A stretch of DNA of 64,000 bases. Origin: Squalus acanthias (Eukaryota). The notes beneath the pieces were generated by a model that worked only from the letters and a program-made list of their open reading frames with translations, ran no database searches and was not told the DNA's origin. The stretch covers positions 89,034,001 to 89,098,000 of the forward strand of contig CM059432.1 of the NCBI GenBank assembly GCA_030390025.1. Reading direction: 5' to 3'. The translations under genes were made by a program, and so were the position numbers. Shown here piece by piece: positions 1 through 64,000 of this stretch; positions within the stretch are counted from its first letter, which is position 1, and every line of letters begins with the position of its first letter.

Positions 1-515
1 ATGGAAAACATGGTATTTGTTCAGAATAGACTGGCATCTCTTGAGGAGCGATGTTCAGCTATTGAGCAATCAAACCAGACCTTCACGCAAGTCCTCGGCA
101 GTAGGACTTCAAGTACAGAAATGGGTCCTCATGTCCCCCCTGAAGTGCAGCAAGGTGCTGTCAAGCCACTTGCTAGCTCTGAGGTGGGGCAGACCTATGA
201 GAGGGATGTTGGTGGCAGAGAACAAGGAAGTGGGGCTCCTCTCCAAGCGCTCACATGACCATGCCACTGCAAAGTCCTCAGTCAGAGCCCCACCAGAGTC
301 CCCACCCATCGGAGATCGGCGTCTCAACCCCTGCACAGCCGCAGGAGCAGCAGACTGTTGGCGAGCCCTCACAGGCTCGCAACCCCAGAGGACGCCCGCC
401 CAAGGTGTCGAGACAGGAGCAGTAAGAAAGTGAGCAAGGGGCCTCCACATCTGCTGATGCCAAGGGGGAACCACCATGTAGAAGCACGCGTAAGAGAAAG
501 AAACTGCACAAATAG
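1..515 (+). pseudogene. 3' part of Harbinger Myb/SANT-like accessory gene, frameshifted
   Basis: ENMVFVQNRLASLEERCSAIE matches exon 3 of the intact copy at 56430-57475. A frameshift gives an early TGA at 256-258; the homologous stop is at 513-515. Confidence 0.85.
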
Positions 516-772
516 TCACAAGGTTTGTCACTTGGGTGAAATGTTATGTTTAATTCTGATAAGCCATCAGTAGCTTCTTGTAACTAAAAAATCTGATGCC
601 GACTGCTGCAGTTGTGGCCTGTGTCATATCGCTATTGGGACTTCTACATTGCGGGCTTAGGAGGAGTAGCAGTTGTCAGAATGATGGTCAGAGTGCTAGG
701 AAGATGATGGTTCCTGGCCATTAATGATGCTGTGGCAAGAAGCTGCGAGGCAAAAGTGGTTGCTTGGCTAGG

Positions 773-2021
773 CTAGGCAAATCTGGCCAAGATGAGTGCA
801 TTCCTTGCATCCCGGCCAGCAATGGTCTCGCGTATTGCCGCCGCTGGTTGATGCGCCTCTGCCAGATGTTCGATTTCTCTCTCCTCCTCCTCCTCCTCCT
901 CCTCATCTGAGGAGGATATGTGAGGAGCCTCTTGGACCTCAGCAATCTGTAAGCCACGACGCTGTGCCATGTTGTGAAGCACACAGCAAACCAGGACGAT
1001 TCTGGAGACCCTGGCTGCTGAGTATTGCAGGGCTCCACCTGATCTATCCAGGCATCTGAAGCGCATCTTCAGCAAGCCGATGGTTTGCTCGATGATGGAT
1101 CTTGTGGAAATGTGGCTCGAGTTGTAGCGCTCCTCAGCCTCGTTGGATGGGCTCCTCAACGGCGTCATTAGCCACTTCTTCAGGGGATAGCCCTTGTCTC
1201 CAAGTAGCCATCCGTCAAGTTGGTCTGGCGGACTGAAGAGCGGAGGCATACTAGACTGGCGCAGGATGAAGGAGTCATGGCAACTGCCAGGGTACTTGGC
1301 ACAAACATGCAAAATTTCCTTCTTGTGGTCACACACCAGCTGAACATTGAGGGAGTGGAAGCCCTTGCGGTTGACAAAAATACCTGGATTGCGATGGGGT
1401 GCCTTAAGGGCCACATGCGTGCAGTCAACAATGCCCTGCACCCTTGGAAAGCCTGCCAGATTAGCAAATCCAACCGCACGCGCCGTGACATTTGCATGAT
1501 CCTTGGAGAAATGGATGTGATTGTGCGCGATGGCAAAGAGGGCATCGGTTACCTGCGTGAAGCAAGTGTGTGCGGCCAGCTGGGAGATGCCGCTGATGTC
1601 TGCTGCTGATCCCTGGAATGAGCCTGAGGCAAAAAAGTTGAGTGCGATGGTGACTTTGAGGGCCACTGGTAAGGGGTGTCCACCTGCTCCTCTGGGCTCC
1701 AGATCTTGCTGCAGCATTGCGCAGATGTCACCCACTACCTCTCGCGAAAGTCGGAGCTGCCTTTGGCACTGCTGCTCAGTCATGTTGAGGTAGCTGATTC
1801 TCTGTCTGTAGACCCTGTTTTGGGGGGTATCTCCTGCGCCGATGTTCATCCATGCAGTGGCGCCCTCTGCCCTGAGCAGCTTCAGGTGGCTGAGCAGCAT
1901 GTTGGAACTGCTGCCGTTGCTCCTGCAGTTGGTTCTGCTGTTGCTCAGGGTTCTCCTGCTGCCGCGGCTGGTCTTCATCCTCATCTGATGTCCAGGGGGA
2001 AAGGAACCGAATGGTTCCCAT
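773..2021 (-). CDS. Harbinger (HARBI1-family) DDE transposase, near-intact with one frameshift at ~1825
   Basis: Motifs [31 protein letters not shown] and [15 protein letters not shown] are present. ATG at 2021 (MGTIRF...Q-rich) is homologous to the ATG at 28210. The frame switches in a G6/T4 run near 1817-1827. Confidence 0.9.
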
Positions 2022-2837
2022 TCTTCTGGTAAATGCCTCAGTTGAGGAAGCGCTGAGTCAGTGTGGGGTGAGGGGTTTCCCAGGAGCTCACACTGGAGAT
2101 GGGTGTCAGGCTCCAAACTTCCACAACAATGAGTAGGCCTGCTAAAGTTTCCCCAGACCTGAACCAACTAAGTTCTGCCACCTGCAAATGATGATTGCTC
2201 CAAACTACTCTTTAATGGTGGAGCTGCAGCTGAAAGCCAGCAAGCCAAATGTGTAACCGCCAGGTTTCAGCATCGTGTTTCAGAGGAGGCGTGCATCACG
2301 TGGGAAACCTGTAAAAATCAGAATGGCCTCTCAAAATGGCATTCTAGAGCCAATTAAGAGCTTGTCAATGGCCTTAAGGGCCTATCCCGCCTCTTGGAGG
2401 CGGGACCGGAACGGGATCTGAAAACTCACAACTGGGAAAATTCGGCCGAGGCGGGATGGAGGCGGGATCGGGCCCGCCTGCCATTTTTTTGCTATTTTAA
2501 CTCCCCACATGCCCCCAATCCCGCCTCCACGGGCCGGTGAAAATCGAGCCCTAGAAGTTTATCTACAACCGTGAAAAAACAAATTGGTCTATAATTATCT
2601 GGCTTATCCCTTTCTCCTTCCTTGAGCTTTCAGCATCTGCCAGTTCTTTGGCACTGTTATGTTTCTGGATCTTCTACGGGAAGAGCAGGAGTGCTTCTTA
2701 AATTATTTTAGCTCATATCTTAAATTACCGCTCAAGGTTGAGTCTCAACTTCCCATGCCTTTGAAACTGTCCATCCTTGTCCTGAGACCTAGGTAAGCTT
2801 TCAATAACATGCTTGGGATAACCCAACAGAAATCCAT

Positions 2838-3378
2838 GGGCCGGAGTTTTCTGAGGTAAGAGCGGGTGGGTTGGAGGCGTGGGGGGAAGTGAAAGTTGAA
2901 AAAATGTGAACCCCGACCCCAACCCGCCTCCAACCCACCCACTTTCACCTTTCACTCAGGTGGGATGGGGGTGGGGGAGGGCGGGTTGGCAATTTACATG
3001 TTATAATGAGGCCTGAAGCCTCTACTTTAACCTGCTCTGCAGGTTTTACTGCAGGCGGCTGGGGATCCCAGGGCTCGGGATTCCCGGTGGCTGCAACAAG
3101 CTGGCTTCAGGTTAAGGGAGCAATGTTTGTGGGCCGGGAGGAGCAGGAATGCTTCTTCACAGCCCCCGCAAGCTCCCCCACCATCAGCCTGGCCCTTCCA
3201 GGGATCGGAGTGCCCCCCTTCCCCCCCCCCGCCCCCCCACCCCGGGCACGTGATTCGGCCCCGGGGTCGGGGATCGGACCCCCTCCCAGGAATCGCAACT
3301 GCAACCCCCCACCCCGGGGACAGGGATTGGACACACCCACCCAGGCATGGAAACACCCCTCCCCCAGGGGATCAGACA
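2838..3378. mobile_element. Degenerate Harbinger-like non-autonomous element fragment
   Basis: Begins GGGCCGGAGTTTT (similar to the local Harbinger TIRs) followed by GGAGGCG/CCCGCC subterminal motifs. No right end found. Confidence 0.4.
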
Positions 3379-5677
3379 CCCATCCTCACCAATCTACCTG
3401 TCGCAGATGCATCTGTCCATCACAGTATTGGTAGCAGTGACCACCGCACAGTTATTGTGGAGATGATGTCCCGTCTTCACACTGAGGACGCCCTCCATCG
3501 TGTTGTGTGGCACTACCACCGTGCTAGATTCAGAACAGATCTAGCAGCTGAAAACTGGGCATCCATGAGGCGCTGTGGGCCATCAGCAGCAGCAGAATTG
3601 TATTCCACCACAATCTGTAACCTCATGGCCCGGAATATCCCTCACTCTAACATTACCATCAAGCCAGGGGACCTAGTTCAATAAGGAGTGTAGAAGAGCA
3701 TGCCAGGAGCAGCACCAGGTGTACCTAAAATTGAGGTGCCAACCTGGGGAAGCTGCAACACAGGACTACATGCATGCTAAAAAGCGGAAGGAGCATGCTA
3801 TAGACAGGGCTAAGCGATCCCACAATCAACGGATCAGATCAAAGCTCTGCAGTCCTGCCACGTGAATGGTGGTGGACCATTAAACAACTAACGGGAGGAG
3901 GAAGCTCCATGAATATCCCCATCCTCAATGATGGTGGAGCCCAGCACGTGAGTGCAAAAGACAAGGCTGAAGTGTTTGCAACCATCTTCAGCCAGAAGTG
4001 CCAAGTGGATGATCCATATCGGCCTCCTCCTGAGGTCCCCACCATCACAGAAGTCAGTCTTCAGCCAATTCAATTCACTCCACGTGATATCAAGAAACGG
4101 CTGAGCACACTGGATACAGCAAAGGCTATGGGCCCGACAACGACCTGGCTATCGTGCTGAAGACTTGTGCTCCAGAACTAGCCGCGCCTCTAGCCAAGCT
4201 GCTCCAGTACAGCTACAACACTGGCATCTATCCGACAATGTGGAAAACTGCCCAGGTATGTCCTGTCCACAAAAAGCAGGACAAATCCAAACTGGCAAAT
4301 TACCGCCCCATCAGTCTACTCTCAATCATCTGCAAAGTGATGGAAGGTGTCATCGACAGTACTATCAAGCGGCACTTACTCACCAATAACCTGCTCACTG
4401 ATGCCCAGTTTGGGTTTTGCCAAGACCACTCGGCTCCTGACCTCATTACAGCCTTGGTCCAAACATGGACAAAGGAGCTAAATTCCAGAGGTGAGGTGAG
4501 AGTGACTGCCCTTGACATCAAGGCAGCATTTGACCGAGTGTGGTATGAAGGTGCCCTAGTAAAACTGAAGTCAATGGGAATCTGGGGGGAAACTCTCCAC
4601 CGGTTGGAGTCATACCTAGTACAAAGGAAGATGTTTGTGGTGATTGAAGGTCAATTATCACAGCCCCAGGACATCGCTGCAGGAGTTCCTCAGGGCAGTG
4701 TCCTAGGCCCAACCATCTTCAGCTGCTTCATCAATGACCTTCCCTCCAACATAAGGTCAGAAATGGGTTGTTCGCTGATGACTGCACAGTGTTCAGTGCC
4801 ATTCACAACTCCTCAGATAATGAAGCAGTTAATGCCCACATACAACAAGACCTGGACAACGTTCAGGCTTGGGCTGATAAGTGGCAGGTAACATTCGTGC
4901 CACAGAAGTGCCAGGGAATGACTATCTCCAACAAGCGAGAGTCTAAACACCGCCCCTTGACATTCAACGGCATTACCATCGCCGAATCCCCCACCATCAA
5001 CATCCTGGGGGTCACCATTGACCAGAAACTTAACTGGACCAGCCACATAAATACTGTGGCAACAAGAGCAGGTCAGAGGCTAGGTATTCTGCGGCGAGAG
5101 TCTCACTTCCTGACTCCCCAAAGCCTTTCTACCATCTACAAGGCACAAGTAAAGAGTGTGATAGAATACTCTCCACTTGCCTGGATGAGTGCAGCTCCAA
5201 CAACACTCAAGAAGCTCGACACCATCCAGGACAAAGCAGCCCGCTTGATTGGCACCCCATCCTTAACCTTAAACATTCACTCCCTCCACCATCGGCATAC
5301 CGTGGCTGCAGTGTGTACCATCTGCAAGATGCACTGCAGCAACTCGCCAAGGCTTCTTCGGCAGCACCTCATAAACCCGCGACCTCTTCCACCTATAAGG
5401 ACAAGGGCAGCAAGTGCATGGGAACACCACCACCTCCAAGTTCCCCTCCAAGTCACAAACCATCCTGACTTAGAAGTATATCACCGATCCTTCATCGTCG
5501 CTGGGTCAAAATCCTGGAACTCCCTACCTAACAGCACTGTGGGAGTACCTTCACCACACAGACTGCAGCAGTTCAAGAAGGCAGCTCACCACCGCCTTCT
5601 CAAGGGCAACTAGGGATGGGCAATAAATGCTGGCCTTGCCAGCGTCACCGACATCCCATAAACAAATTTTTAAAAAT
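3379..5677 (+). mobile_element. 5'-truncated non-LTR retrotransposon (CR1/L2 group), ORF2 pseudogene
   Basis: End of APE domain (IGSSDH), RT motifs YRPISLL, LDIKAAFD, GVPQGSVLGP and FADD across frameshifted ORFs 3127-5613. AATAAA and an A-rich tail follow the stop. Confidence 0.88.
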
Positions 5678-5679
5678 CC

Positions 5680-5897
5680 AATCGTTGCCAGAGAATCATT
5701 TTCTTCTTGCTCCTGTACTGTTTCCCCCAAAGATCTATCCTTAGCCCCCAACTATTGCTGCCCCTCAGCGATATCATTGGATAACACAACGTCAGGTTCC
5801 ACATGTATGCTGATGACACCCAACTCTATCTCAATACCACCTCTCTCAATCCCGCCACTGCATCTCATTTGTCAAGCTGCTAGTCCAAAAATTACCT
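5680..5897 (+). mobile_element. Old L2 LINE fragment, part 1 (continues at 12133-12297 and 18373-18587)
   Basis: Degenerate PQGS..LGP and YADDTQLY coding sequence. The colinear continuation after the ERV and after Harbinger copy 2 (AAENLIHAFVTSRLEYSNSLLAGLP) matches the L2 at 20084-20914. Confidence 0.75.
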
Positions 5898-6340
5898 TGT
5901 TGGTGAAAAATGAATTCACTCGAGTCTGTCTCAAAGCAGAAGATCACAGTTTATTTAACAGAGAGCTCTGGGAGAAGAGCCATAGACCCCGCGGTCTAGT
6001 GATCCACTTCTCGTCGTTACAGTGGTATCGAAACTTCTTTTATACATTATAGGGTTGGATACGCAATTCATTACATACAAATGTCTTCACCCAATCCCAT
6101 TCCCCCAGCAACAGCTCCTAATTATAATCTGCCCTTTAAGCTGTATTTTTACTTCCCTACCGAAACTATAAACATTGGGCCTCGCACATACACATCTTGA
6201 CCACAGACATTACTCATCGCACTGTGTCAGCGAAACCATTCTGTATTTACGAATTTACCTTAACTTTCACATTGCTGCTTTAACTTACATTCTTTAACTT
6301 TTACATTGTTGCTTTAAGCCCTATAATTTTTACCCTAACA
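5898..6340 (-). repeat. ERV-A 3' LTR
   Basis: Direct repeat of 11685-12127 with about 4 differences by eye. Preceded on the minus strand by a purine tract AGGAGGGAC (PPT, ~6341-6349). Confidence 0.95.
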
Positions 6341-6483
6341 GTCCCTCCTGTTTGTCCCTGATCAAAACTCCTTTTGTGACAGGGAACCAGCATCATACGG
6401 ATTTCTGGTAATGTAAGTAGATACTTTTACATTCCAGGGGCTCACAGTCCGTTAGTCAGACTGTGGCATCCTTGTATAGGGAC

Positions 6484-7662
6484 TCATATCCACACATCTC
6501 TCTCTCCGGGTGTCACTTGATTAACCATCATGACACTTACAGCAGGCCATGACATTTGAGCGCAACAACATTTTAACAATAGGGCCAGACCATACATCAC
6601 TAATATTATAACAAAGAACAAAATCAATCCTTGTACTACTGATATCCCGAGTGATCCCAACCATCCAGTTGCCCAGCCCAGCCCCAAAGGGTGGATGCCG
6701 GAGGTTGTTTTAATTTCTTTACTTCTTCCTGTATGTGTTCTGCCAAGTTAGTTATTGCTTCCGAGTTATCTGGTATGTAGGTACAACATTCTGTACCGAT
6801 TAGGGCACAGGTTCCCCCTTTTTCCACCAACACATAGTCAAGGGCCATCCGATTTTGTAGAGCTACTGTGCGGAGGGTTACCATCTCTACATTAACCTTA
6901 ACTAGGGCTTCAGCTGCATCATTGGCCACCTGCTCCAAGACGGAGGCCAGGTTAATGGATTCCCTTGCCAATTTAGCCACTCCATTCTCAGGGCAACCAG
7001 GGATAGGCCCTATGACTGCACACGAAATGAGTCCCGTTGTAGGGGATATACTTATTTACCTCTGGGGGGTCCCATTGTACTGAAAAGTCACCGCTTTCAT
7101 TTAGTGACGGGAGTTTCACACTACCCGTTTCACCAGGCAAGGCAATGTTATATGTGCAGTTACTGTAGCCCACAATAGGATCTGTCGGTCATCCCCTCTT
7201 TGCGAGACATAGTCCCCCCCTTTGTCCCTTCTTACTCCTCTTTCTCAGGAACGGTAGTAGATAGGAATCGTTATATGTTGACCATGTCCACCCACTACAA
7301 TATTCTGGGTTGTACCCATGACGTTGGAGCTTTGCTATAGTGCTGCCGTCTGTCTTGGCTTCATAACAGCCCACACTTGTGCATCCTGCTCTAACTCCAA
7401 ACATCCAACTGACTGTCTCATCATCACTAAGTGGGATTGGTTGTAGGGGGACTCCTTCCTCCGAGTGCGTGGGGACATGGGCGCAGACCCAACAGCTGGC
7501 AACATCAACTCTCTTGGCATATGTGTATGACATATATAAAAAGGTGTTCACCCGTAACCCTCTTTTGGCCCGTGGGGGTACTCTAGCCTGAGTCCTCCCG
7601 AGGCTACATATTATGATTATACAAACTAGCAAACTACACATGATATTGCATAACACATTCAT
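6484..7662 (-). pseudogene. env: ERV-A env, gamma-type (CxxC, ISD, CX6CC), with frameshifts and a deletion spanning the SU/TM cleavage site
   Basis: Signal-peptide-like MNVLCNIMCSLLVCIIIICSLG, RAKR, CWVC, immunosuppressive domain LQNRMALDYVL, CALIGTECC, and TM anchor LILFFVIILVMYGLALLL. Confidence 0.92.
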
Positions 7663-7766
7663 CTTATCACTTTATGTTAACAATGTCCCAAAGGCTATAT
7701 CGCCAACCGAACCGCTTTGTTGCTTGAAGATTCTATTTTGCTGTGGGGGTGAATAGAATACTGTCA

Positions 7767-7996
7767 TTAGGCTGGTTCCTCGATAATAACCATTTCGATT
7801 CCCTCCTCCTGCTCGACCGGTTGGAGTCGATGGGATTGCTCCCATACATGCTTCAGGATACTTCCCAGGGTGTATCCCATTAGGATAATGCATATTGTCC
7901 ATACCAACGTTTGCACCAGCACCCACTCCCATTCTTTGTATTGTCTAGCGTATTCTTCACTTCCCACAAAAGGTACTTGCTCTGGTGTAGCTATTT
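7767..7996 (-). CDS. Small single-pass transmembrane ORF of ERV-A (no ATG upstream of the conserved motif)
   Basis: Open frame ...ATPEQVPFVGSEEYARQYKEWEWVL followed by a hydrophobic stretch; aligns without gaps to ERV-B ORF 39055-39255. Confidence 0.6.
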
Positions 7997-8017
7997 TTAA
8001 GCTGGCGAAGGGTCATA

Positions 8018-8911
8018 GGGGTAAAAATTCACTTGGTTGCGCCTCCCGTTAGCGCCTTAAGAGGGCGCTAATGGGGCGCAAAGCCGCTAACGCCCGGGCG
8101 CAGCGATGTTTGCGCCGCTCGAGAACTTAACTTGAGATTGTGCGGCGGCGCTAAAACTTACCGCTGCGACCACCTGCGCGCGCAGATTGTGACGTCATTC
8201 CATGGTGCAACGCCCTTGTGGCGCCCCGTAGCGGAAATTGAGTGGCGCCCCCTGCCTTACCGCCTGGCGCTTCCAACGACCAGAAGACTGGAACGCTATC
8301 AATCGCTGTGGGGCTGGGGGGGGGCGCTATTTAAAGGGGGCCTCTTCCTGTCTTTTATTGTTGGTGGCATTTTTGAACTACGCATTCTGAGAGAGAGAGG
8401 GAAAGACTTCTGGAGAGATTCAACGTTGTGTGAAGGAGTTTTGGGTACTGAGCAGCACTTTGCAGGTTCATTTTGATTTGCCATTCCTTGTATCGATTTA
8501 GCAGAGACTGTGGGAGCTGCACTCTGAGCTCTTTGCCTGGTACTCTCCATTGTTCTTTCCAGCACATTTGATGTGCAAGTCTCTCCAGGCTGAGATTCAA
8601 GGCAGCAATGAACAGGATGTGGATGGAAAGCAAGATTAACCCTCCCCTTTAAGAACTGGCCCGTGCCATTGTGTGTGTGTTCCATTGCTGACTGACATTA
8701 CATGAGCTTCGCCAGCGCTTCGAGTTAGCACCTCACTCCTTGGCCTTTGCGCCTTAAGAGAGGTGTGCAGCGCCTGCTTTAGCGCTCCACTCACCTCCCG
8801 GGGCGGTAAAAGTGAAGTTTTCTGTCAGTGCCGATAATTAGCGCCAGGCGCTAATATTTGCGTCCGGACGATATTTGCGCCCCAAATGGGGCGCGACCTA
8901 ATTTCTACCCC
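8018..8911. mobile_element. Harbinger-type MITE (894 bp) inserted at the end of ERV-A integrase
   Basis: TIRs GGGGTAAAAATT / AATTTCTACCCC, 3-bp TSD ATA, many TAGCGCC motifs. A second near-identical copy starts at 63852. Confidence 0.88.
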
Positions 8912-9745
8912 ATAGACTTTTAGCTGTGTCCAGTGCTTCCATCGTCCCATGCTCTTCATATCAATGCAAGCACACGTATCTCCACTAATTAGAATCTGAT
9001 ATGGTCCTGACCATTTTGGGGCAAACCCGGGTTTCCCTGGTAAACCTTTAACCATTACCTTAGTCCCAGCGGGAGGGATATATGGGAACGCGGTCAATTC
9101 TAAATCCTTATCCTTTTCTTCCTGTCTGTCCCGCGTTTGCTGCCTCATTTCCTTTAATTGACTGCTTAATTCGAGGACATACCTTCGGAGCTTATCCTTT
9201 AGAGGACCCACATCCTCTCCTCCAGTTATTATGCCATGGGGGAGTTGCATTGCCCTCCCCGTCATTAGCTCATATGGTGATAAGCCCGTTGTTCGGTTTG
9301 GGGTGGCTCTTAGTTTCATTAAGACTGTTGGTAACACATCTACCCACTGTTGATGTTTGTCCCCTAAAGCCTTGGCTACGGCTGTTTTCAAGGTTCGGTT
9401 CATTCGTTCCACCATTCCAGAACTTTGGGGATGGTACGGAATGTGGAATTTCTGCTTTATGCCCATCCACTTGCATACATTCTTTACTACTGCTCCCGTA
9501 AAGTGAGTTCCCTGATCTGAGTCAATTTGGATCGGTATTCCCCACCTGGGAATTATTTCCTCTGCCATTATTCGTGCCACGGTGGTGGCAGTACAGTTCC
9601 GGGTTGGGAATGCCTCGACCCATCTAGTAAACTGGTCTATTATTACCAGGCAATACTTCTTACCCCTTGACGTGGGGAGGGGTCCAGTGAAGTCTATTTG
9701 TATATTTTCCCATGGGCCCCTCGGCCGTTGTTGGTGGGCCATCCG
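8912..9745 (-). pseudogene. pol: ERV-A integrase (core and C-terminus; HHCC domain deleted)
   Basis: QIDFTGP, IDSDQGTHF, YHPQSSGMVERMN (D,D35E) and GPY motif WSGPYQIL. Confidence 0.92.
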
Positions 9746-9799
9746 TATCTTAACGGGTCGTCCTGTTTTAAGGTCGCCCATACTGACTTCATTGCCTTG

Positions 9800-10257
9800 C
9801 ATATAATCCCATAGTCTCCTTCCTCCTTCCAGTCCTGGGCCACGAGTTTTGCACTTCCTACTGTTGCCAAATGGCAAAGTGGTTTTCCCCAGTTTACTTT
9901 GTTCCCGTCTCCCTGTACCCAGGTTAACTTTCCTTGTCGTGAATCTATTAACAAATTAAATTCTTTTAACAAATCTATTCCTAAGATAGTCCCCTCACTG
10001 TTTGGGCATACATAAAATTGTGCGGGTAATAGTCGTCCCGCCAATTCCAATACTTGTACCTCACTTTTAAATGCATGTAAACGCTCCCCTCCCAACCCCA
10101 CTATGTCTATCCTTTGTTTGGTGAGGGGAAGGGGTAAATCGGTAATGGATACAGAAGCTCCCGTGTCTACTAACATATCGTACTGCCGGCCCCCTAACAG
10201 TGCCGGTACATAGACTCTGGGATCTTCCTTCTCCCTCTTGATGGGGGCCGCTGCTAG
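9800..10257 (-). pseudogene. pro: ERV-A aspartic protease
   Basis: LVDTGAS catalytic motif and ILGIDLL motif; in frame with the gag stop at 10258-10260. Confidence 0.88.
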
Positions 10258-11194
10258 TCAGTGACCACCACCCTGTTCCTTTACATACTGCAGGAACTTT
10301 TGATACATATCAATGGTCCCGGTCTGGTTTGGCTCTTCCTTTTTTGTCCAACACCTCTCGGTTGAATGTCCCGGTCTTGCGCAATTAGCACATACCGGTC
10401 AGTTTTGTTTGGGGGCCCTACATTCTTTTGCCATATGACCCAACTTCCCAAATCTTTCAATATTGTTAATTTTTCTAAGGGCCTAAAAGCTTGGTACTTG
10501 GCTGTGGGATTTTGTACCATTCCCCCTCTTTTTAAAGGGGCTGCCTTTATTTTTATTACTGCTGCTAGTGTTGGAGCCTTTGCAGCTTCCAAGAGGGCCT
10601 CTATCCGCCGCTATTATGGCAAAATTTGGTATATAACTCCGACTGTAATTAAAGAGTCCTAACACTTTTCTGACCTCACCTTACCGAGACGGGTCTTGGC
10701 ATCTCTTGGATCGCCTTCCGTCGGTCTTGTGGCATGGTCCTTACCCCCTGGGACAATTGTTGTCCCAAATTTGTGACTGTAGTCTGCCCAATCTGTGCCT
10801 TTTTCGGGTCTACTTTAAACCCTCCTGTTTCTAGGGCTTGCAGAACCACCACCAGGGCGGCGGCATGCCCTCTGCTGTCTTCTGATGCTATCAAAAGATC
10901 ATCTACATATTGTAACTCTTGTTCTAATTCAAGAATTCTTTCATTTTTACTTGCAAGTCTAGTGTGGAGTCGCTGCACCTTGTTAGTTAATGCGACTAAT
11001 TGGTTTACTAGTATTACCCTCGCCTTTTTTGTCTTTTCTGTTTTTGACCCTCTACCACTTTCTTTTACCTTCGGATTCTGAAGCGGGTCCCACCCCTCCT
11101 TCGTCATCTTATCAACTAAACCCTTCCGGTCGTCTGCATAGAACCTAGTAAGGGATCCCATTTGTCCCCATTCTATTTCTTTCCCCGACGCCAT
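10258..11194 (-). pseudogene. gag: ERV-A gag remnants (N-terminus and two zinc knuckles) with an RT segment inserted between them
   Basis: N-terminal MASGKE...coiled coil, then YVDDLLIAS...LGLFNYSRSYIPNFA (RT, ~10610-10915), then GKLGHMAKEC and CANCARPGHSTERC knuckles. Confidence 0.8.
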
Positions 11195-11664
11195 TTGTAG
11201 TCCAACTTACAATCTTACCAAATGCTGAGTTCCTCTACTCGGGCTTGTTCTTGATACTTTAAAGACCTTCAAGCGGTTAATTAGTCACAACACACATATA
11301 TATTTGCTGACTTCACGATCCCAGGGTGCTTTGGAGCCTCTACGCCTACTTGATCCTGGCCGTCACGTGGGACTACGTCCTCTTAATTCAGGCTCAGGCA
11401 AGGTGTTTGAGACAAGCACCCTCCTTGTCCATGTCGTTTCGTCACTCACTCATTCCTTCGCGACATTTATCGCTACACAGTGTTCCCTTTAGTACTTGCG
11501 ATCCACACTCTCACAACTGTGTTCTCCTACCTCTCACAGACTTTACTTGATTCATGATGCTACGGCACTGTCCCTCCGCCTTTCCAGGTGACTCAATTTC
11601 TGGACGGTCAAAATTGACTTCTCGTCCGGGTTCACCGGTGTGGGCGGTCTTTCAGTTCCGGAGC

Positions 11665-11682
11665 ATTCTGCCAACTACGCCA
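11665..11682 (-). promoter_or_regulatory. ERV-A primer binding site, tRNA-Ser
   Basis: TGGCGTAGTTGGCAGAAT, 2 nt from the LTR; 16/18 match to the complement of the vertebrate tRNA-Ser(AGA/TGA) 3' end. Confidence 0.85.
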
Positions 11683-11684
11683 AT

Positions 11685-12127
11685 TGTTGGTGAAAAATGA
11701 ATTCACTCGAGTCTGTCTCAAAGCAGAAGATCACAGTTTATTTAACAGAGAGCTCTGGGAGAAGAGCCATAGACCCCCGCGGTCTAGTGATCCACTTCTC
11801 GTCGTTACAGTGGTATCGAAACTTCTTTTATACATTATAGGGTTGGATACGCAATTCATTACATACAAATGTCTTCACCCAATCACATTCCCCCAGCAAC
11901 AGCTCCTAATTATAATCTGCCCTTTAAGCTGTATTTTTACTTCCCTACCGAAACTATAAACATTGGGCCTCACACATACACATCTTGACCACAGACATTA
12001 CTCATCGCACTGTGTCAGCGAAACCATTCTGTATTTACGAATTTACTTAACTTTCACATTGCTGCTTTAACTTACATTCTTTAACTTTTACATTGTTGCT
12101 TTAAGCCCTATAATTTTTACCCTAACA
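11685..12127 (-). repeat. ERV-A 5' LTR
   Basis: Direct repeat of 5898-6340, adjacent to the PBS. Confidence 0.95.
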
Positions 12128-15100
12128 TACCTCCAGTTAATTATTGTGAAGACCGAAGCCATTGACATCGGCCCCCGCTACAAACTCCATTCATGGCCAC
12201 CAACTTCATCCATCTCAATGGCAACTGTCTGAGGCTGAACCAGACCGATCGCATCCTCGGTGTTCTATTTGACCCTGACATGAGCTTCTAACTTGATGGG
12301 CTCGATTTTACCAGGCCTGAGGAGGCGGGTTTGGAGGCGTGTGAGTTGTCGAAAATCGCAAAAAATGGCGGGCGGCTCCGATCCCGCCTCTGAGCAATTT
12401 TCCCACATTCGTGGTTTCAGACCCCATTTCCATCCCACCTCCAAGAGGCGGGATAGGTCCTTAAGGTCCTTAACAACCAGTTAATTGCCTCTATAATCCC
12501 ATTTGCAGAGGCCTTTCTGATTTTAACACATTTCCCCTGTCTTGCACGTCTCCTCTGGAACACGCCAGTTAATCCTTGGCGGCCTCACAAGTGGATTGCT
12601 TACTAACAGTTGCATCTCCACCATTAAAAAGGAGTTTTCACCAATGGTCATTTGCAGGTGGCAGTACTTTGTTGTCTCAGGTCTGGGGAACTTTTAGCAG
12701 GCCTACTCATTGTTGTGGAAGTTTGGAGCCTGACACCCATCTCCACTGTGACCTCTGGGAAACCCCTCTCCTCACCTTGACTGAGCGCTTCCTCAACTGA
12801 GGTATGTACCAGAAGCATAGGAACCATTTATTTCCTTTCCTCCTGGACATCAGATTTGGACGAAGCCCAGCCGCAGCAGCAGCAGAACCCTGAACAACAG
12901 CAGCACCAAGAGCAGGAGCAACAACAGGAGCGCCAAGCTGCTGCTCACCCACCTGAAGCTCCACAGGCCAGAAGGCGCCAGAGCGCGACCACATTGCTGC
13001 CCGGGATGCAAGGAACGCAATCATGTTGGCCAGATTTGCTTAGCCTGCACAATCAAAAACTTTTGCCTCGCACCTTCTTACCAGAGTATCGACAATGGAC
13101 AAGAGCCTGCGGATTTCTATCCCTCTGACCACCATATTGACAATTGCAAGTCGCCCTAAGCCCTCAATGTGGAAGTCCCATTTGCGAAATGACACAGGCC
13201 ACAACTTCAACAGTTTGCCATCAAATCTGTTTATCATAAAAATTCAACGATGGCTTGTCAAAAATCAATACAACAGAACACCCAAGTGACTACCCTTGTG
13301 ACTACTTGTGCTTTATCTTCCTCTTACTCACTTTCTTGCTGCTGCTGTCTTGACACTTTTGGCGGCCATCCTCTGGGGTTGCGAACCTGTGAGGGCTCGG
13401 CAACAGTCTGCTGCTCCTAAGGCTGTGCAGGGGCTGAGACGTCCATCTCAGTTGGGTGAGGAATCTGGTGGGGCTCTAACCGAGAGCTCTGCAGTGGTAT
13501 GGTCGTGTGAGCGCTTGGAGAGGAGCCCCCACTTCCTTGTTGTCTGCCACCAACATCCCTCTTATGGGTCAGCCCCACTTCAGAGCTAGCAAGTGGCTTG
13601 ACAGCACCTTGCTGCATTTCAGGGGGGCCATGAGGACCCGTTTCTGCACTGGAAGTCCTACTCCAGAGGACTTCCATGAAAGTCTAGTTTCTATGCTCAA
13701 TAGTTGACCATCACTCCTCAAGAGATGTCAGTCTATTCTGAACAATGACCATGCTTTCAATACCCTGGCGACTAAGCTCCTCTATGGCCGTAGCCATCCT
13801 CTCCTCTACCATAGCCATCCTCTCCTCTACGGTAGCCAGCCTTACTACGGAGGTAGCCATCCTTTCCACGGAGGTTGTCATCCTTTCTGTGGTGATGCAT
13901 ACATGCGTCAATGCCTCCACAAAGGCTCTGCTCATGTTCGCGATGGACTCCTCCATTCGCTCCACACTCGCAGCGACCCTGGAGAAAAAACCTGCCAGAG
14001 TTTCCTGCACCTCTTCCTGGAGTTCCAGCACCGCTCTCCTTCTGGGTGGACCTGAAGGCACAGGGTGGACATGCAGCTGAGCCGAGCTGGCAGAGTCCTG
14101 CGCCCTCCAACGAGGACTCTCCACTGCTGTCCCTGTCTCCACCATCTGCTGATGCTCACTTGTGATTGGTGATACACTAGGTAACAACACTACTCTATCT
14201 CGCGAAGGTCCCACCGAGGTGTGAGTGTCTGCGCTGGTGCTGGGTGCACTGAATTCTGCAGACGCTGCGCCCTCAGAGGTTGCAGCTTCCTCTGAGGAGT
14301 CTTCAGGCTCAGGCTGTTCTTCCTGGACAGTGGGGACGGGGGCTCTCGATGGTCCTGTGGGGGAGTAAAGGAAAGAGCTAGAGATGTGAGGTAAAGGTAG
14401 CATGCACATTGAATTGTGCAGATGATCATAAGTCAATCTGTTAGAGCATCAGAATCATTATCAGTCACTCATGCAATGTCAATGAGAGAGATACAAAACT
14501 ATTCTGTCACCAGCTTGCTGTGGTGCGCCCGTCTGTCCGTCCCCCACTTGTGAATCGTCCTCCACTCTGGCGATCTCCAGGGCCGCCTCCTCCGAGGTGG
14601 TGAGCTGGGCTACTGAGGGTGGCCCTCCTCCTGTCCTCGCTCTTTCCCTCTTATTGTGGGCTCTCTTTTCCTGCAATGAGGGACACAAGTGGAGTTTGAG
14701 TGAGAATGAAGGAGTGAGTGTAGAGAATCCATAGCATAGATGCTTAGAAGGAGATAAAGGGCCCTCCCTGTGTGTTGTAAGTTGTTGTCATTGCATCACA
14801 GTGATTGGGAGTGTGAGGGCTGCATGGTCGAATAGTTAAGTGAATGTGACCATAGAGAGAGAGGGAATGGGTAAGGGTGCAGGGTCAAGTGGGATGTGGA
14901 GGAAGAGGTTGGCAAAGCAGAGTGCTGGTGGTGAGAGGCGATGGGGATCAGATTGAGGGTGATGGGAATGTCATACTCACTTTTCTTGTGCGGAGAAGGT
15001 CATGAAACCTCTTCCTGCACTGCAGCCAGGTTCTGCTGCACATAGAAATTGCGTTTATCTCTTGGGCCACTTGCAGCCACACAGCTTTAGTCTGCTGGGG

Positions 15101-15141
15101 AGGCTTTTTCCTCCCTGAGGAAGGGAAGAGCACCTCCTTAT

Positions 15142-18037
15142 AAGAACATAAGAACATAAGAAATAGGAGCAGGAGTAGGCCAATCGGCCCCTCGAGCCTG
15201 CTCCGCCATTCAATAAGATCATGGCTGATCTGATCCTCACCTCAAATCTAAAGAACACAAGAATTAGGAGCAGGACCCGGCCACACAGCCCCTGGGCCCG
15301 CTACACCACCCACAGGGCCTTGACCGATCCGAACTCAGCCTCATGTCCAATTTCCTGCCCGCTCCCCGTAACCCCTAATTCCCTTTACTTCTAGGAAACT
15401 GTCTATTTCTGTTTTAAATTTATTTAATGATGTAGCTTCCACAGCTTCCTGGGGCAGCAAATTCCACAGACCTACTACCCTCTGAGTGAAGAAGTTTCTC
15501 CTCATCTCAGTTTTGAAAGAGCAGCCCCTTATTCTAAGATTATGCCCCCTAGTTCTAGTTTCACCCATCCTTGGGAACATCCTTACCGCATCCACCCGAT
15601 CAAGCCCCTTCACAATCTTATATGTTTCAATAAGATCGCCTCTCATTCTTCTGAACTCCAATGAGTAGAGTCCCAATCTACTCAACCTCTCCTCATATGT
15701 CCACCCCCTCATCCCAGGGATTAACCGAGTGAACCTTCTTTGTACTGCCTCGAGAGCAAGTATGTCTTTTCTTAAGTATGGACACCAAAACTGTATGCAG
15801 TATTCCAGGTGCGGTCTCACCAATACCTTATATAATTGCAGCAATACCTCCCTGTTTTTATAATCTATCTCCCTAGCAATAAAAGCCAACATTCCGTTGG
15901 CCTTCTTGATCACCTGCATACTAACTTTTTGATTTTCTTGCACTAGGACCCCCAGATCCCTTTGTACTGCAGTACTTTCCAGTTTCTCGCCATTAAGATA
16001 GTAACTTGCCCTCTGATTTTTCCTGCCAAAGTGCATAACCTCACATTTTCCAATATTGTATTGCATCTGACAAATCTCCGCCCACTCACCCAGCTTGTCT
16101 ATATCCCCTTGTAGGTTTTTTATGTCCTCCTCACTTTCTACTTTCCCTCCCATCTTTGTATCATCTGCAAACTTTGATATGTTACACTCGGTCCCCTCCT
16201 CCAAATCATTAATATAGATTGTAAAGAGTTGGGGTCCCAGCACCGACTCCTGCGGAACACCACTGGCTACTGGTTGCCAGTCCGAGAATGAACCATTTAT
16301 CCCAACTCTCTGCTTCCTGTTAGATAACCAATCCTCCACCCATGCCAGAATATTCCCCCCAATCCAGTGATATTTTATCATGAGCAATAATCTTTTATGT
16401 GGCACCTTATCAAATGCCTTCTGGAAGTCTAAATACACTACGTCCCCTTTATCCACCCTATACATTATGTCCTCAAAGAATTCAAGCAAATTTGTCAGAC
16501 ATGACTTCCCCTTCATAAAGCCATGCTGACTTTGTCCTATTAAATTATGTTTATCTAAATGTTCCATTACTGTCTCCTTAATAATAGACTCCAAAATTTT
16601 ACCCACCACAGATGTTAGACTAACTGGTCTATAATTTCCAGCCTTCTGCCTACTACCCTTTTTAAATAAGGGTGTTACATTAGCAGTTTTCCAATCTGCC
16701 GGGACCTTTGCTGAGTCCAGGGAATTTTGGAAAATTATTACCAAAGCATCCACAATCCCTACTGCCACTTCCCGCAAGACCCTAGGATGTAAGCCATCAG
16801 GTCCAGGGGATTTATCCGCCTTGAGTCCCATTATTTTACTGAGTACCAATTCCTTAGTGATTTTAATCGTATTTAGCTCCTCCCCCCCTAGAGCCCCCTG
16901 TTTGTCCAGTGTTGGGATATTCTTAGTGTCCTCTACCGTAAAGACTGAAACAAAATATTTGTTCAGCATTTTTGCCATCTCCATGTTTCCCACCATTAAT
17001 TTCCCGGTCTCATCCTCTAAGGGACCTACGTTTGCCTTAGCCACCCTTTTTCTTTTTATATAACTATAGAAACTCTTGCTATCTGTGTTTATATTTTTTG
17101 CTAATTTATTTTCATAATCTATCTTCCCTTTCTTAATCAATCCTTTAGTTACTTTTTGCTGTCTTTTGAAGACTTCCCAATCTTCTATCCTCCCACTAAG
17201 TATGGGTACCTTATATGTCCTTGTTTTTAGTCTGATACTATCCTTAATTTCTTTACTTAGCCACGGATGGCTGTCATTTCTTTTACACCCTTTTTTCCTC
17301 AGTGGAATATATATTTTTTGAAAGTTGTAAAATAACTCCTTAAATGAACACCACTGCTCATGTACCGTCTTACCCTTTAATCTATTTTCCCAGTCTACTT
17401 TAATCAATTCCGCTCTCATACCATCATAGTCTCCTTTATTCAAGCTCAGTACGCTTGTCTGAGAACCAACCTTCTCACCCTCTAATTGGATATGGAATTC
17501 AACCATGTTATGGTCACTCATTCCAAGGGGATCCTTAACTAGGACATTATTAATTAATCCTGACTCATTACACAGGACCAGGTCCAAGGTTGCTTGCCCC
17601 CTTGTAGGATCAGTTACATACTGCTCAAGAAATCCATCCCTAATACACTCAATAAACTCTTCCTCAAGGCTGCCCTGCCCAATTTGATTTGTCCAGTTAA
17701 TATGATAGTTAAAATCCCCCATAATTATAGCTGTTCCCTTATTACATGCCCCAACTATTTCCTGATTAATACTTCTTCCAGCAGAGTTGCAACTATTAGG
17801 AGGCCTATATACTACTCCCACTAGTGTTTTTTTCCCCTTATTATTCCTTATCTCTACCCAAACTGTTTCATTATCCTGATCCTTTGACCCAATATCATTT
17901 CTCTGTAATACAGTGATTCCTTCCTTTATTAACATAGCTACCCCACCTCCTCTTCCTTCCTGCCTGTCCTTCCTGATTGTTAAATACCCTGGCATATTTA
18001 ATTCCCAGTCATTGTCACCCTGCAGCCATGTTTCTGA
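15142..18037 (-). mobile_element. CR1 LINE, 5'-truncated within the endonuclease, with open ORF2
   Basis: APE motifs ETW, YRPP, GDFN and SDH; RT motifs LDFQKAFD, GVPQESVLGP and FADD; CR1 3' UTR ending in (TTCTTATG)n. Confidence 0.95.
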
Positions 18038-18091
18038 TTGGAGGGAGGCCTCATCGAATCTTGGAGCACACTTTGGTCTACTGGTGGACAT
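15341..18091 (-). CDS. Chimeric ORF: 18 aa of Harbinger Myb-like protein fused in frame to CR1 ORF2 (916 aa)
   Basis: Uninterrupted ORF from the Harbinger ATG to the CR1 stop. Expression is unknown. Confidence 0.6.
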   Translation of the reverse strand: MSTSRPKCAPRFDEASLQSETWLQGDNDWELNMPGYLTIRKDRQEGRGGGVAMLIKEGITVLQRNDIGSKDQDNETVWVEIRNNKGKKTLVGVVYRPPNSCNSAGRSINQEIVGACNKGTAIIMGDFNYHINWTNQIGQGSLEEEFIECIRDGFLEQYVTDPTRGQATLDLVLCNESGLINNVLVKDPLGMSDHNMVEFHIQLEGEKVGSQTSVLSLNKGDYDGMRAELIKVDWENRLKGKTVHEQWCSFKELFYNFQKIYIPLRKKGCKRNDSHPWLSKEIKDSIRLKTRTYKVPILSGRIEDWEVFKRQQKVTKGLIKKGKIDYENKLAKNINTDSKSFYSYIKRKRVAKANVGPLEDETGKLMVGNMEMAKMLNKYFVSVFTVEDTKNIPTLDKQGALGGEELNTIKITKELVLSKIMGLKADKSPGPDGLHPRVLREVAVGIVDALVIIFQNSLDSAKVPADWKTANVTPLFKKGSRQKAGNYRPVSLTSVVGKILESIIKETVMEHLDKHNLIGQSQHGFMKGKSCLTNLLEFFEDIMYRVDKGDVVYLDFQKAFDKVPHKRLLLMIKYHWIGGNILAWVEDWLSNRKQRVGINGSFSDWQPVASGVPQESVLGPQLFTIYINDLEEGTECNISKFADDTKMGGKVESEEDIKNLQGDIDKLGEWAEICQMQYNIGKCEVMHFGRKNQRASYYLNGEKLESTAVQRDLGVLVQENQKVSMQVIKKANGMLAFIAREIDYKNREVLLQLYKVLVRPHLEYCIQFWCPYLRKDILALEAVQRRFTRLIPGMRGWTYEERLSRLGLYSLEFRRMRGDLIETYKIVKGLDRVDAVRMFPRMGETRTRGHNLRIRGCSFKTEMRRNFFTQRVVGLWNLLPQEAVEATSLNKFKTEIDSFLEVKGIRGYGERAGNWT

Positions 18092-18586
18092 AATTGGTGA
18101 AGGAAGCGCTCAGAACAATGGGCATAAAGTTTAAAGGCTGAAAAAGAAGCAAGGCTGCTTGCAGGCCTTAAATCCAGCAGCATTGATGACATCATCGGAG
18201 GCGACTTTCTGTATGAAAAGGCTCATTGGGCCAGGGGTTCCCACACGCTGGAAATCAAGTGTCCAATTAGGGCAAAATCGCACTTCTGTCCCACTTCACA
18301 TCGGAGTCGGGGTCCTGACATGACGACCACCTGACACGCCCCCAGCCCGCCCCAAATGTCAAAATCGAGCCCCATATCTGTGCAAGCACCATGACCGACT
18401 ACTTCCACCTGCATAACATCACCGGTCCCCGCTGCTACCTCCGCTCATCTGCTGCTGAAAACCTCATCCATGCCTTTGTTACCTCTAGACTCGAGTATTC
18501 CAATTCTCTGCTGGCTGGCCTCCCACCTTGCACCCTCCGTAAAGATGAGCTCATCCAAAACTCTGCTGTCCATAACCTTACTCGCA

Positions 18587-19759
18587 CTGATCAGTGTCTG
18601 GACACAGAATTGAAACCATTCCATAACCGTCGTACTGAATTGTCTTGTGAGCAAGGTTGTATCAAGTGGGGAAACAGAGTGGTGGTACCTACTTCTTTGA
18701 GAGATAGAATTCTGGCCGAACTTCATACTGAACATCCAGGGATCGTCAGTATGAAATCAATTGCAAGAAGCTTTGTTTACTGGCCTGGATTGGACAGTGA
18801 TCTTGAATCACTTGTCAGCAAATGCAACGTTTAGCAAAATTGTAGAAACAAGCCACCCAAAACTCCACTGCAACCCTGGCCATGGCCAAGTAGACCTTTT
18901 CAGAGAGTACATGTAGACTTCTGTGAGAAAGCAAATGATTGTTTCCTGGTACTTGTAGATAGTCACTCAAAGTGGATTGAAGTGAAACATATACTCACCT
19001 CTCCACACTTGCACCCATCACTCACCTCCACAGCGCACCTTTGGACCCCTCTGACCCCCGCAGACCCACTACTCGCCTCGGTGACCCTGGCGGGTTTCGG
19101 AGCCTTCGGGAAGCCCGCACTTGTGTAGGTAAAAAGGGGATAATCCTATTTTCTGCCTGTTAACTACTTGTTAACAGGCAGTTAAGTGGCTGTAATCCCT
19201 TCCCGCCTCCAAGGAGAAGGTACCCGGCGCGGGACGGCTACCTGCCTCCTGGCAAGATGGCATGGAGGTGGGTTGGGGGCGGGTTCGGCACCAGCCCCCA
19301 AATTCGGCCATTTTCCTGGCAGTCTCGCCTCCAAACCCTCCTCCCCAGGGCTGGCAAAATCCAGCCCATAGGTTCAAACAAGTCTGAGATAGAAACAGGA
19401 TCATCTTTGAGTTCGGAACCAAAACAAAACAGCCAGAAAATTGGTTCAACACCAAAACCTGTAAGATCAGGAAGGCTCTGCAAACCTGTTATTAAACGGG
19501 ATTTGTAGTTCATTTAAAAGAAAAAAAGCCAGGAGTTTTTGTTATGTGGTACATGTAATTCTGGGAAAGGTGTGACCATAGTTTAGTTGTATTTGAGAGG
19601 GGAATACATACATTTTCTTTAAGGGGTAAAGCAGTGCAATGTATTAGCACATTGTTTGGTATGAGCATGCTCAGTTCGCTCTGGCCTAATAAAGCAAGCA
19701 CATGGACTAGCAACTGATCGTGTCTCTGTCCTTCATTTGTTCTACCCACATGTATTACA
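18587..19759 (+). mobile_element. Gypsy element fragment (integrase piece, 3' end and one LTR 19540-19759)
   Basis: 18587-18990 is nearly identical to the reverse complement of ~48015-48420. 19370-19759 matches the 3' end and LTR of the Gypsy at 45730-46150. Confidence 0.85.
18991..19367. mobile_element. Right half of a Harbinger MITE (family of 51322-52164 and 62921-63755)
   Basis: Ends AAAATCCAGCCC followed by ATA; colinear with ~63380-63755. Confidence 0.8.
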
Positions 19760-19764
19760 AAGAT

Positions 19765-19892
19765 GCTTTCTAAAATCCTCTTTCACCAAGCTTTTTGTCA
19801 GCTGTCTAATATCTCCTTATGTGGCTTCATGTCAAATTTTGTTTGATAATGCTCCTGTGAAGTGCCTTGGGATGTTTTACTATCTTAAGGGC
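19765..19892 (+). mobile_element. L2 3' terminal fragment
   Basis: Ends GGCGCTATATAAATGCAAGTTGTT; homologous to the reverse complement of 19975-20130. Confidence 0.7.
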
Positions 19893-19969
19893 GCTATATA
19901 AATGCAAGTTGTTGGAGTGGTTCTTCTCAGATACGCCTGCAATCCTACTTTCATCTTGCACTGTTCAAA

Positions 19970-20950
19970 ACAACAACAACAACTTGTATTTATATAGCAC
20001 CTTTAATGTAGTAAAACATCCCAAGGCACTGCACAGGAGTATTTTAAGAAAAAAAATTTGACACCGATCCACATAAGGATAAATTAGGGCAGGTGACCAA
20101 AAGCTTGGTCAAAGAGGTAGGTTTTAAGGAGTGTCTTAAAGGAGGAAAGAGAGGTAGCGAGGCGGACAGGTTTAGGCAGGGAATTCCAGAGCTTAGGGCC
20201 TAGGCAACGTAGGGTAGAATGTGGGAGGCCAGCCAGGAGTGCATTGGAATAGTCAAGTCTAGAGTTAACAAAGGCATGAATGAGGCTTTCAGCAGCGGAT
20301 GAGCTGAGGCAAGGGTGGAGACGGTCGATGTTACGGATGTGGAAGTCGGCAGTCTTTGTTATGCTGTGGATATGTGGTCGGAAGCTCATTTCAGGGTCAA
20401 ATATGACACCAAGGTTGCGAACAGTGTGGTTCAGCCTCAGACAGATGTTAGGGAGAGGGATGGAGTCAGTGGCTAGGGAACGGAGTTTGTGGCGGGGACC
20501 GAAAACAATGGTTTCGGTTTTCCCAATATTTAATTGGAGAAAATATTTGCTCATCCAGAACAATATGTCGGACAAGCAGTCTGACAATTTAAACACCGTG
20601 GAGTGGTCAAGAGAAGTAGTGTGGTAGAATTGGGTGTCGTCAGCGTACATGTGGAAACTGATGCTGTGTTTTCGGATGATGTTGCCAAGGGGCAACATGT
20701 AGATGAGAAATAGGAGGGGGCCAAGGATAGATCCTTGGGGGACACCAGAGGTAACGATGCAGGAGCAGGGAGAGAAGCCGTTGCAGGTGATTCTCTGGTT
20801 ACGATTAGATAGATAAGAATGGAACCTGGCGAGTTCAGTCCCACCCAGCTGGACGACGGTGGAGAGGCGTTGGAGAAGGATGGAGTGGTCAACCATGTCA
20901 AAGGCTGCAGACAAGTCAAGAAGGACGAGGAGGGATAGTTTACCTTAGTC
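19970..20950 (-). mobile_element. L2 LINE, 5'-truncated
   Basis: ORF 20084-20914 with AAFD, GVPQGSILGP, YADD, SRLDYSN and FKTLLKTYLF; (TTG)n tail. Confidence 0.9.
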
Positions 20951-21372
20951 ACAGTCAAAAACTGCAAAATACTGATAACACATTAACATACAAAGAAGGA
21001 CAGGCAAATAAAAACAGCTGGTTAATTTAGCCTGTTCCATCATGACATGGTGCAGCCTACATGCATCATCAAGATTCTCCTCCCCAACAGTCACACAATC
21101 TGCTGTGAGAGGACAAAAAGCAGAGAAAAAACTTTCGGTAATTAGGAAAAAGCTCAGGAAAATTTCTCTCTTACCAGTGAAGGCAATCAAGCAAACTTCA
21201 GGAGACTGCAGTGACGATGTCACTAATTACAGCTGCTCCTCACCTACCTTCATTAACTTGAGATGTCCTCAACTCTCGCGAGACATCTGCCCCTATTTCT
21301 TTACTCCCATGTGTAAGATTCAAAGGAGTCCTACTCCTTCTTTGATTATCCTCTTATTAAAAGCATTTCTAG

Positions 21373-21403
21373 CATCAGCTGTGGCTCAGTGGTTAGCACT
21401 CTC
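21373..21403 (+). mobile_element. 5' head (A box) of a tRNA-derived SINE, split by the Tx1 LINE
   Basis: GTGGCTCAGTGG A-box; the SINE continues at 41545. Confidence 0.75.
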
Positions 21404-21529
21404 GAGGTGGGAGGGGCTAGGATTAAGCAGGTGCTGCTGGTTGCCTGATTACTGGAGGGAGTTGAAGTGAGCTTGTAAAAGTTTTTTTTTAAGGTTTTAG
21501 GGCCTTTTTGGCCCATAAACAGCAGCCAG

Positions 21530-23198
21530 ATGGCTGCTGAGGGGCCCAGAGTGCTGGGCCCCTCAGAGGGTAGCGTTCCCAAGATGAATTTAATCAGAGG
21601 AGAAACTGTTGTTGGAAGGGAGAGAAAAAGGCCCAAAGATTTGGGCCGGGACCCTAGGAGGTTTGGAAAAGAAAACATGGTGGTGGTTCAGTGCGAGGAT
21701 AAGGAGGTACAAGCTTGGGATATTATCCAGGCGGTACATGAGGACTGTGGCGAGGGAAGCTGCTTTGCTTGCCGACCAAAGCCGAATGTTGGGCTGGAGG
21801 TGACGGTTAGTGGCCGAGAGGAGGTGGAAAGACTTTTACTCAGTTTGAAGGTTGGTGATAAGTTCTTGGAGGTATCTCTGCTATATTCTGAAGAGCTGGT
21901 GGTCTAATTCTTAAACTTGCAGGTTTATATTGAGGACGATGTGCTAATCAAAAAGTTGGAGTCGTGGGACATTAAAATTTGCTTTGCAATAAAGAGAAGA
22001 TACTATCCAGGAACATGGGTAGCAGATGGAACCCATTACGTAAAGGTATGGTTCCCAGAGGGGGTGAAGTCATTACCGTACAGCATGAAATTTGAGACAA
22101 TGGAAGGAGTGCAGTACTTCCAAGTACTGCATGATAACCAAGTGAAGGTTTGTTATTATTGTCTTGGACACGACCATCTTGTAAGAAACTGTCCGGACTT
22201 GTACTGTTATAATTGCAGCGAATCTGGACACATCGCTCGGAGCTGCAAGGCGGAGAGCTGTGGGGTGTGTCACAAAGGCCCCACCCGCTGTGAGTGTGAG
22301 GCAGAAGGAAGCTCTATGAGTGACGAGGCGATGGGCAAAGGAGCAGGAGGTGTGAGTGGAACGGCCGGAGGAGCGGAGCAGGCGGAGGACACAGCTGGTG
22401 AATTGAAGGAGAAAAGAGTGCAGGAAGAGGCAGAAAATTGCGGAGCAGAGAACAGGATGGAGATGGTGGAAAACACACCAAGTGGAAAAGGACAAAGACA
22501 GCAGAGGGCAGCATGGGTCGAGGGCAGAGTCAAGCCATAATACGGTTCAGCTCTCCCTAAAGAATATGGGGTCCGCGGGGGGAGAGGAGGCGGGAGCGGG
22601 GTGCGTGGTAAATGTAAGTACTCCAAAGAAAGACGGGGAGTCAGACATCTCGGTGAGCAGGAGGGGGCAAGACAAGGAGAGGGTGCAAGAGGCCGGAGCC
22701 TTAAAGGGGCAGCAGGACGGGAGCGGCAAGACAAAGACGCCAGAAGGGAGCAATATTGGTGCGCCATTGTCCCAGCGAGAGAAGGATCAGGGAGCAAGGG
22801 ATGATGAGGCCGAAGGGAGTGGCACTGTTGGAGAAACCACGATAGCAGGAAGACTCTCTATGGGAGATGATGTATCTGACAGGGAGCAGGATTATTTATC
22901 TGACGGGGAGCAGGAACAGAAGGTCACAGAAGAGCTTGAGAGTGAGTAATCAGAGGGGGACAGAGACATGGAAGTGTGGGGTGGGGTGGCATCGTGTGGA
23001 AAGGGAAAAGTTAGTGAGGGGCAGAAGGAGGGAAAAGGGGCAGCTCCTCGGCCCAAACCTAATGCAAGGAAGAGGCTAAAACAGCAGGGAAGTTTCAAAC
23101 AGGAAGTGAAAAAGAGCCGGAGGCTGCAGGAAAAAGCAACAGCTGCCCAAAAAGTTGAGAAGGAGCATGAGAGGAGGGAAGGGCCAGAGATTAAATGA
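21530..23198 (+). pseudogene. Tx1 ORF1 (zinc-knuckle nucleic-acid-binding protein)
   Basis: GTHYVKV.FP, CYYCLGHDHLVRNC and CYNCSESGHIARSC; interrupted by stops and frameshifts. Confidence 0.85.
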
Positions 23199-23236
23199 TG
23201 GAGAGATTATCAGGCATACTGCCCTTATTTGGAGCC

Positions 23237-26200
23237 ATGATTACATTGATCTCGATAAATGTGAACGGCTGAGGGGTGAGAAGAAATTGCAGCAGTTGTT
23301 GCAGTGTTTTAAAGGCACTGACTTGTTGTGTCTGCAAGAAACCTTTTGGGATGAGGATATCCTAGAAAGAGTTCGGAAGGTTTGGAAGGGAGAGGTGTTT
23401 GCAAGTTGTGCAAACAATAACCGTAGAGGGGTGGCTGTTTTGGTGAGTCTGTCCATAAAAGGGAGTGTTGCCTTGGTGGATAAGGACACTGAGGGGAGAT
23501 TTTTACAGCTAAGGGTAAAAATGGTGGAACTTAATTGCGATCTCTTTAATATCTATGCACCGAACGACCATTGCAAGCGTCATGAGTTTTTTCGGTGGTT
23601 ATTCACTGAAGTGGCAGAGGTGGAAAACCCTTGTATAGTGGGGGATTTTAATGTATTTTTATCTCAGATGGACATTTCAGCCCAGATGACCTTTAAGGAT
23701 GATAACTCCAGAGGGATGATTGTAAAAATGATGGCAAATTTAAATTTGAGAGACTTCTGGAGGGACCGGAACCCCATAAAAAGGGAGTCCTCCAGAATAG
23801 GTTGGGTGGGTGATGTTTTAAAACAGAGCTGAATAGATTTTGTGTTAATGCAGGAAGGGTTAAGTTCTGAGGTGATGGAGATTTATTACAAAAAACTATT
23901 TTTTAGTGACCACTCGGCTTTGACTCTTAGAATTAGGAACAGCAGAGTTAAGATCGGTCCAGGGGTGTGGATTTTAAACAATCAATACCTGAAAGAAATT
24001 GCTTATAAAGAAGGGATTTAAAATATAATAAAGAATGCTCAGAAGGAACCTTTGTTCTTGAAAGAAAGAAGAGTTTGGTGGGACAATTTCAAATATGAGG
24101 TAAAAGTTTTTTCGGTACGTTATGGGAAAGAGAGAGCAGCAGCTAACCGGCATCAAGAGGAGAATATAAACAAAAGGTTTATGGATGTCTGTAAAGCAGT
24201 TGACGGAATGGATAAGGGAGCTGAGACTAAGTTCCGGGTTTTAAAGGAAGAGTGGGAATTATTGCAAGCTGAAAATGCAAGGGGGCCATTCTCCGTGCAG
24301 AGGCTAAAGATGCATTGGAGGGTGAAAGATGCACTAGATATTTTCTAGAGCAAGAGAAGCTGCAACAGAGATTATCATTAATTGGAGATTTGAAGGTTGG
24401 GGAGAAGTACATTAATGAAAGTGGGGAGATTGTAGAGGCGGCTAGCAGCTTTTATCAAGAGTTATATACAAAGGAAGACATTTCCAATTTGACGATGGAG
24501 AAGGTTAGTGCTTTTATTGAAGAGGTTTTAAAGGAGGATGAGAGAAGCATGTGTGACAAAGAAGTAGGATTAGCGGAAATAAAAGTAGCAATAAATGGAA
24601 TGAAGGGGGGGGAGAAAAGCCCAGGGTCTGATGGACAAAGTGCAGAATTTTATGAAGAATTTTTTTAGATTTTAAGTCCATTGCTCTTAGAGGTTTTTAA
24701 GGAGATTAAAATTGAGGGAAGCCTGGCCCCATCTATGAGGAGAGGTGTCATAAGCTTAGCTTATAAAAATAAAGGGGATAGAAGGGATCTGAAGAATTGG
24801 AGGCCCATCACATTATTAAATGTGGATTATAAGATCCACATTTGGATTATTATTGGAGGGTTATGGCAAATCGTATGAAGGAGGTGTTGCCGCAGATAGT
24901 TTTGCCCTCTCAGTCCTATGGAGTCATAGGCCGGGACATCGCAGACTCTGTGGTCTCAATCCGAGATGCGATACAGCTCATGGAAGAGAGTGGGAGGGAG
25001 GCTTATGTATTAAAGATAGATCAAGAGAAAGCCTTTGATAGGGTCTCTCATGAGTTTTTATTGATGGTTTTGGAAGCATTTGGTTTTGGGGGAAATTTCA
25101 TTGAGTGGATAAGGATTTTTTATTCAAACATATTTAGCTGCGTTAAATGTAATGGTTTTTTATCCAAGTATTTTCCGATACAGAGGTCAGTGAGACAGGG
25201 TTGTCCCTGTCCCCATTGTTGTACACATTGGTAGCAGAACCATTAGGTCACATGATGCGAAAGAAGCAAGGTGTAGTTGGGATTGCGGTTCCCAGTTCCG
25301 GGCTGGTGTCGGTGATACACCAATATGCAGATGACACAACCTTAACATTGAGAAATGAAGAGTCAGTGAGGAAAGCTATGGACGTAGTGGAAGAATATTG
25401 TAGAGCTTCAGGAACCAGAGTGAATTATAGTAAGTCCCAATGCCTGGTTGCAGGAAGGGGTAGGGGGGAATGGTTAGAGGAAAGTCCCTTTAAGGTGGTG
25501 GAGGTTTTGGAAGTTCTGGGGGTGCATATGGGGTGCAAGAAAGACAGGGATGAAGTGGATCGATTAAATTGGGAACCAAAGATTATGATAATTAAAAAGA
25601 TTTTGGGAAGATGGGAAAGAAGGTGGTTGAAAGTGCAAGGAAGAGCGACAGTGGTGTCCGCTCTCCTGCTATCTAAGCTATGGTACTTATTGATGGTGGA
25701 GGATATTCCTGAGTGGGTGGAAAAGTCCATCCGAGAGGCTTGTGTGAGGTTTTTATGGGAAGGGAAACCAGCCTTGGTTGCTTACAATACCATCATTGGA
25801 TGGAGAAATCAGGGAGGACTCAATTTCCCAGATATTGATTTGAAGAAAAAATCCTTTTGAATCAAATGGGTGAAGAGATTTCTTCAGAAGTCAAATACAA
25901 ATTTTTGGAAGAGTTGTTTTGAGCATTTTTAAAAACGAAGTGGGATAGGATGGCAGGGGATATTGTATATCGAATACAATAATATGTTTTTGAAATCGAT
26001 TAAACCTCTCCCTAGGTTTTATAAGGGGGTTGTAGAGACTTGGGCCCAATTTTTAAAAAGTGTGCAGTTTATGCCTAAGGGTGCTAAGGAATTTTTAGAA
26101 CAGCTCTTATTTTTGAACAGGTGGGTCAACATTGAAGTGGAGGTATTATTTAATCAAGCTTTTATAAAAGCTGGTATTACATGTGTGAAAGATGTATTAT

Positions 26201-26767
26201 ATGAGGTAATTCAGGTTGGTTGCCAGAAGCGATAGTGAGGGACATGGTGTGGGAGGAGGATCAGGAGGTAGAGGAAAAAGCAATTATGATCATGTATGAG
26301 AAGATTGTGAGGGCATTGCCACAGGATTGGATGGAAGAAATAAATACGGAAATCTCCAAAGGAAGTAAAATGTGTCCCGCTTTTCCAAGCTTTCTGCTGG
26401 AGAAATGGGGAGAGTTGGTTCAATTTGACAACTGTAATACTCGAGATTTCTATGAGGTATTTAGAGAATAGAGATTAAAGACAACTGCTGGACAAGAGTT
26501 TTGGCAGAGTATATACCCACAGCTGGACTTCAACAGGATTTGGAAGGGAGTGTGGGCGAATTTTGAATGTCCAGAGTGGATTGAACTGGATTTTAAATTG
26601 GCTCATAACCGAACTTTTACCATGATGGTCTTGTGTAAGATTGGGCGAGTGGAGGGGGCAACTTGCCCAGTGTGTGAGACACGGGATGAGACTCTGTCCC
26701 ATTTACTGGTGTTATGTCCGCAGTTAAATGATTTTAAGTACTATGTTAGACAGTTGTGTGAGGTTTT
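23237..26767 (+). pseudogene. Tx1 ORF2 (APE, RT, CCHC); C-terminus continues at ~41080-41420
   Basis: MITLISINVNGLR, LQET, NIYAPN, GDFN, KSPGSDG, WRPITLLNVDYKI, DQEKAFD, RQGCP, QYADD and CPVC...H....C; multiple disablements. Confidence 0.9.
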
Positions 26768-27015
26768 ATGCTAGAGTCCATTATAAAAGATGTAATAGCA
26801 GAGCACTTGGAAAACAGTGACAGGATCGGACAAAGTCAACATGGATTTACAAAAGGTGAATCATGCTTGACTAATCTACTGGAATTTTTTGAGGATGTAA
26901 CTGGTAGAATAGATAAGGGAGAACCAGTGGATGTGGTGTATTTGGACTTTCAGAAGGCTTTCGATAAGGTCCTGCATAAGAGATTAGCGTGCAAAGTTAA
27001 AGCACATGGGATTGG

Positions 27016-27635
27016 TGAAAGGGTTAAAAGAGCTAAAATGAGGAAATTAAGGAACCAAGCATATATCCAACCATATAAAGAGTGGTTCTGAACAAGTTGA
27101 AAAGGGGGAAGTATGATGTAACATGGTCAAGACTACACACTACAAATCACTAATTGAGTAAAATATTAGAAATAACCTTGGAGTCGCGGTTGCTTTGGTG
27201 AAATCTTTCAAAGCAGTTTTAATTGGAATTACTTGAATTTAACCTTGGAGTTGCCAGATTAATGTGCACACGAACTGCAAGAAGTTGCACCTGAGAACAA
27301 CTATTTTGCACCCTGAAACCAACTATTTTGCATCCGAAACCGACTATTTGCACCCGAAACCACCTGGGGGATGCAATAAATGTATATATGTAATGTAAAT
27401 GATTGTCGGACAATAGCCACGACTCAGAACAAAAACTGTATATAAAGTAAAAGATTTTCAGCGATCGGAGAGCATTCGTCCTAAGATGAGTGTCTCCCCT
27501 GTCGACTTGTAATAAAGTTAATTTACTGGATGAACCTCCGGACTCCGAGCGATTGATTGGGAATAAGGCGGACATTGACCCTTTATATCAGAGGCTCCGT
27601 CTCTGGGAGAAGAAGCTCTCCCAGTTTACCCTACA
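27016..27635 (+). repeat. ERV-B 5' LTR (620 bp)
   Basis: Direct repeat of 39371-39948; TATATAAA at ~27440 and AATAAA at ~27511. Confidence 0.95.
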
Positions 27636-27638
27636 TCT

Positions 27639-27656
27639 TGGCGTAGTCGGCAGGAT
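27639..27656 (+). promoter_or_regulatory. ERV-B primer binding site, tRNA-Ser
   Basis: TGGCGTAGTCGGCAGGAT is an 18-nt complement of the tRNA-Ser 3' end (ATCCTGCCGACTACGCCA). Confidence 0.92.
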
Positions 27657-28209
27657 CTACCGGACGGGCTGAGTAGAGACATTGGGCTCGAATTTCATCG
27701 GGCCGTTGAGGCGGGATTGGAGGTGTGTGGGTGGTTAAAATTGCAAAAACTGGCAGGCGGGCCCAACCCGCCTCCATCCTGCCTCCAAGCAATTTTCATT
27801 AAATCGTGTCTACTGGTCCCGTCTCCGTCCCGCCTCCAAGAGGCGGGCTAGGCCGTTAAGGCCCTTAAGCACTAAATTGCCTCTATAATGCCATTTTGAT
27901 AGGTCTTTGTGATTGTAACCCTTTTCCCACGTGAAGCACGCCTGTTCTGAAACATGACAGTGAAACCTGGCGGTAGCACAATTGGATTGCTGACTATCAG
28001 CTGCAGCTCAACCATTAAATAGGAGATTTGATCAGCTGTCATTTGTAGGTGGCAGGACTTTGCTCTCTCAGGTCTGGGGGAACTTTTAGAAGGCGTAACC
28101 ACAGCTGTGGAAGTTTGGAGCCTGACACCCATCTCCAGTGTGACCTCCTGGGAAACCCCTCTCGCCACCTTGACTGAGCGCTTCCTCAACTGAGGCATAT
28201 ACCAGAAGC

Positions 28210-29852
28210 ATGGGAGCCATTTATTTCCTTCCCTTCTGGACATCAGATGAGGACGAAGACCAGCCACGGCACCAGCAGAACCATGAACAGCAGCAGCACC
28301 AATAGCAGCAGCACCAACAGCAGCAGCAACAACAGGAGCGCCAAGCTGCTGCTCACCCACCTGAAGCTGCACAGGCCAGAAGGGGCAAGCGCATGGAAGC
28401 CCGTCGGCACAGGAGATACCCCGCAAACAGGGTCTACAGACACAGGGACAGCTACCTCAACATGTCTGAGCAGCAGTGCCAAAGGCGGCTCCGACTTTCG
28501 CGAGAGGTAGTGGGTGACATCTGTGCAATGCTACAACAAGACCTGGAGCCAGAGGACCAGGTGGACACCCCTTACCAGTGGCCCTCAAAGTCACCACTGC
28601 ACTCAACTTTTTTGCCTCAGGCTCATTCCAGGGATCAGCAGCAGACATCAGCGGCATCTCCCAGGCGGCCGCACACACTTGCATCATGCAGGTAACCGAT
28701 GCCCTCTTTGCCATCGCGCACAATCACATCCATTTCACCAAGGATCGAGCAAGTGTCACGGCGCATGCGGTTGGTTTAGCTAATCTGGCAGGCTTTCCAA
28801 GGGTCCAGGGTGTAGTTGACTGCGCACATGTGGCCCTTAAGGCACCCCATCGCAATCCAGGTATTTTTGTCAACCGCAAGGGCTTCCACTCCCTCAACGT
28901 GCAGCTGGTGTGTGACCACAAGAAGGAAATTTTGCATGTTTGTGCCAAGTACCCTGGCAGTTGCCATGACTCCTTCATACTGCACCAGTCTAGTGTGCCT
29001 CCACTATTCAGTTCACCAGACCAACTTGACGGATGGCTACTGGAGACAAAGGCTATCCCCTGAAGACGAGGCTAATGACGCCGTTGAGGAGCCCATCCAA
29101 CGAAGCTGAGGAGAGCCACAACTCCAGCCACATGTCCACCAGAGCCATAATAAGGGGCTGCTCTTTCAAAACTGAGATGAGGAGAAACTTCTTCACTCAG
29201 AGGGTGGTAGGTCTGTGGAATTTGCTGCCCCAGGAAGCTGTGGAAGCTACATCATTAAATAAATTTAAAACAGAAATAGACAGTTTCCTAGAAGTAAAGG
29301 GAATTAGGGGTTACGGGGAGCGGGCAGGAAACTGGACATGAGGCTGAGTTCGGATCGGTCAAGGCCCTGTGGGTGGCGGAGCGGGCTGAGTGGCCGGGTC
29401 CTGCTCCTACTTCTTGTGTTCTTTAGATTTGAGGTTAGGATCAGATCAGCCATGATCTTATTGAATGGCGGAGCAGGCTCGAGGGGCCGATTGGCCTACT
29501 CCTGCTCCTATTTCTTATGTTCTTATGTTCTTATAATCGAGCAAACCATCGGTTTGCAGAAGATGCGCTTCAGATGCCTGGATAGATCAGGTGGAGCCCT
29601 ACAGTACTCAGCAGCCAGAGTCTCCAGAATCATTGTGGTTTGCTGTTCACTTCACAACATGGCACAGCGTCGTAGCTTGCTGATTCCTGAGGACCAAGTG
29701 GCTCGTCACATATCCTCCTCAGATGAGGAGGAGGAGGAGGAGGAGAGAGAAAACGAACATCTTGCTGAGGCCCATCAACCAGCAGCAGCAGTACACGAGA
29801 ACATTGCTGCCCGGGATGCATGGAAAGACTCATCTTGGCCAGATTTGCTTAG
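28210..29852 (+). pseudogene. Harbinger copy 3 transposase (stops, frameshifts, CR1 insertion)
   Basis: VVDCAH, HDS, GDKGY and IEQTIG in broken frames. Confidence 0.9.
29152..29532 (+). mobile_element. CR1 3' fragment (same subfamily as 15142-18037)
   Basis: Near-identical to the reverse complement of 15142-15530; flanked by an ATAAT duplication. Confidence 0.92.
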
Positions 29853-30109
29853 CCTAGCCAATCAAGCACTTTTGCCTCACAGCTTCTTACCTGAGCATCG
29901 ACAATTGCCAAGAACCAGCGGATTCCTAGCAATTTGAACACCATACTGACAATTGCAAGTAATCCTAAGCCCTCAATGTGGAAGTCCCATTCGCGAAATG
30001 ACACACGCCACAACTACAGCAGTAGCCATCAGATTTTTTATTTACAGTAATCATCTGATGGCTTTTTAACATAAAACATTAAAATTCACCCAAGTGACTA
30101 CCCTTGTGA

Positions 30110-32078
30110 CTATTTGTGCACTATCTTTCTCTTACGCGTGCTCCTATGTGGTGCTTCCCCTCTGGCTTCAGCAGATGTGGAGGCCCCTTGCTCACTTTCT
30201 GCTGCTCCTGTCTCGACACCTTTGGCGGGCGTCCTCTGGGGTTGCAAACCTGTGAGGGCGCGCCAACAGTCTGCTGCTCCTGTGGCTATGCAGGGGTTGA
30301 GACGCCGATCTCAGTTGGGTGCGGACTCTGGTGGGGCTTTGACCGAGGACTTGTCAGTGGCATGGAAGTGTGAGCGCTTGGAGAGGAGCCTCCACTTCCT
30401 TGTTCTCTGCAAACAACATCCCTCTCATGGGTCAGGTCCACCTCAGCGCTTGCAAGTGGATTGAGAGCACCTTGCTGCACATCAGGGCGGCCATGGGGAC
30501 CCGTATCTGCACTGGAAGTCCTACTCAGAAGGACTTCCATGAAGGTCTGGTTTCTGTGTTCAATAGATGACCATCGCTCCTCCAGAGATATCATTCTATT
30601 CTGAACACTCACCATGTTTTCTGCACTCTGGCGACTTATCGCCTTCATGGCCGCAGCCATCCTCTCTACTGTAGCCATCCTTTCGACGGAAGTTGCCATC
30701 ATTTGCACGGAGGTTGCCATCCTTTCCGTGGTGATGTGTTCATGCGCCAATGCCTCCACAAAGGCTCTGCTCATGTTCACAATGGACTCCTCCATTCGCT
30801 CCACACTCGCAGCGACCCTGGAGACAAAACCTGCCAGAGACTCCTGCATCTGTTCCTGGAGTTCCAGCACCGCTGATCTTATGGATGGACCCAACGGCAG
30901 AGGGTCGACATGCAGCTGAGCCAAGCTGGGAGAGTCCTGCGCCCTCTGACTAGAAATCTCCACTGCTGTCCCTGTCTCCACTATCTGCTGATGCTCACTT
31001 GTGAGCTGTGATACACCAGGTGACAACACTACTCTATCTCGCGATGTTCCCTCCGAGGTGTGAGTGTCTGCGCTGGTGCTGGGTGCGCTGAATTCTGCTG
31101 ACGCTGCGCCCTCAGAGGTTGCAGCTTCCTCTGAGGAGGCTTGAGGCTCATGCTCTTCACCTGGATAGTGGGGACGGGTGCTTGCGATGGTCCTGGGGGG
31201 GAGTAAAGGAAAGAGTCAAAGATGTGAGGCCAAGGTTACGTGCATATTGCAGATGATCATAAGTCCATCTGTTAGTGCTTCAGAATCATTATCAGTGACT
31301 CATGCAATGTCATTGAGAGAGATGGAAAACTATTCTGTCACCAGCTTGCTGTGATGCGCCCGTCTGTCCGTCCCCTACTTGGGAATCTTCCTCCACTCCC
31401 ACCATCTCCAGGACCGCCTCCTCCCAGGTGGTGAGCTGGGCTACTGAGGGTGGCCCTCCTCCTGTCCTCGCTCTTTCCCTCTTATTGTGAGCCCTTTTTT
31501 CCTGCAATGAGGGAGACAAGTGGAGTTTGAGTGAGAATGAAGGAGTGAGTGTAGAGAATCCATAGCATAGATGCTTAGAAGGAGACAAAGATGGAGTGAG
31601 GTGGCAAGACCAAGGGCCCTCCCTGTGAGTTGTAAGTTGTAATTGCATCACAGTGATAGGGAGTGTGAGGGCTGCATAGTCGAATAGTTAGGTGAATGTG
31701 ACCATAGAGAGAGAGGGAATGGGTAAGGGTGCATGGATGTCAGTGTCAAGTGGGATGTGGCGGAAGAGATTGCTAAAGCTGAGTGCTGGTGAGAGAGGCA
31801 ATGGGGATCAGATTGAGGGTGATGGGAAATTCATACTCACTTTTCCTGTGCGTAGAAGGTCATGAAGCCGCTTCCTGCACTGACGCCAGGTTCTGCGGGT
31901 TATTGACAGAGTTGACCTCCTCTGCCACCTGGATCCACACAGCCTTGGTTTGCTGGGGAGGCTTCTTCCTCCCTGAAGAAGGAAAGAGCACCTCTCTGTT
32001 TGCTCTTGCTCCCTCTACTAAAGCCTGCAGGGCAACGTCATCAAAGCGGGGTGCAGACCTAGGTCTCTGGCTGGCCAT
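30110..32078 (-). pseudogene. Harbinger copy 3 Myb/SANT-like gene, frameshifted
   Basis: MASQRPRSAPRFDDVALQALVEGA...; same three-exon layout as copy 4. Confidence 0.88.
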
Positions 32079-32628
32079 TCTTCCTGCAGGTGCCTCTAAC
32101 ATGCAAGGGCAAAAGCTTGGCAGTCTGCAGAAGAAGCAAGGCTTGTTGCAGACCTTAAATGCAGCAGCAATGATGACGTCATCGGAGGCGACTTTCAGAC
32201 TGGAAAAACTCACTGGCCATGGGTTCCCACACGTTGGAACTTAATTGGCCAATTAGGTTAAAATGGCATCATTCTCCCACATCGATTTAGAATCGGGTGG
32301 CTAACACGAAATGCAGATTACACGACCCCAGCCCACCCCAGTATCAAAATCCAGCCCATTGTCTCCTTGCATCGAAGCCCAAGGCCGGAGATCCAACGAA
32401 TCTGAGGCAGAGTCCGGATACGTGAGCAAAACAACTTAGGTGCGCGTTTGGACATTGTAAAAATGAAAATGTCTGAATAAGTTGTGGAGCTTGGGTTATA
32501 TAGGATTGGATATAGGGAAAATCCAATCTAGGCGGAGTTAAAACCGCATAAGCAGGGAAGGTCCCTGAAGGTCCGGGGAAGTCCCGGAGGTAATAAACAG
32601 GGGGAACTAGCAAATCCATCCTGAAAGA

Positions 32629-32862
32629 ATGGCGAACAAAGAGGACGCCAAAAGATCTAAACTCCCGTACGAGTTTGTACGAGACAAATATGAAAAGGTT
32701 ATGGGGAAGATGATTAAGAAAGGCTATGAGTCAGGAAACAAACCGAAATGGAAAAACAATTGGTGGATGCAACAGAAAGGGAGTAAGGAGGATGAGGCAA
32801 TAGTGGTTTGTGTAGAAACAGGACATAAGTATTGCGAGAAGAAAGGTAAATGTCCCCTTTGA
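32629..32862 (+). pseudogene. gag: ERV-B gag N-terminal remnant
   Basis: Positioned after the leader; weak similarity to the ERV-A gag N-terminus (KM.K.G). Capsid, nucleocapsid and protease are not seen downstream. Confidence 0.5.
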
Positions 32863-33688
32863 AAAAGTGATAAACTTTATTCCGGGAAGTCTGTCTCAAA
32901 AAACCACAATGGGTTAAGAGAGAAACATAGCCATGTGGTTAAGCATAAAGTGCAGGAGAGAGAGGGAGAGATAAAGAAGGAAAAAGATCTAATTTGCAGG
33001 CTAACCAATCTGAAAACTCAGCAAAGGAAGGGAAAAAACAGGGATTTGGAAAGTCAGGAAAAGCTGCTGAGACGCCGATGTAAAAAGAAGAAAAAAAAGA
33101 GAAATTTAAAGTTTTACCGACATGGAAGTTATTAATGTCTGTGCCGAGACAAATAAAACACAAGATTTGCTGAGTGAAAGGAATCTTAAAAGGAATGCTG
33201 GGATCTCAGTTTGAGTGAAAGTGTGTTTTAAAGGTGAAAGTTTTCCTGACTGTGAATGTTTAAGAAGTTACAGTATTTCTTTTGTCTGAAAGTCTGTCTT
33301 TAAAAAGTGTCTGTCATTTTTGTTTTAGCTCCACCCACTCTTTTGTACAGCGAGCTAAAAGCTGTTTAACCCTTTGAAGACTTATCTTGAAGGATGGACA
33401 AGCGTGTGTTGTTTTAAGTTTGTTAATTGTTTTACGAAAGATAAGCTTCAGCCTTGAAGTCACAGATGCCAATGTGCCTGGAAGAAAATGAATTTGAATG
33501 TTTACAAGGCATGGGTAATTGTTTCTTTGTTAATGTGGCTCTGGTTTCTTTCTTTTCCAAGTGATACTGGTTAGTTAAGAAAAAATTGATCTGGATTAAA
33601 TTGGAGTTATGAGGTTAATTAACCTATCGAAACCAGACTTTTATTGTGACCACGGTGAAATTTTGTTTGGTGTAAATTTGTGTAGACC

Positions 33689-36598
33689 GCATTGAATAAG
33701 ATAACTCCGCGACAATATCCGATAGTGGCGAACCCGTCCACCATCCTACATGACCTAGACCCTAAGGCCAAAGTGTTTACGGTGTTAGATATAGAAAATG
33801 GGTTCTGGAGTTTGCCCTTGGACCAAGAGTCCCAGGACAAATTTGCATTCACAGTAGGAAATCAACAATATACGTGGACCCGGTTACCTCAGGGATTGCA
33901 CAACAGCCCGGCAATTTTTCACCAAGCAATGGCAGAAGCCATGGAAAAGGTGGACTTGAAACCAGAAGAAAGTACCATCACCCAATATGTAGATGCCCTG
34001 TTAATAGCATCCCCAAACATGGAAAGCCATTTATGAGCCCTAACTAAGGTGTTGGGAGCCCTGAGAAAGATGGGGTTTAAAGCCTCACCCCGGAAAGCCC
34101 AGATAGCCCAAAAACAATTACAATATTTGGGACACAGGATAAGTAGGGGACAGAAAGAAATGATGGAGGAGCGAAGACAGGCCATTAGGGACATGCCAAG
34201 GCCTGTAAATGTAAGAGGGTACGAAAGGTGCTGGGATTATTTAAATACAGCCGGAACTTTATACCACCCTAGTGGAACCAATACAGAAACTGGTCAAAGG
34301 TACAAAGGGACCTATGGAAGGGATAGATTGGGGAACTGAGCAAGAAGAGGCATACAACACCCTTAAGCAAGAACTTATAACGGCCCCTGCATTAGGACTG
34401 CCAGACCATACCCGACCCTTCCACTTGTACTGTGACCAGGACCAAGGGAGTTATTCAGCCGTGGTAATGCAAGATCACGGAGGGAAACAGAGACCCGTTG
34501 CGTATTACTCCACCAAGAGAGATCCAGTAGCGAAGGCAATGCCACGATGTGTGGCTGCAATAGATTGTGCCACATGGGCGGTGCGAGTAAGCGAACCAAT
34601 AGTGATGATAGGAAAGGTAATTTTGCATACCCAACATACCTTAGTGGAACTACTTAACACAGGAAAATTGCGAACCATATCGGATAGCAGAAAGGCTAAA
34701 TGGGAAGCTATATTACTCCCTAGGGATGGAACTGTGATAATACAAAAACATACCGGGGTTAATCCAGCCACGGGCATATTAACGGAAGGGGAGGAACAGA
34801 GCTGTCAGATGAAAATGGAGGAAGAAATAGGCAGTGGAGTAAAGGAAGTCCCACTGGAAAACCCCGATATGGTGATTTATGTAGATGGATCCCGAAAATA
34901 TATCAACGGAGAACTCAGAACAGGGTGGGCCGTAGTAAATCAGGAGGGAAAGACCCTATTTAAGGAGCCCTATATGGAGATAAGTCAGCACAGGTAGCGG
35001 AGCTAGTGGCCCTAATAAAAGCATTGGAAATGGCAAAGAACAAATGGGTAAATGTCTACACGGATAGCCGATATGCCTTTGGAGTGGTGCATGATTATAT
35101 GACACTATGGGCCCGGAGGGGTTATATGACCTCCACTGGAGAGGTAGTAAAACATGGAAAACTAATAGAAAGGTTAGTTAAGGCTGCATGGGCACCCTTA
35201 GAAACCGCGGTAATTAAAATAAAGGCCCACACGAAGATAGACATGGACTCACAAGAACCCCAGGACCCGGCCCCCATAGGGACTAGGTATGCGGACTTAG
35301 CTGCAAAATTAGCTGCGGAAGAAATGCAACCAGAGACCGCGTTTAAAAACAAAATAAATATGGTCATGACGGTCAGTGGGCTACAGGAAGTGAATATAAT
35401 GGAAGTACAAGAAAATACTAGTAAAGAGGAAAAGGAGAAATGGAGACAAGCTGGCACGCAATTACAAGATGGAATTTGGAAATGGGGCCCACGTAACCGG
35501 GTGGTGGCACCGGAATGTTGTAGGCAACAGCTGATGGCGCTATACCATGGCGTAACACATACAGGCAGAAGTGACATGTTACACCTACTGACACAGTACT
35601 GGTGGTGGCTGAAGATGGGTCGAGAACTGGCAAGGTATTGCCACCGTTGTATAATATGCGCTCAAAGTAATGTAGGACAGAGATGTAGAGTTAGAGTAGC
35701 ACACCAACCCAGGCCCCAAGGACCCTGGGAAAACTTACAGATTGACTTTACCGGCCCCTTCGCGCAGGACCGGGGGAAGAAATATTGCCTGGTAATAATT
35801 GATCAATTTACCAGGTGGGTGGAAGCCTTTGCCACCCGAGATTGCTCTGCAAAAACAGTTGCACTAATATTGGCTACCGAGGTTATACCCCGTTGGGGAA
35901 TGCCTCTGCAAATTGACTCAGACAATGGCACCCACTTTACCGGTAAAATAATGAGAGAAACATGTAAGCTGTTACACGGAACACAAAAATACCACATACC
36001 ATATCACCCCCGGAGCTCGGGGATGGTAGAAAGAATGAATAGGACACTGAAAAACGCGCTGACAAAAGCCATCCAAGAAACAGGGAAGGGATGGTCAGAA
36101 TTACTACCCAGCATATTAATGAGGCTGTGAGCCACCCCAGGACGTACGACTGGACTGACCCCATATGAATTAATGACAGGACGAGCGATGAGACTGCCAG
36201 AGGATCTGGCTGGAGGGGTGGGAGAACCAGGACCAGTACAAGATAGATTAAGACGATATTTAGTACAACTAAACCAGGAGGTACAAGCACTAAATACAGA
36301 AGTAAGGAACCAGCAACAGATTAAAGATCTAGAGAGACAAAATACTGGACTTAAACCAGAGGAGTTGCCCAAAATAGGCCAACAGGTAATGACACAAGTT
36401 ATTGGAAGAAAGGGAATGGAACCTCGTTGGATGGGGCCATATACTGTATTAATCACAAGTGATCCATGTGTTTGTCTACAGGAACCGACGGGCATGCGAT
36501 GGAAGCACTGGACCCAGGTGAAACCATTTAACACTAAAGATCCCCATTCTACCCTCTCCTCTAGGGAAAAGAGCTCGGAAAACGATGGACTAAGATAA
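33689..36598 (+). pseudogene. pol: ERV-B pol: RT, connection/tether, retroviral-type RNase H, integrase
   Basis: LDIENGFW, RLPQGLHNSP, YVDA (mutated YVDD), APALGLPD tether, VDGS...AELVAL...YTDSRY RNase H, HGVTH...CHRCIIC zinc finger, D,D35E core and GPY motif. Confidence 0.93.
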
Positions 36599-36605
36599 CC
36601 GTACC

Positions 36606-39031
36606 ATGAAGTTGCTGTGGATAATACTAACCATAGCCAGATGGCCAGGGCGGTCGGTACACCAGAGGGCACAGATGACGTGGAGGGACCCTGCTGCATC
36701 CCCACAATGGTATTAGATCAAACGACAATGGGCTGGGGACCAGTTGGGGGTGTAGATAGCATGCGATGTTGTGGACAGCCAGAAGGAGAGGAGTGCGTAA
36801 CAATACAGGGAAAAGAGGGAGAAACGAGGTGTTATAACTTGGGACAGATGGGGAACAGACCACAGGCCAGGCTTAGAAGGGGCGTGATAAACAGGGGGTG
36901 CACTAAATCTAAACCCGGTATGATTGTAGAAGGGAATTACATACCTAATAGCACTCAGCTTATAGAGGGCAACCCATATTATGGCCAATTCCCGGCGCCC
37001 AATCAAGAGTCCCCATATACAAAATGGGTTGAATGTGGTAAGGTTGTAACAAATACGATCAATGCATTCCCAGATGAGCAGGTATGCATCACATGTCGAA
37101 CCTCATACCCAAACATCCTGAGTGTGGAGGCATCGAAAAATGGCACAGTCTGGATGACAGAACCTGGAACTTGGGTATTGAGTGAAGGTACGAAGGACAG
37201 AAAATGATGCGTGATCCTGAAAGGAAAAGTAATAACTAAATATGGATGTGCCAAGTCAATAACCGCGGACTACACCAACTATAACATGCCCACGGTCGAA
37301 TGTACAGAAAACTTATTAAGGGTCCAATGGGGTGGACCACTGAAGCTGACACCGACGCCCCCACCGGCTAAACCCGCTACCATGGCTCCCAATACACAGA
37401 AAGAAGAGATGAGCGAACCAACGATGTTGCAATGCCCAATTATGACACCTGGACCCATGAATGGACTAGTATTATTTACCGAGGGAGAACAATTGTATGA
37501 TAACGTAAGACACAAAATTGTAAAGGTACTAATGAACTTAACCATGTTACAATGGCCAGGATATTGTGAAAGGTTCACTAAAACTGGAGAATTGTATGCA
37601 TATATGATAAAGAATGTAATTAACCAAGCTGCTGATGCGACAGGGGCCACTAGTTTCAGGAGACATGCTGCATTCCACCAAAGGATTAAGAGGAGCTTAG
37701 GAACCGATATATTTATGGGAACAAACACAGGGACATCATTTGTTAATGCCCTAGATATACAAGCAGTCCAAAGTAGTGTGGAACAACTACAAAGGGTAAT
37801 ACAACAGATTTTAGAGAAGGAAACTGGTTTAGTTCGACAAGGATCGAAGTTGGGAGAACATACGATAAGGAAATTACTCGAAGGAGTTAAGGTTATAGAG
37901 GACCATGCTAGCATCATCAACAAACTAAACCATAGAGATGAGGAACAGGCAAAAGACGGGGTAGGGAGAGACTTGTGCCATGCCTATGGCCAATGGATCA
38001 CCGGGCAATTAAAACACAATCTGGCACAGATACCGCGAGGTGAGGTACCAGACTGGATTAACAACACACAGCTCTATGGCCTGAGCCAGAATCCAGGCCC
38101 TCTGAGTGCTTGTACCCTCAAAGGGATGACCAGAGTATATCCAGTGATACAAAAATGTAAAGCAGAAGTGACAGCAATGATAGGCATGGTACTCCTGATA
38201 CCAGTGGTGAGACTAGACACGACTCCATACCCACAGTACCAGGTAACAAACATAGGCATAGTGAGGGGTGGGACATACCTCCAATACTATCCAATTGATA
38301 CCTATGCCATCAGGAAGAGTGGTACTATGAGAAGAGTCTCCCTAAACGGATGCCATGGGAAAGGAATGCTTACGATATGCCCACATCCAGGAGGAGAAGG
38401 TCCGAAGGATGAGTGCGGCTATAATAAGACAGAGGGGAGTATGTTGGAATTATCACGTGTTGATCACCATCACACCCGCTCGGGATATAGAGGCAAAGGG
38501 GAGTATTGTACAGCCACCACAGAGACTGAGTACCAGTATAGTAACCTTGTATGTGTAATCACAATGCCTAACTTCTGCTTTACGCCAAAGATCCCCGTGA
38601 CAATTGAACACACCAGATTGGTGTATGTACATTCAAGGGAGGAGATAAAACTAAGTGCGCTAGATTGTTTAAGGGATGAGTTGATCAATTATGAAGATCT
38701 GGTAGGGGTCTCAATACCCCACCTGCAAGAGGATCTGCAAGAAATGAAAGGGTTTAAGTAAAATGGTGAAACAATACGTAGCATTGCAAAGGAACCTTGG
38801 GGAACTAGAAAGGGACATAGAAGTAGAATACAGGAAGTCTCATGGTATGAGAAGCTGTGGGATTGGGGGATGAATGTCAACATACATCCATGGATCCGCA
38901 TAATTTCTCACATACTAGTTATAGTACAATTGGTTATGGCAATAGGATTGGGAATAGCAGCATGCGCCGCCTATAAAAAAATGAAGAGAACAAGAAAGGA
39001 AGAGGGAATGTACATGACATTGATAAAGTAA
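36606..39031 (+). pseudogene. env: ERV-B env, class I fusion protein without ISD or CX6CC (F-like)
   Basis: Acceptor-like (Y)nTAG at 36541-36564; ATG 36606 MKLLWIILTIA signal-like; RLRR and RIKR furin-type sites; heptad after RIKR; Cys-rich region; W-rich juxtamembrane segment and TM (ILVIVQLVMAIGLGIAACAAY) ending at TAA 39031. One in-frame stop and frameshifts. Confidence 0.85.
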
Positions 39032-39054
39032 TAATGCATACTGTCCGGTGGTAA

Positions 39055-39255
39055 TTGTTGCAGAAACCTCCTGGACAGATTCCCATTGAGCAGACGGAAT
39101 ATTACTATGAACAAGAGAAGGCTTGGGAGAAAGACCTGCTTAACGGATGTATAGTACTAACAACATTAATGTTCATAACCTATGTAACTGGGTGGATAAT
39201 ATGTCGATGGAAAGGATGTAGGGGACATAGAAATCAGGATAATATGATTATGTAA
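39055..39255 (+). CDS. Small single-pass transmembrane ORF of ERV-B (no ATG upstream of the TM)
   Basis: PGQIPIEQTEYYYEQEKAWEKDL followed by hydrophobic CIVLTTLMFITYVTGWIIC; homologous to ERV-A 7767-7996. Confidence 0.6.
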   Translation: MLQKPPGQIPIEQTEYYYEQEKAWEKDLLNGCIVLTTLMFITYVTGWIICRWKGCRGHRNQDNMIM

Positions 39256-39370
39256 ATTGGGTGACCCAATGGGTTGGATTTGATCACCTCCCCGGCAGGA
39301 CACCATAATAGGAGAAATAATCGGGTTGGTCAATGATTAAAAGGGATTAATCAGGACCAAAAGGGGGGAC

Positions 39371-39948
39371 TGAAAGGGTTAAAAGAGCTAAAATGAGGAA
39401 ATTAAGGAACCAAGCATATATCCAACCATATAAAGAGTGGTTATGAACAAGTTTAAAAGGGGGAAGTATTATGTAATGTGGTCAAGACTACACACGACAA
39501 ATCACTAATTGAGTAAAATATTAGAAATAACCTTGGAGTCGCGGTTGCTATGGTGAAATCTTTCAAATGAGTTTTAATTGGATTTACTTGAATTTAACCT
39601 TGGAGTTGCCAGATTAATGTGCACACGAACTGCAAGAAGTTGCACACGAGACCAACTATTTTGCACCCGAAACCACCTGGGGGATGCAAGAAATGTATAT
39701 ATGTAATGTAAATAATTGTGGGACAATAGTCATGACTCAGAACAAAAACTGTATATAAAGTAAAAGATTTTCAGCGATCGGAGAGCATTCGTCCCTGGAT
39801 GAGTGTCTCCCCTGTCGACTTGTAATAAAGTTGATTTACTGAACGAACCTCCGGACTCCGAGCGATTGATTGGGAATAAGGCGGATGTCAACCCTTTATA
39901 TCAGAGGGTCCATCTCGGGGAGAAGAAGCTCTCCCGGTTTACCCTACA
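39371..39948 (+). repeat. ERV-B 3' LTR (578 bp)
   Basis: Follows the PPT at 39359-39370; repeat of the 5' LTR lacking two ~21-bp units. Confidence 0.95.
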
Positions 39949-41544
39949 ATTGGGGGTAATGTACTGACTTGGATAGAGAACTGGTTGGCAGACAGGAAGC
40001 GAAGAGTTGGAATAAACGGGTCTTTTTCCAAGTGGCAGGCAGTGACTAGTGGGGTACCGCAGGGATCGATGCTAGGACCCCAGTTATTCACAATATATAT
40101 TAATGATCTAGACGAGGGAACTAAGTGTAATATCTCCAAGTTTGCAGACGACACAAAGCTGGGTGGGCGTGTGTGCTGTGAGGAGGATGCAGAGAAACTC
40201 CAGGATGATTTGGACAGGTTGGGTGATTGGGCAGATGCATGGCAGATGCAGTATAATGTGGATAAATGCGGGGTTATCCACTTTGGTGCCAAAAACAGGA
40301 AGGCAGATTATTATCTGAATGGCAATAGATTGGGAAAAGGGGAAGTGCAACGAGACCTGGGTGTCCTTGTGCACCAGTCGCTGAAGGTAAGCATGCAGGT
40401 GCAGCAGGTGGTTAAGAAGGCAAATGGTATGTTGGCCTTCATAGCGAGAGGATTCGAGTACAGGAGCAAGGATGTCTTGCTGCAGTTGTACAGGGCCTTG
40501 GTAAGACCATACCTTGAGTATTGTGTGCAGTTTGGTCGCCTTATCTGAGGAAGGATGTTCTTGCCATGGAGGGAGTGCAGCGAAGATTCACCAGACTGAT
40601 GCCTGGGATGGCAGGAATGACTTATGAGGAGAGATTGGGTCGATTAGGCTTATATTCGCTAGAGTTTAGAAGAATGAGAGGGGGTCTCATTGAAACTTAT
40701 AAAATTCTAACAGGACTAGACAGACTAGATGCAGGAAGGATGTTCCCGATGGCGGGGGAGTCCAGAACCAGGGATCACAGTCTAAGGATAAGGGGTAAGC
40801 CATTTAGGACTGAGATGAGGAGGAATTTCTTCACCCAGAGATTGGTGAACCTGTGGAATTTTCTACCACAGAAGGCAGTTGAGGCCAATTCATTAAATAT
40901 ATTCAAGAATGAGTTAGATATATTTCTTAAGGCTAAAGGGATCAAGGGATATGGGGAGAAAGCAGGGACAGGGTACTGAATTTGGATGATCAGCCATGAT
41001 CTCATTAAATGGTGGAGCAGGCTCGAGGGGCCGAATGGCCTACTCCTGCTCCTATCTTCTATGTTTCTATGTTTCTATGTTTTTTTGCTGGGTGGGGACC
41101 GAAGAGCGAGAATGGGAATCCCGTGGGACTCAATTTTGAGATGGGGATTGCGGGAGAGTCTGCCCGAGTCTAGCGGAGTGGCAATTAATTTAATGTTCAG
41201 TTTGGCTAGATTCGTGATTGTGCAAAGAAGGAATGCTCTGTTTTTTAAGGGGAGGAGAATCAATCTAAAAGAGTATTTTAAAAATAAGCTAAAAGATCAT
41301 TATAAGGCTCTGTGGATGTTTTATTCAGAAAGGAATTTGAAGATGGTATTTTATGATCAATTTTTAAAGTACAATCGATTAATATATGTTACGGGAGACA
41401 AATTAAACTTCAGGTTTTGATGTTAATATGTGGTGGAGGAATGGCTGTGCAGAGCGGCGGAATGGATTTGAATGATACAATGGAATGATCACGATGTTGT
41501 AAATGTTCTTAATGTTTAATAAATTATATAATAATTTAAAAAAA

Positions 41545-41982
41545 GTTGGTAGCACTCTCACCTCCAAATCAGAAGGTTGTGTGTTCAAGTGCCACTCCAG
41601 AGATTTGAGCACAAAAATCTAGGCTGACACTCCAGTGCAGTACTATGGGAGTGCTGCACTGTCAGAAGTGCCGTCTTTTGGATGAGACATTAAACCGAGG
41701 CCCCGTCTGCTCTCTCAGGTAGATGTAAATGATCCTATGGCACTATTTTGCAGAAAAGCAGGGGAGTTATCCCTGGTGACCTAGCCAATATTTATCCCTC
41801 AATCAACATCTAAAACAGATTATTCGGTCATTATCACATTGCTGTTTGTGGGAGCTTGCTGTGTGCAAATTGGCTGCATTACAACAGTGAATACACTTCA
41901 AAAAATACTTAATTGGCTGTAAAGCGCTTTGCGACGTCCGGTGGTCGTGAAAGGTGCTATATAAATGCAAGTCTTTCTTTCT
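41545..41982 (+). mobile_element. tRNA-derived DeuSINE (SacSINE1-like) body
   Basis: B-box-like GTTCAAGTGCC, Deu-type central region (GGATGAGAC.TTAAACCGAGGCCCCGTCTG), and L2-like tail GCTATATAAATGCAAGTCTTTC. Confidence 0.85.
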
Positions 41983-44464
41983 ATTTCCATTTTTGTTCAC
42001 TGCCAATCTTTATTCTCAGCCTTTCTAATCTCAGACATAACAGCAGCCTAAAAGTTAATAGGTAAATAAAGATGATATGAAGCAATAAAATTATAACATT
42101 CTTTTTTTGGAATTTTAACCCTATTGTGTTTTCATTTAAAATTAATAATACTTCTCAGTAGATGGTAGCTGCTAATCTGCAATTACTTTTTTTGGTTGGT
42201 TACATCATGTGCAAGATGATCTGTCTACATCTCAGATGTAATTTAATGAATCTTTCTGAGGTTAGGGCACAAATAATATAAATAGATTGTAAATCACTGC
42301 GATTCTCATTCAATTGGAAGTGTTTATTCACTGTGGTAAAAGATGCTCACACTAGTTTATTCAGCCTACTATTTGCAAGGTTCTAAATTGGGCAACATTT
42401 TAACATGTTAATTACCTTTATAATTGTATACTGTAATTACAAAAGTATATATTTTATTTAAAATTGGAGTTTGATATATCAGCATGACTGTTTATATTGT
42501 TTCATTTCTAAGCCTTTCAGCTACAGAATTCCTTGGTTTCAAGGAGATCCTTGAAATTGTTTGATCAAATGGAGGCTAAAATAACTTTGATCTTGCTATA
42601 AGAAATGAATCTCACCTTTTGACAAGATTTGGAATTGTGCTCGGTTGGCTTTAGCTTTCAGTCTTTCACTTCATCTGTATAAAAGACACAGACATAAGAG
42701 CGTGATTAGTTTGTCTTTTCACTTAAAATCAATTGATCTGTATAGATCTGCATGTGTCAGGGCAGGTTATTGTTGAACATAATAGCACAGTTATTGTTTT
42801 GATGATATAGAGTTATGTAAGTTATGTGACATTTTCCTTCTTTAATTCTATTGTGGCTTTAGGCAATATGCGTACTGAAGCCGTGCAATTTACTTCTACA
42901 AACTATTCTTCAAAATACTGCAAATGTTTTGATGATTTAAAAACAATCATAGGCTTACTGATTATTTTTTGTTTCACCATCAGATGTGAACAGATTGGTC
43001 TGTTCATGTTAGAACATGCTAGGTTCATATCTGAACTCTTCTTAACCTTTACAGCAAACTAACTGCCTTAGGTTATGCTCAGTTGTTGCTGCATCCAGAT
43101 CTTTTTGTAAAAATTTCTAAACAGCAGCATATTGGATTCAGATTAATATCTGAATAATTGCTTTGGTTTTGTTGTAATGCTTTATATTAAAAAGAAAATA
43201 AATTGCTGTGTGGTGTAACGTGCATTCCAATATATATAGCAGGACTCGCCCTGACCAGCTATTACACAAGTAAAATATTCAGTGTTATTTTATAGGTTCT
43301 GGAAGGATTGATTAAGTTCTCTAGTGTATATGAAGGCTGACATGGATTCAAAGAGGAAATGTAAAACTTGAAGGTACAGCACTGCTGTGACATTTCACTC
43401 CATAAAAATGCCAATATTTTAATTCTGTACATAAATCATTTTCATCAGTTTAGTTCCATATCTCAGTCTCCACTTTCTCATGCATGATGAGACTGCTATC
43501 ATTAACAGGTAGGATTTTGTGTCGTTTTTGGGGTATTTCTTATACCATACCTCCTGGCAGTTTTAACACTTTGTGCCGTGTTGCCAAACCTGTCCTGTTC
43601 TTTGTCCCCAAGTTCCTTCCTTGTGGTCTTTAAAAAATGTGTTCATCATTGATAATGGTTTATCCATTTAAAGTGATGATTGATATGGGAAAAGATGTGT
43701 AGTGTTTGAAGGTAACCTTTGTCGATAAGAAGGGCAAATACTCAGAGTGTATTGGTTTGATTTTGCTCATTATAGGAGACCTTTCATAGTTTCATTGACT
43801 TGCTGTCTAGATCCTGTTACTTACCTGGTGCTTTCATTGTTTAAATGGTACAGACATGCACACTGGTCATGTTCTCCCATTTGTTCTCAAGTGGAGGGTA
43901 TTTTTATAATATGTACAACTGTGAGGGAATTGCTGTTTATGCTATTTATTTCCAGAAGGACAATTTTGCTTTTTTATAAACTTTCTAAAAAAAAATTCCT
44001 TACATCATCAGCCTCATTTCATCAGTGGAAGTGATATCTTGCAATTTATGAAGCGTAATGTTAGTTTACCATCCCTTCAGCTAAAGGAGTAGGGGTTTGG
44101 ATTCAGCCCAGATTGGTGGAGGGAAAATCTCTTTCTGCTGCCTGTAGTTATATATGTAAAATAACACATTTTCAGTCTCAATCCAGTTCCTAGTGTACTT
44201 GGATCCACAGTACTAAATAGCCTATAATTTGGTGCAAAATTGCCTGTCTAAGGCCATAAAGATAGTTGGTGCAGGGAATGGTTAATTGCTTCACTAGTAC
44301 AGGAGAGAGGATAATCTTTTGACCCTGGTCTTAAGGTACATGCTTGGGACAGAGTAGAGGGAGCTTTATTCTTCATCTGGCTGTGCTATATCTGATGCAG
44401 GAGTGCCTAATGCTGATGTTTCATGCCAAAAGTAGGGGAAAATGTTCAGTTTCCTAGCAACAAT

Positions 44465-45492
44465 GGGCTGGATATTTACTGAGACAGGTTACATAGGCGG
44501 TGGTGGGGAGGGTCGAGTTTTGGACGGGAAACCTGGAAGTCTGGGTTTCCCCACATGCTGTGGAGATGTAACTTCACAGCATGTGACTCTTGTCCCTGAC
44601 AGGTTCCCCCGGCCCTTCCCCTTCCTTTCCCTCAGCTTTCTTTGCCAACCCCCAGACCCAATTCTTGACAAAACTTACCTGAGGGCCGGTGCTAGCTTTG
44701 CAGCAGCTCAAATTTAGGGTCTTCTTCACTGGCGGTCTCTTCCCGCTTCGCCCACAATATTGAATTGAGGCCTGAAGCCCAATATCTGGAAAGCCTTGGG
44801 CCTCACATTTCAGGCGTGGGGGGCGCGAATTAGACCACGTGCTCCCAGAAATGGTCGCAGCCCAATTTCTAGACCCATTGGCTCTGATATTTACTGGGAG
44901 GTGAGGAGGGTGCGGGGGAGGGCGATAACAGCCAAAGAACCTGGCAAGGCTGGGGACGAGGAGTCCCGCTGAATTTAACGATAGGACCGCTATCATTTTT
45001 TTTTAACTGTTTCCTGCCCAGCCTGGCCGGCGGCTGGGAAGGAACACCTTCAACAATCGGGAGGGGGATGGTTGGTGATCGGGCTGGGGGAGAGAGGTGA
45101 CGATCGGGAGGCCGAAGGCTTCCTTGTGAGCCATGGGGAGAATCACTCCTACTCCTTTCCGACCTACAAGGAGTGCTTGAAAAGGCACTTACCTTGTGGA
45201 GCCAGCAACTCCTGTCTGCCTTTCACTGCTGGGTTTCCCGACCCTTGGGAAACCTGTGCAGCTGCAATGAATTTTAAATGGTAATCTCAATTGCACTGTC
45301 AGAGCCCGATTTAAATATGTTAATTAAGTGTCCTGAATATCCATAGCAGGACGCTCAGACACCCCGATATCCACCACCATAAATGAGGGTGGCATGTGCG
45401 TGCATGCCGTGTTGGGGACATGTTCCCCTTATTTAACTCCTTAACCCCCCGACCCTCTCTCGCCTGAGGTTGGGTGGATTAATAGCAAGGCC
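44465..45492. mobile_element. Old Harbinger-like non-autonomous element
   Basis: Starts AAT|GGGCTGGATATT; GC-rich island in AT-rich DNA; right end degenerate. Confidence 0.45.
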
Positions 45493-46249
45493 ATTATTTC
45501 AAGCCCCAGATGTAATTTTGTGCATTATTCTGCAGCAGTGAAATTAAAAGCAAATCATTTATATGCTACAGAGCGAGCAATGTGTTGCTGTTATTTTTTA
45601 AATTAAAGGTCTTCAGCTGCTGTTCGACTCATGTCATTTTAACATAGTTCTCAAGGCCGATTTTAACCATGGTCATTTGGCAGAAACTGGGACGGTGGGC
45701 AATTAAAAAAGGACTGTGGGATTTAGCTGTCTAATATATGTGGGTAGAACAAATGCAGGACAGAGACACGATGAGCTGCTAGTCAAGGTGCTTGTTTACT
45801 AGGTCAGAGTGAACTGAGCATGCTCATACTAAACCATGTGACAAACCATGTGACAATACATTACACTGCTTTCCCCTTAAAAAAAAGTATATGTTCCCCT
45901 CTCAAATACAACAAAACTATGGTCCCACCTTTCCCAGCATTAGATGTACCACATAACAAAAATTACTGACTTTTTTTCTTTTAAATCAACCACAAATGCT
46001 ACAAATGATCTACAAATCCAGTTTAATAACAGGATTATGGAGCCTTCCTGATCTCTTACAAAAGGTTTTGGTGTTGAACCAATTTTCGGGCTGTTTTGTT
46101 CTGGTTCTGAACTCAAAGATGATCCTATTTCTATCTCAGATTTGTTTGACACAAAAGCAAAATACTGCGGGTGCTGGAAATCTGAAATAAAAACAGAAGA
46201 TGCTGGAAATACTCAGCAGATCAGACAGCATCTGTGGAGAGAGAAACAG

Positions 46250-46286
46250 AGTTAACGTTTCAGGTTGATGACCCTTCATCAGAACT
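46250..46286 (-). ncRNA. Minimal type I hammerhead ribozyme motif
   Basis: AGTT-CTGATGA-AGGGTCATCAACCT-GAAA-CG-TT-AACT: conserved core, stem I AGTT/AACT, palindromic short stem III. Confidence 0.7.
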
Positions 46287-46563
46287 GGAAAAAGCTGGAG
46301 ATCGAACATGTTTTTAAGCAAGTGCAGGGGCAGGGAAAGGGGAGCTGCCTTTCATTCTGCCATTTACACTTCATCTAGAGCCATCTTTCGTTTCTTAACT
46401 TGTCCCATTACCATCTCCTTTTTCCTTGCACCATCTCTTAATGTCTCTTAATCTCTCCTGCCTTCCATCCTATCACAGACCTTCCCTTTTGTTCTTTCCT
46501 CCCCTCCCCCCTCTCCCTGCCCCTGCACTTGCTTAAAAACCTGTTCCATCTCCAGCTTTTTCC

Positions 46564-46600
46564 AGTTCTGATGAAGGGTCATCGACCTGAAATGTTAACT
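46564..46600 (+). ncRNA. Minimal type I hammerhead ribozyme motif (stem III C>T variant)
   Basis: AGTT-CTGATGA-AGGGTCATCGACCT-GAAA-TG-TT-AACT. Confidence 0.65.
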
Positions 46601-46962
46601 CTGTTTCTCTCTCCACAGATGCTGCCTGACCTGCTGAGTATTTCCAACATTTTCTGTTTCTATCTCAGATTTGTTTGAACCTGGTACTTCAGTTTCTGAA
46701 GTCTGAACGGAGTCAAACTCATGTATGAGTTCATGATCAAGTGGTTGAAGATCATGTCTTAGTTCATCTCTAGCAGAGATCATTTGATCTACATGAACAC
46801 TTTGGATGCTGTCACCAATTTCAACCAAATATCTCTTGGTTCCACCAACTTCTACTATGGTTCCTATATCCCACTTGTGTGAACTCGACTTGCCAGGGCG
46901 ACTGAGAACACAAACACACTCGTTTTGTCTGAAACTGCATTCTTTCTGATTGCTGTCATATT

Positions 46963-47574
46963 GGGCCATAATTTGCAGGTGCGTACAGGGTGTGTACACA
47001 CCCGTAGGGGCTGCGCAATTTCCGGGTTTAGGCTTGCGAAGTGCATGTGCGAAAACCCGGAACTTGCGATCTGCATAAGGCCTGCTTTTACCAGCATAAG
47101 ACTTTTAAAGAACAGAAAAATATTTTTTTTTCAATAATTTATATTTAAAAACCTGTGAAATAATGTAAGTTTATTTTTAGTTCATTTAAAATATGTAAAT
47201 TTATTTTTCAAAAAATTAAATTTTTGTTCTAAATATTTAATTAAATGCCATTTTGATTAATTTTCAATATGTGATTTTTTTTATTTGTTTGAAGTGTACG
47301 TGTATTTTTGGGGGTATTCCCATTCATCCTTATGGGGTTTCCGTACATACGGAATCCTCATGAGAATGAATGGGGATCCCTTTCTTTCATTGGTTGGACT
47401 GGCCCACGTGATCCCAGGGGCATTTGCGAAACGCGTGCACCCTTGGGATACGTGGGCCTCTACGCAGGCCTACACACAGAGGCCCAGGAGTGCAACTGTC
47501 CGAACCTCCGGCACCATCAGGTAAGTTCGTAGGTTTTTTGCCCACGGGAAGCCTCCGACCGCAAATTTAGGGCC
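46963..47574. mobile_element. Harbinger-type MITE in the Gypsy integrase tail
   Basis: Imperfect TIRs GGGCCATAATTTGC / GCAAATTTAGGGCC, flanked by ATT/AAT. Gypsy coding sequence resumes on both sides. Confidence 0.75.
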
Positions 47575-50500
47575 AATAACGTTTCTGACTCAACTGTTTC
47601 TGTTCAACTCTTGAGGCCAAATTTGGTTGAACAAGACTCAATCGTGTTCTCAATCTCCTCTTCATCAAGAGTTCTGCTGGGGTATATCCAGTTGTAGTGT
47701 GCGGACTAGCTCTGTACTTCAGCAAGAAATTTGCCAAACGCTGCTTCATGCTGAGTCCAAAACAACCCTGCAACACTTGCTTTTTGAGAGCTTCTTTCGC
47801 TATTCTGACTGACCTTTCAGCTGCTCCGTTTGAATCTGGATGATATGGTGGAACGAGAGTGTGCTTGATACCATTCCATTTCATGAACTCTTGAAATAGA
47901 GCAGAACAGAACTGAGGGTCATTGTCAGAAACAAGCTCTTCAGGTAGGCCATGACAGGCAAAGATAGACCTCAACTCATCTATGGTACGTTCAGTTGTAG
48001 TATTTGAATCCATGTGTTTCGCTTCAATCCACTTTGAATGACTATCTACAAGTACCAGGAAATAATCATTTGCTTTCTCACAGAAGTCTACATGTACTCT
48101 CTGAAAAGCTCTACTTGGCCATGACTAGGGTTGTAGTGGAGTTTTGGGTGGTTTGTTTCTGCAATTTTGGCAAACGCTGCATTTGCTGACAAGTGATTCA
48201 AGATCACTGTCCAATCCAGGCCAGTAAACAAAGTTTCTTACAATTGATTTCATACTGACGATCCCTGGATGTTCAGGATGAAGTTTGGCCAGGATTCTAT
48301 CTCTCAAAGAAGTAAGTACCACCACTCTGTTTCCCCACTTGATACAACCTTGCTCACAAGACAATTCAGTACGACGGTTATGGAATGGTTTCAATTCTGT
48401 GTCCAGACACTGATCAGTCCATCCATTCAAAGTGTTTTCATACACACTTTTCAGTACTGAGTCCCGTTGAGTCTGATTTGCAATCTCAATTGCATTCACG
48501 GGAAGGACTTTGTCAATTGCACCTAGCATGAAAATCTCACCTTCACTCCCAACACGAGTCCTCATGTGGCAACCAGGACAAGGCATCTACGATTGCGTTT
48601 TGCTTTGAAGCGCGATATTCAATCGTGTAGTCATATTGTGACAACAACACTGCCCAACATTACATTCTTGATGGCAGATTTGGGCCCGAATATTGCTTGG
48701 AGCGTTTTGTGATCGGTTATCAGGGTAAACTTTCTGCTGATCAGGAACTGTTGGAATTTCTTGATTCCAAACAATATGGTGAGTGCTTCCTTTTCAATTG
48801 GCTTGTAGTTTATTTTGCTCTTTGTGAGGGTTCGCGATGTGAACGCGATTGCTTTCTCTTGACCATCATCCACTATGACAGCTCCCACACCATAGCTAGA
48901 AGCATCACACGCTAACTTAAGCTCACGCTCTGTGTCGTAGTGCACAAGTACAGCATCGCTAGAGAGACCTCTCTTACAAGCGCCGTAAGCTTCCTGTTGC
49001 ACTTTTGTCCACTTCCATTGGACATCCTTCATGGTCGCTAACTCAGGTAAGAAACGTGCGTAGTACTGGACCATTACAAGGAAAGCTCTTAACTCAGACA
49101 CGTTCTGTGGCTTTGGAGCATTGGTGACAACATCAACCTTTTCCTTAACTGGTTGCAAGCCATTTGCATCAACTTTCAGACCAAGGTACACAACCTTGGG
49201 CTGCACAAAAGCACATTTGCTCCTTTAAAATTTGACATTGTTGGAATTCAACCTTTGAAGCACTAAATCTAACACTTCTAGATTTTCTTCCTCGCTACTT
49301 GTTGCGATCAGCACATCGTCTTGATTGCATAAGCAATTTGGAATTCCTTGCAAAATCTTATCCATCGTAGCTTGGAAGATTTTGGGGGAGGACTTTACAC
49401 CATACGGCAGCTTGGTGTATGAGTACAGTCCCTTGTGTGTGTTGATAGTGAGATACTGTTAACTCTCTTTGTCAACATTCAACTGAGCGTAAGCGTGCAA
49501 CAGGTCAGCTTAGAGAAAACCTTTGACCCAGAGAGTGCTGCATACAAATCTTGTGATGTAGTTAACGGGTGCTGCTCGTCAACTGCTTGGGTGATAGTAA
49601 CTTTGTAGTCACCGCGCAAGTGTACAGTTTTGTCTGTTTTGGGCACTACCACAATCTGGGTAGCCCATTCACTTTTGTCTGTTTTTACTAGCACTCTGTT
49701 CTCTTTCAGCTTCTCTAGCTCTTCCTCCACCTGACTTTTCAACGCATAGGGGCCCAGCCTTGCCTTACAATAGACAGGCTTCGTGATGGACTTGATGTGG
49801 ATATGCGCCTCACACCCAGTGATGCCCTCATAACTGTCTGAGAACATGCTTTTATACTTGTTCAGCATTGTGTCGAGTCACTTCTTTGAAGCATCTACAC
49901 TGAAAATGTTTTTCCAGTCTAATTTTAACTTTCTCAACCAGTCTTTGCCCATGAGGGTTGGCCTGTTGTTGTAGCTCACTACTATAATAGGCAGCTTTAC
50001 TGACTGGCCTTTGTGCTGAACTATACATTCCATTTGTCCACATGTCTCTAGGATTTCTCCGGAGTAGGTTTTTAACTCTACGGTATTCTTTGTAAGTGGT
50101 ATTTGATTAAACTTACTCTCATATGTGTCCTTACTCATGATAGAGCAGTCCACCGCTGTGTCGATACACATATATTGATCAATGATCAAAAGTTTTGTAT
50201 GGAAGTCTTTCTCACAACTGCTAGCATTGCCGCTAATGGCATAGATACTGTAAATGCCTAGTTCTTCAACATCAGGTGTGTTCACTTCAATATTGTGAAT
50301 TCCTCACTTTTGTTGTCTCTGCTTTTCATTGCCACTAGAATGTTTCTTACTTCCTGCTTTCGATCTAGCTCTGCAAGCTGTTGAAATATGGCCTTGCTTC
50401 TGGCAGTGAAAACACTTCGCATTTCTGTATTGGCAGGACTGTGGTGAGTGATTTTCATTGCAGTGATAACAATTCACTGAACTGCTCTCGCCGACATGTT

Positions 50501-51321
50501 TTTGACTTGGTCTCTCAACTTTAGGTTTGGCGATGGCTTTGTGACTGTAGACCTCAGCTGCACTAGTCACTTGAGTTGGACGGAGTTCCCTAGCATTCTT
50601 GGATGCCATCTCTATAGATAGAGCAATTTTGCATGTGATGTCAAACGTTAGTTTAGGAGTGTTCAGTAACTTGGACTGTGTGCGCTCATCCACCAATCCA
50701 CACACAAACTTATCTCGCAACGCACGATCCAAAAACGTGCCAAAGTTACAATGTAAAGACAGGTTTTTAAGAGCTACAATGTACTCACTGATTTTCACTT
50801 TGTTTTAGTTTCTGGTACCAAACTTATAGCTCTCTGCTATTTCTAATGGCTTTGGGTCGAAATGGTCTTCGAGTTTCTCGACAATGTCTTCAAACGACAC
50901 ATCCTTTGCTTTTCCTGGCACGAGTAGGTTTGTCAACATTCCGTAGACATCTGGCCAGATCTCCAATAGAAAAATAGTTTTTTTCCATTCACGAATTACT
51001 TTATTTAGAGCTTGAACATTCTCATCTGCACCTTCGGTCTCAATAATATTATTGGCCTTAAACATATCCATCCGCTCAATGTAAGAAATGAATGGTTCGT
51101 GAGCTCGGTCATACATGCCGAGGCATCCGATGAATCCCGTAGGCGCGGCCATGATTGTCCTGATCCCATCGAACAGTGACTCAGCACGTTACCTGTGTAC
51201 CTGTGAGAATCAATGCCGCTGTTGCTGTGTTTACATACACACGAAGGCGAAGCACAGACAGATTCTCATCCCCAAAAATGTAATATATGAGGGTAGAACA
51301 AATGAATGACAGAGACACAAT

Positions 51322-52164
51322 GGGCTGGATTTTGAATCTGGGGTCGGGTTGGGGTCGGGAATCACACATTCTGGCTTGTGAACCCGCCTCCATCGAGATG
51401 TGGCCAACCCACTGTATTTTCCCTTGATTGACCTTGTTGAGCCCGCCCAGTGGGCTCAGCAGGCCAATTAAGGGCCACCCGGCAACAGGTGACGTCACAG
51501 ATTGACATTTCATCTGTCAAGAGCTTTTGACAGATGAAATATCAGCGTTTGACAGCTCTGTGAAGCTGTCAAACACTCACAATATGATTTCTAACTTCAA
51601 TCCTTCGTCTCAGGCTGAGTTAAAAATCATTCCAGCACAGAAAACAGAAGGCTGCAGGTTTTGACAGAACCACGGCTTTCCTGCTTTCTGTGCCGGTGAG
51701 ATTTCTAACTCCCGAGAACTGAAGGGCTGACACCTGCAGGAGGAAGTTAAGGTAAGTAAAACTTTTTCCAACACTTAGCACTTACCTTACACACTTACCT
51801 CTGCACACATGCACCCATCACTCACCTGCCACCAGACATATCAACCCGTCCAACCCCTGCAGACCCACAGCCCGACCCGATAACTTGGCGTGGTTGCCAC
51901 CTCTCAGGAAGCCCACACTTTTCTTTTTAAAATAGGGATTATGCAAAAAAATGCCGGTTAAGTACCTGTTAACAGGCAGTTAATTGTCACTAATCCCTTC
52001 CCGCCTCGGGGAGTCGGGTCTCAGAACAGGTCGGGTACCCGCCGCCAGAGAAACTGGCATGGAGGCGGGTTGGAGGCGGGATGGGGTCGGGACCCCCGAA
52101 TCTGCAACTTTAACCCCCCCCCCGACTCCAAACCCGACTCCACGGGTCATTGAAAATCCAGCCC
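51322..52164. mobile_element. Harbinger MITE (843 bp) in the Gypsy 5' LTR
   Basis: Perfect 12-bp TIRs GGGCTGGATTTT / AAAATCCAGCCC, TSD AAT. Confidence 0.92.
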
Positions 52165-52527
52165 AATGAGTTGCTAGTCAAGGCGTTTGTTTACCGGGCT
52201 AGAGCAAACTGAGCATGCTCATACTAAAGCATGTGACAAATCTTGTGACAAACCATGTGATAATACATTACAAACCGCACCAATCCTGCTGTCTTCCCAC
52301 AGATTCCGATCTTAACCTCTTTTGAGCAGGCGAGAGTGACATCCGCCAGATGTCATCGGGGTCATTCTTTAAATATGCCGATTGAGCAAAGGGGCCCGAA
52401 TGCAATTTTAACGGCAGCCTGTGCAGGGATGTCATTGTGGCTTCCCCGCGAGGCCAAACTTGAGGGAAGATGAACCAGGGTCGAAAGGTGTTTATATTGC
52501 TTTGTTTTGCATTGCTGCCTCTCTGGA

Positions 52528-53101
52528 TCACATTTTCCAATATTGTATTGCATCTGACAAATCTCCGTCCACTCACCCAGCCTGTCTATATCCCCTTGTA
52601 GGTTTTTTATGTCCTCCTCACTTTCTACTTTCCCTCCCATCTTTGTATCATCTGCAAACTTTGATATGTTACACTCGGTCCCCTCCTCCAAATTGTTAAT
52701 ATAGATTGTAAAGAGTTGGGGTCCCAGCACCGACTCCTGCGGAACACCACTGGCTACTGGTTGCCAGTCCGAGAATGAACCATCCGGTTTGTACTGGTCC
52801 CACCTCCCCCAGAACCGGTTCCAATGTCCCAGGAATTTGAATCCCTCCCCCTTGCACCATTCCTCTAGCCACGTATTCATTTGAAATATCCTCCTATTTC
52901 TACACTGACTAGCACGTGGTACTGGTAGCAATCCTGAGATTACTACCTTTGAGGTCCTATTTTTTAATTTACCTCCTAACTCCCTATATTCTGCTTTTAG
53001 GACCTCATCCCCTTTTTTACCTATATCGTTGATGCCTATGTGCACCACGACAGCTGGCTGTTCGCCCTCCCCCTCCAAAATGTTCTGTAGCCGCTCCGAG
53101 A
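52528..53101 (-). mobile_element. Internally deleted CR1: ORF1 SGNH-esterase piece fused to an RT piece
   Basis: VVVHIGINDIG...VVISGLLPVP (CR1 ORF1 esterase) joined at ~52783 to an RT segment nearly identical to ~16040-16295. Confidence 0.85.
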
Positions 53102-54008
53102 CTAAGGCTCCTGCGTTGGGAGTTCCCGCTTTCTCGGCTCAGTTGGGGCCCAGTGTAGGACTGGGGGCTGAAGAAGATGCCTGGACCCCAAGGACTGCAG
53201 ATTTTTTTTAAAGAATCGGAATCACTCCCATTATGCAGGGGATTGAGAGGAGGTTCAAAGGTGGCCAGGAAATGAATTTTCCATCTGCATCAGGCAGACA
53301 GGCACCGGAGATGAATCCACCAACCGCAGGCAAGTTTGGCACTCTCCTGCTGACCCCAGAAACTTTGGCATGGTTAATGTTGGAGGGCAGTGGCAGGCAC
53401 AATCCTGGAAGTACTATTGGAATCATGGTTCACATATTTTCAGGGCCCAGCTCTCTAGTATTTAGCAGCAGAGTTAATGGGCTCGATTTTACCAGGCCCG
53501 AGGAGGTGGGTTTGGAGGTGTGTGAGTTGTAAAAATAGCAAAAAATGGTGGGCGGATCCAATCCCGCCTCTGAGCAATTTTTCCACAGTTCGTGGTTTCA
53601 GACCCCGTTTCCATCCCGCCTCCAAGAGGTGGGATAGGCCCTTTAGGTCCTTAAGGCCCTTAACAACCAGTTAAATGCCTCTATAATCCCATTTTGAGAG
53701 GCCTTTCTGAATTTAATACATTTCCCCCGTGCTGCACGTCTCCTCTGGAACACGCCAGTTAATCCTGGCGGCCTCACAAGTCGATTGCTTAGTATCAGCT
53801 GCAGCTCCACCATTAAAAAGGAGTTTTCACCAATGATCATTTGCAGGTGGCAGAACTTTTTTGTCTCAGGTTTGGGGGAAGTTTTAGCAGGTCTACTCAT
53901 TGTTGTGGGAGTTTGGAGCCTGGCACCCATCTCAGTGTGACCTCCTGGGAAACCCATCTCGCCACCTTGACTGAGCGCTTCCTCAACTGAGGTGTATATA
54001 GCAGAAGC

Positions 54009-55141
54009 ATAGGAACCATTTATTTCCTTTCCTCCTGGACCTCAGATTCGGAGGAAGACCAGCCACGGCAGCAGCAGAACCATGAACAACAGCACCACCA
54101 ACAGCAGCAGCAACAACAGGAGCGCCAAGCTGCTGCTGACCCACCTAATGCTGCACAGTCCAGAAGGCGCCAGTGCATGGAAGCACGTCACTGCAAAACA
54201 GGGTCTACAGACAGAGGATGAGCTACCTCAACAAGACTGAGCAGCAGTGCCAAAAGAGGCTCAGACTTTCGCGAGAGGTAGTGGGTGACATCTGCGCAAT
54301 GCTGCAGCAAGACCTGGAGCCCAGAGGAGCGGGTGGATACCCCTTACCAGTGGCCGTCAAAGTCACCACCGCATTCAACTTTTTTGCTTCAGGCTCATAC
54401 CAGGGATCAGCAGCAGACATCAGCGGCGTCTCCCAGGCGGCCGCACACACTTGCATCACACAGGTAACCAATGCCCTCTTTGCCATCGCGCACAATTACA
54501 TCAACTTCTCCAAGGATCAAGCAAGTGTAACAGCGCATGTGGTTGGGTTTGCCAACCGCAAGGGCTTCCACTCCCTCAACGTACAGCTGGTGTGTGACTA
54601 CAAGAAGGACATTTTGCATGTTTGCGCCATGTACCCTGGCAGCTGCCATGACTCCTTCATCCTGCGCCAGTCTAGTGTGCCTCTGCTCTTCAGTCCGCCA
54701 GACCAACTTTTTGGATGGCTACTTGGAGACAAGGGCTATCCCCTGAAGACATGGCTAATGACGCCATTGAGGAGCCCATCCAACGAAGCTGAGGAGCGCA
54801 ACAACTCCAGCCACATTTCCACCAGATCCATAATCAAGCAAACCATCGGCTTGCTGAAGATGTGATTCAGATGCCTTGATAGATCAAGTGGAGCCCTGCA
54901 GTACTCAGCAGCCAGGGTCTCCAGAATCGCAATGGTCTGCTGTGCACTTCACAACATGGCACAGCATCGTGGCTTGCAGCTGCCTGAGGTACAAGTGGCT
55001 GATCGCATAGCCTCCTCAGATGAGGAGGAGGAGACCGACAACGAACAGGTTGCGGAGGCGCATCAACCAGCGGCACCAGCACGCGAGCACATTGCTGGCT
55101 GGGATTCAAGGGACGCTCTCATCTTGGGCAGATTTGCTTAG
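54009..55141 (+). pseudogene. Harbinger copy 4 transposase, dead
   Basis: ATG>ATA, 30-codon deletion removing the first catalytic Asp (GFAN|RKGFH), stop at 54863-54865. Confidence 0.9.
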
Positions 55142-55367
55142 CCTGCACAATCAAACACTTTTGCCTCGCACCTTCTTACCAGAGCATCGACAATGGACAA
55201 GAACCTGCAGATTCCTATCACTCTGACCACCATACTGACAATTGCAAGTCACCCTGAGCCCTCAATGTGGAAGGCCCATTTGCAAAATGACACAGGTCAC
55301 AACTGCAACAGTATGCCATCAAATTTGTTTATCATCACAATTGACGGATGGCTTTTCAAAAATAAAC

Positions 55368-56394
55368 TATAAGGTGTTTGGTTTCCTCGTCCTTACAAGG
55401 TTTCTTTGACTCTGGGTTTTACAGGAACAAAATGGTAGATGACACAAAGGTTTAGGTTCAACCCAAAAATGTTAGTTTATTAAAACCAACAAAACACAAA
55501 CAAAAACCCTGTTGAGATTTGGCTGAAACTTACAATCACCCATCGGCCGGTCGTTCCCGTTGTGGATTGTAGGCCTGGATCGGAGATGACCTGTCCCCGT
55601 CCTCCTTTATCTGACTGCAGCTGCCTACACAGCGCAAACCCCTTGTAGAGTCAACTGATACTTACAATCACCCGTCTGGCTGGTCATGGCCGATGTCAAT
55701 TGCAGGCTGGGAGCTGGAGATGACCGTCTTCCCTTCCTTCTTACACCTGGCAGTTGCTGTAGTCAGAGCTAGCTTCTGAGGGAGAGCTTCCAAGAGAGAG
55801 AGAGAGAGAGAGAGAGCTGTGGGTGTGGTTCCTTCTTATAGTTCTTTTAGTCACCTGGCCCCATGCTGGGCCTCCCCCAACCAGTTTTGGTTGTCGGTTT
55901 GCTGAACTGTCCGAAATTCACACCTCGTCAACCTGTAATTCAATCACCGGAGGTGTACAGAGTTGTGAGATCGAAGATAACTCCTTATCTCCTCTCCCGC
56001 TTTCTGTAACGCATATTCAATGTGATTTCTATTACTGTTGATGGGCGGTTGGCTGATTGTCTGCTCGGGACTTGTGTATCTTCCATTCATGTCAGGAAGT
56101 CGATTGTGACCCCCATTGTTTCAGTTAAATGCAGAGCATTGTCCAGATGTTAATTTTTCCCATCAAAACCAATCATGATTCAAGGCCTCACAGTTCAATG
56201 TCAATGTCCTTTTCAGAGTTAATCATGAGTCAAAGCTTTCATTGTCCAGTATCAATGTGTTCTCCAAGAACTGCAGACTTTGATGACTGGCACTTTTTCT
56301 GTGCCTCGAAGTTTAATTGTTTCATGCACTTACCACTGGGCCAAACAGGCTTTCAGCATTTTGCTATTGTACAGGGTTTTTTTTTAAATTTACA
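55368..56394 (-). mobile_element. Probable solo LTR (~1.0 kb) inserted between the convergent Harbinger genes
   Basis: Absent from copies 1-3. Ends TATAAG...TTTACA, AAC/AAAC duplication, minus-strand TATAAG (~55836) and AATAAA (~55478), (GA)n, and an internal ~130-bp-period repeat. Confidence 0.6.
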
Positions 56395-56429
56395 AACACA
56401 ACAGAACACCCAAGTGACTACCCTTGTGA

Positions 56430-58341
56430 CTACTTGTGCTTTATCCTCCTCTTACGCGTGCTCCTACGTGGTGCTTCCCCTGTGGCTTCAGCAGATGTGG
56501 AGGCCCCTTGCTCACTTTCTTGCTGCTCCTGTCTCGACACCTTTGGCGGGCGTCCTCTGGGGTTGCGAGCCTGTGTGGGCTTGGCAACAGTCTGCTGCTC
56601 CTGCGGCTGTGCAGGGGCTGAGACGCCCATCTCAGTTGGGTGAGGACTCAGGTGGGGCTCTGACCGAGGGCTTTGCAGTGGCATGGTCATGTGAGCGCTT
56701 GGAGAGGAGCCCCCACTTCCTTGTTGTCTGCCACCAACATCCCTCTCATGGGTCAGCCCCACTTCAGAGCTAGCAAGTGGCTTGACAGCACCTTGCTGCA
56801 CTTCAGGGGGGCCACGAGGACCCGTTTCTGCACTGGAAGTCCTACTCCAGAGGACTTCCATGAAGGTCTGGTTTCTATGCTCAATAGCTGACCATCGCTC
56901 CTCAAGAGATGTCAGTCTATTCTGAACAATGACCATGTTTTCAACACTCTGGTGACTTAGCTCCTCCATGGCCATAGCCATCCTCTCCTCTACCATAGCC
57001 ATCCTTTCCGTGGTGATGCGTTCATGTGCCAATGCCTCCACAAAGGCTCTGCTCATGTTCGTGATGGACTCCTCCATTCGCTCCATACTCACAGTGACCC
57101 TGGAGGCAAAGCCTGCCAGAGACTCCTGCACCTGTTCCTGGAGTTCCAGCACCGCTCTCCTTCTGGATGGACCCAGAGGCACAGGGTCGACATGCAGCTG
57201 AACCGAGCTGGGAGAGTCCTGCGCCCTCCGACGAGGACTCTCCACTGCTGTCCCTGTCTCCTCCATCTGCTGATGCTCACTTGTGATCTGTGATACACCA
57301 GGTGACAACACTACTCTATCTCGCGAAGGTCCCACCGAGGTGTGAGTGTCTGCGCTGGTGCTGGGTGAGATGAATTCTGCTGACGCTGTGCCCTCAGCGG
57401 TTGCAGCTTCCTCTGAGGAGTCTTCAGGCTCAGGCTGTTCCTCCTGGACAGTGGGGACGGGGGCTCTCGATGGTCCTGTGGGGGAGTAAAGGAAAGAGTT
57501 AGACATGTGAGATAAAGGTTGCATGCACATTGAATTGTGCAGATGATCAGAGTCATTATCAGTCACTCATGCAATGTCATGCAAAACTATTCATTCACCA
57601 GCTTGCTGTGATGCGCCCATCTGTCCGTCCCCCACTTGCGCATTCTCCTCCACTCCCACAATCTCCAGGGCCGCCTCCTCTGCAGTGGTGAGCTGGGCTA
57701 TTGAGGGTGGCCCTCCTCCTGTCGTCGCCCTCTCCCTCTTATTGTGGGCTCTCTTTTCCTGCAATGAGGGACACAAGTGGAGTTTGAGTGAGAATGAAGG
57801 AGTGAGTGTAGAGAATCCATAGCATAGATGCTTAGAAGGAGACAAAGAAGGAGTGAGGTGCCAAGACCAAGGGCCCTCCCTGTGTGTTGTAAGTTGTTGT
57901 CATTGCATCACAGTGATAGGGAGTGTGAGAGCTGCATAGTCGAATAGTTAAGTGAATGTGAACATAGAGAGAGAGGGAATGGGTAAGGGTGCAGGGATGT
58001 AAGGGTGAAGTGGGATGTGGAGGAGGAGGTTGACAAAGCAGAGTGCTGGTGATGAGAGGCGATCGGGATCAGACTGAGGGTGATGGGAATGGAATACTCA
58101 CTTTTCCTGTGCGGAGAAGGTCATGAAACCTCTTCCTGCACTGCAGCCAGGTTCTGCTGCACATAGAAATAGCATTGACCTCCTGGGACACTTGCAGCCA
58201 CACAGCTTTGGTCTGCTGTAGAGGCTTTTTCCTCCCTGAGGAAGGAAAGAGCACCTCCTTATTTGTTCTTGCTCCCTCCACCAGAGCTTGGAGGGAGGCC
58301 TCTTTGAATCTGGGTGCACACTTTGGTCTACTGCTGGACAT
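56430..58341 (-). CDS. Intact Harbinger Myb/SANT-like (MSANTD/NAIF1-type) protein, 3 exons, ~481 aa
   Basis: Exons 58341-58102, 57758-57599 and 57475-56430 with GT-AG introns join in frame (1446 nt). Trihelix-type motif RF...L...W..V...VN...RTW.QCRKRF.DL, RATTGGGP, coiled coil, basic C-terminus. Confidence 0.85.
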
Positions 58342-59719
58342 ACTTGCAGAAGGAATCCCTCAGAGAATGGTCGTAAAGTTGTAAGGCTGAAAAAGAAGCA
58401 AGGCTGCTTGCATGCCTTAAATCCAGCTGCACAGATGACGTCATCGGAGGCGAGTTTCAGTATCAAAAGACTTATTGTGCCAGGGGTTCCCACACGCTGG
58501 AAATCAAGTGCCCAATTAGGGCAAAATCGCACTTCTGTCCCGCCTCACATCGGAGGCGGGGTCATGACACGCTGACCACCTGACACGCCCCCAGCCCGCC
58601 CCCAATGACAAAATCCAGCCCAATGTATCCAAGGAGCTGATTCTAAAGAACAAAATATTCGAAACATCATATATTACTAGGTTTCTTCAAATTACTCATT
58701 CACTCATGAATATTTTTCTTACGAAGTAGAAATCCTGAGTTCTAACTGCCAAGATATGCAGCTGTCAAGGCACCGCACCTATCTGCTTCGCAGGCACCTT
58801 CCAGCAGCCGCACTCTGTTCTGATTTGAAAAACTGCCTAAGCTAAGTCTACAAGTCAGATGTTGGTCTGTGGAACTTGATTTAACAGCATAAATGTCAGA
58901 TTCTGGCCTTCCAGAATTTGACTTAAAAGAATACCAATGTAAAAGGCTTTTTAGTGGTGTGATGTGTATTTTGTGGCAGATTGTGTTTCTGTGCCAACAT
59001 ACTAAGCCATACAATAGGATGCTCATTCCCTCTTCATTGAATTTCTGAAATTAGCTATGCCATCAGGGAACCCTAGCCAGAGTTCAGATACTTCCCCAAG
59101 GGAACCTGAGTCAACCCTACCAGCCTGAACACGATTACTTAATCCCAGTCAGAATCCCAGTTTTCTCTTTTTTCCATATACCACCGCACCAGTAACATTT
59201 ATGGAGCTAGAAAATTGTGAATGAAAGCTAATTTTTGCTGATACACTCCCTAAGAGCCATGGGTAAACTGAAAGATTGGACTTTCTTAATTCAACACTAA
59301 CACAGCCTTTGTGCTATTATCTAGCTCAGTGGTGGCATTGGCAGAGGAATGGGAGCAGATTATCTGCTCTCTTTCTTGGGTGTGGAATGGTGAGTGGCAC
59401 AAGATTAATTGAAGTTAATTGAAGGATGAGACAAGAGTGAAGTGCTCATTCCCTATTCCCTGTAGCCATTGGTGTAAGGTCCAGCTTGGCCAAGGTCCAG
59501 AGCTATGGTTTCTTGGTGAACCATGCACCCATGCTGACATGAAATGATCTCATACATTCATGACGCAGCACATAACATTGTGGGAGCACCATGCGGGGGT
59601 GAGGGGGGGAGTTGTGGGGTGGGGGGGCGAGTTGTGGGGTGGGGGGGGGAGTTGGAGGCTCGAATGTCAGGGGCAAACAGTCATGGAAGGGCTGCTGGCT
59701 GCACATTCATTGATGCCAA

Positions 59720-59975
59720 TTTTTGCTGATACACTTCAAAAAGTACTTAATTGGCTGTAAAGCGCTTTGAGACATCCGGTGGTCGTGAACATAAGAACAT
59801 AAGAAATAGGAGCAGGAGTAGGCCATTCGGCCCTTCGAGCCTGCTCTGCCATTCAATGAGATCATGGCTGATCTTCTGCTTCAACTCCATTCACCGGCCC
59901 TATCGCCATATCCCTTGATGCCCTTACTAGTCAGTGATGCCCTTACTAGCTATATAAATGCAAGTCTTTCTTTCT
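59720..59975 (+). mobile_element. SINE/L2-type 3' tail interrupted by a minus-strand CR1 3' end (~59788-59925)
   Basis: Matches 41890-41980; the inner segment AACATAAGAACATAAGAAATAGGAGCAGG is a CR1 tail. Confidence 0.75.
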
Positions 59976-61500
59976 TACTAGCAGCTTACTTGCGTAACCA
60001 TACTGAGCACAGCAGTTCGCCATAAACATGAATGGACTGAACTGTTTATTAGCACATATATTAATTCTAACTTGGCACTGCAACCTGTTTTTCTAAAATT
60101 CTTATTCTTAGTAAAAGGGCACGTAGTTGACTGTGGTTCTTCAGAGGTAAATGTGAAGAACTGTAAGGAATGGAAGAAGGTTAGAAACAGCTCTCCAAAA
60201 CAGAAACCTTATAGATACCATAACTATGAGTGAGCTACAAGCAAGGTTTAATCTTTGTAAAATGTTGTTCTGTATTTTAATTGTTCTGTATTTTAATGCT
60301 TATGCCATTTTTTTATTTAACAGTGTAGCACTTGTAGCAATTTTTTAAAATGAACAAAATCCAATGGCAGTCTTGAGTGGGTCATTCGGTGCTGTGTGAC
60401 AGTAGTACAGACTGACTGATTTTTTTTCTCCCCCTCCCATTGGCTTGGCTGAGATGAGGAACGGACTACGTGGGGTTACAAACATGAATCTCACCATTTC
60501 ATTGTATGGTGTGTTTATAAACCAACATGCTGGGTTCCTCTTAAATAAGGCCCATTTCTAGCAGAATTACTGCCTGATGACAGGTAGCGTGACCACAGTG
60601 CTTGGCAGTGACCTCAGAGTTTCATTGCATGTGCTGGTGACAAACTACATCCATAAAAAATTTCAGTAGAAGTCTTCACTTGTGTTCTGTGCAGACTTCG
60701 ATGCGAGTTTATCGTGGAATTGTTGTCTTTTACAATGAGACTTTTCTTCAATAAATCTGAACCTCATAATTAGTGAATTTAAATATCCCAAGAAGTCAGC
60801 TCAGAAGGATGAGCAGAGGTCTGGACAATCTTTCCATTACTTTGGCTCTTTGCACATGGCAAGAAACACTTTCTGTTTATTTTTAAAAGGGTCTGTGTCA
60901 ATTTGCAAGCCATTTATGGATAGATTAGCCAACTCTGGTTGGAGGTATTCTTGGTGGTTGGGTCATGTGAAGTCTGGTCATGTGACATCGACAAATATTG
61001 TTGTGTCGACCTTATAAAGATTGGGACCCCTGTAGTTGAGTACCATAGCTCATGGTTTGCAATGTGTTATGCGAGAGGTTCCAAGAACCAGGAGGCCATC
61101 CACGAGCAGGCGAAGAAGGGAAACCAAGGGCGGAGAAGAGGGGAAATCGAAGGTGGGGGAGCAATTTGCAGGGGGGAGAGCCAGAGGTGGGAGGATCTTT
61201 GATTGCACCAGTAACTAATAGTAACTCACTGAAATTTCACAAATAACTAATAGTAATACTGGATAACATTCAGTTTTTCCTCATAACCAAAGGTGACCAT
61301 GCTCCATTGGGTAATTTTACAAGTATGACATGGCTCCACGCCTGCCAGCAGCACATATAGGAAATTTACATGGTTCAACTTTCGATATGGGCTCCTGGCT
61401 CCTTGCCTGGAGTCTGACGTTAGTATATTACCCTTAAGAGATGTGGCTTAAAATTGTACAGGACTGGGAATATAATGAAAGATCATCAACCTGAAACGTT

Positions 61501-62870
61501 GGGGGGAATTTTTCAGGGGTCAGTGGACGGGTTCGGTGGCAGGTCGGGTGGGAAAAAATGTTTTTTGACAGCGGGTCGGTGCCCTGCTGTCAACCCGCCG
61601 TTGCGCGCCTTTCCCAATGTCAGGTCTGTCAGTGTTGAACAGACCCGACACGCAGCGGCGGGGGAGGAAATGAAGGTCATTATGACCTTGTTAACAGACC
61701 ATTAAGAAATATTTTGAGCTCACCTTTACATTTTACAAGGTCGCCCACGGAGTCCACGCTGCTCGGGGATCATGTCAGGTAAGCAGATCGGGAGCTGTAT
61801 GGCCATGGAATCATCTCATTGCTTGACAGCTGCAAATGTGCTAGAAAAGTTCCCATCTCAAATCTGTTTACTTTCCAAGTGGAAGACAGATTGAGCTTTA
61901 TGCAGGTTGCAAGTGTTTGGAGTAAACTCTCGATCCAGTGTCACCTCATTGGAACAACCTCTCTCACCATTGACAGATTGCTTCTGTCATCTCAAGTTCA
62001 CCTGCCATCTATTACATCAGCATCGGTGTCCTTGAAACCATCTCAACTTGGTTCTCAGAATCCCACTGCAATCAACCCCAACACCAGCAGCCAGGCACAC
62101 CAGCAGCACCAGGCACACCAGCAGCACCACCAACACAACACCAACCTTCTCCGCAATCAACTGATGCTGCAAAGGATAGAGGGCATCAGCACCCGACCAC
62201 ATTGCTGCCTGGGACGCCAGGGATGGCCTCACCATGGCCAGATTTACTTCACTTGATGCTGTACACCCTGGCTGCCACATGATGCACCAGGTTGGCACCA
62301 CCCCACACCAACACCAGAAAGCAGCTCTACAATGCCCAAGCCATTCCTTTCACACTCAGCACCATTGCGGGGGGTACCGTTATGTCTCACCATTCACTGC
62401 AACTCACTAAGTCACTTCCAAAGGTGTGCACAAATCTGTCCAAGAATGCAAAGTGTTGAAAATAAAGGTTTCAATTTTTGACAGCACATTAACAGAAACT
62501 TCACATGAACATTGGCTAAAACACACAAGTGCCTACCCTTGTGTGTTGTTAGTTGGTATGATTGGACAAGAATGAGGGTGAGTGTGAGGGGTGGCTAGTG
62601 AGATGGGGAAGTGATAATGTAGATAGAGAGGGATGGGTGGAGGTGCAAGGTAAGTTGGTGTGAGTAAGGATGTGCAGGAGTAGGATAGGGTAGGCAGAGT
62701 GATGGGTATGTGATGAGTGGCACAGCAGGATGAGGTTGAGTGTGGCTTTGCAGTAACATTTCGTGATCTACTGAGATTATTGGAAGGTTTGCGCCACTAC
62801 AGCCTGGTCCTCATGATGACATCCCTACTTCTGCCCTCCTGTGCAATTCCCAATTTTTACCCCTCTGAGT
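61501..62870. mobile_element. Highly decayed Harbinger-derived element
   Basis: TIR-like start GGGGGGAATTTT, CAGCAC repeat, and ACCACATTGCTGCCTGGGA / GGCCAGATTT / TACCCTTGTG segments resembling the copy 2 transposase end and intergenic region. Confidence 0.5.
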
Positions 62871-62920
62871 ATAAGTGGCTGGCTAGACCAGTTCAGAGGT
62901 TATTAAGCATTAAACACATA

Positions 62921-63755
62921 GGGCTGGATTTTATGAATGGAGAAATTTTGGAGGCGGGACTGCTGCTTGCCTGGTTTCAGTCCAGCCTCCATCAGCCTCT
63001 GGCCAATCAGCGGGATCTTCCCCTGATTGACCTTGTTAAGCCCGTCCGGCGGGCTCAGCAGGCCAATTAGGGGGAAGTCAGTGACAGAGCACGTCAACGT
63101 ATGACGTGTCACCTTTTTGAAAGAAGAATGTCATCATTTGACAGCTCTGTGAAGCTGTCAAACACTGACATTCTGTGTAGATTGATGAGTTCTTGTGCTC
63201 AGGACTCATCAAACCTTTCTACTTTGTAGAAATCAGATGACTATTGGATCGGAGGATCCAACAGCCGGTCTGTGAACTCTACAAAGGAGATGTCGGGACT
63301 CCGGCTTCACAGTGGCTGAAGGCTGTAGGCAGAAACAAAGGGAAGTTAACATTTTCTAACACTTTACACTCACCTCACATACTTACCACTCCACACTTGC
63401 ACCCATCACTCAACTCTACATCGCACTTTCAGACCCCTCCGACCCCCGCAGACCTCCTTCTCGGCTCTTACACCCTGGTGGGGTTCCCCCAGGTCGGGAA
63501 GCCCGCACTTCGGAACGAAAAATGGGGATAATCCTATTTTCTGCCTGTTAACTACCTGTTAACAGGCAGTTAATAGGCTTTAATCCCTTCCCGCCTCCAA
63601 GGAGACGGGACCCGGGGCAGGACGGCTTCCAGCCTCCTGGCAAGAGGGCATGGAGGTGGGTTGGGGGCGGGTTTGCCACCCTCCCCCAAATTCTGCGACT
63701 TTCCCGGCAGTCCCGCCTCTATACCCGCCTCCTCGGGGCTGAGAAAATCCAGCCC
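62921..63755. mobile_element. Harbinger MITE (835 bp)
   Basis: TIRs GGGCTGGATTTT / AAAATCCAGCCC, TSD ATA; related to 51322-52164. Confidence 0.92.
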
Positions 63756-63851
63756 ATATTGTAGGACTGGAATCACATGTAGGCCAAACTGGGTGGGGGT
63801 GACATGTTCCCTTCCCTGAAGGGCATTAGTGAACAATTTGTAGTAATCCAT

Positions 63852-64000
63852 GGGGTAAAAATTCACTTGGTTGCGCCACCCGTTAGCGCCTTAAGAGGGC
63901 GCTAATGGGGCGCAAAGCCGCTAACGCCCGGGCGCAGCGATGTTTGCGCCGCTCGAGAACTTAACTTGAGATTGTGCGGCGGCGCTAAAACTTACCGCTG
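63852..64000. mobile_element. Start of a second copy of the 8018-8911 MITE
   Basis: Matches 8018-8166 with a single substitution seen; runs off the window. Confidence 0.9.

Follow-up and report, generated by a model that had tools for sequence, protein, structure and literature searches.

Envelopes of two fusogen classes in one non-loki clade of shark endogenous retroviruses, with replacement of an F-like by a gamma-type env favoured

A window of 64,000 nucleotides from the genome of Squalus acanthias (contig CM059432.1) contains two defective proviruses, ERV-A and ERV-B, that lie 15 kb apart and carry envelope genes of different classes. This raises the question of whether the two share a retroviral backbone, and if so, which of the envelopes came first. 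The first-pass annotation took ERV-B to be a typical loki-type virus and ERV-A to be a loki backbone with a captured gamma-type env. The reading favoured here, with a probability of approximately 0.78, is that both belong to one cartilaginous-fish clade that is not lokiretroviral, in which an F-type env was ancestral and one branch took a gamma-type env.

The features of ERV-B are as follows.
27016–39948, plus strand: ERV-B provirus, defective, LTR-bounded
27016–27635, plus: 5′ LTR; TSD ATTGG at 27011–27015, host site a LINE
27639–27656, plus: PBS, tRNA-Ser(AGA), exact (18/18)
27684–32357, no strand assigned: Harbinger-type DNA transposon nested in the leader (DDE_Tnp_4; TSD ATT)
32629–33110 (end approximate), plus: gag N-terminal remnant
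33686–36595, plus: pol remnant with RT, tether, RNase H and integrase; frameshifts and stops
36606–39031, plus: F-like env, broken by stops and frameshifts
39371–39948, plus: 3′ LTR, preceded by a PPT; TSD ATTGG at 39949–39953

The pol remnant displays matches to PF00078, PF17919, PF00075, PF17921, PF00665 and PF18697. Most of gag is gone, and with it capsid, nucleocapsid and protease, a loss that, like the nested Harbinger, the earlier description had not mentioned. The two LTRs differ by a K2P distance of 0.054.

The features of ERV-A, on the opposite strand, are as follows.
5898–12127, minus strand: ERV-A provirus, defective, LTR-bounded
11685–12127, minus: 5′ LTR, 443 bp, TG...CA; TSD AGGTA at 12128–12132
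11665–11682, minus: PBS, tRNA-Ser(AGA), 2 mismatches
10913–11194, minus: gag N-terminal piece, continuing in frame into an RT fragment
10543–10915, minus: displaced RT C-terminal half (YVDD) and short RNase H piece (PF00078, E = 1e-7)
9761–10547, minus: gag remnants (two zinc knuckles), in-frame TGA, protease (DTGA) and start of RT
8911–9765, minus: integrase (rve), core 70% identical to that of ERV-B
8018–8911, no strand assigned: non-coding DNA element inserted at the end of the integrase; terminal inverted repeats of 12 bp
6484–7662, minus: gamma-type env with CWVC, ISD LQNRMALD, CX6CC and TM (PF00429, E = 6e-9)
5898–6340, minus: 3′ LTR, preceded by a PPT; TSD AGGTA at 5893–5897

ERV-A is a scrambled and deleted copy with a DNA element in the end of its integrase, which the earlier description had also missed. 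When mapped on a fuller relative (L011), the displaced RT piece is seen to sit upstream of the remainder of gag; the rest of RT and RNase H is deleted after the RT start. The env has stops, a frameshift and a deletion of ~120 nt that takes in the fusion peptide together with the site of SU/TM cleavage. The LTR pair has a K2P distance of 0.007. The same layout is found in other copies, and ERV-A may be a non-autonomous derivative that was copied in trans. A second copy of the inserted DNA element starts at position 63852 of the window.

Both elements are LTR-bounded proviruses as first described, but “closely related” overstates their relationship. Both have a 5-bp TSD and a tRNA-Ser PBS (18/18 in ERV-B and 16/18 in ERV-A against the 3′ end of the genomic tRNA-Ser(AGA)), and the integrase motif that had been quoted is present in both. 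The RT segments, said to be very similar, are only ~63%–64% identical between the A and B families, and Pol from RT to integrase ~60%–63%. The supposed similarity of the gag starts comes to 9 identities in 27 positions (E = 0.011), and the LTRs show no alignment to each other. The RT and integrase trees place A and B in one clade, as had been proposed. This clade is made up of cartilaginous-fish elements, lies inside Retroviridae and is monophyletic on Pol trees (100/99). Since A and B are in one Pol clade, a swap between unrelated fusogen classes has taken place.

The envelope of ERV-A is gamma-type, in agreement with the first description; PF00429 is also found in 43 of 44 of its database relatives. 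Where SU meets TM, relatives keep a furin site and a fusion peptide, both deleted in ERV-A. The DNA element between integrase and env would fit a gamma env that landed by chance in this one copy, but this has next to no likelihood. All 20 fetched loci that were picked by an A-type integrase carry a gamma env (19 with the TM region). In addition, there are at least 150 genomic matches to the Env-A TM region, and all 150 of those listed show 81%–100% identity; provirus copies were hand-picked among the matches listed. In relatives that lack the DNA element (it is missing in L011, L015 and L017), the integrase runs straight into the same env with 94%–97% identity. A one-copy insertion is refuted by these loci and the element-free relatives, and the gamma env is tied to the A lineage.

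The ERV-B envelope (Env-B) has a family-specific N-terminal region, an F-type core from ~37430 and a furin site (RIKR) at 37682, followed by heptads, a Cys-rich domain and a TM near 38900–38970. These features had been described correctly, except that the fusion peptide is only weakly hydrophobic: the 19 residues after RIKR have a mean hydropathy of 0.3 and a pLDDT under 50. No ISD or CX6CC was found in any of the three frames. The N-terminal part does hold one CxxC (CITC), contrary to the statement that Env-B lacks all gamma-type motifs.

Env-B is predicted to fold like the F proteins of paramyxoviruses and pneumoviruses. When the structural model (pTM 0.51) was compared with known folds, Foldseek gave E-values of 1.5e-10 with RSV F, 7e-10 with hPIV3 F and 6e-8 with foamy Env, at TM-scores of 0.3–0.45. 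F proteins also lead the Foldseek rows and fill the top 10 of a VIA-align search, where the best Z is 11.3 (rmsd 15.4, 352 aligned) and another row has Z 9.2 (rmsd 6.1, 279 aligned). Against a profile of lokiretrovirus Env, hhalign gave a probability of 98.8% and 18% identity over 380 columns; a gamma-env control gave 4.5%. Env-B is, by profile and fold comparison, a remote homologue of loki Env, as the first-pass annotation held. The affinity is visible only by these two approaches: sequence-only searches of Env-B (Pfam, PDB phmmer and PDB profile) were all without a match, and BLASTP against loki Env gave E = 0.23.

This homology is one of the points in favour of both elements being lokiretroviruses. 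Lokiretroviruses, as far as described in the accessible part of PMC7947760, likewise show gag-pol-env, a tether with RNase H, and an F-like Env with an RXKR site; a stop between gag and pol is common to both groups. ERV-B has a tether and second RNase H (PF17919/PF17917, then PF00075), but as this arrangement is common to all retroviruses, it is not diagnostic of loki. The Pol trees separate the clade from loki. The genuine loki references are two near-identical, teleost-type proviruses (L047 and L048). In RT+tether trees they fall outside the shark clade at 95/97 and 90/94, and a shark+loki grouping is rejected by the AU test (p = 2.7e-6; 2.5e-4 under a mixture model). It is also rejected on integrase (p = 0.005), though not on RT alone (p = 0.106). 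Loki integrase, in a tree without CGIN1, groups with the frog/coelacanth rows P0029 and P0042 (99/98), apart from A and B (47%–48% identity).

Other comparisons point the same way. RT of the shark clade has 31%–38% identity to loki, 38%–42% to SnRV, 48%–58% to a teleost ERV and 30%–36% to foamy viruses. For RNase H, taken as identities and not from a tree, the values are 23% to loki and 28% to foamy, as against 41%–51% to class I and nearer teleost ERVs. The loki RT signature motifs of the published alignment are missing from the shark clade, no smc-like region was seen in the shark elements, Pol is ~1185 aa as against 1745 aa in loki, and the PBS differs. The tRNA-Ser(AGA) PBS was considered as a clade or loki marker and was discarded, as the clade's other lineages and the loki references differ from it. 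A search of the Squalus genome with loki RT yielded nothing above 40% identity among the 138 scored matches listed. Matches to a loki RT motif (5 loci in viral contigs, 1 locus in this genome) all lack RT and were set aside as chance. Lokiretroviruses were reported in none of six Chondrichthyes genomes (PMC7947760, Fig. S1, within the part of that paper that is accessible). It is therefore very improbable that ERV-A is a loki backbone, and the loki reading of ERV-A and ERV-B is largely refuted. An F-like Env is not sufficient for calling an element a lokiretrovirus.

The shark clade would lie inside Retroviridae between a class III grade (SnRV, foamy) and class I. Class I rows form a clade of their own (96/88 to 100/98); the shark clade and its teleost sisters are outside and joined at 83–88 bootstrap. 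RT motifs of the shark clade resemble those of SnRV (reference P0038, matched to SnRV RT), yet neither SnRV nor epsilon-like Pol is its sister group in any tree built. Deep nodes have 82–90 bootstrap, and RT-only trees left them open. Loki is represented in the trees by only two references, and ERV-L/ERV-S by none that is sound (the ERV-L rows P0031 and P0033 are chimeric gene models and were disregarded), which sets the scope of the SnRV/class III placement.

Among loci picked by integrase, the A lineage is gamma in 20/20 and the B lineage F-like in 10/10, and a third lineage is without env in 6/6. All gamma carriers group in a single clade (99/97); its sister is an F-like lineage (97/95), and on the tree it sits within a set of four F-like lineages and one that lacks env. 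Scored over the shark lineages, to which the teleost rows P0011, P0016 and P0020 are nearest from outside, this requires two state changes. In another Pol tree, the ERV-B branch is basal and gamma is nested at 95/94. Homologues of the F-like env also occur in this genome on a Pol lineage that branches deeper: of 18 loci picked by env, 16 have their best score with its Pol group (P0029/P0032/P0042/P0035), which includes frog and coelacanth. Because gamma is nested among F-like lineages and the deeper lineage is F-like, replacement of an F-like env by a gamma env is most likely. The nesting is favoured rather than proven, since AU tests leave room for the non-gamma lineages to be monophyletic (p = 0.113; 0.314 with L064 removed; 0.053 when RT+tether is used). 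Two further copies of the L064 lineage were found, both also without RT.

The reverse swap, with gamma ancestral and an F-like env that entered once or more and then spread sideways, is unlikely but keeps some weight. Its source might be the deeper F-like Pol lineage of the same genome. That F-like env passes from one Pol lineage to another is evident from identity tables: the B and D lineages are 88%–90% identical in env and 58%–62% in Pol, L064 and L065 are 93% in env and 70% in Pol, and L054 and L065 are 88% in Pol and 53% in env. Such frequent exchange weakens parsimony on direction. The AU results above are compatible with it, the shark clade is nearer to class I than to SnRV, foamy or loki, and a review argues, in its accessible part, that gamma-type is ancestral for epsilonretroviruses (PMC9967133). 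Against it, the best trees place gamma inside the F-like lineages, and the F-like env families are more diverged within the clade (33%–53% identity) than the gamma TM regions (62%–100%). The high F-like divergence, together with 20%–26% identity to the env of the deeper lineage, fits a long residence.

The clade has a 5-bp TSD, a tRNA-Ser-type primer and a gag-TGA-pol arrangement; under the preferred reading, its ancestor would have had a class I fusogen of the paramyxovirus/pneumovirus F type. Furin cleavage would release the fusion peptide, an internal one, and a six-helix bundle would arise as the heptads refold; here the fold is predicted and the mechanism is taken from F proteins. The ERV-A branch probably exchanged the whole env cassette, from the end of integrase to the PPT, for an unrelated gamma-type env with disulfide-linked SU/TM, CXXC, ISD and CX6CC. 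The most likely route is a template switch between co-packaged RNAs as they were reverse-transcribed. The sequence before the PPT is alike across env types. Another branch of the clade would have lost env. The swap presumably came before the gamma carriers radiated into at least four sublineages.

Envelope swapping, and gamma env on class III-like Pol, are already published. XtERV-S (PMC8278194, accessible text) likewise combines a class III-type backbone and gamma-type TM with a tRNA-Ser(AGA/TGA) PBS and a 5-bp TSD, the latter a feature of ERV-L and XtERV-S. It is related to ERV-L and has a dUTPase, whereas the shark clade has a zinc-knuckle Gag and F-like sisters; no dUTPase domain match was found in the window's Pol pieces. 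In the available text of Chen et al. (bioRxiv 10.1101/2021.11.23.469661), ERV-SA.a-Ppe and other SnRV-related Pol with gamma-type Env are read as recombination, and gamma-type env ERVs are given for 6 cartilaginous fish. ERV-SA.a-Ppe is like ERV-A in having class III-like Pol and gamma-type Env in anamniotes, and ERV-A may lie within or near its group. As far as that text goes, the screen gave no direction of env change and missed the F-like sister lineages because its bait was gamma and beta env; the published anamniote screens with such bait are silent on what was replaced. Here, in a group outside both loki and foamy, the sister lineages still display the F-type envelope that was displaced. 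What is new is the presence of F-like and gamma states within one non-loki clade, together with the favoured direction. No paper on F-like Env in non-loki shark ERVs or on an F-to-gamma swap was found among the open-access papers and preprint main texts searched.

These elements extend the reach of F-like Env deep into Retroviridae, to sharks; frogs and coelacanth have homologues. The question of the ancestral retroviral Env becomes testable once env class is plotted on Pol trees. That an F-type fusogen was the ancestral Env, with gamma-type Env spread by repeated replacement, has about even odds. Survivors would be loki, foamy, the walleye epsilonretroviruses, the basal frog/coelacanth/shark Pol lineage and the shark clade, the last of which would keep one replacement with both states side by side. 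If true, this would speak for scenarios 1 or 3 of Wang & Han (PMC7947760, as given in the accessible text) and overturn the view of epsilonretrovirus Env as a recent derivative. Foamy Env and the F proteins (PMC11468914, accessible part) have the three-domain class I fold predicted for Env-B, but there is no match to either at the sequence level, and Env-B has a single C-terminal TM. The Env models of the walleye epsilonretroviruses WEHV-1 and WDSV match the Env-B model (E = 5e-10 and 1e-5), but their Pol is not sister to that of the shark clade.

ERV-A and ERV-B are two proviruses in the window, each with a pair of LTRs and a 5-bp TSD. Both have a tRNA-Ser PBS, as the first-pass annotation stated, and it is complementary to tRNA-Ser(AGA) genes of the same genome (3/3 loci scanned). 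The features are as follows.

12127–11685 and 6340–5898, minus strand: ERV-A LTRs, TSD AGGTA
27016–27635 and 39371–39948, plus strand: ERV-B LTRs, TSD ATTGG
47567–51516, minus strand: integrase-bearing decayed element (rve E 8e-17)
52365–53138: reading frame with a GDSL-esterase-like domain, then LINE-type RT

Substitution rates in sharks are probably slower than in mammals, and the LTR ages are therefore minima. The ERV-A pair shows 3 substitutions in 443 columns (K2P 0.007) and the ERV-B pair a K2P of 0.054, i.e. ~1.5 and ~12 million years at the mammalian rate (2.2e-9, as in PMC7947760). Both window copies are dead. ERV-A has lost some segments and has others out of order, and a DNA element is inserted in it at 8018–8911. 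ERV-B is without most of gag and without protease, and has a nested Harbinger element at 27684–32357, one of several window copies of one family (77%–93% identical; the others at 1–2560, 12290–15140 and 53470–58630). Several copies (loci L014–L017) share the rearrangement of ERV-A, gag-RT piece-RNase H piece-gag-protease-IN (window 9761–11194); it therefore represents a propagated non-autonomous subfamily, which may have spread by complementation in trans. Where most of gag and the protease would be expected, ERV-B has an AT-rich stretch without a long open reading frame (33093–33700), which is found again in L053 (93%) and, in a different Pol lineage, in L050 (75%). The PBS varies among lineages (L002–L007, L031–L037, L050, L052, L065, L067), and the variants may match other tRNA-Ser isoacceptors.

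The two proviruses had been described as closely related. The relationship is real (70% identity in the integrase (IN) core, about 60%–63% in Pol), but "closely" is too strong; the gag starts match weakly (E 0.011) and the LTRs cannot be aligned. Both fall in one Pol clade of cartilaginous fish (the A/B clade) in a 914-column Pol tree (24 rows from picked loci of this genome and 9 database proteins) and in an RT+tether tree.

ERV-B had also been read as a typical lokiretrovirus (loki) and ERV-A as a loki backbone. The references included two genuine loki proviruses, located through a motif in the published alignment of RT, and a database protein (P0038) that matches the published snakehead retrovirus (SnRV) RT. 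A shark+loki grouping is not rejected by RT alone (p = 0.106), but it is rejected on RT+tether (p = 2.7e-6; mixture model 2.5e-4) and on IN (p = 0.005), and the RT+tether tree places loki outside the A/B clade (95/97). RNase H of the clade has 23% identity to loki, and the loki references carry a PBS unlike that of ERV-A and ERV-B. Loki membership is largely refuted on these grounds. RT identities of the clade are 31%–38% to loki, 38%–42% to SnRV, 37%–42% to a gamma-like Pol and 48%–58% to a Pimephales ERV. With its teleost sisters (grouped at 99/98) it takes an intermediate place in the trees, with the SnRV/foamy grade on one side and class I on the other (bootstrap 83–88). Loki RT reaches no more than 40% identity in this genome (16,967 candidates, of which 138 matches were scored), in agreement with Fig. 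S1 of PMC7947760, where loki are found in 0/6 Chondrichthyes genomes.

Env-B, the ERV-B envelope, shows neither ISD nor CX6CC; its furin site, RIKR, is at 37682 and its TM near 38900, much as first reported. Sequence-level searches of Pfam, of PDB and against loki Env gave no significant match. A profile search yielded 60 homologues, and the named ones (20/60 looked up) include sharks, frogs and coelacanth. Of the 8 closest relatives of Env-B, 7 have an organism name, in each case a shark (Mustelus or Chiloscyllium). The frog (Pelodytes, Mantella, Xenopus, Bombina) and coelacanth homologues (P0152, P0163, P0168, P0183, P0175, P0176) are all unannotated, and 16 cluster members are from Mantella.

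An AlphaFold2 model of the natural open reading frame 37208–38758 (34 sequences; pLDDT 68, pTM 0.51) predicts an F-type fold, i.e. resembling the paramyxo/pneumovirus fusion protein F. In PDB it matches RSV F (E 1.5e-10), the F proteins of hPIV3 and henipavirus, and foamy Env, and each of the best 10 VIA-align rows is an F protein. Aligned as profiles, Env-B and loki Env score 98.8% (380 columns, 18% identity), against 4.5% for the gamma-env control. Env-B is thus F-like by its predicted structure and, by profile comparison, a remote homologue of loki Env; the A/B clade works like loki in its Env, yet is not a loki member. BFVD matches of the model include feline foamy Env and walleye epsilonretrovirus Env (WEHV-1 E 5e-10, WDSV E 1e-5), the top one being a fish filovirus glycoprotein (E 2e-13). 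The literature search found no published statement of such an F-type match for epsilonretroviruses. A review gives the epsilonretrovirus ancestor a gamma-type Env (PMC9967133).

Env-A, the ERV-A envelope, is gamma-type as proposed, with CWVC, LQNRMALD, CX6CC and a PF00429 match. Its nearest relatives (38%–54% identity) are envs from shark, sturgeon and pike, none of them annotated. The gamma env extends beyond one copy: among 20 of at least 150 A-integrase matches, chosen for long frames or high identity, 20/20 loci have gamma-type env sequence (the TM part in 19) and none F-like. The 17 loci picked from B-integrase matches comprise 10 B-type loci (Env-B in 10/10), 6 of a third lineage (no env in 6/6) and 1 of a fourth with F-like env; 23 more were chosen by F-like env. 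Env class is linked to Pol lineage in these samples.

The 914-column Pol tree unites all gamma carriers (99/97), makes the F-like L064 their sister (97/95) and sets them among the F-like lineages B, D and E, with 2 state changes. On RT+tether, lineage B branches first and the gamma carriers are nested (95/94; 84/93 in another run). Counting against this nesting, the tests do not reject a monophyletic non-gamma group (p = 0.113; 0.314 when L064 is left out; 0.053 on RT+tether), L064 has data for just one third of the columns, and the F-like lineages exchange env freely. The envelope swap between unrelated fusogen classes within one shark retrovirus clade is real; as to its direction, the outgroups favour F-like env as ancestral in the A/B clade, because the deeper Pol lineage, loki and foamy viruses (PMC7947760; PMC11468914) all have F-like Env. 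Loci picked with P0140, a distant Env-B homologue, belong to that deeper lineage in 16/18 cases (1 weak, 1 without Pol).

This second lineage (L074–L091 of the source genome) is nearest to frog/coelacanth NYNRIN-like proteins (P0029, P0042), and its env is F-like and homologous to Env-B. IN of its database members groups with loki IN (99/98); RT does not. The odds that F-type Env is ancestral for retroviruses in general appear about even.

The pre-PPT sequence is alike across env types, and the exchanged block is therefore bounded by IN on one side and the PPT on the other. In a co-infected cell, template switching may have replaced the env cassette, at a time before the gamma sublineages diverged. 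F-type refolding and disulfide-isomerised SU/TM entry are established for their respective Env families; by analogy, ERV-B would have entered by the former and ERV-A by the latter.

The literature search found no description of F-like Env in shark ERVs outside loki, nor of a gamma env replacing an F-type one. The pairing of class III-like Pol with a gamma-type Env is already in print, for XtERV-S (PMC8278194) and for ERV-SA.a-Ppe, from a screen that covered cartilaginous fish (bioRxiv 2021.11.23.469661). F-like Env, the Env-B type here, has been described in loki and foamy viruses. ERV-A may belong to the family of ERV-SA.a-Ppe.

Among F-like envs with similar cores, the N-terminal regions are unrelated (window 36606–37400 versus L038, L062 and L064), which suggests an exchangeable attachment module. 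L031–L036 represent an abundant env-less lineage of the A/B clade. Its LTR pairs are 99%–100% identical where both were covered, and it has thus spread recently by retrotransposition after env loss.

Follow-up and report, generated by a model that had tools for sequence, protein, structure and literature searches.

Two proviruses at the locus

The window – the whole 64,000-nucleotide stretch of Squalus acanthias DNA that was analyzed – contains two proviruses, A and B, set amid LINEs and DNA transposons (Table 1). The LTRs of A are identical at 450 of 454 aligned columns (99.1%) and those of B at 546 of 578 (94.5%); the primer binding sites of both are complementary to tRNA-Ser(AGA) of the same genome. 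One sub-family of A (L063) has a primer-site sequence that differs from the tRNA-Ser(AGA) type found in A81, B, C and D. The 0.9-kb gap after the integrase of A is a later mobile insertion, foreign to the virus; copies 98-100% identical to it occur genome-wide (1233 candidates, 40 scored). This insertion is young and lies also inside three copies of B (L122, L129 and L132). Four B copies (the one in the window, at 27672, plus L121, L122 and L129) contain different DNA-transposon-like insertions at or within a few bases of one leader site, just past the primer site.

Both elements carry a small open reading frame, referred to here as smTM (small transmembrane accessory gene), with a protein product of 63-77 residues.

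Table 1. Features of elements A and B, in positions of the window.
Feature	Position	Strand	Remarks
Element A	5897-12138	-	internally deleted; gamma-type env
3' LTR of A	5897-6352	-	
Broken gamma-type env of A	6639-7662	-	TLV_coat, E 6e-9
Env splice acceptor of A	7741-7760	-	25 nt past smTM stop; junction contigs end at the equivalent place in two sister sub-lineages
smTM, family A	7767-7994	-	75 codons + stop; start codon absent here, present in sister copies
Last integrase codons and stop of A	7997-8017	-	smTM starts 2 nt past integrase stop
Non-coding mobile insertion in A	8018-8911	.	terminal inverted repeats, 3-bp target duplication; splits integrase end
gag-pol of A, internally deleted and rearranged	8912-11194	-	gag begins at 11194; parts of RT, protease and integrase
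Leader splice donor of A	11526-11544	-	GT at 11530-11529; used in sister-copy junction contigs
tRNA-Ser primer binding site of A	11668-11682	-	
5' LTR of A	11684-12138	-	
Element B	27016-39948	+	Harbinger insertion in leader; env without Pfam match
5' LTR of B	27016-27635	+	
tRNA-Ser primer binding site of B	27639-27656	+	
Harbinger-type DNA transposon in B leader	27672-32366	.	DDE_Tnp_4
Deleted gag and broken pol of B	32629-36598	+	RT, tether, RNase H, integrase
Broken env of B	36606-39031	+	non-gamma class common to families C, D, E; no Pfam/PDB match
Six-codon ORF + stop	39034-39054	+	smTM frame; begins at env stop region, closes just before B smTM frame
smTM, family B	39055-39255	+	66-codon open frame + stop; homology from 39064; no start codon in this copy
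3' LTR of B	39371-39948	+	

Homology of the two small frames

The frame of A is open over 7770-8012 (minus strand) and ends at the stop at 7767-7769; that of B is open over 39055-39252 (plus strand), its stop lies at 39253-39255, and a conserved AG at 39062-39063 directly precedes the start of the homology. Both are present and open where the initial annotation had placed them – after env in B, between integrase and the gamma env in A. The alignment on which that annotation relied, with 10 identities in 23 ungapped columns, was reproduced and extends, still ungapped, through the hydrophobic helix (13 of 44 columns, including Y..G.I). As had been described, each protein contains a helix of about 20 residues: there is one hydrophobic stretch of 21 residues per protein, with a mean hydropathy of 1.7-3.0.

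Among the 1222 frames of the window the two smTM frames are reciprocal best non-self matches. Their alignment score (58) was reached by none of 5000 full shuffles; when blocks were shuffled so as to preserve the hydrophobicity profile, 25-103 of 5000 reached it. Since the block shuffles were beaten in only 4897-4975 of 5000 cases, the two sequences by themselves are suggestive; homology is settled because intermediate families link A and B. In genome-wide searches a family D query hits B with E 2e-10 and A types with 5e-4, and a family C query hits A with 3e-11. Profiles built with one family left out recover the omitted family at 22-72 bits overall (A 56-72, B plus D 35-45, E 33-35), whereas 527,916 decoy residues gave no score above 5.7 bits and 500-1000 shuffles none above 10.3 bits. 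The A and B peptides are thus true homologues, with a core identity between families of 25-44%.

The observation that both frames are open although their neighbors are decayed is correct as to openness. It is weak as evidence: the frames are short, the LTR pairs are still 99.1% and 94.5% identical, and private mutations are near neutral.

Five families and two layouts

smTM was found in five ERV families (A-E) of one genome, with at least 150 matches for A (among 500 candidates), 42 full-length matches for B, and tens or fewer for C, D and E. Other family members preserve the frame: it is stop-free in 120 of the 150 best A matches (500 candidates) and in 30 of the 42 full-length B matches, both counts being taken from best-scoring rows and therefore biased toward whole copies. 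Many E copies (e.g. L162-L168) have a common frameshift near smTM codon 26-30, with a stop at codon 49 in those longer copies that were checked, which suggests the spread of a lineage with a damaged smTM. At three loci (L061:6658-7896, L062:6771-8009 and L076:2099-3337) a deletion joins the integrase frame to smTM, giving open frames of 413 codons. At two family D loci (L068:2206-4467 and L069:5660-7902) smTM is in frame with env beyond a single stop codon; read-through yielding an Env-smTM form is conceivable.

Every carrier of smTM has an env of its own, and smTM adjoins it. The order is pol-smTM-env in A, where env is of gamma type, and in C and E, where it is of the class found in B; the order is pol-env-smTM in B and D. 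The envelopes of B, C, D and E can be aligned with one another. The initial annotation had called this class F-like, but none of these envelopes matches the paramyxovirus F model (PF00523), Pfam or PDB structures, and the env structure model is poor (pLDDT 38.5). The class (window 36606-39031 plus loci L169-L188) is large – 7575 first-look candidates, of which 150 were scored – and is spread over several pol lineages; its members have a Trp-rich pre-membrane motif in common. smTM was absent from 20 of 20 further loci of this env class, from several families.

In the RT tree A, B and C fall with ERVs of sharks and cyprinids, not within the clade that holds MLV. Family E belongs to another RT clade (42-47% RT identity to A-C), where it and its smTM-less sister, family F, group with coelacanth and frog ERVs, the deep nodes being weak. 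These trees are weakly supported and the copies mosaic; rows with less than 60% coverage (L123, L154, L183) or lacking the domain were left out, and family D is represented in the RT tree by one frameshifted row. From the patchy distribution we infer gain by recombination or repeated loss, between which the trees do not separate.

All known copies come from this one genome and from one public protein. Profile searches of 5.8 billion and 1.84 billion proteins recovered a single, unnamed protein, 96% identical to an A type; a word-based protein search with D gave no candidate; and scans of viral and metagenome contigs produced 39 and 187 pattern matches, none confirmed as a relative. smTM has no significant Pfam or PDB match (best PDB match: orexin receptor helix 1, E 0.28), and no description of the gene was found in the literature searched, mostly open-access texts. 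A weak B match at L070, with no viral genes flanking it, was dropped as chance.

Selection

Omega is 0.12-0.19 between A sub-families (52 codons; Fisher P = 3e-7, one pair), 0.23-0.42 within C (P = 6e-4, one pair) and 0.23 within B (P = 0.03, one pair), compared to 0.3-2.4 in other reading frames; between families synonymous sites are near saturation. Across copies and families dN/dS is thus well below 1. For the N-terminal 26 codons omega is 0.07 vs. 0.05 for pol (one pair).

Changes shared among copies were then separated from those private to one copy. Omega for shared changes is 0.32 in A (31 distinct copies, P = 0.006) and 0.37 in B (25 distinct copies, P = 0.052), whereas for private changes it is near neutral (0.83 in A, 0.86 in B); shifted-frame controls for this split were not significant. 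Selection on smTM of B is borderline and no stronger than on its env (0.37 vs. 0.28). Because shared changes are constrained and private changes nearly neutral, constraint acted during viral spread and ended after insertion: smTM is a viral gene, not one co-opted by the host. The suggestion of an unrecognised accessory gene is borne out by preservation across copies and families, by dN/dS and by its absence from Pfam, PDB and the two large protein collections.

Start codons and transcripts

Neither frame had been credited with an ATG upstream of the motif. This is true of the two copies in the window; it does not extend to family A, where the motif begins with a start codon in 28 of the 30 best copies. 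In B the frame opens with a start codon in 3 of 30 copies; the other 27 have none there. The start codon of A lies 2 nt past the pol stop and that of C overlaps the end of pol; in D it stands behind the env stop and immediately follows an AG. Of the AG acceptor-like sites that had been noted before both frames, that of B is conserved in 30 of 30 copies, with a poor pyrimidine tract (47%), and that of A is not conserved in the other sub-lineages of its family.

The proposal that smTM is a spliced exon is not supported for family A, which has its own start codon 2 nt past the pol stop. It may hold for family B, whose conserved AG lies three codons into the frame. Translation of B smTM may begin through splicing, at a near-cognate start, or by re-initiation after the six-codon ORF at 39034; in the two B copies scored, no open ATG precedes the leader donor-like sites. 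An in-phase donor-like site in the B env (37082) was rejected as evidence, since such sites do not rise above background, with 13 on the sense strand and 10 on the antisense strand.

Contigs cover the smTM of A in four of four runs (two studies; the runs are presumed to be RNA). Junctions of GT-AG type from the leader to an acceptor just past the smTM stop occur in two A sub-families (one and two contigs, from one presumed-RNA run); these point to an env mRNA that excludes smTM. No junction into smTM itself was present among the joints listed (15 of 24 in one of the two sets), which are of A types only; a joint at 2215-2702 was left out, the intervening letters being ambiguous. One contig breaks 48 nt before the start codon of A; the break has no AG, fits an indel bubble and was not counted as a junction. 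The extra N-terminal residues of one protein (P0001) were considered as a spliced leader, but no leader matched (best scores 20-29, 21 loci); they are read as a frameshifted integrase end.

Exchange of envelopes next to smTM

Defective A elements (L141, L143, L145, L147, L073, L077, L135, L137 and L139) contain pieces of B and D pol, 88-95% identical, from which it follows that the families recombine. Four such mosaic A elements also hold a 114-116-nt piece of B that spans the env end and the start of B smTM. Three sub-lineages of C have smTM (78-88%) and the middle of env (90-96%) in common, with a wholly different env 5' part; in one of them a B/D-like integrase end follows the smTM stop (74-75%, E 1e-12 to 4e-11). 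Env cassettes have therefore been swapped directly past the smTM stop.

These data bear on the history proposed in the initial annotation, according to which the gamma env of A was added downstream of smTM while an upstream F-like env was lost, possibly via a two-env intermediate. The first part stands in form – one C sub-lineage has a foreign env 5' part after the stop, and the A env has its own acceptor past the smTM stop. The second part is not supported, since C and E have smTM upstream of an env of the B class, and a search for the order env-smTM-env found none: 0 of 53 A loci have an upstream B-class env and 0 of 59 B/D loci a downstream gamma env, in a sample that is small and overlapping. 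Direct swaps past the smTM stop explain the gamma env of A with no two-env stage.

Which layout is older is a separate question. On the integrase tree B and D form one nested clade (98% support) among families that have the upstream layout or lack smTM, and the upstream layout is weakly favored as the older. The converse, in which pol-env-smTM is ancestral and the upstream layout arose via a two-env intermediate by loss of the first env, strikes us as rather unlikely. A clean deletion could give the start codon of A 2 nt past the pol stop and the overlapping one of C, and the env cassettes that come in downstream do bring an acceptor of their own; against this are the nested position of B and D, the failure to find a two-env locus among the 53 A and 59 B/D loci, and the sufficiency of direct swaps. 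The RT tree does not separate the two orders, and the copies are mosaic.

Features of the protein

smTM has a single membrane helix at about residues 25-49. Two prolines are invariant in 31 aligned copies, and Glu13, Tyr15, Trp22, Tyr41, Ile46 and Trp51 are present in at least 90%. The conserved part comprises the N-terminal segment – PxxxP, a Tyr with acidic residues ahead of it, then Trp and Leu along one face of the helix – and the Tyr of the membrane helix; the C-terminal tail is variable and has no common sorting motif. The predicted structure is a single long helix (residues 9-72, pLDDT 76). Under the flanking-charge rule, the difference in charge between the two sides of a helix predicts membrane topology. 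Subtracting the N-side from the C-side flank charge gives 0 to +6 in eight of eight proteins, D being neutral, and on this rule an N-out, C-in topology without signal peptide is favored.

We hold with high confidence the joint picture of homology, selection during viral spread only, two layouts, patchy distribution, env swaps past the stop and an env mRNA that skips smTM. smTM is a real and new protein family of a kind already known: a small membrane accessory gene of retroviruses.

Possible functions

The reading placed first, tentatively and by analogy, is that smTM is an N-out accessory protein antagonizing a host membrane protein – a Vpu-like role, though not a Vpu. The gene would have passed among the five ERV families by recombination; its product, made from a separate subgenomic mRNA, would sit N-terminus-out in membranes of the infected cell, bind a host membrane protein and remove or block it, as Vpu does with tetherin and CD4. 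Because conservation is concentrated in the N-terminal segment and the membrane Tyr, that surface is the predicted binding site. Because smTM is kept while both the class of env and its 5' part change, a host factor that all carriers meet, in release or immune restriction, is a likelier partner than Env or the receptor of Env. Against a Vpu-like role, DSGxxS is found in 0 of 31 copies and conservation falls on the predicted outer side, unlike in Vpu.

Second in order, and unlikely, is a fusion helper resembling FAST or sORF2 proteins, in which an N-out mini-protein clusters at the cell surface and aids cell-to-cell transfer of capsids besides Env. smTM fits the description in bioRxiv 10.1101/2025.03.14.642691 by its size, its single helix, the N-out topology predicted for it and an outer segment of 25 residues. 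At least three K/R within 15 residues past the helix are present in 20 of 31 proteins, the outer helix is amphipathic in A and C (moment mostly 0.5-0.7), and B and D have a juxtamembrane Cys. However, the MGxxxS/T myristoylation motif occurs in 0 of 31, outer cysteines are not conserved, tails are short, the moment is low in B (0.14-0.32), and every smTM carrier has its own env, whereas the described sORF2/FAST carriers have none.

Third, and more doubtful still, smTM could be a viroporin whose helix oligomerizes to form a small channel and so promotes budding or release. The size and inferred topology of smTM resemble those of M2, BM2 and SH, as well as those of Vpu (PMC8402909), and the helix contains polar residues and Tyr, with small-xxx-Gly in A and B; yet no pore-lining polar face is conserved across families, and the strongest constraint lies outside the membrane helix.

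The next candidate, of slightly lower standing again, is an N-in signaling adaptor with a cytosolic acidic-Tyr motif phosphorylated by Src-family kinases, for which middle T and Tip are the models. Acidic residues do precede the conserved Tyr in all five families. The charge rule points the opposite way in seven of eight proteins and is neutral in one, there is no YxxPhi or ITAM spacing, and the same motif is compatible with lumenal tyrosine sulfation.

Least probable of all is an Env co-factor or virion component (a chaperone, a third envelope subunit, or in B a second exon fused to an N-terminal piece of env): smTM always adjoins env, B lacks a start codon and has its conserved AG in phase with the frame, and D smTM is in frame past one env stop, but smTM persists next to two env classes that are unrelated and next to several env 5' parts, it is missing from relatives that have the same class of env, and the in-phase site at 37082 is at background.

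What would follow from the Vpu-like role is that the target of smTM points to an old antiviral defense at fish cell membranes. A bolder and improbable reading is that smTM is a portable cassette for an N-out mini-protein that moved between retroviral clades with an RT identity of only about 45% and functions whatever the envelope, its acidic-tyrosine outer helix mimicking the N-terminus of a host receptor or driving Env-independent cell-to-cell spread; were this true, basal-vertebrate retroviruses would have an accessory membrane function of a kind undescribed in any retrovirus. Whatever the function, smTM is a family that can be aligned and shows selection, is recorded in databases by no more than one unnamed protein, and is common to viruses with different envelopes and polymerases, and as a fixed gene beside a swap point it shows how env cassettes get exchanged.

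Comparison with known systems

Small membrane accessory proteins are known from mammalian lenti- and deltaretroviruses. Basal-vertebrate ERVs with a gamma-type env have been described without accessory genes, for epsilon-related elements, in the accessible parts of bioRxiv 10.1101/2021.11.23.469661.

Vpu of HIV-1 and SIV has about 80 residues, one membrane helix and an accessory gene just upstream of env (PMC8402909). smTM is alike in length, in its single helix and, in A, C and E, in lying upstream of env. It differs in the position of the helix (about 25-49 vs. 6-29), in the lack of DSGxxS, in its occurrence downstream of env in B and D, and in transcription: the env mRNA of A skips smTM (three contigs, one presumed-RNA run), though a second, bicistronic form may exist, whereas that of Vpu is bicistronic with env. 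No homology to Vpu was found beyond one of 31 smTM members at E 0.013 to PF00558, and no Vpu appeared in the PDB profile search.

The sORF2/FAST-like proteins occur in LTR retrotransposons, either up- or downstream, and in nackednaviruses and reoviruses (bioRxiv 10.1101/2025.03.14.642691). smTM falls within their 60-210 residues, single helix and outer part of 10-50 residues, is predicted N-out by the charge rule, and has the basic patch past the helix in 20 of 31 proteins; the polybasic patch is absent from most A copies and from D, and E rows end at a stop. It differs in lacking the myristoylation motif (31 of 31), in that its carriers have env, and in that its sequence can be aligned across families. 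Judged by sequence, smTM falls outside both Vpu and FAST/sORF2 on their defining tests.

In outline the host elements resemble lokiretroviruses (PMC7947760): both have the order gag-pol-env, a tether together with RNase H, and an env that is not of gamma type but includes a signal peptide, a basic cleavage site, a coiled coil and a membrane anchor. They differ in that the B/C/D/E env has no F-model match and no smc gene was seen, and cartilaginous fish are not among the hosts named in the abstract of that paper. Family A has in turn the tRNA-Ser primer site, in-frame gag-pol stop and gamma-type env on a non-class-I pol that characterize XtERV-S and class III ERVs with such an env (PMC8278194; bioRxiv 10.1101/2021.11.23.469661); it differs in that a Pfam scan of its pol found no dUTPase family, and the descriptions consulted mention no small membrane gene between pol and env.

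The pol of the host elements lies outside the MLV clade, beside shark, cyprinid, coelacanth and frog ERVs, and its integrase is closest to that of foamy virus in PDB. Lineages like snakehead retrovirus (SnRV), a fish virus, are reported from sharks, coelacanth and zebrafish (PMC4422223, PMC4977317), and SnRV itself has three small accessory ORFs on spliced mRNAs, ORF1-3, of 52, 94 and 76 residues (PMC12193657). Likened by description rather than by sequence comparison, these ORFs are the nearest context for smTM.
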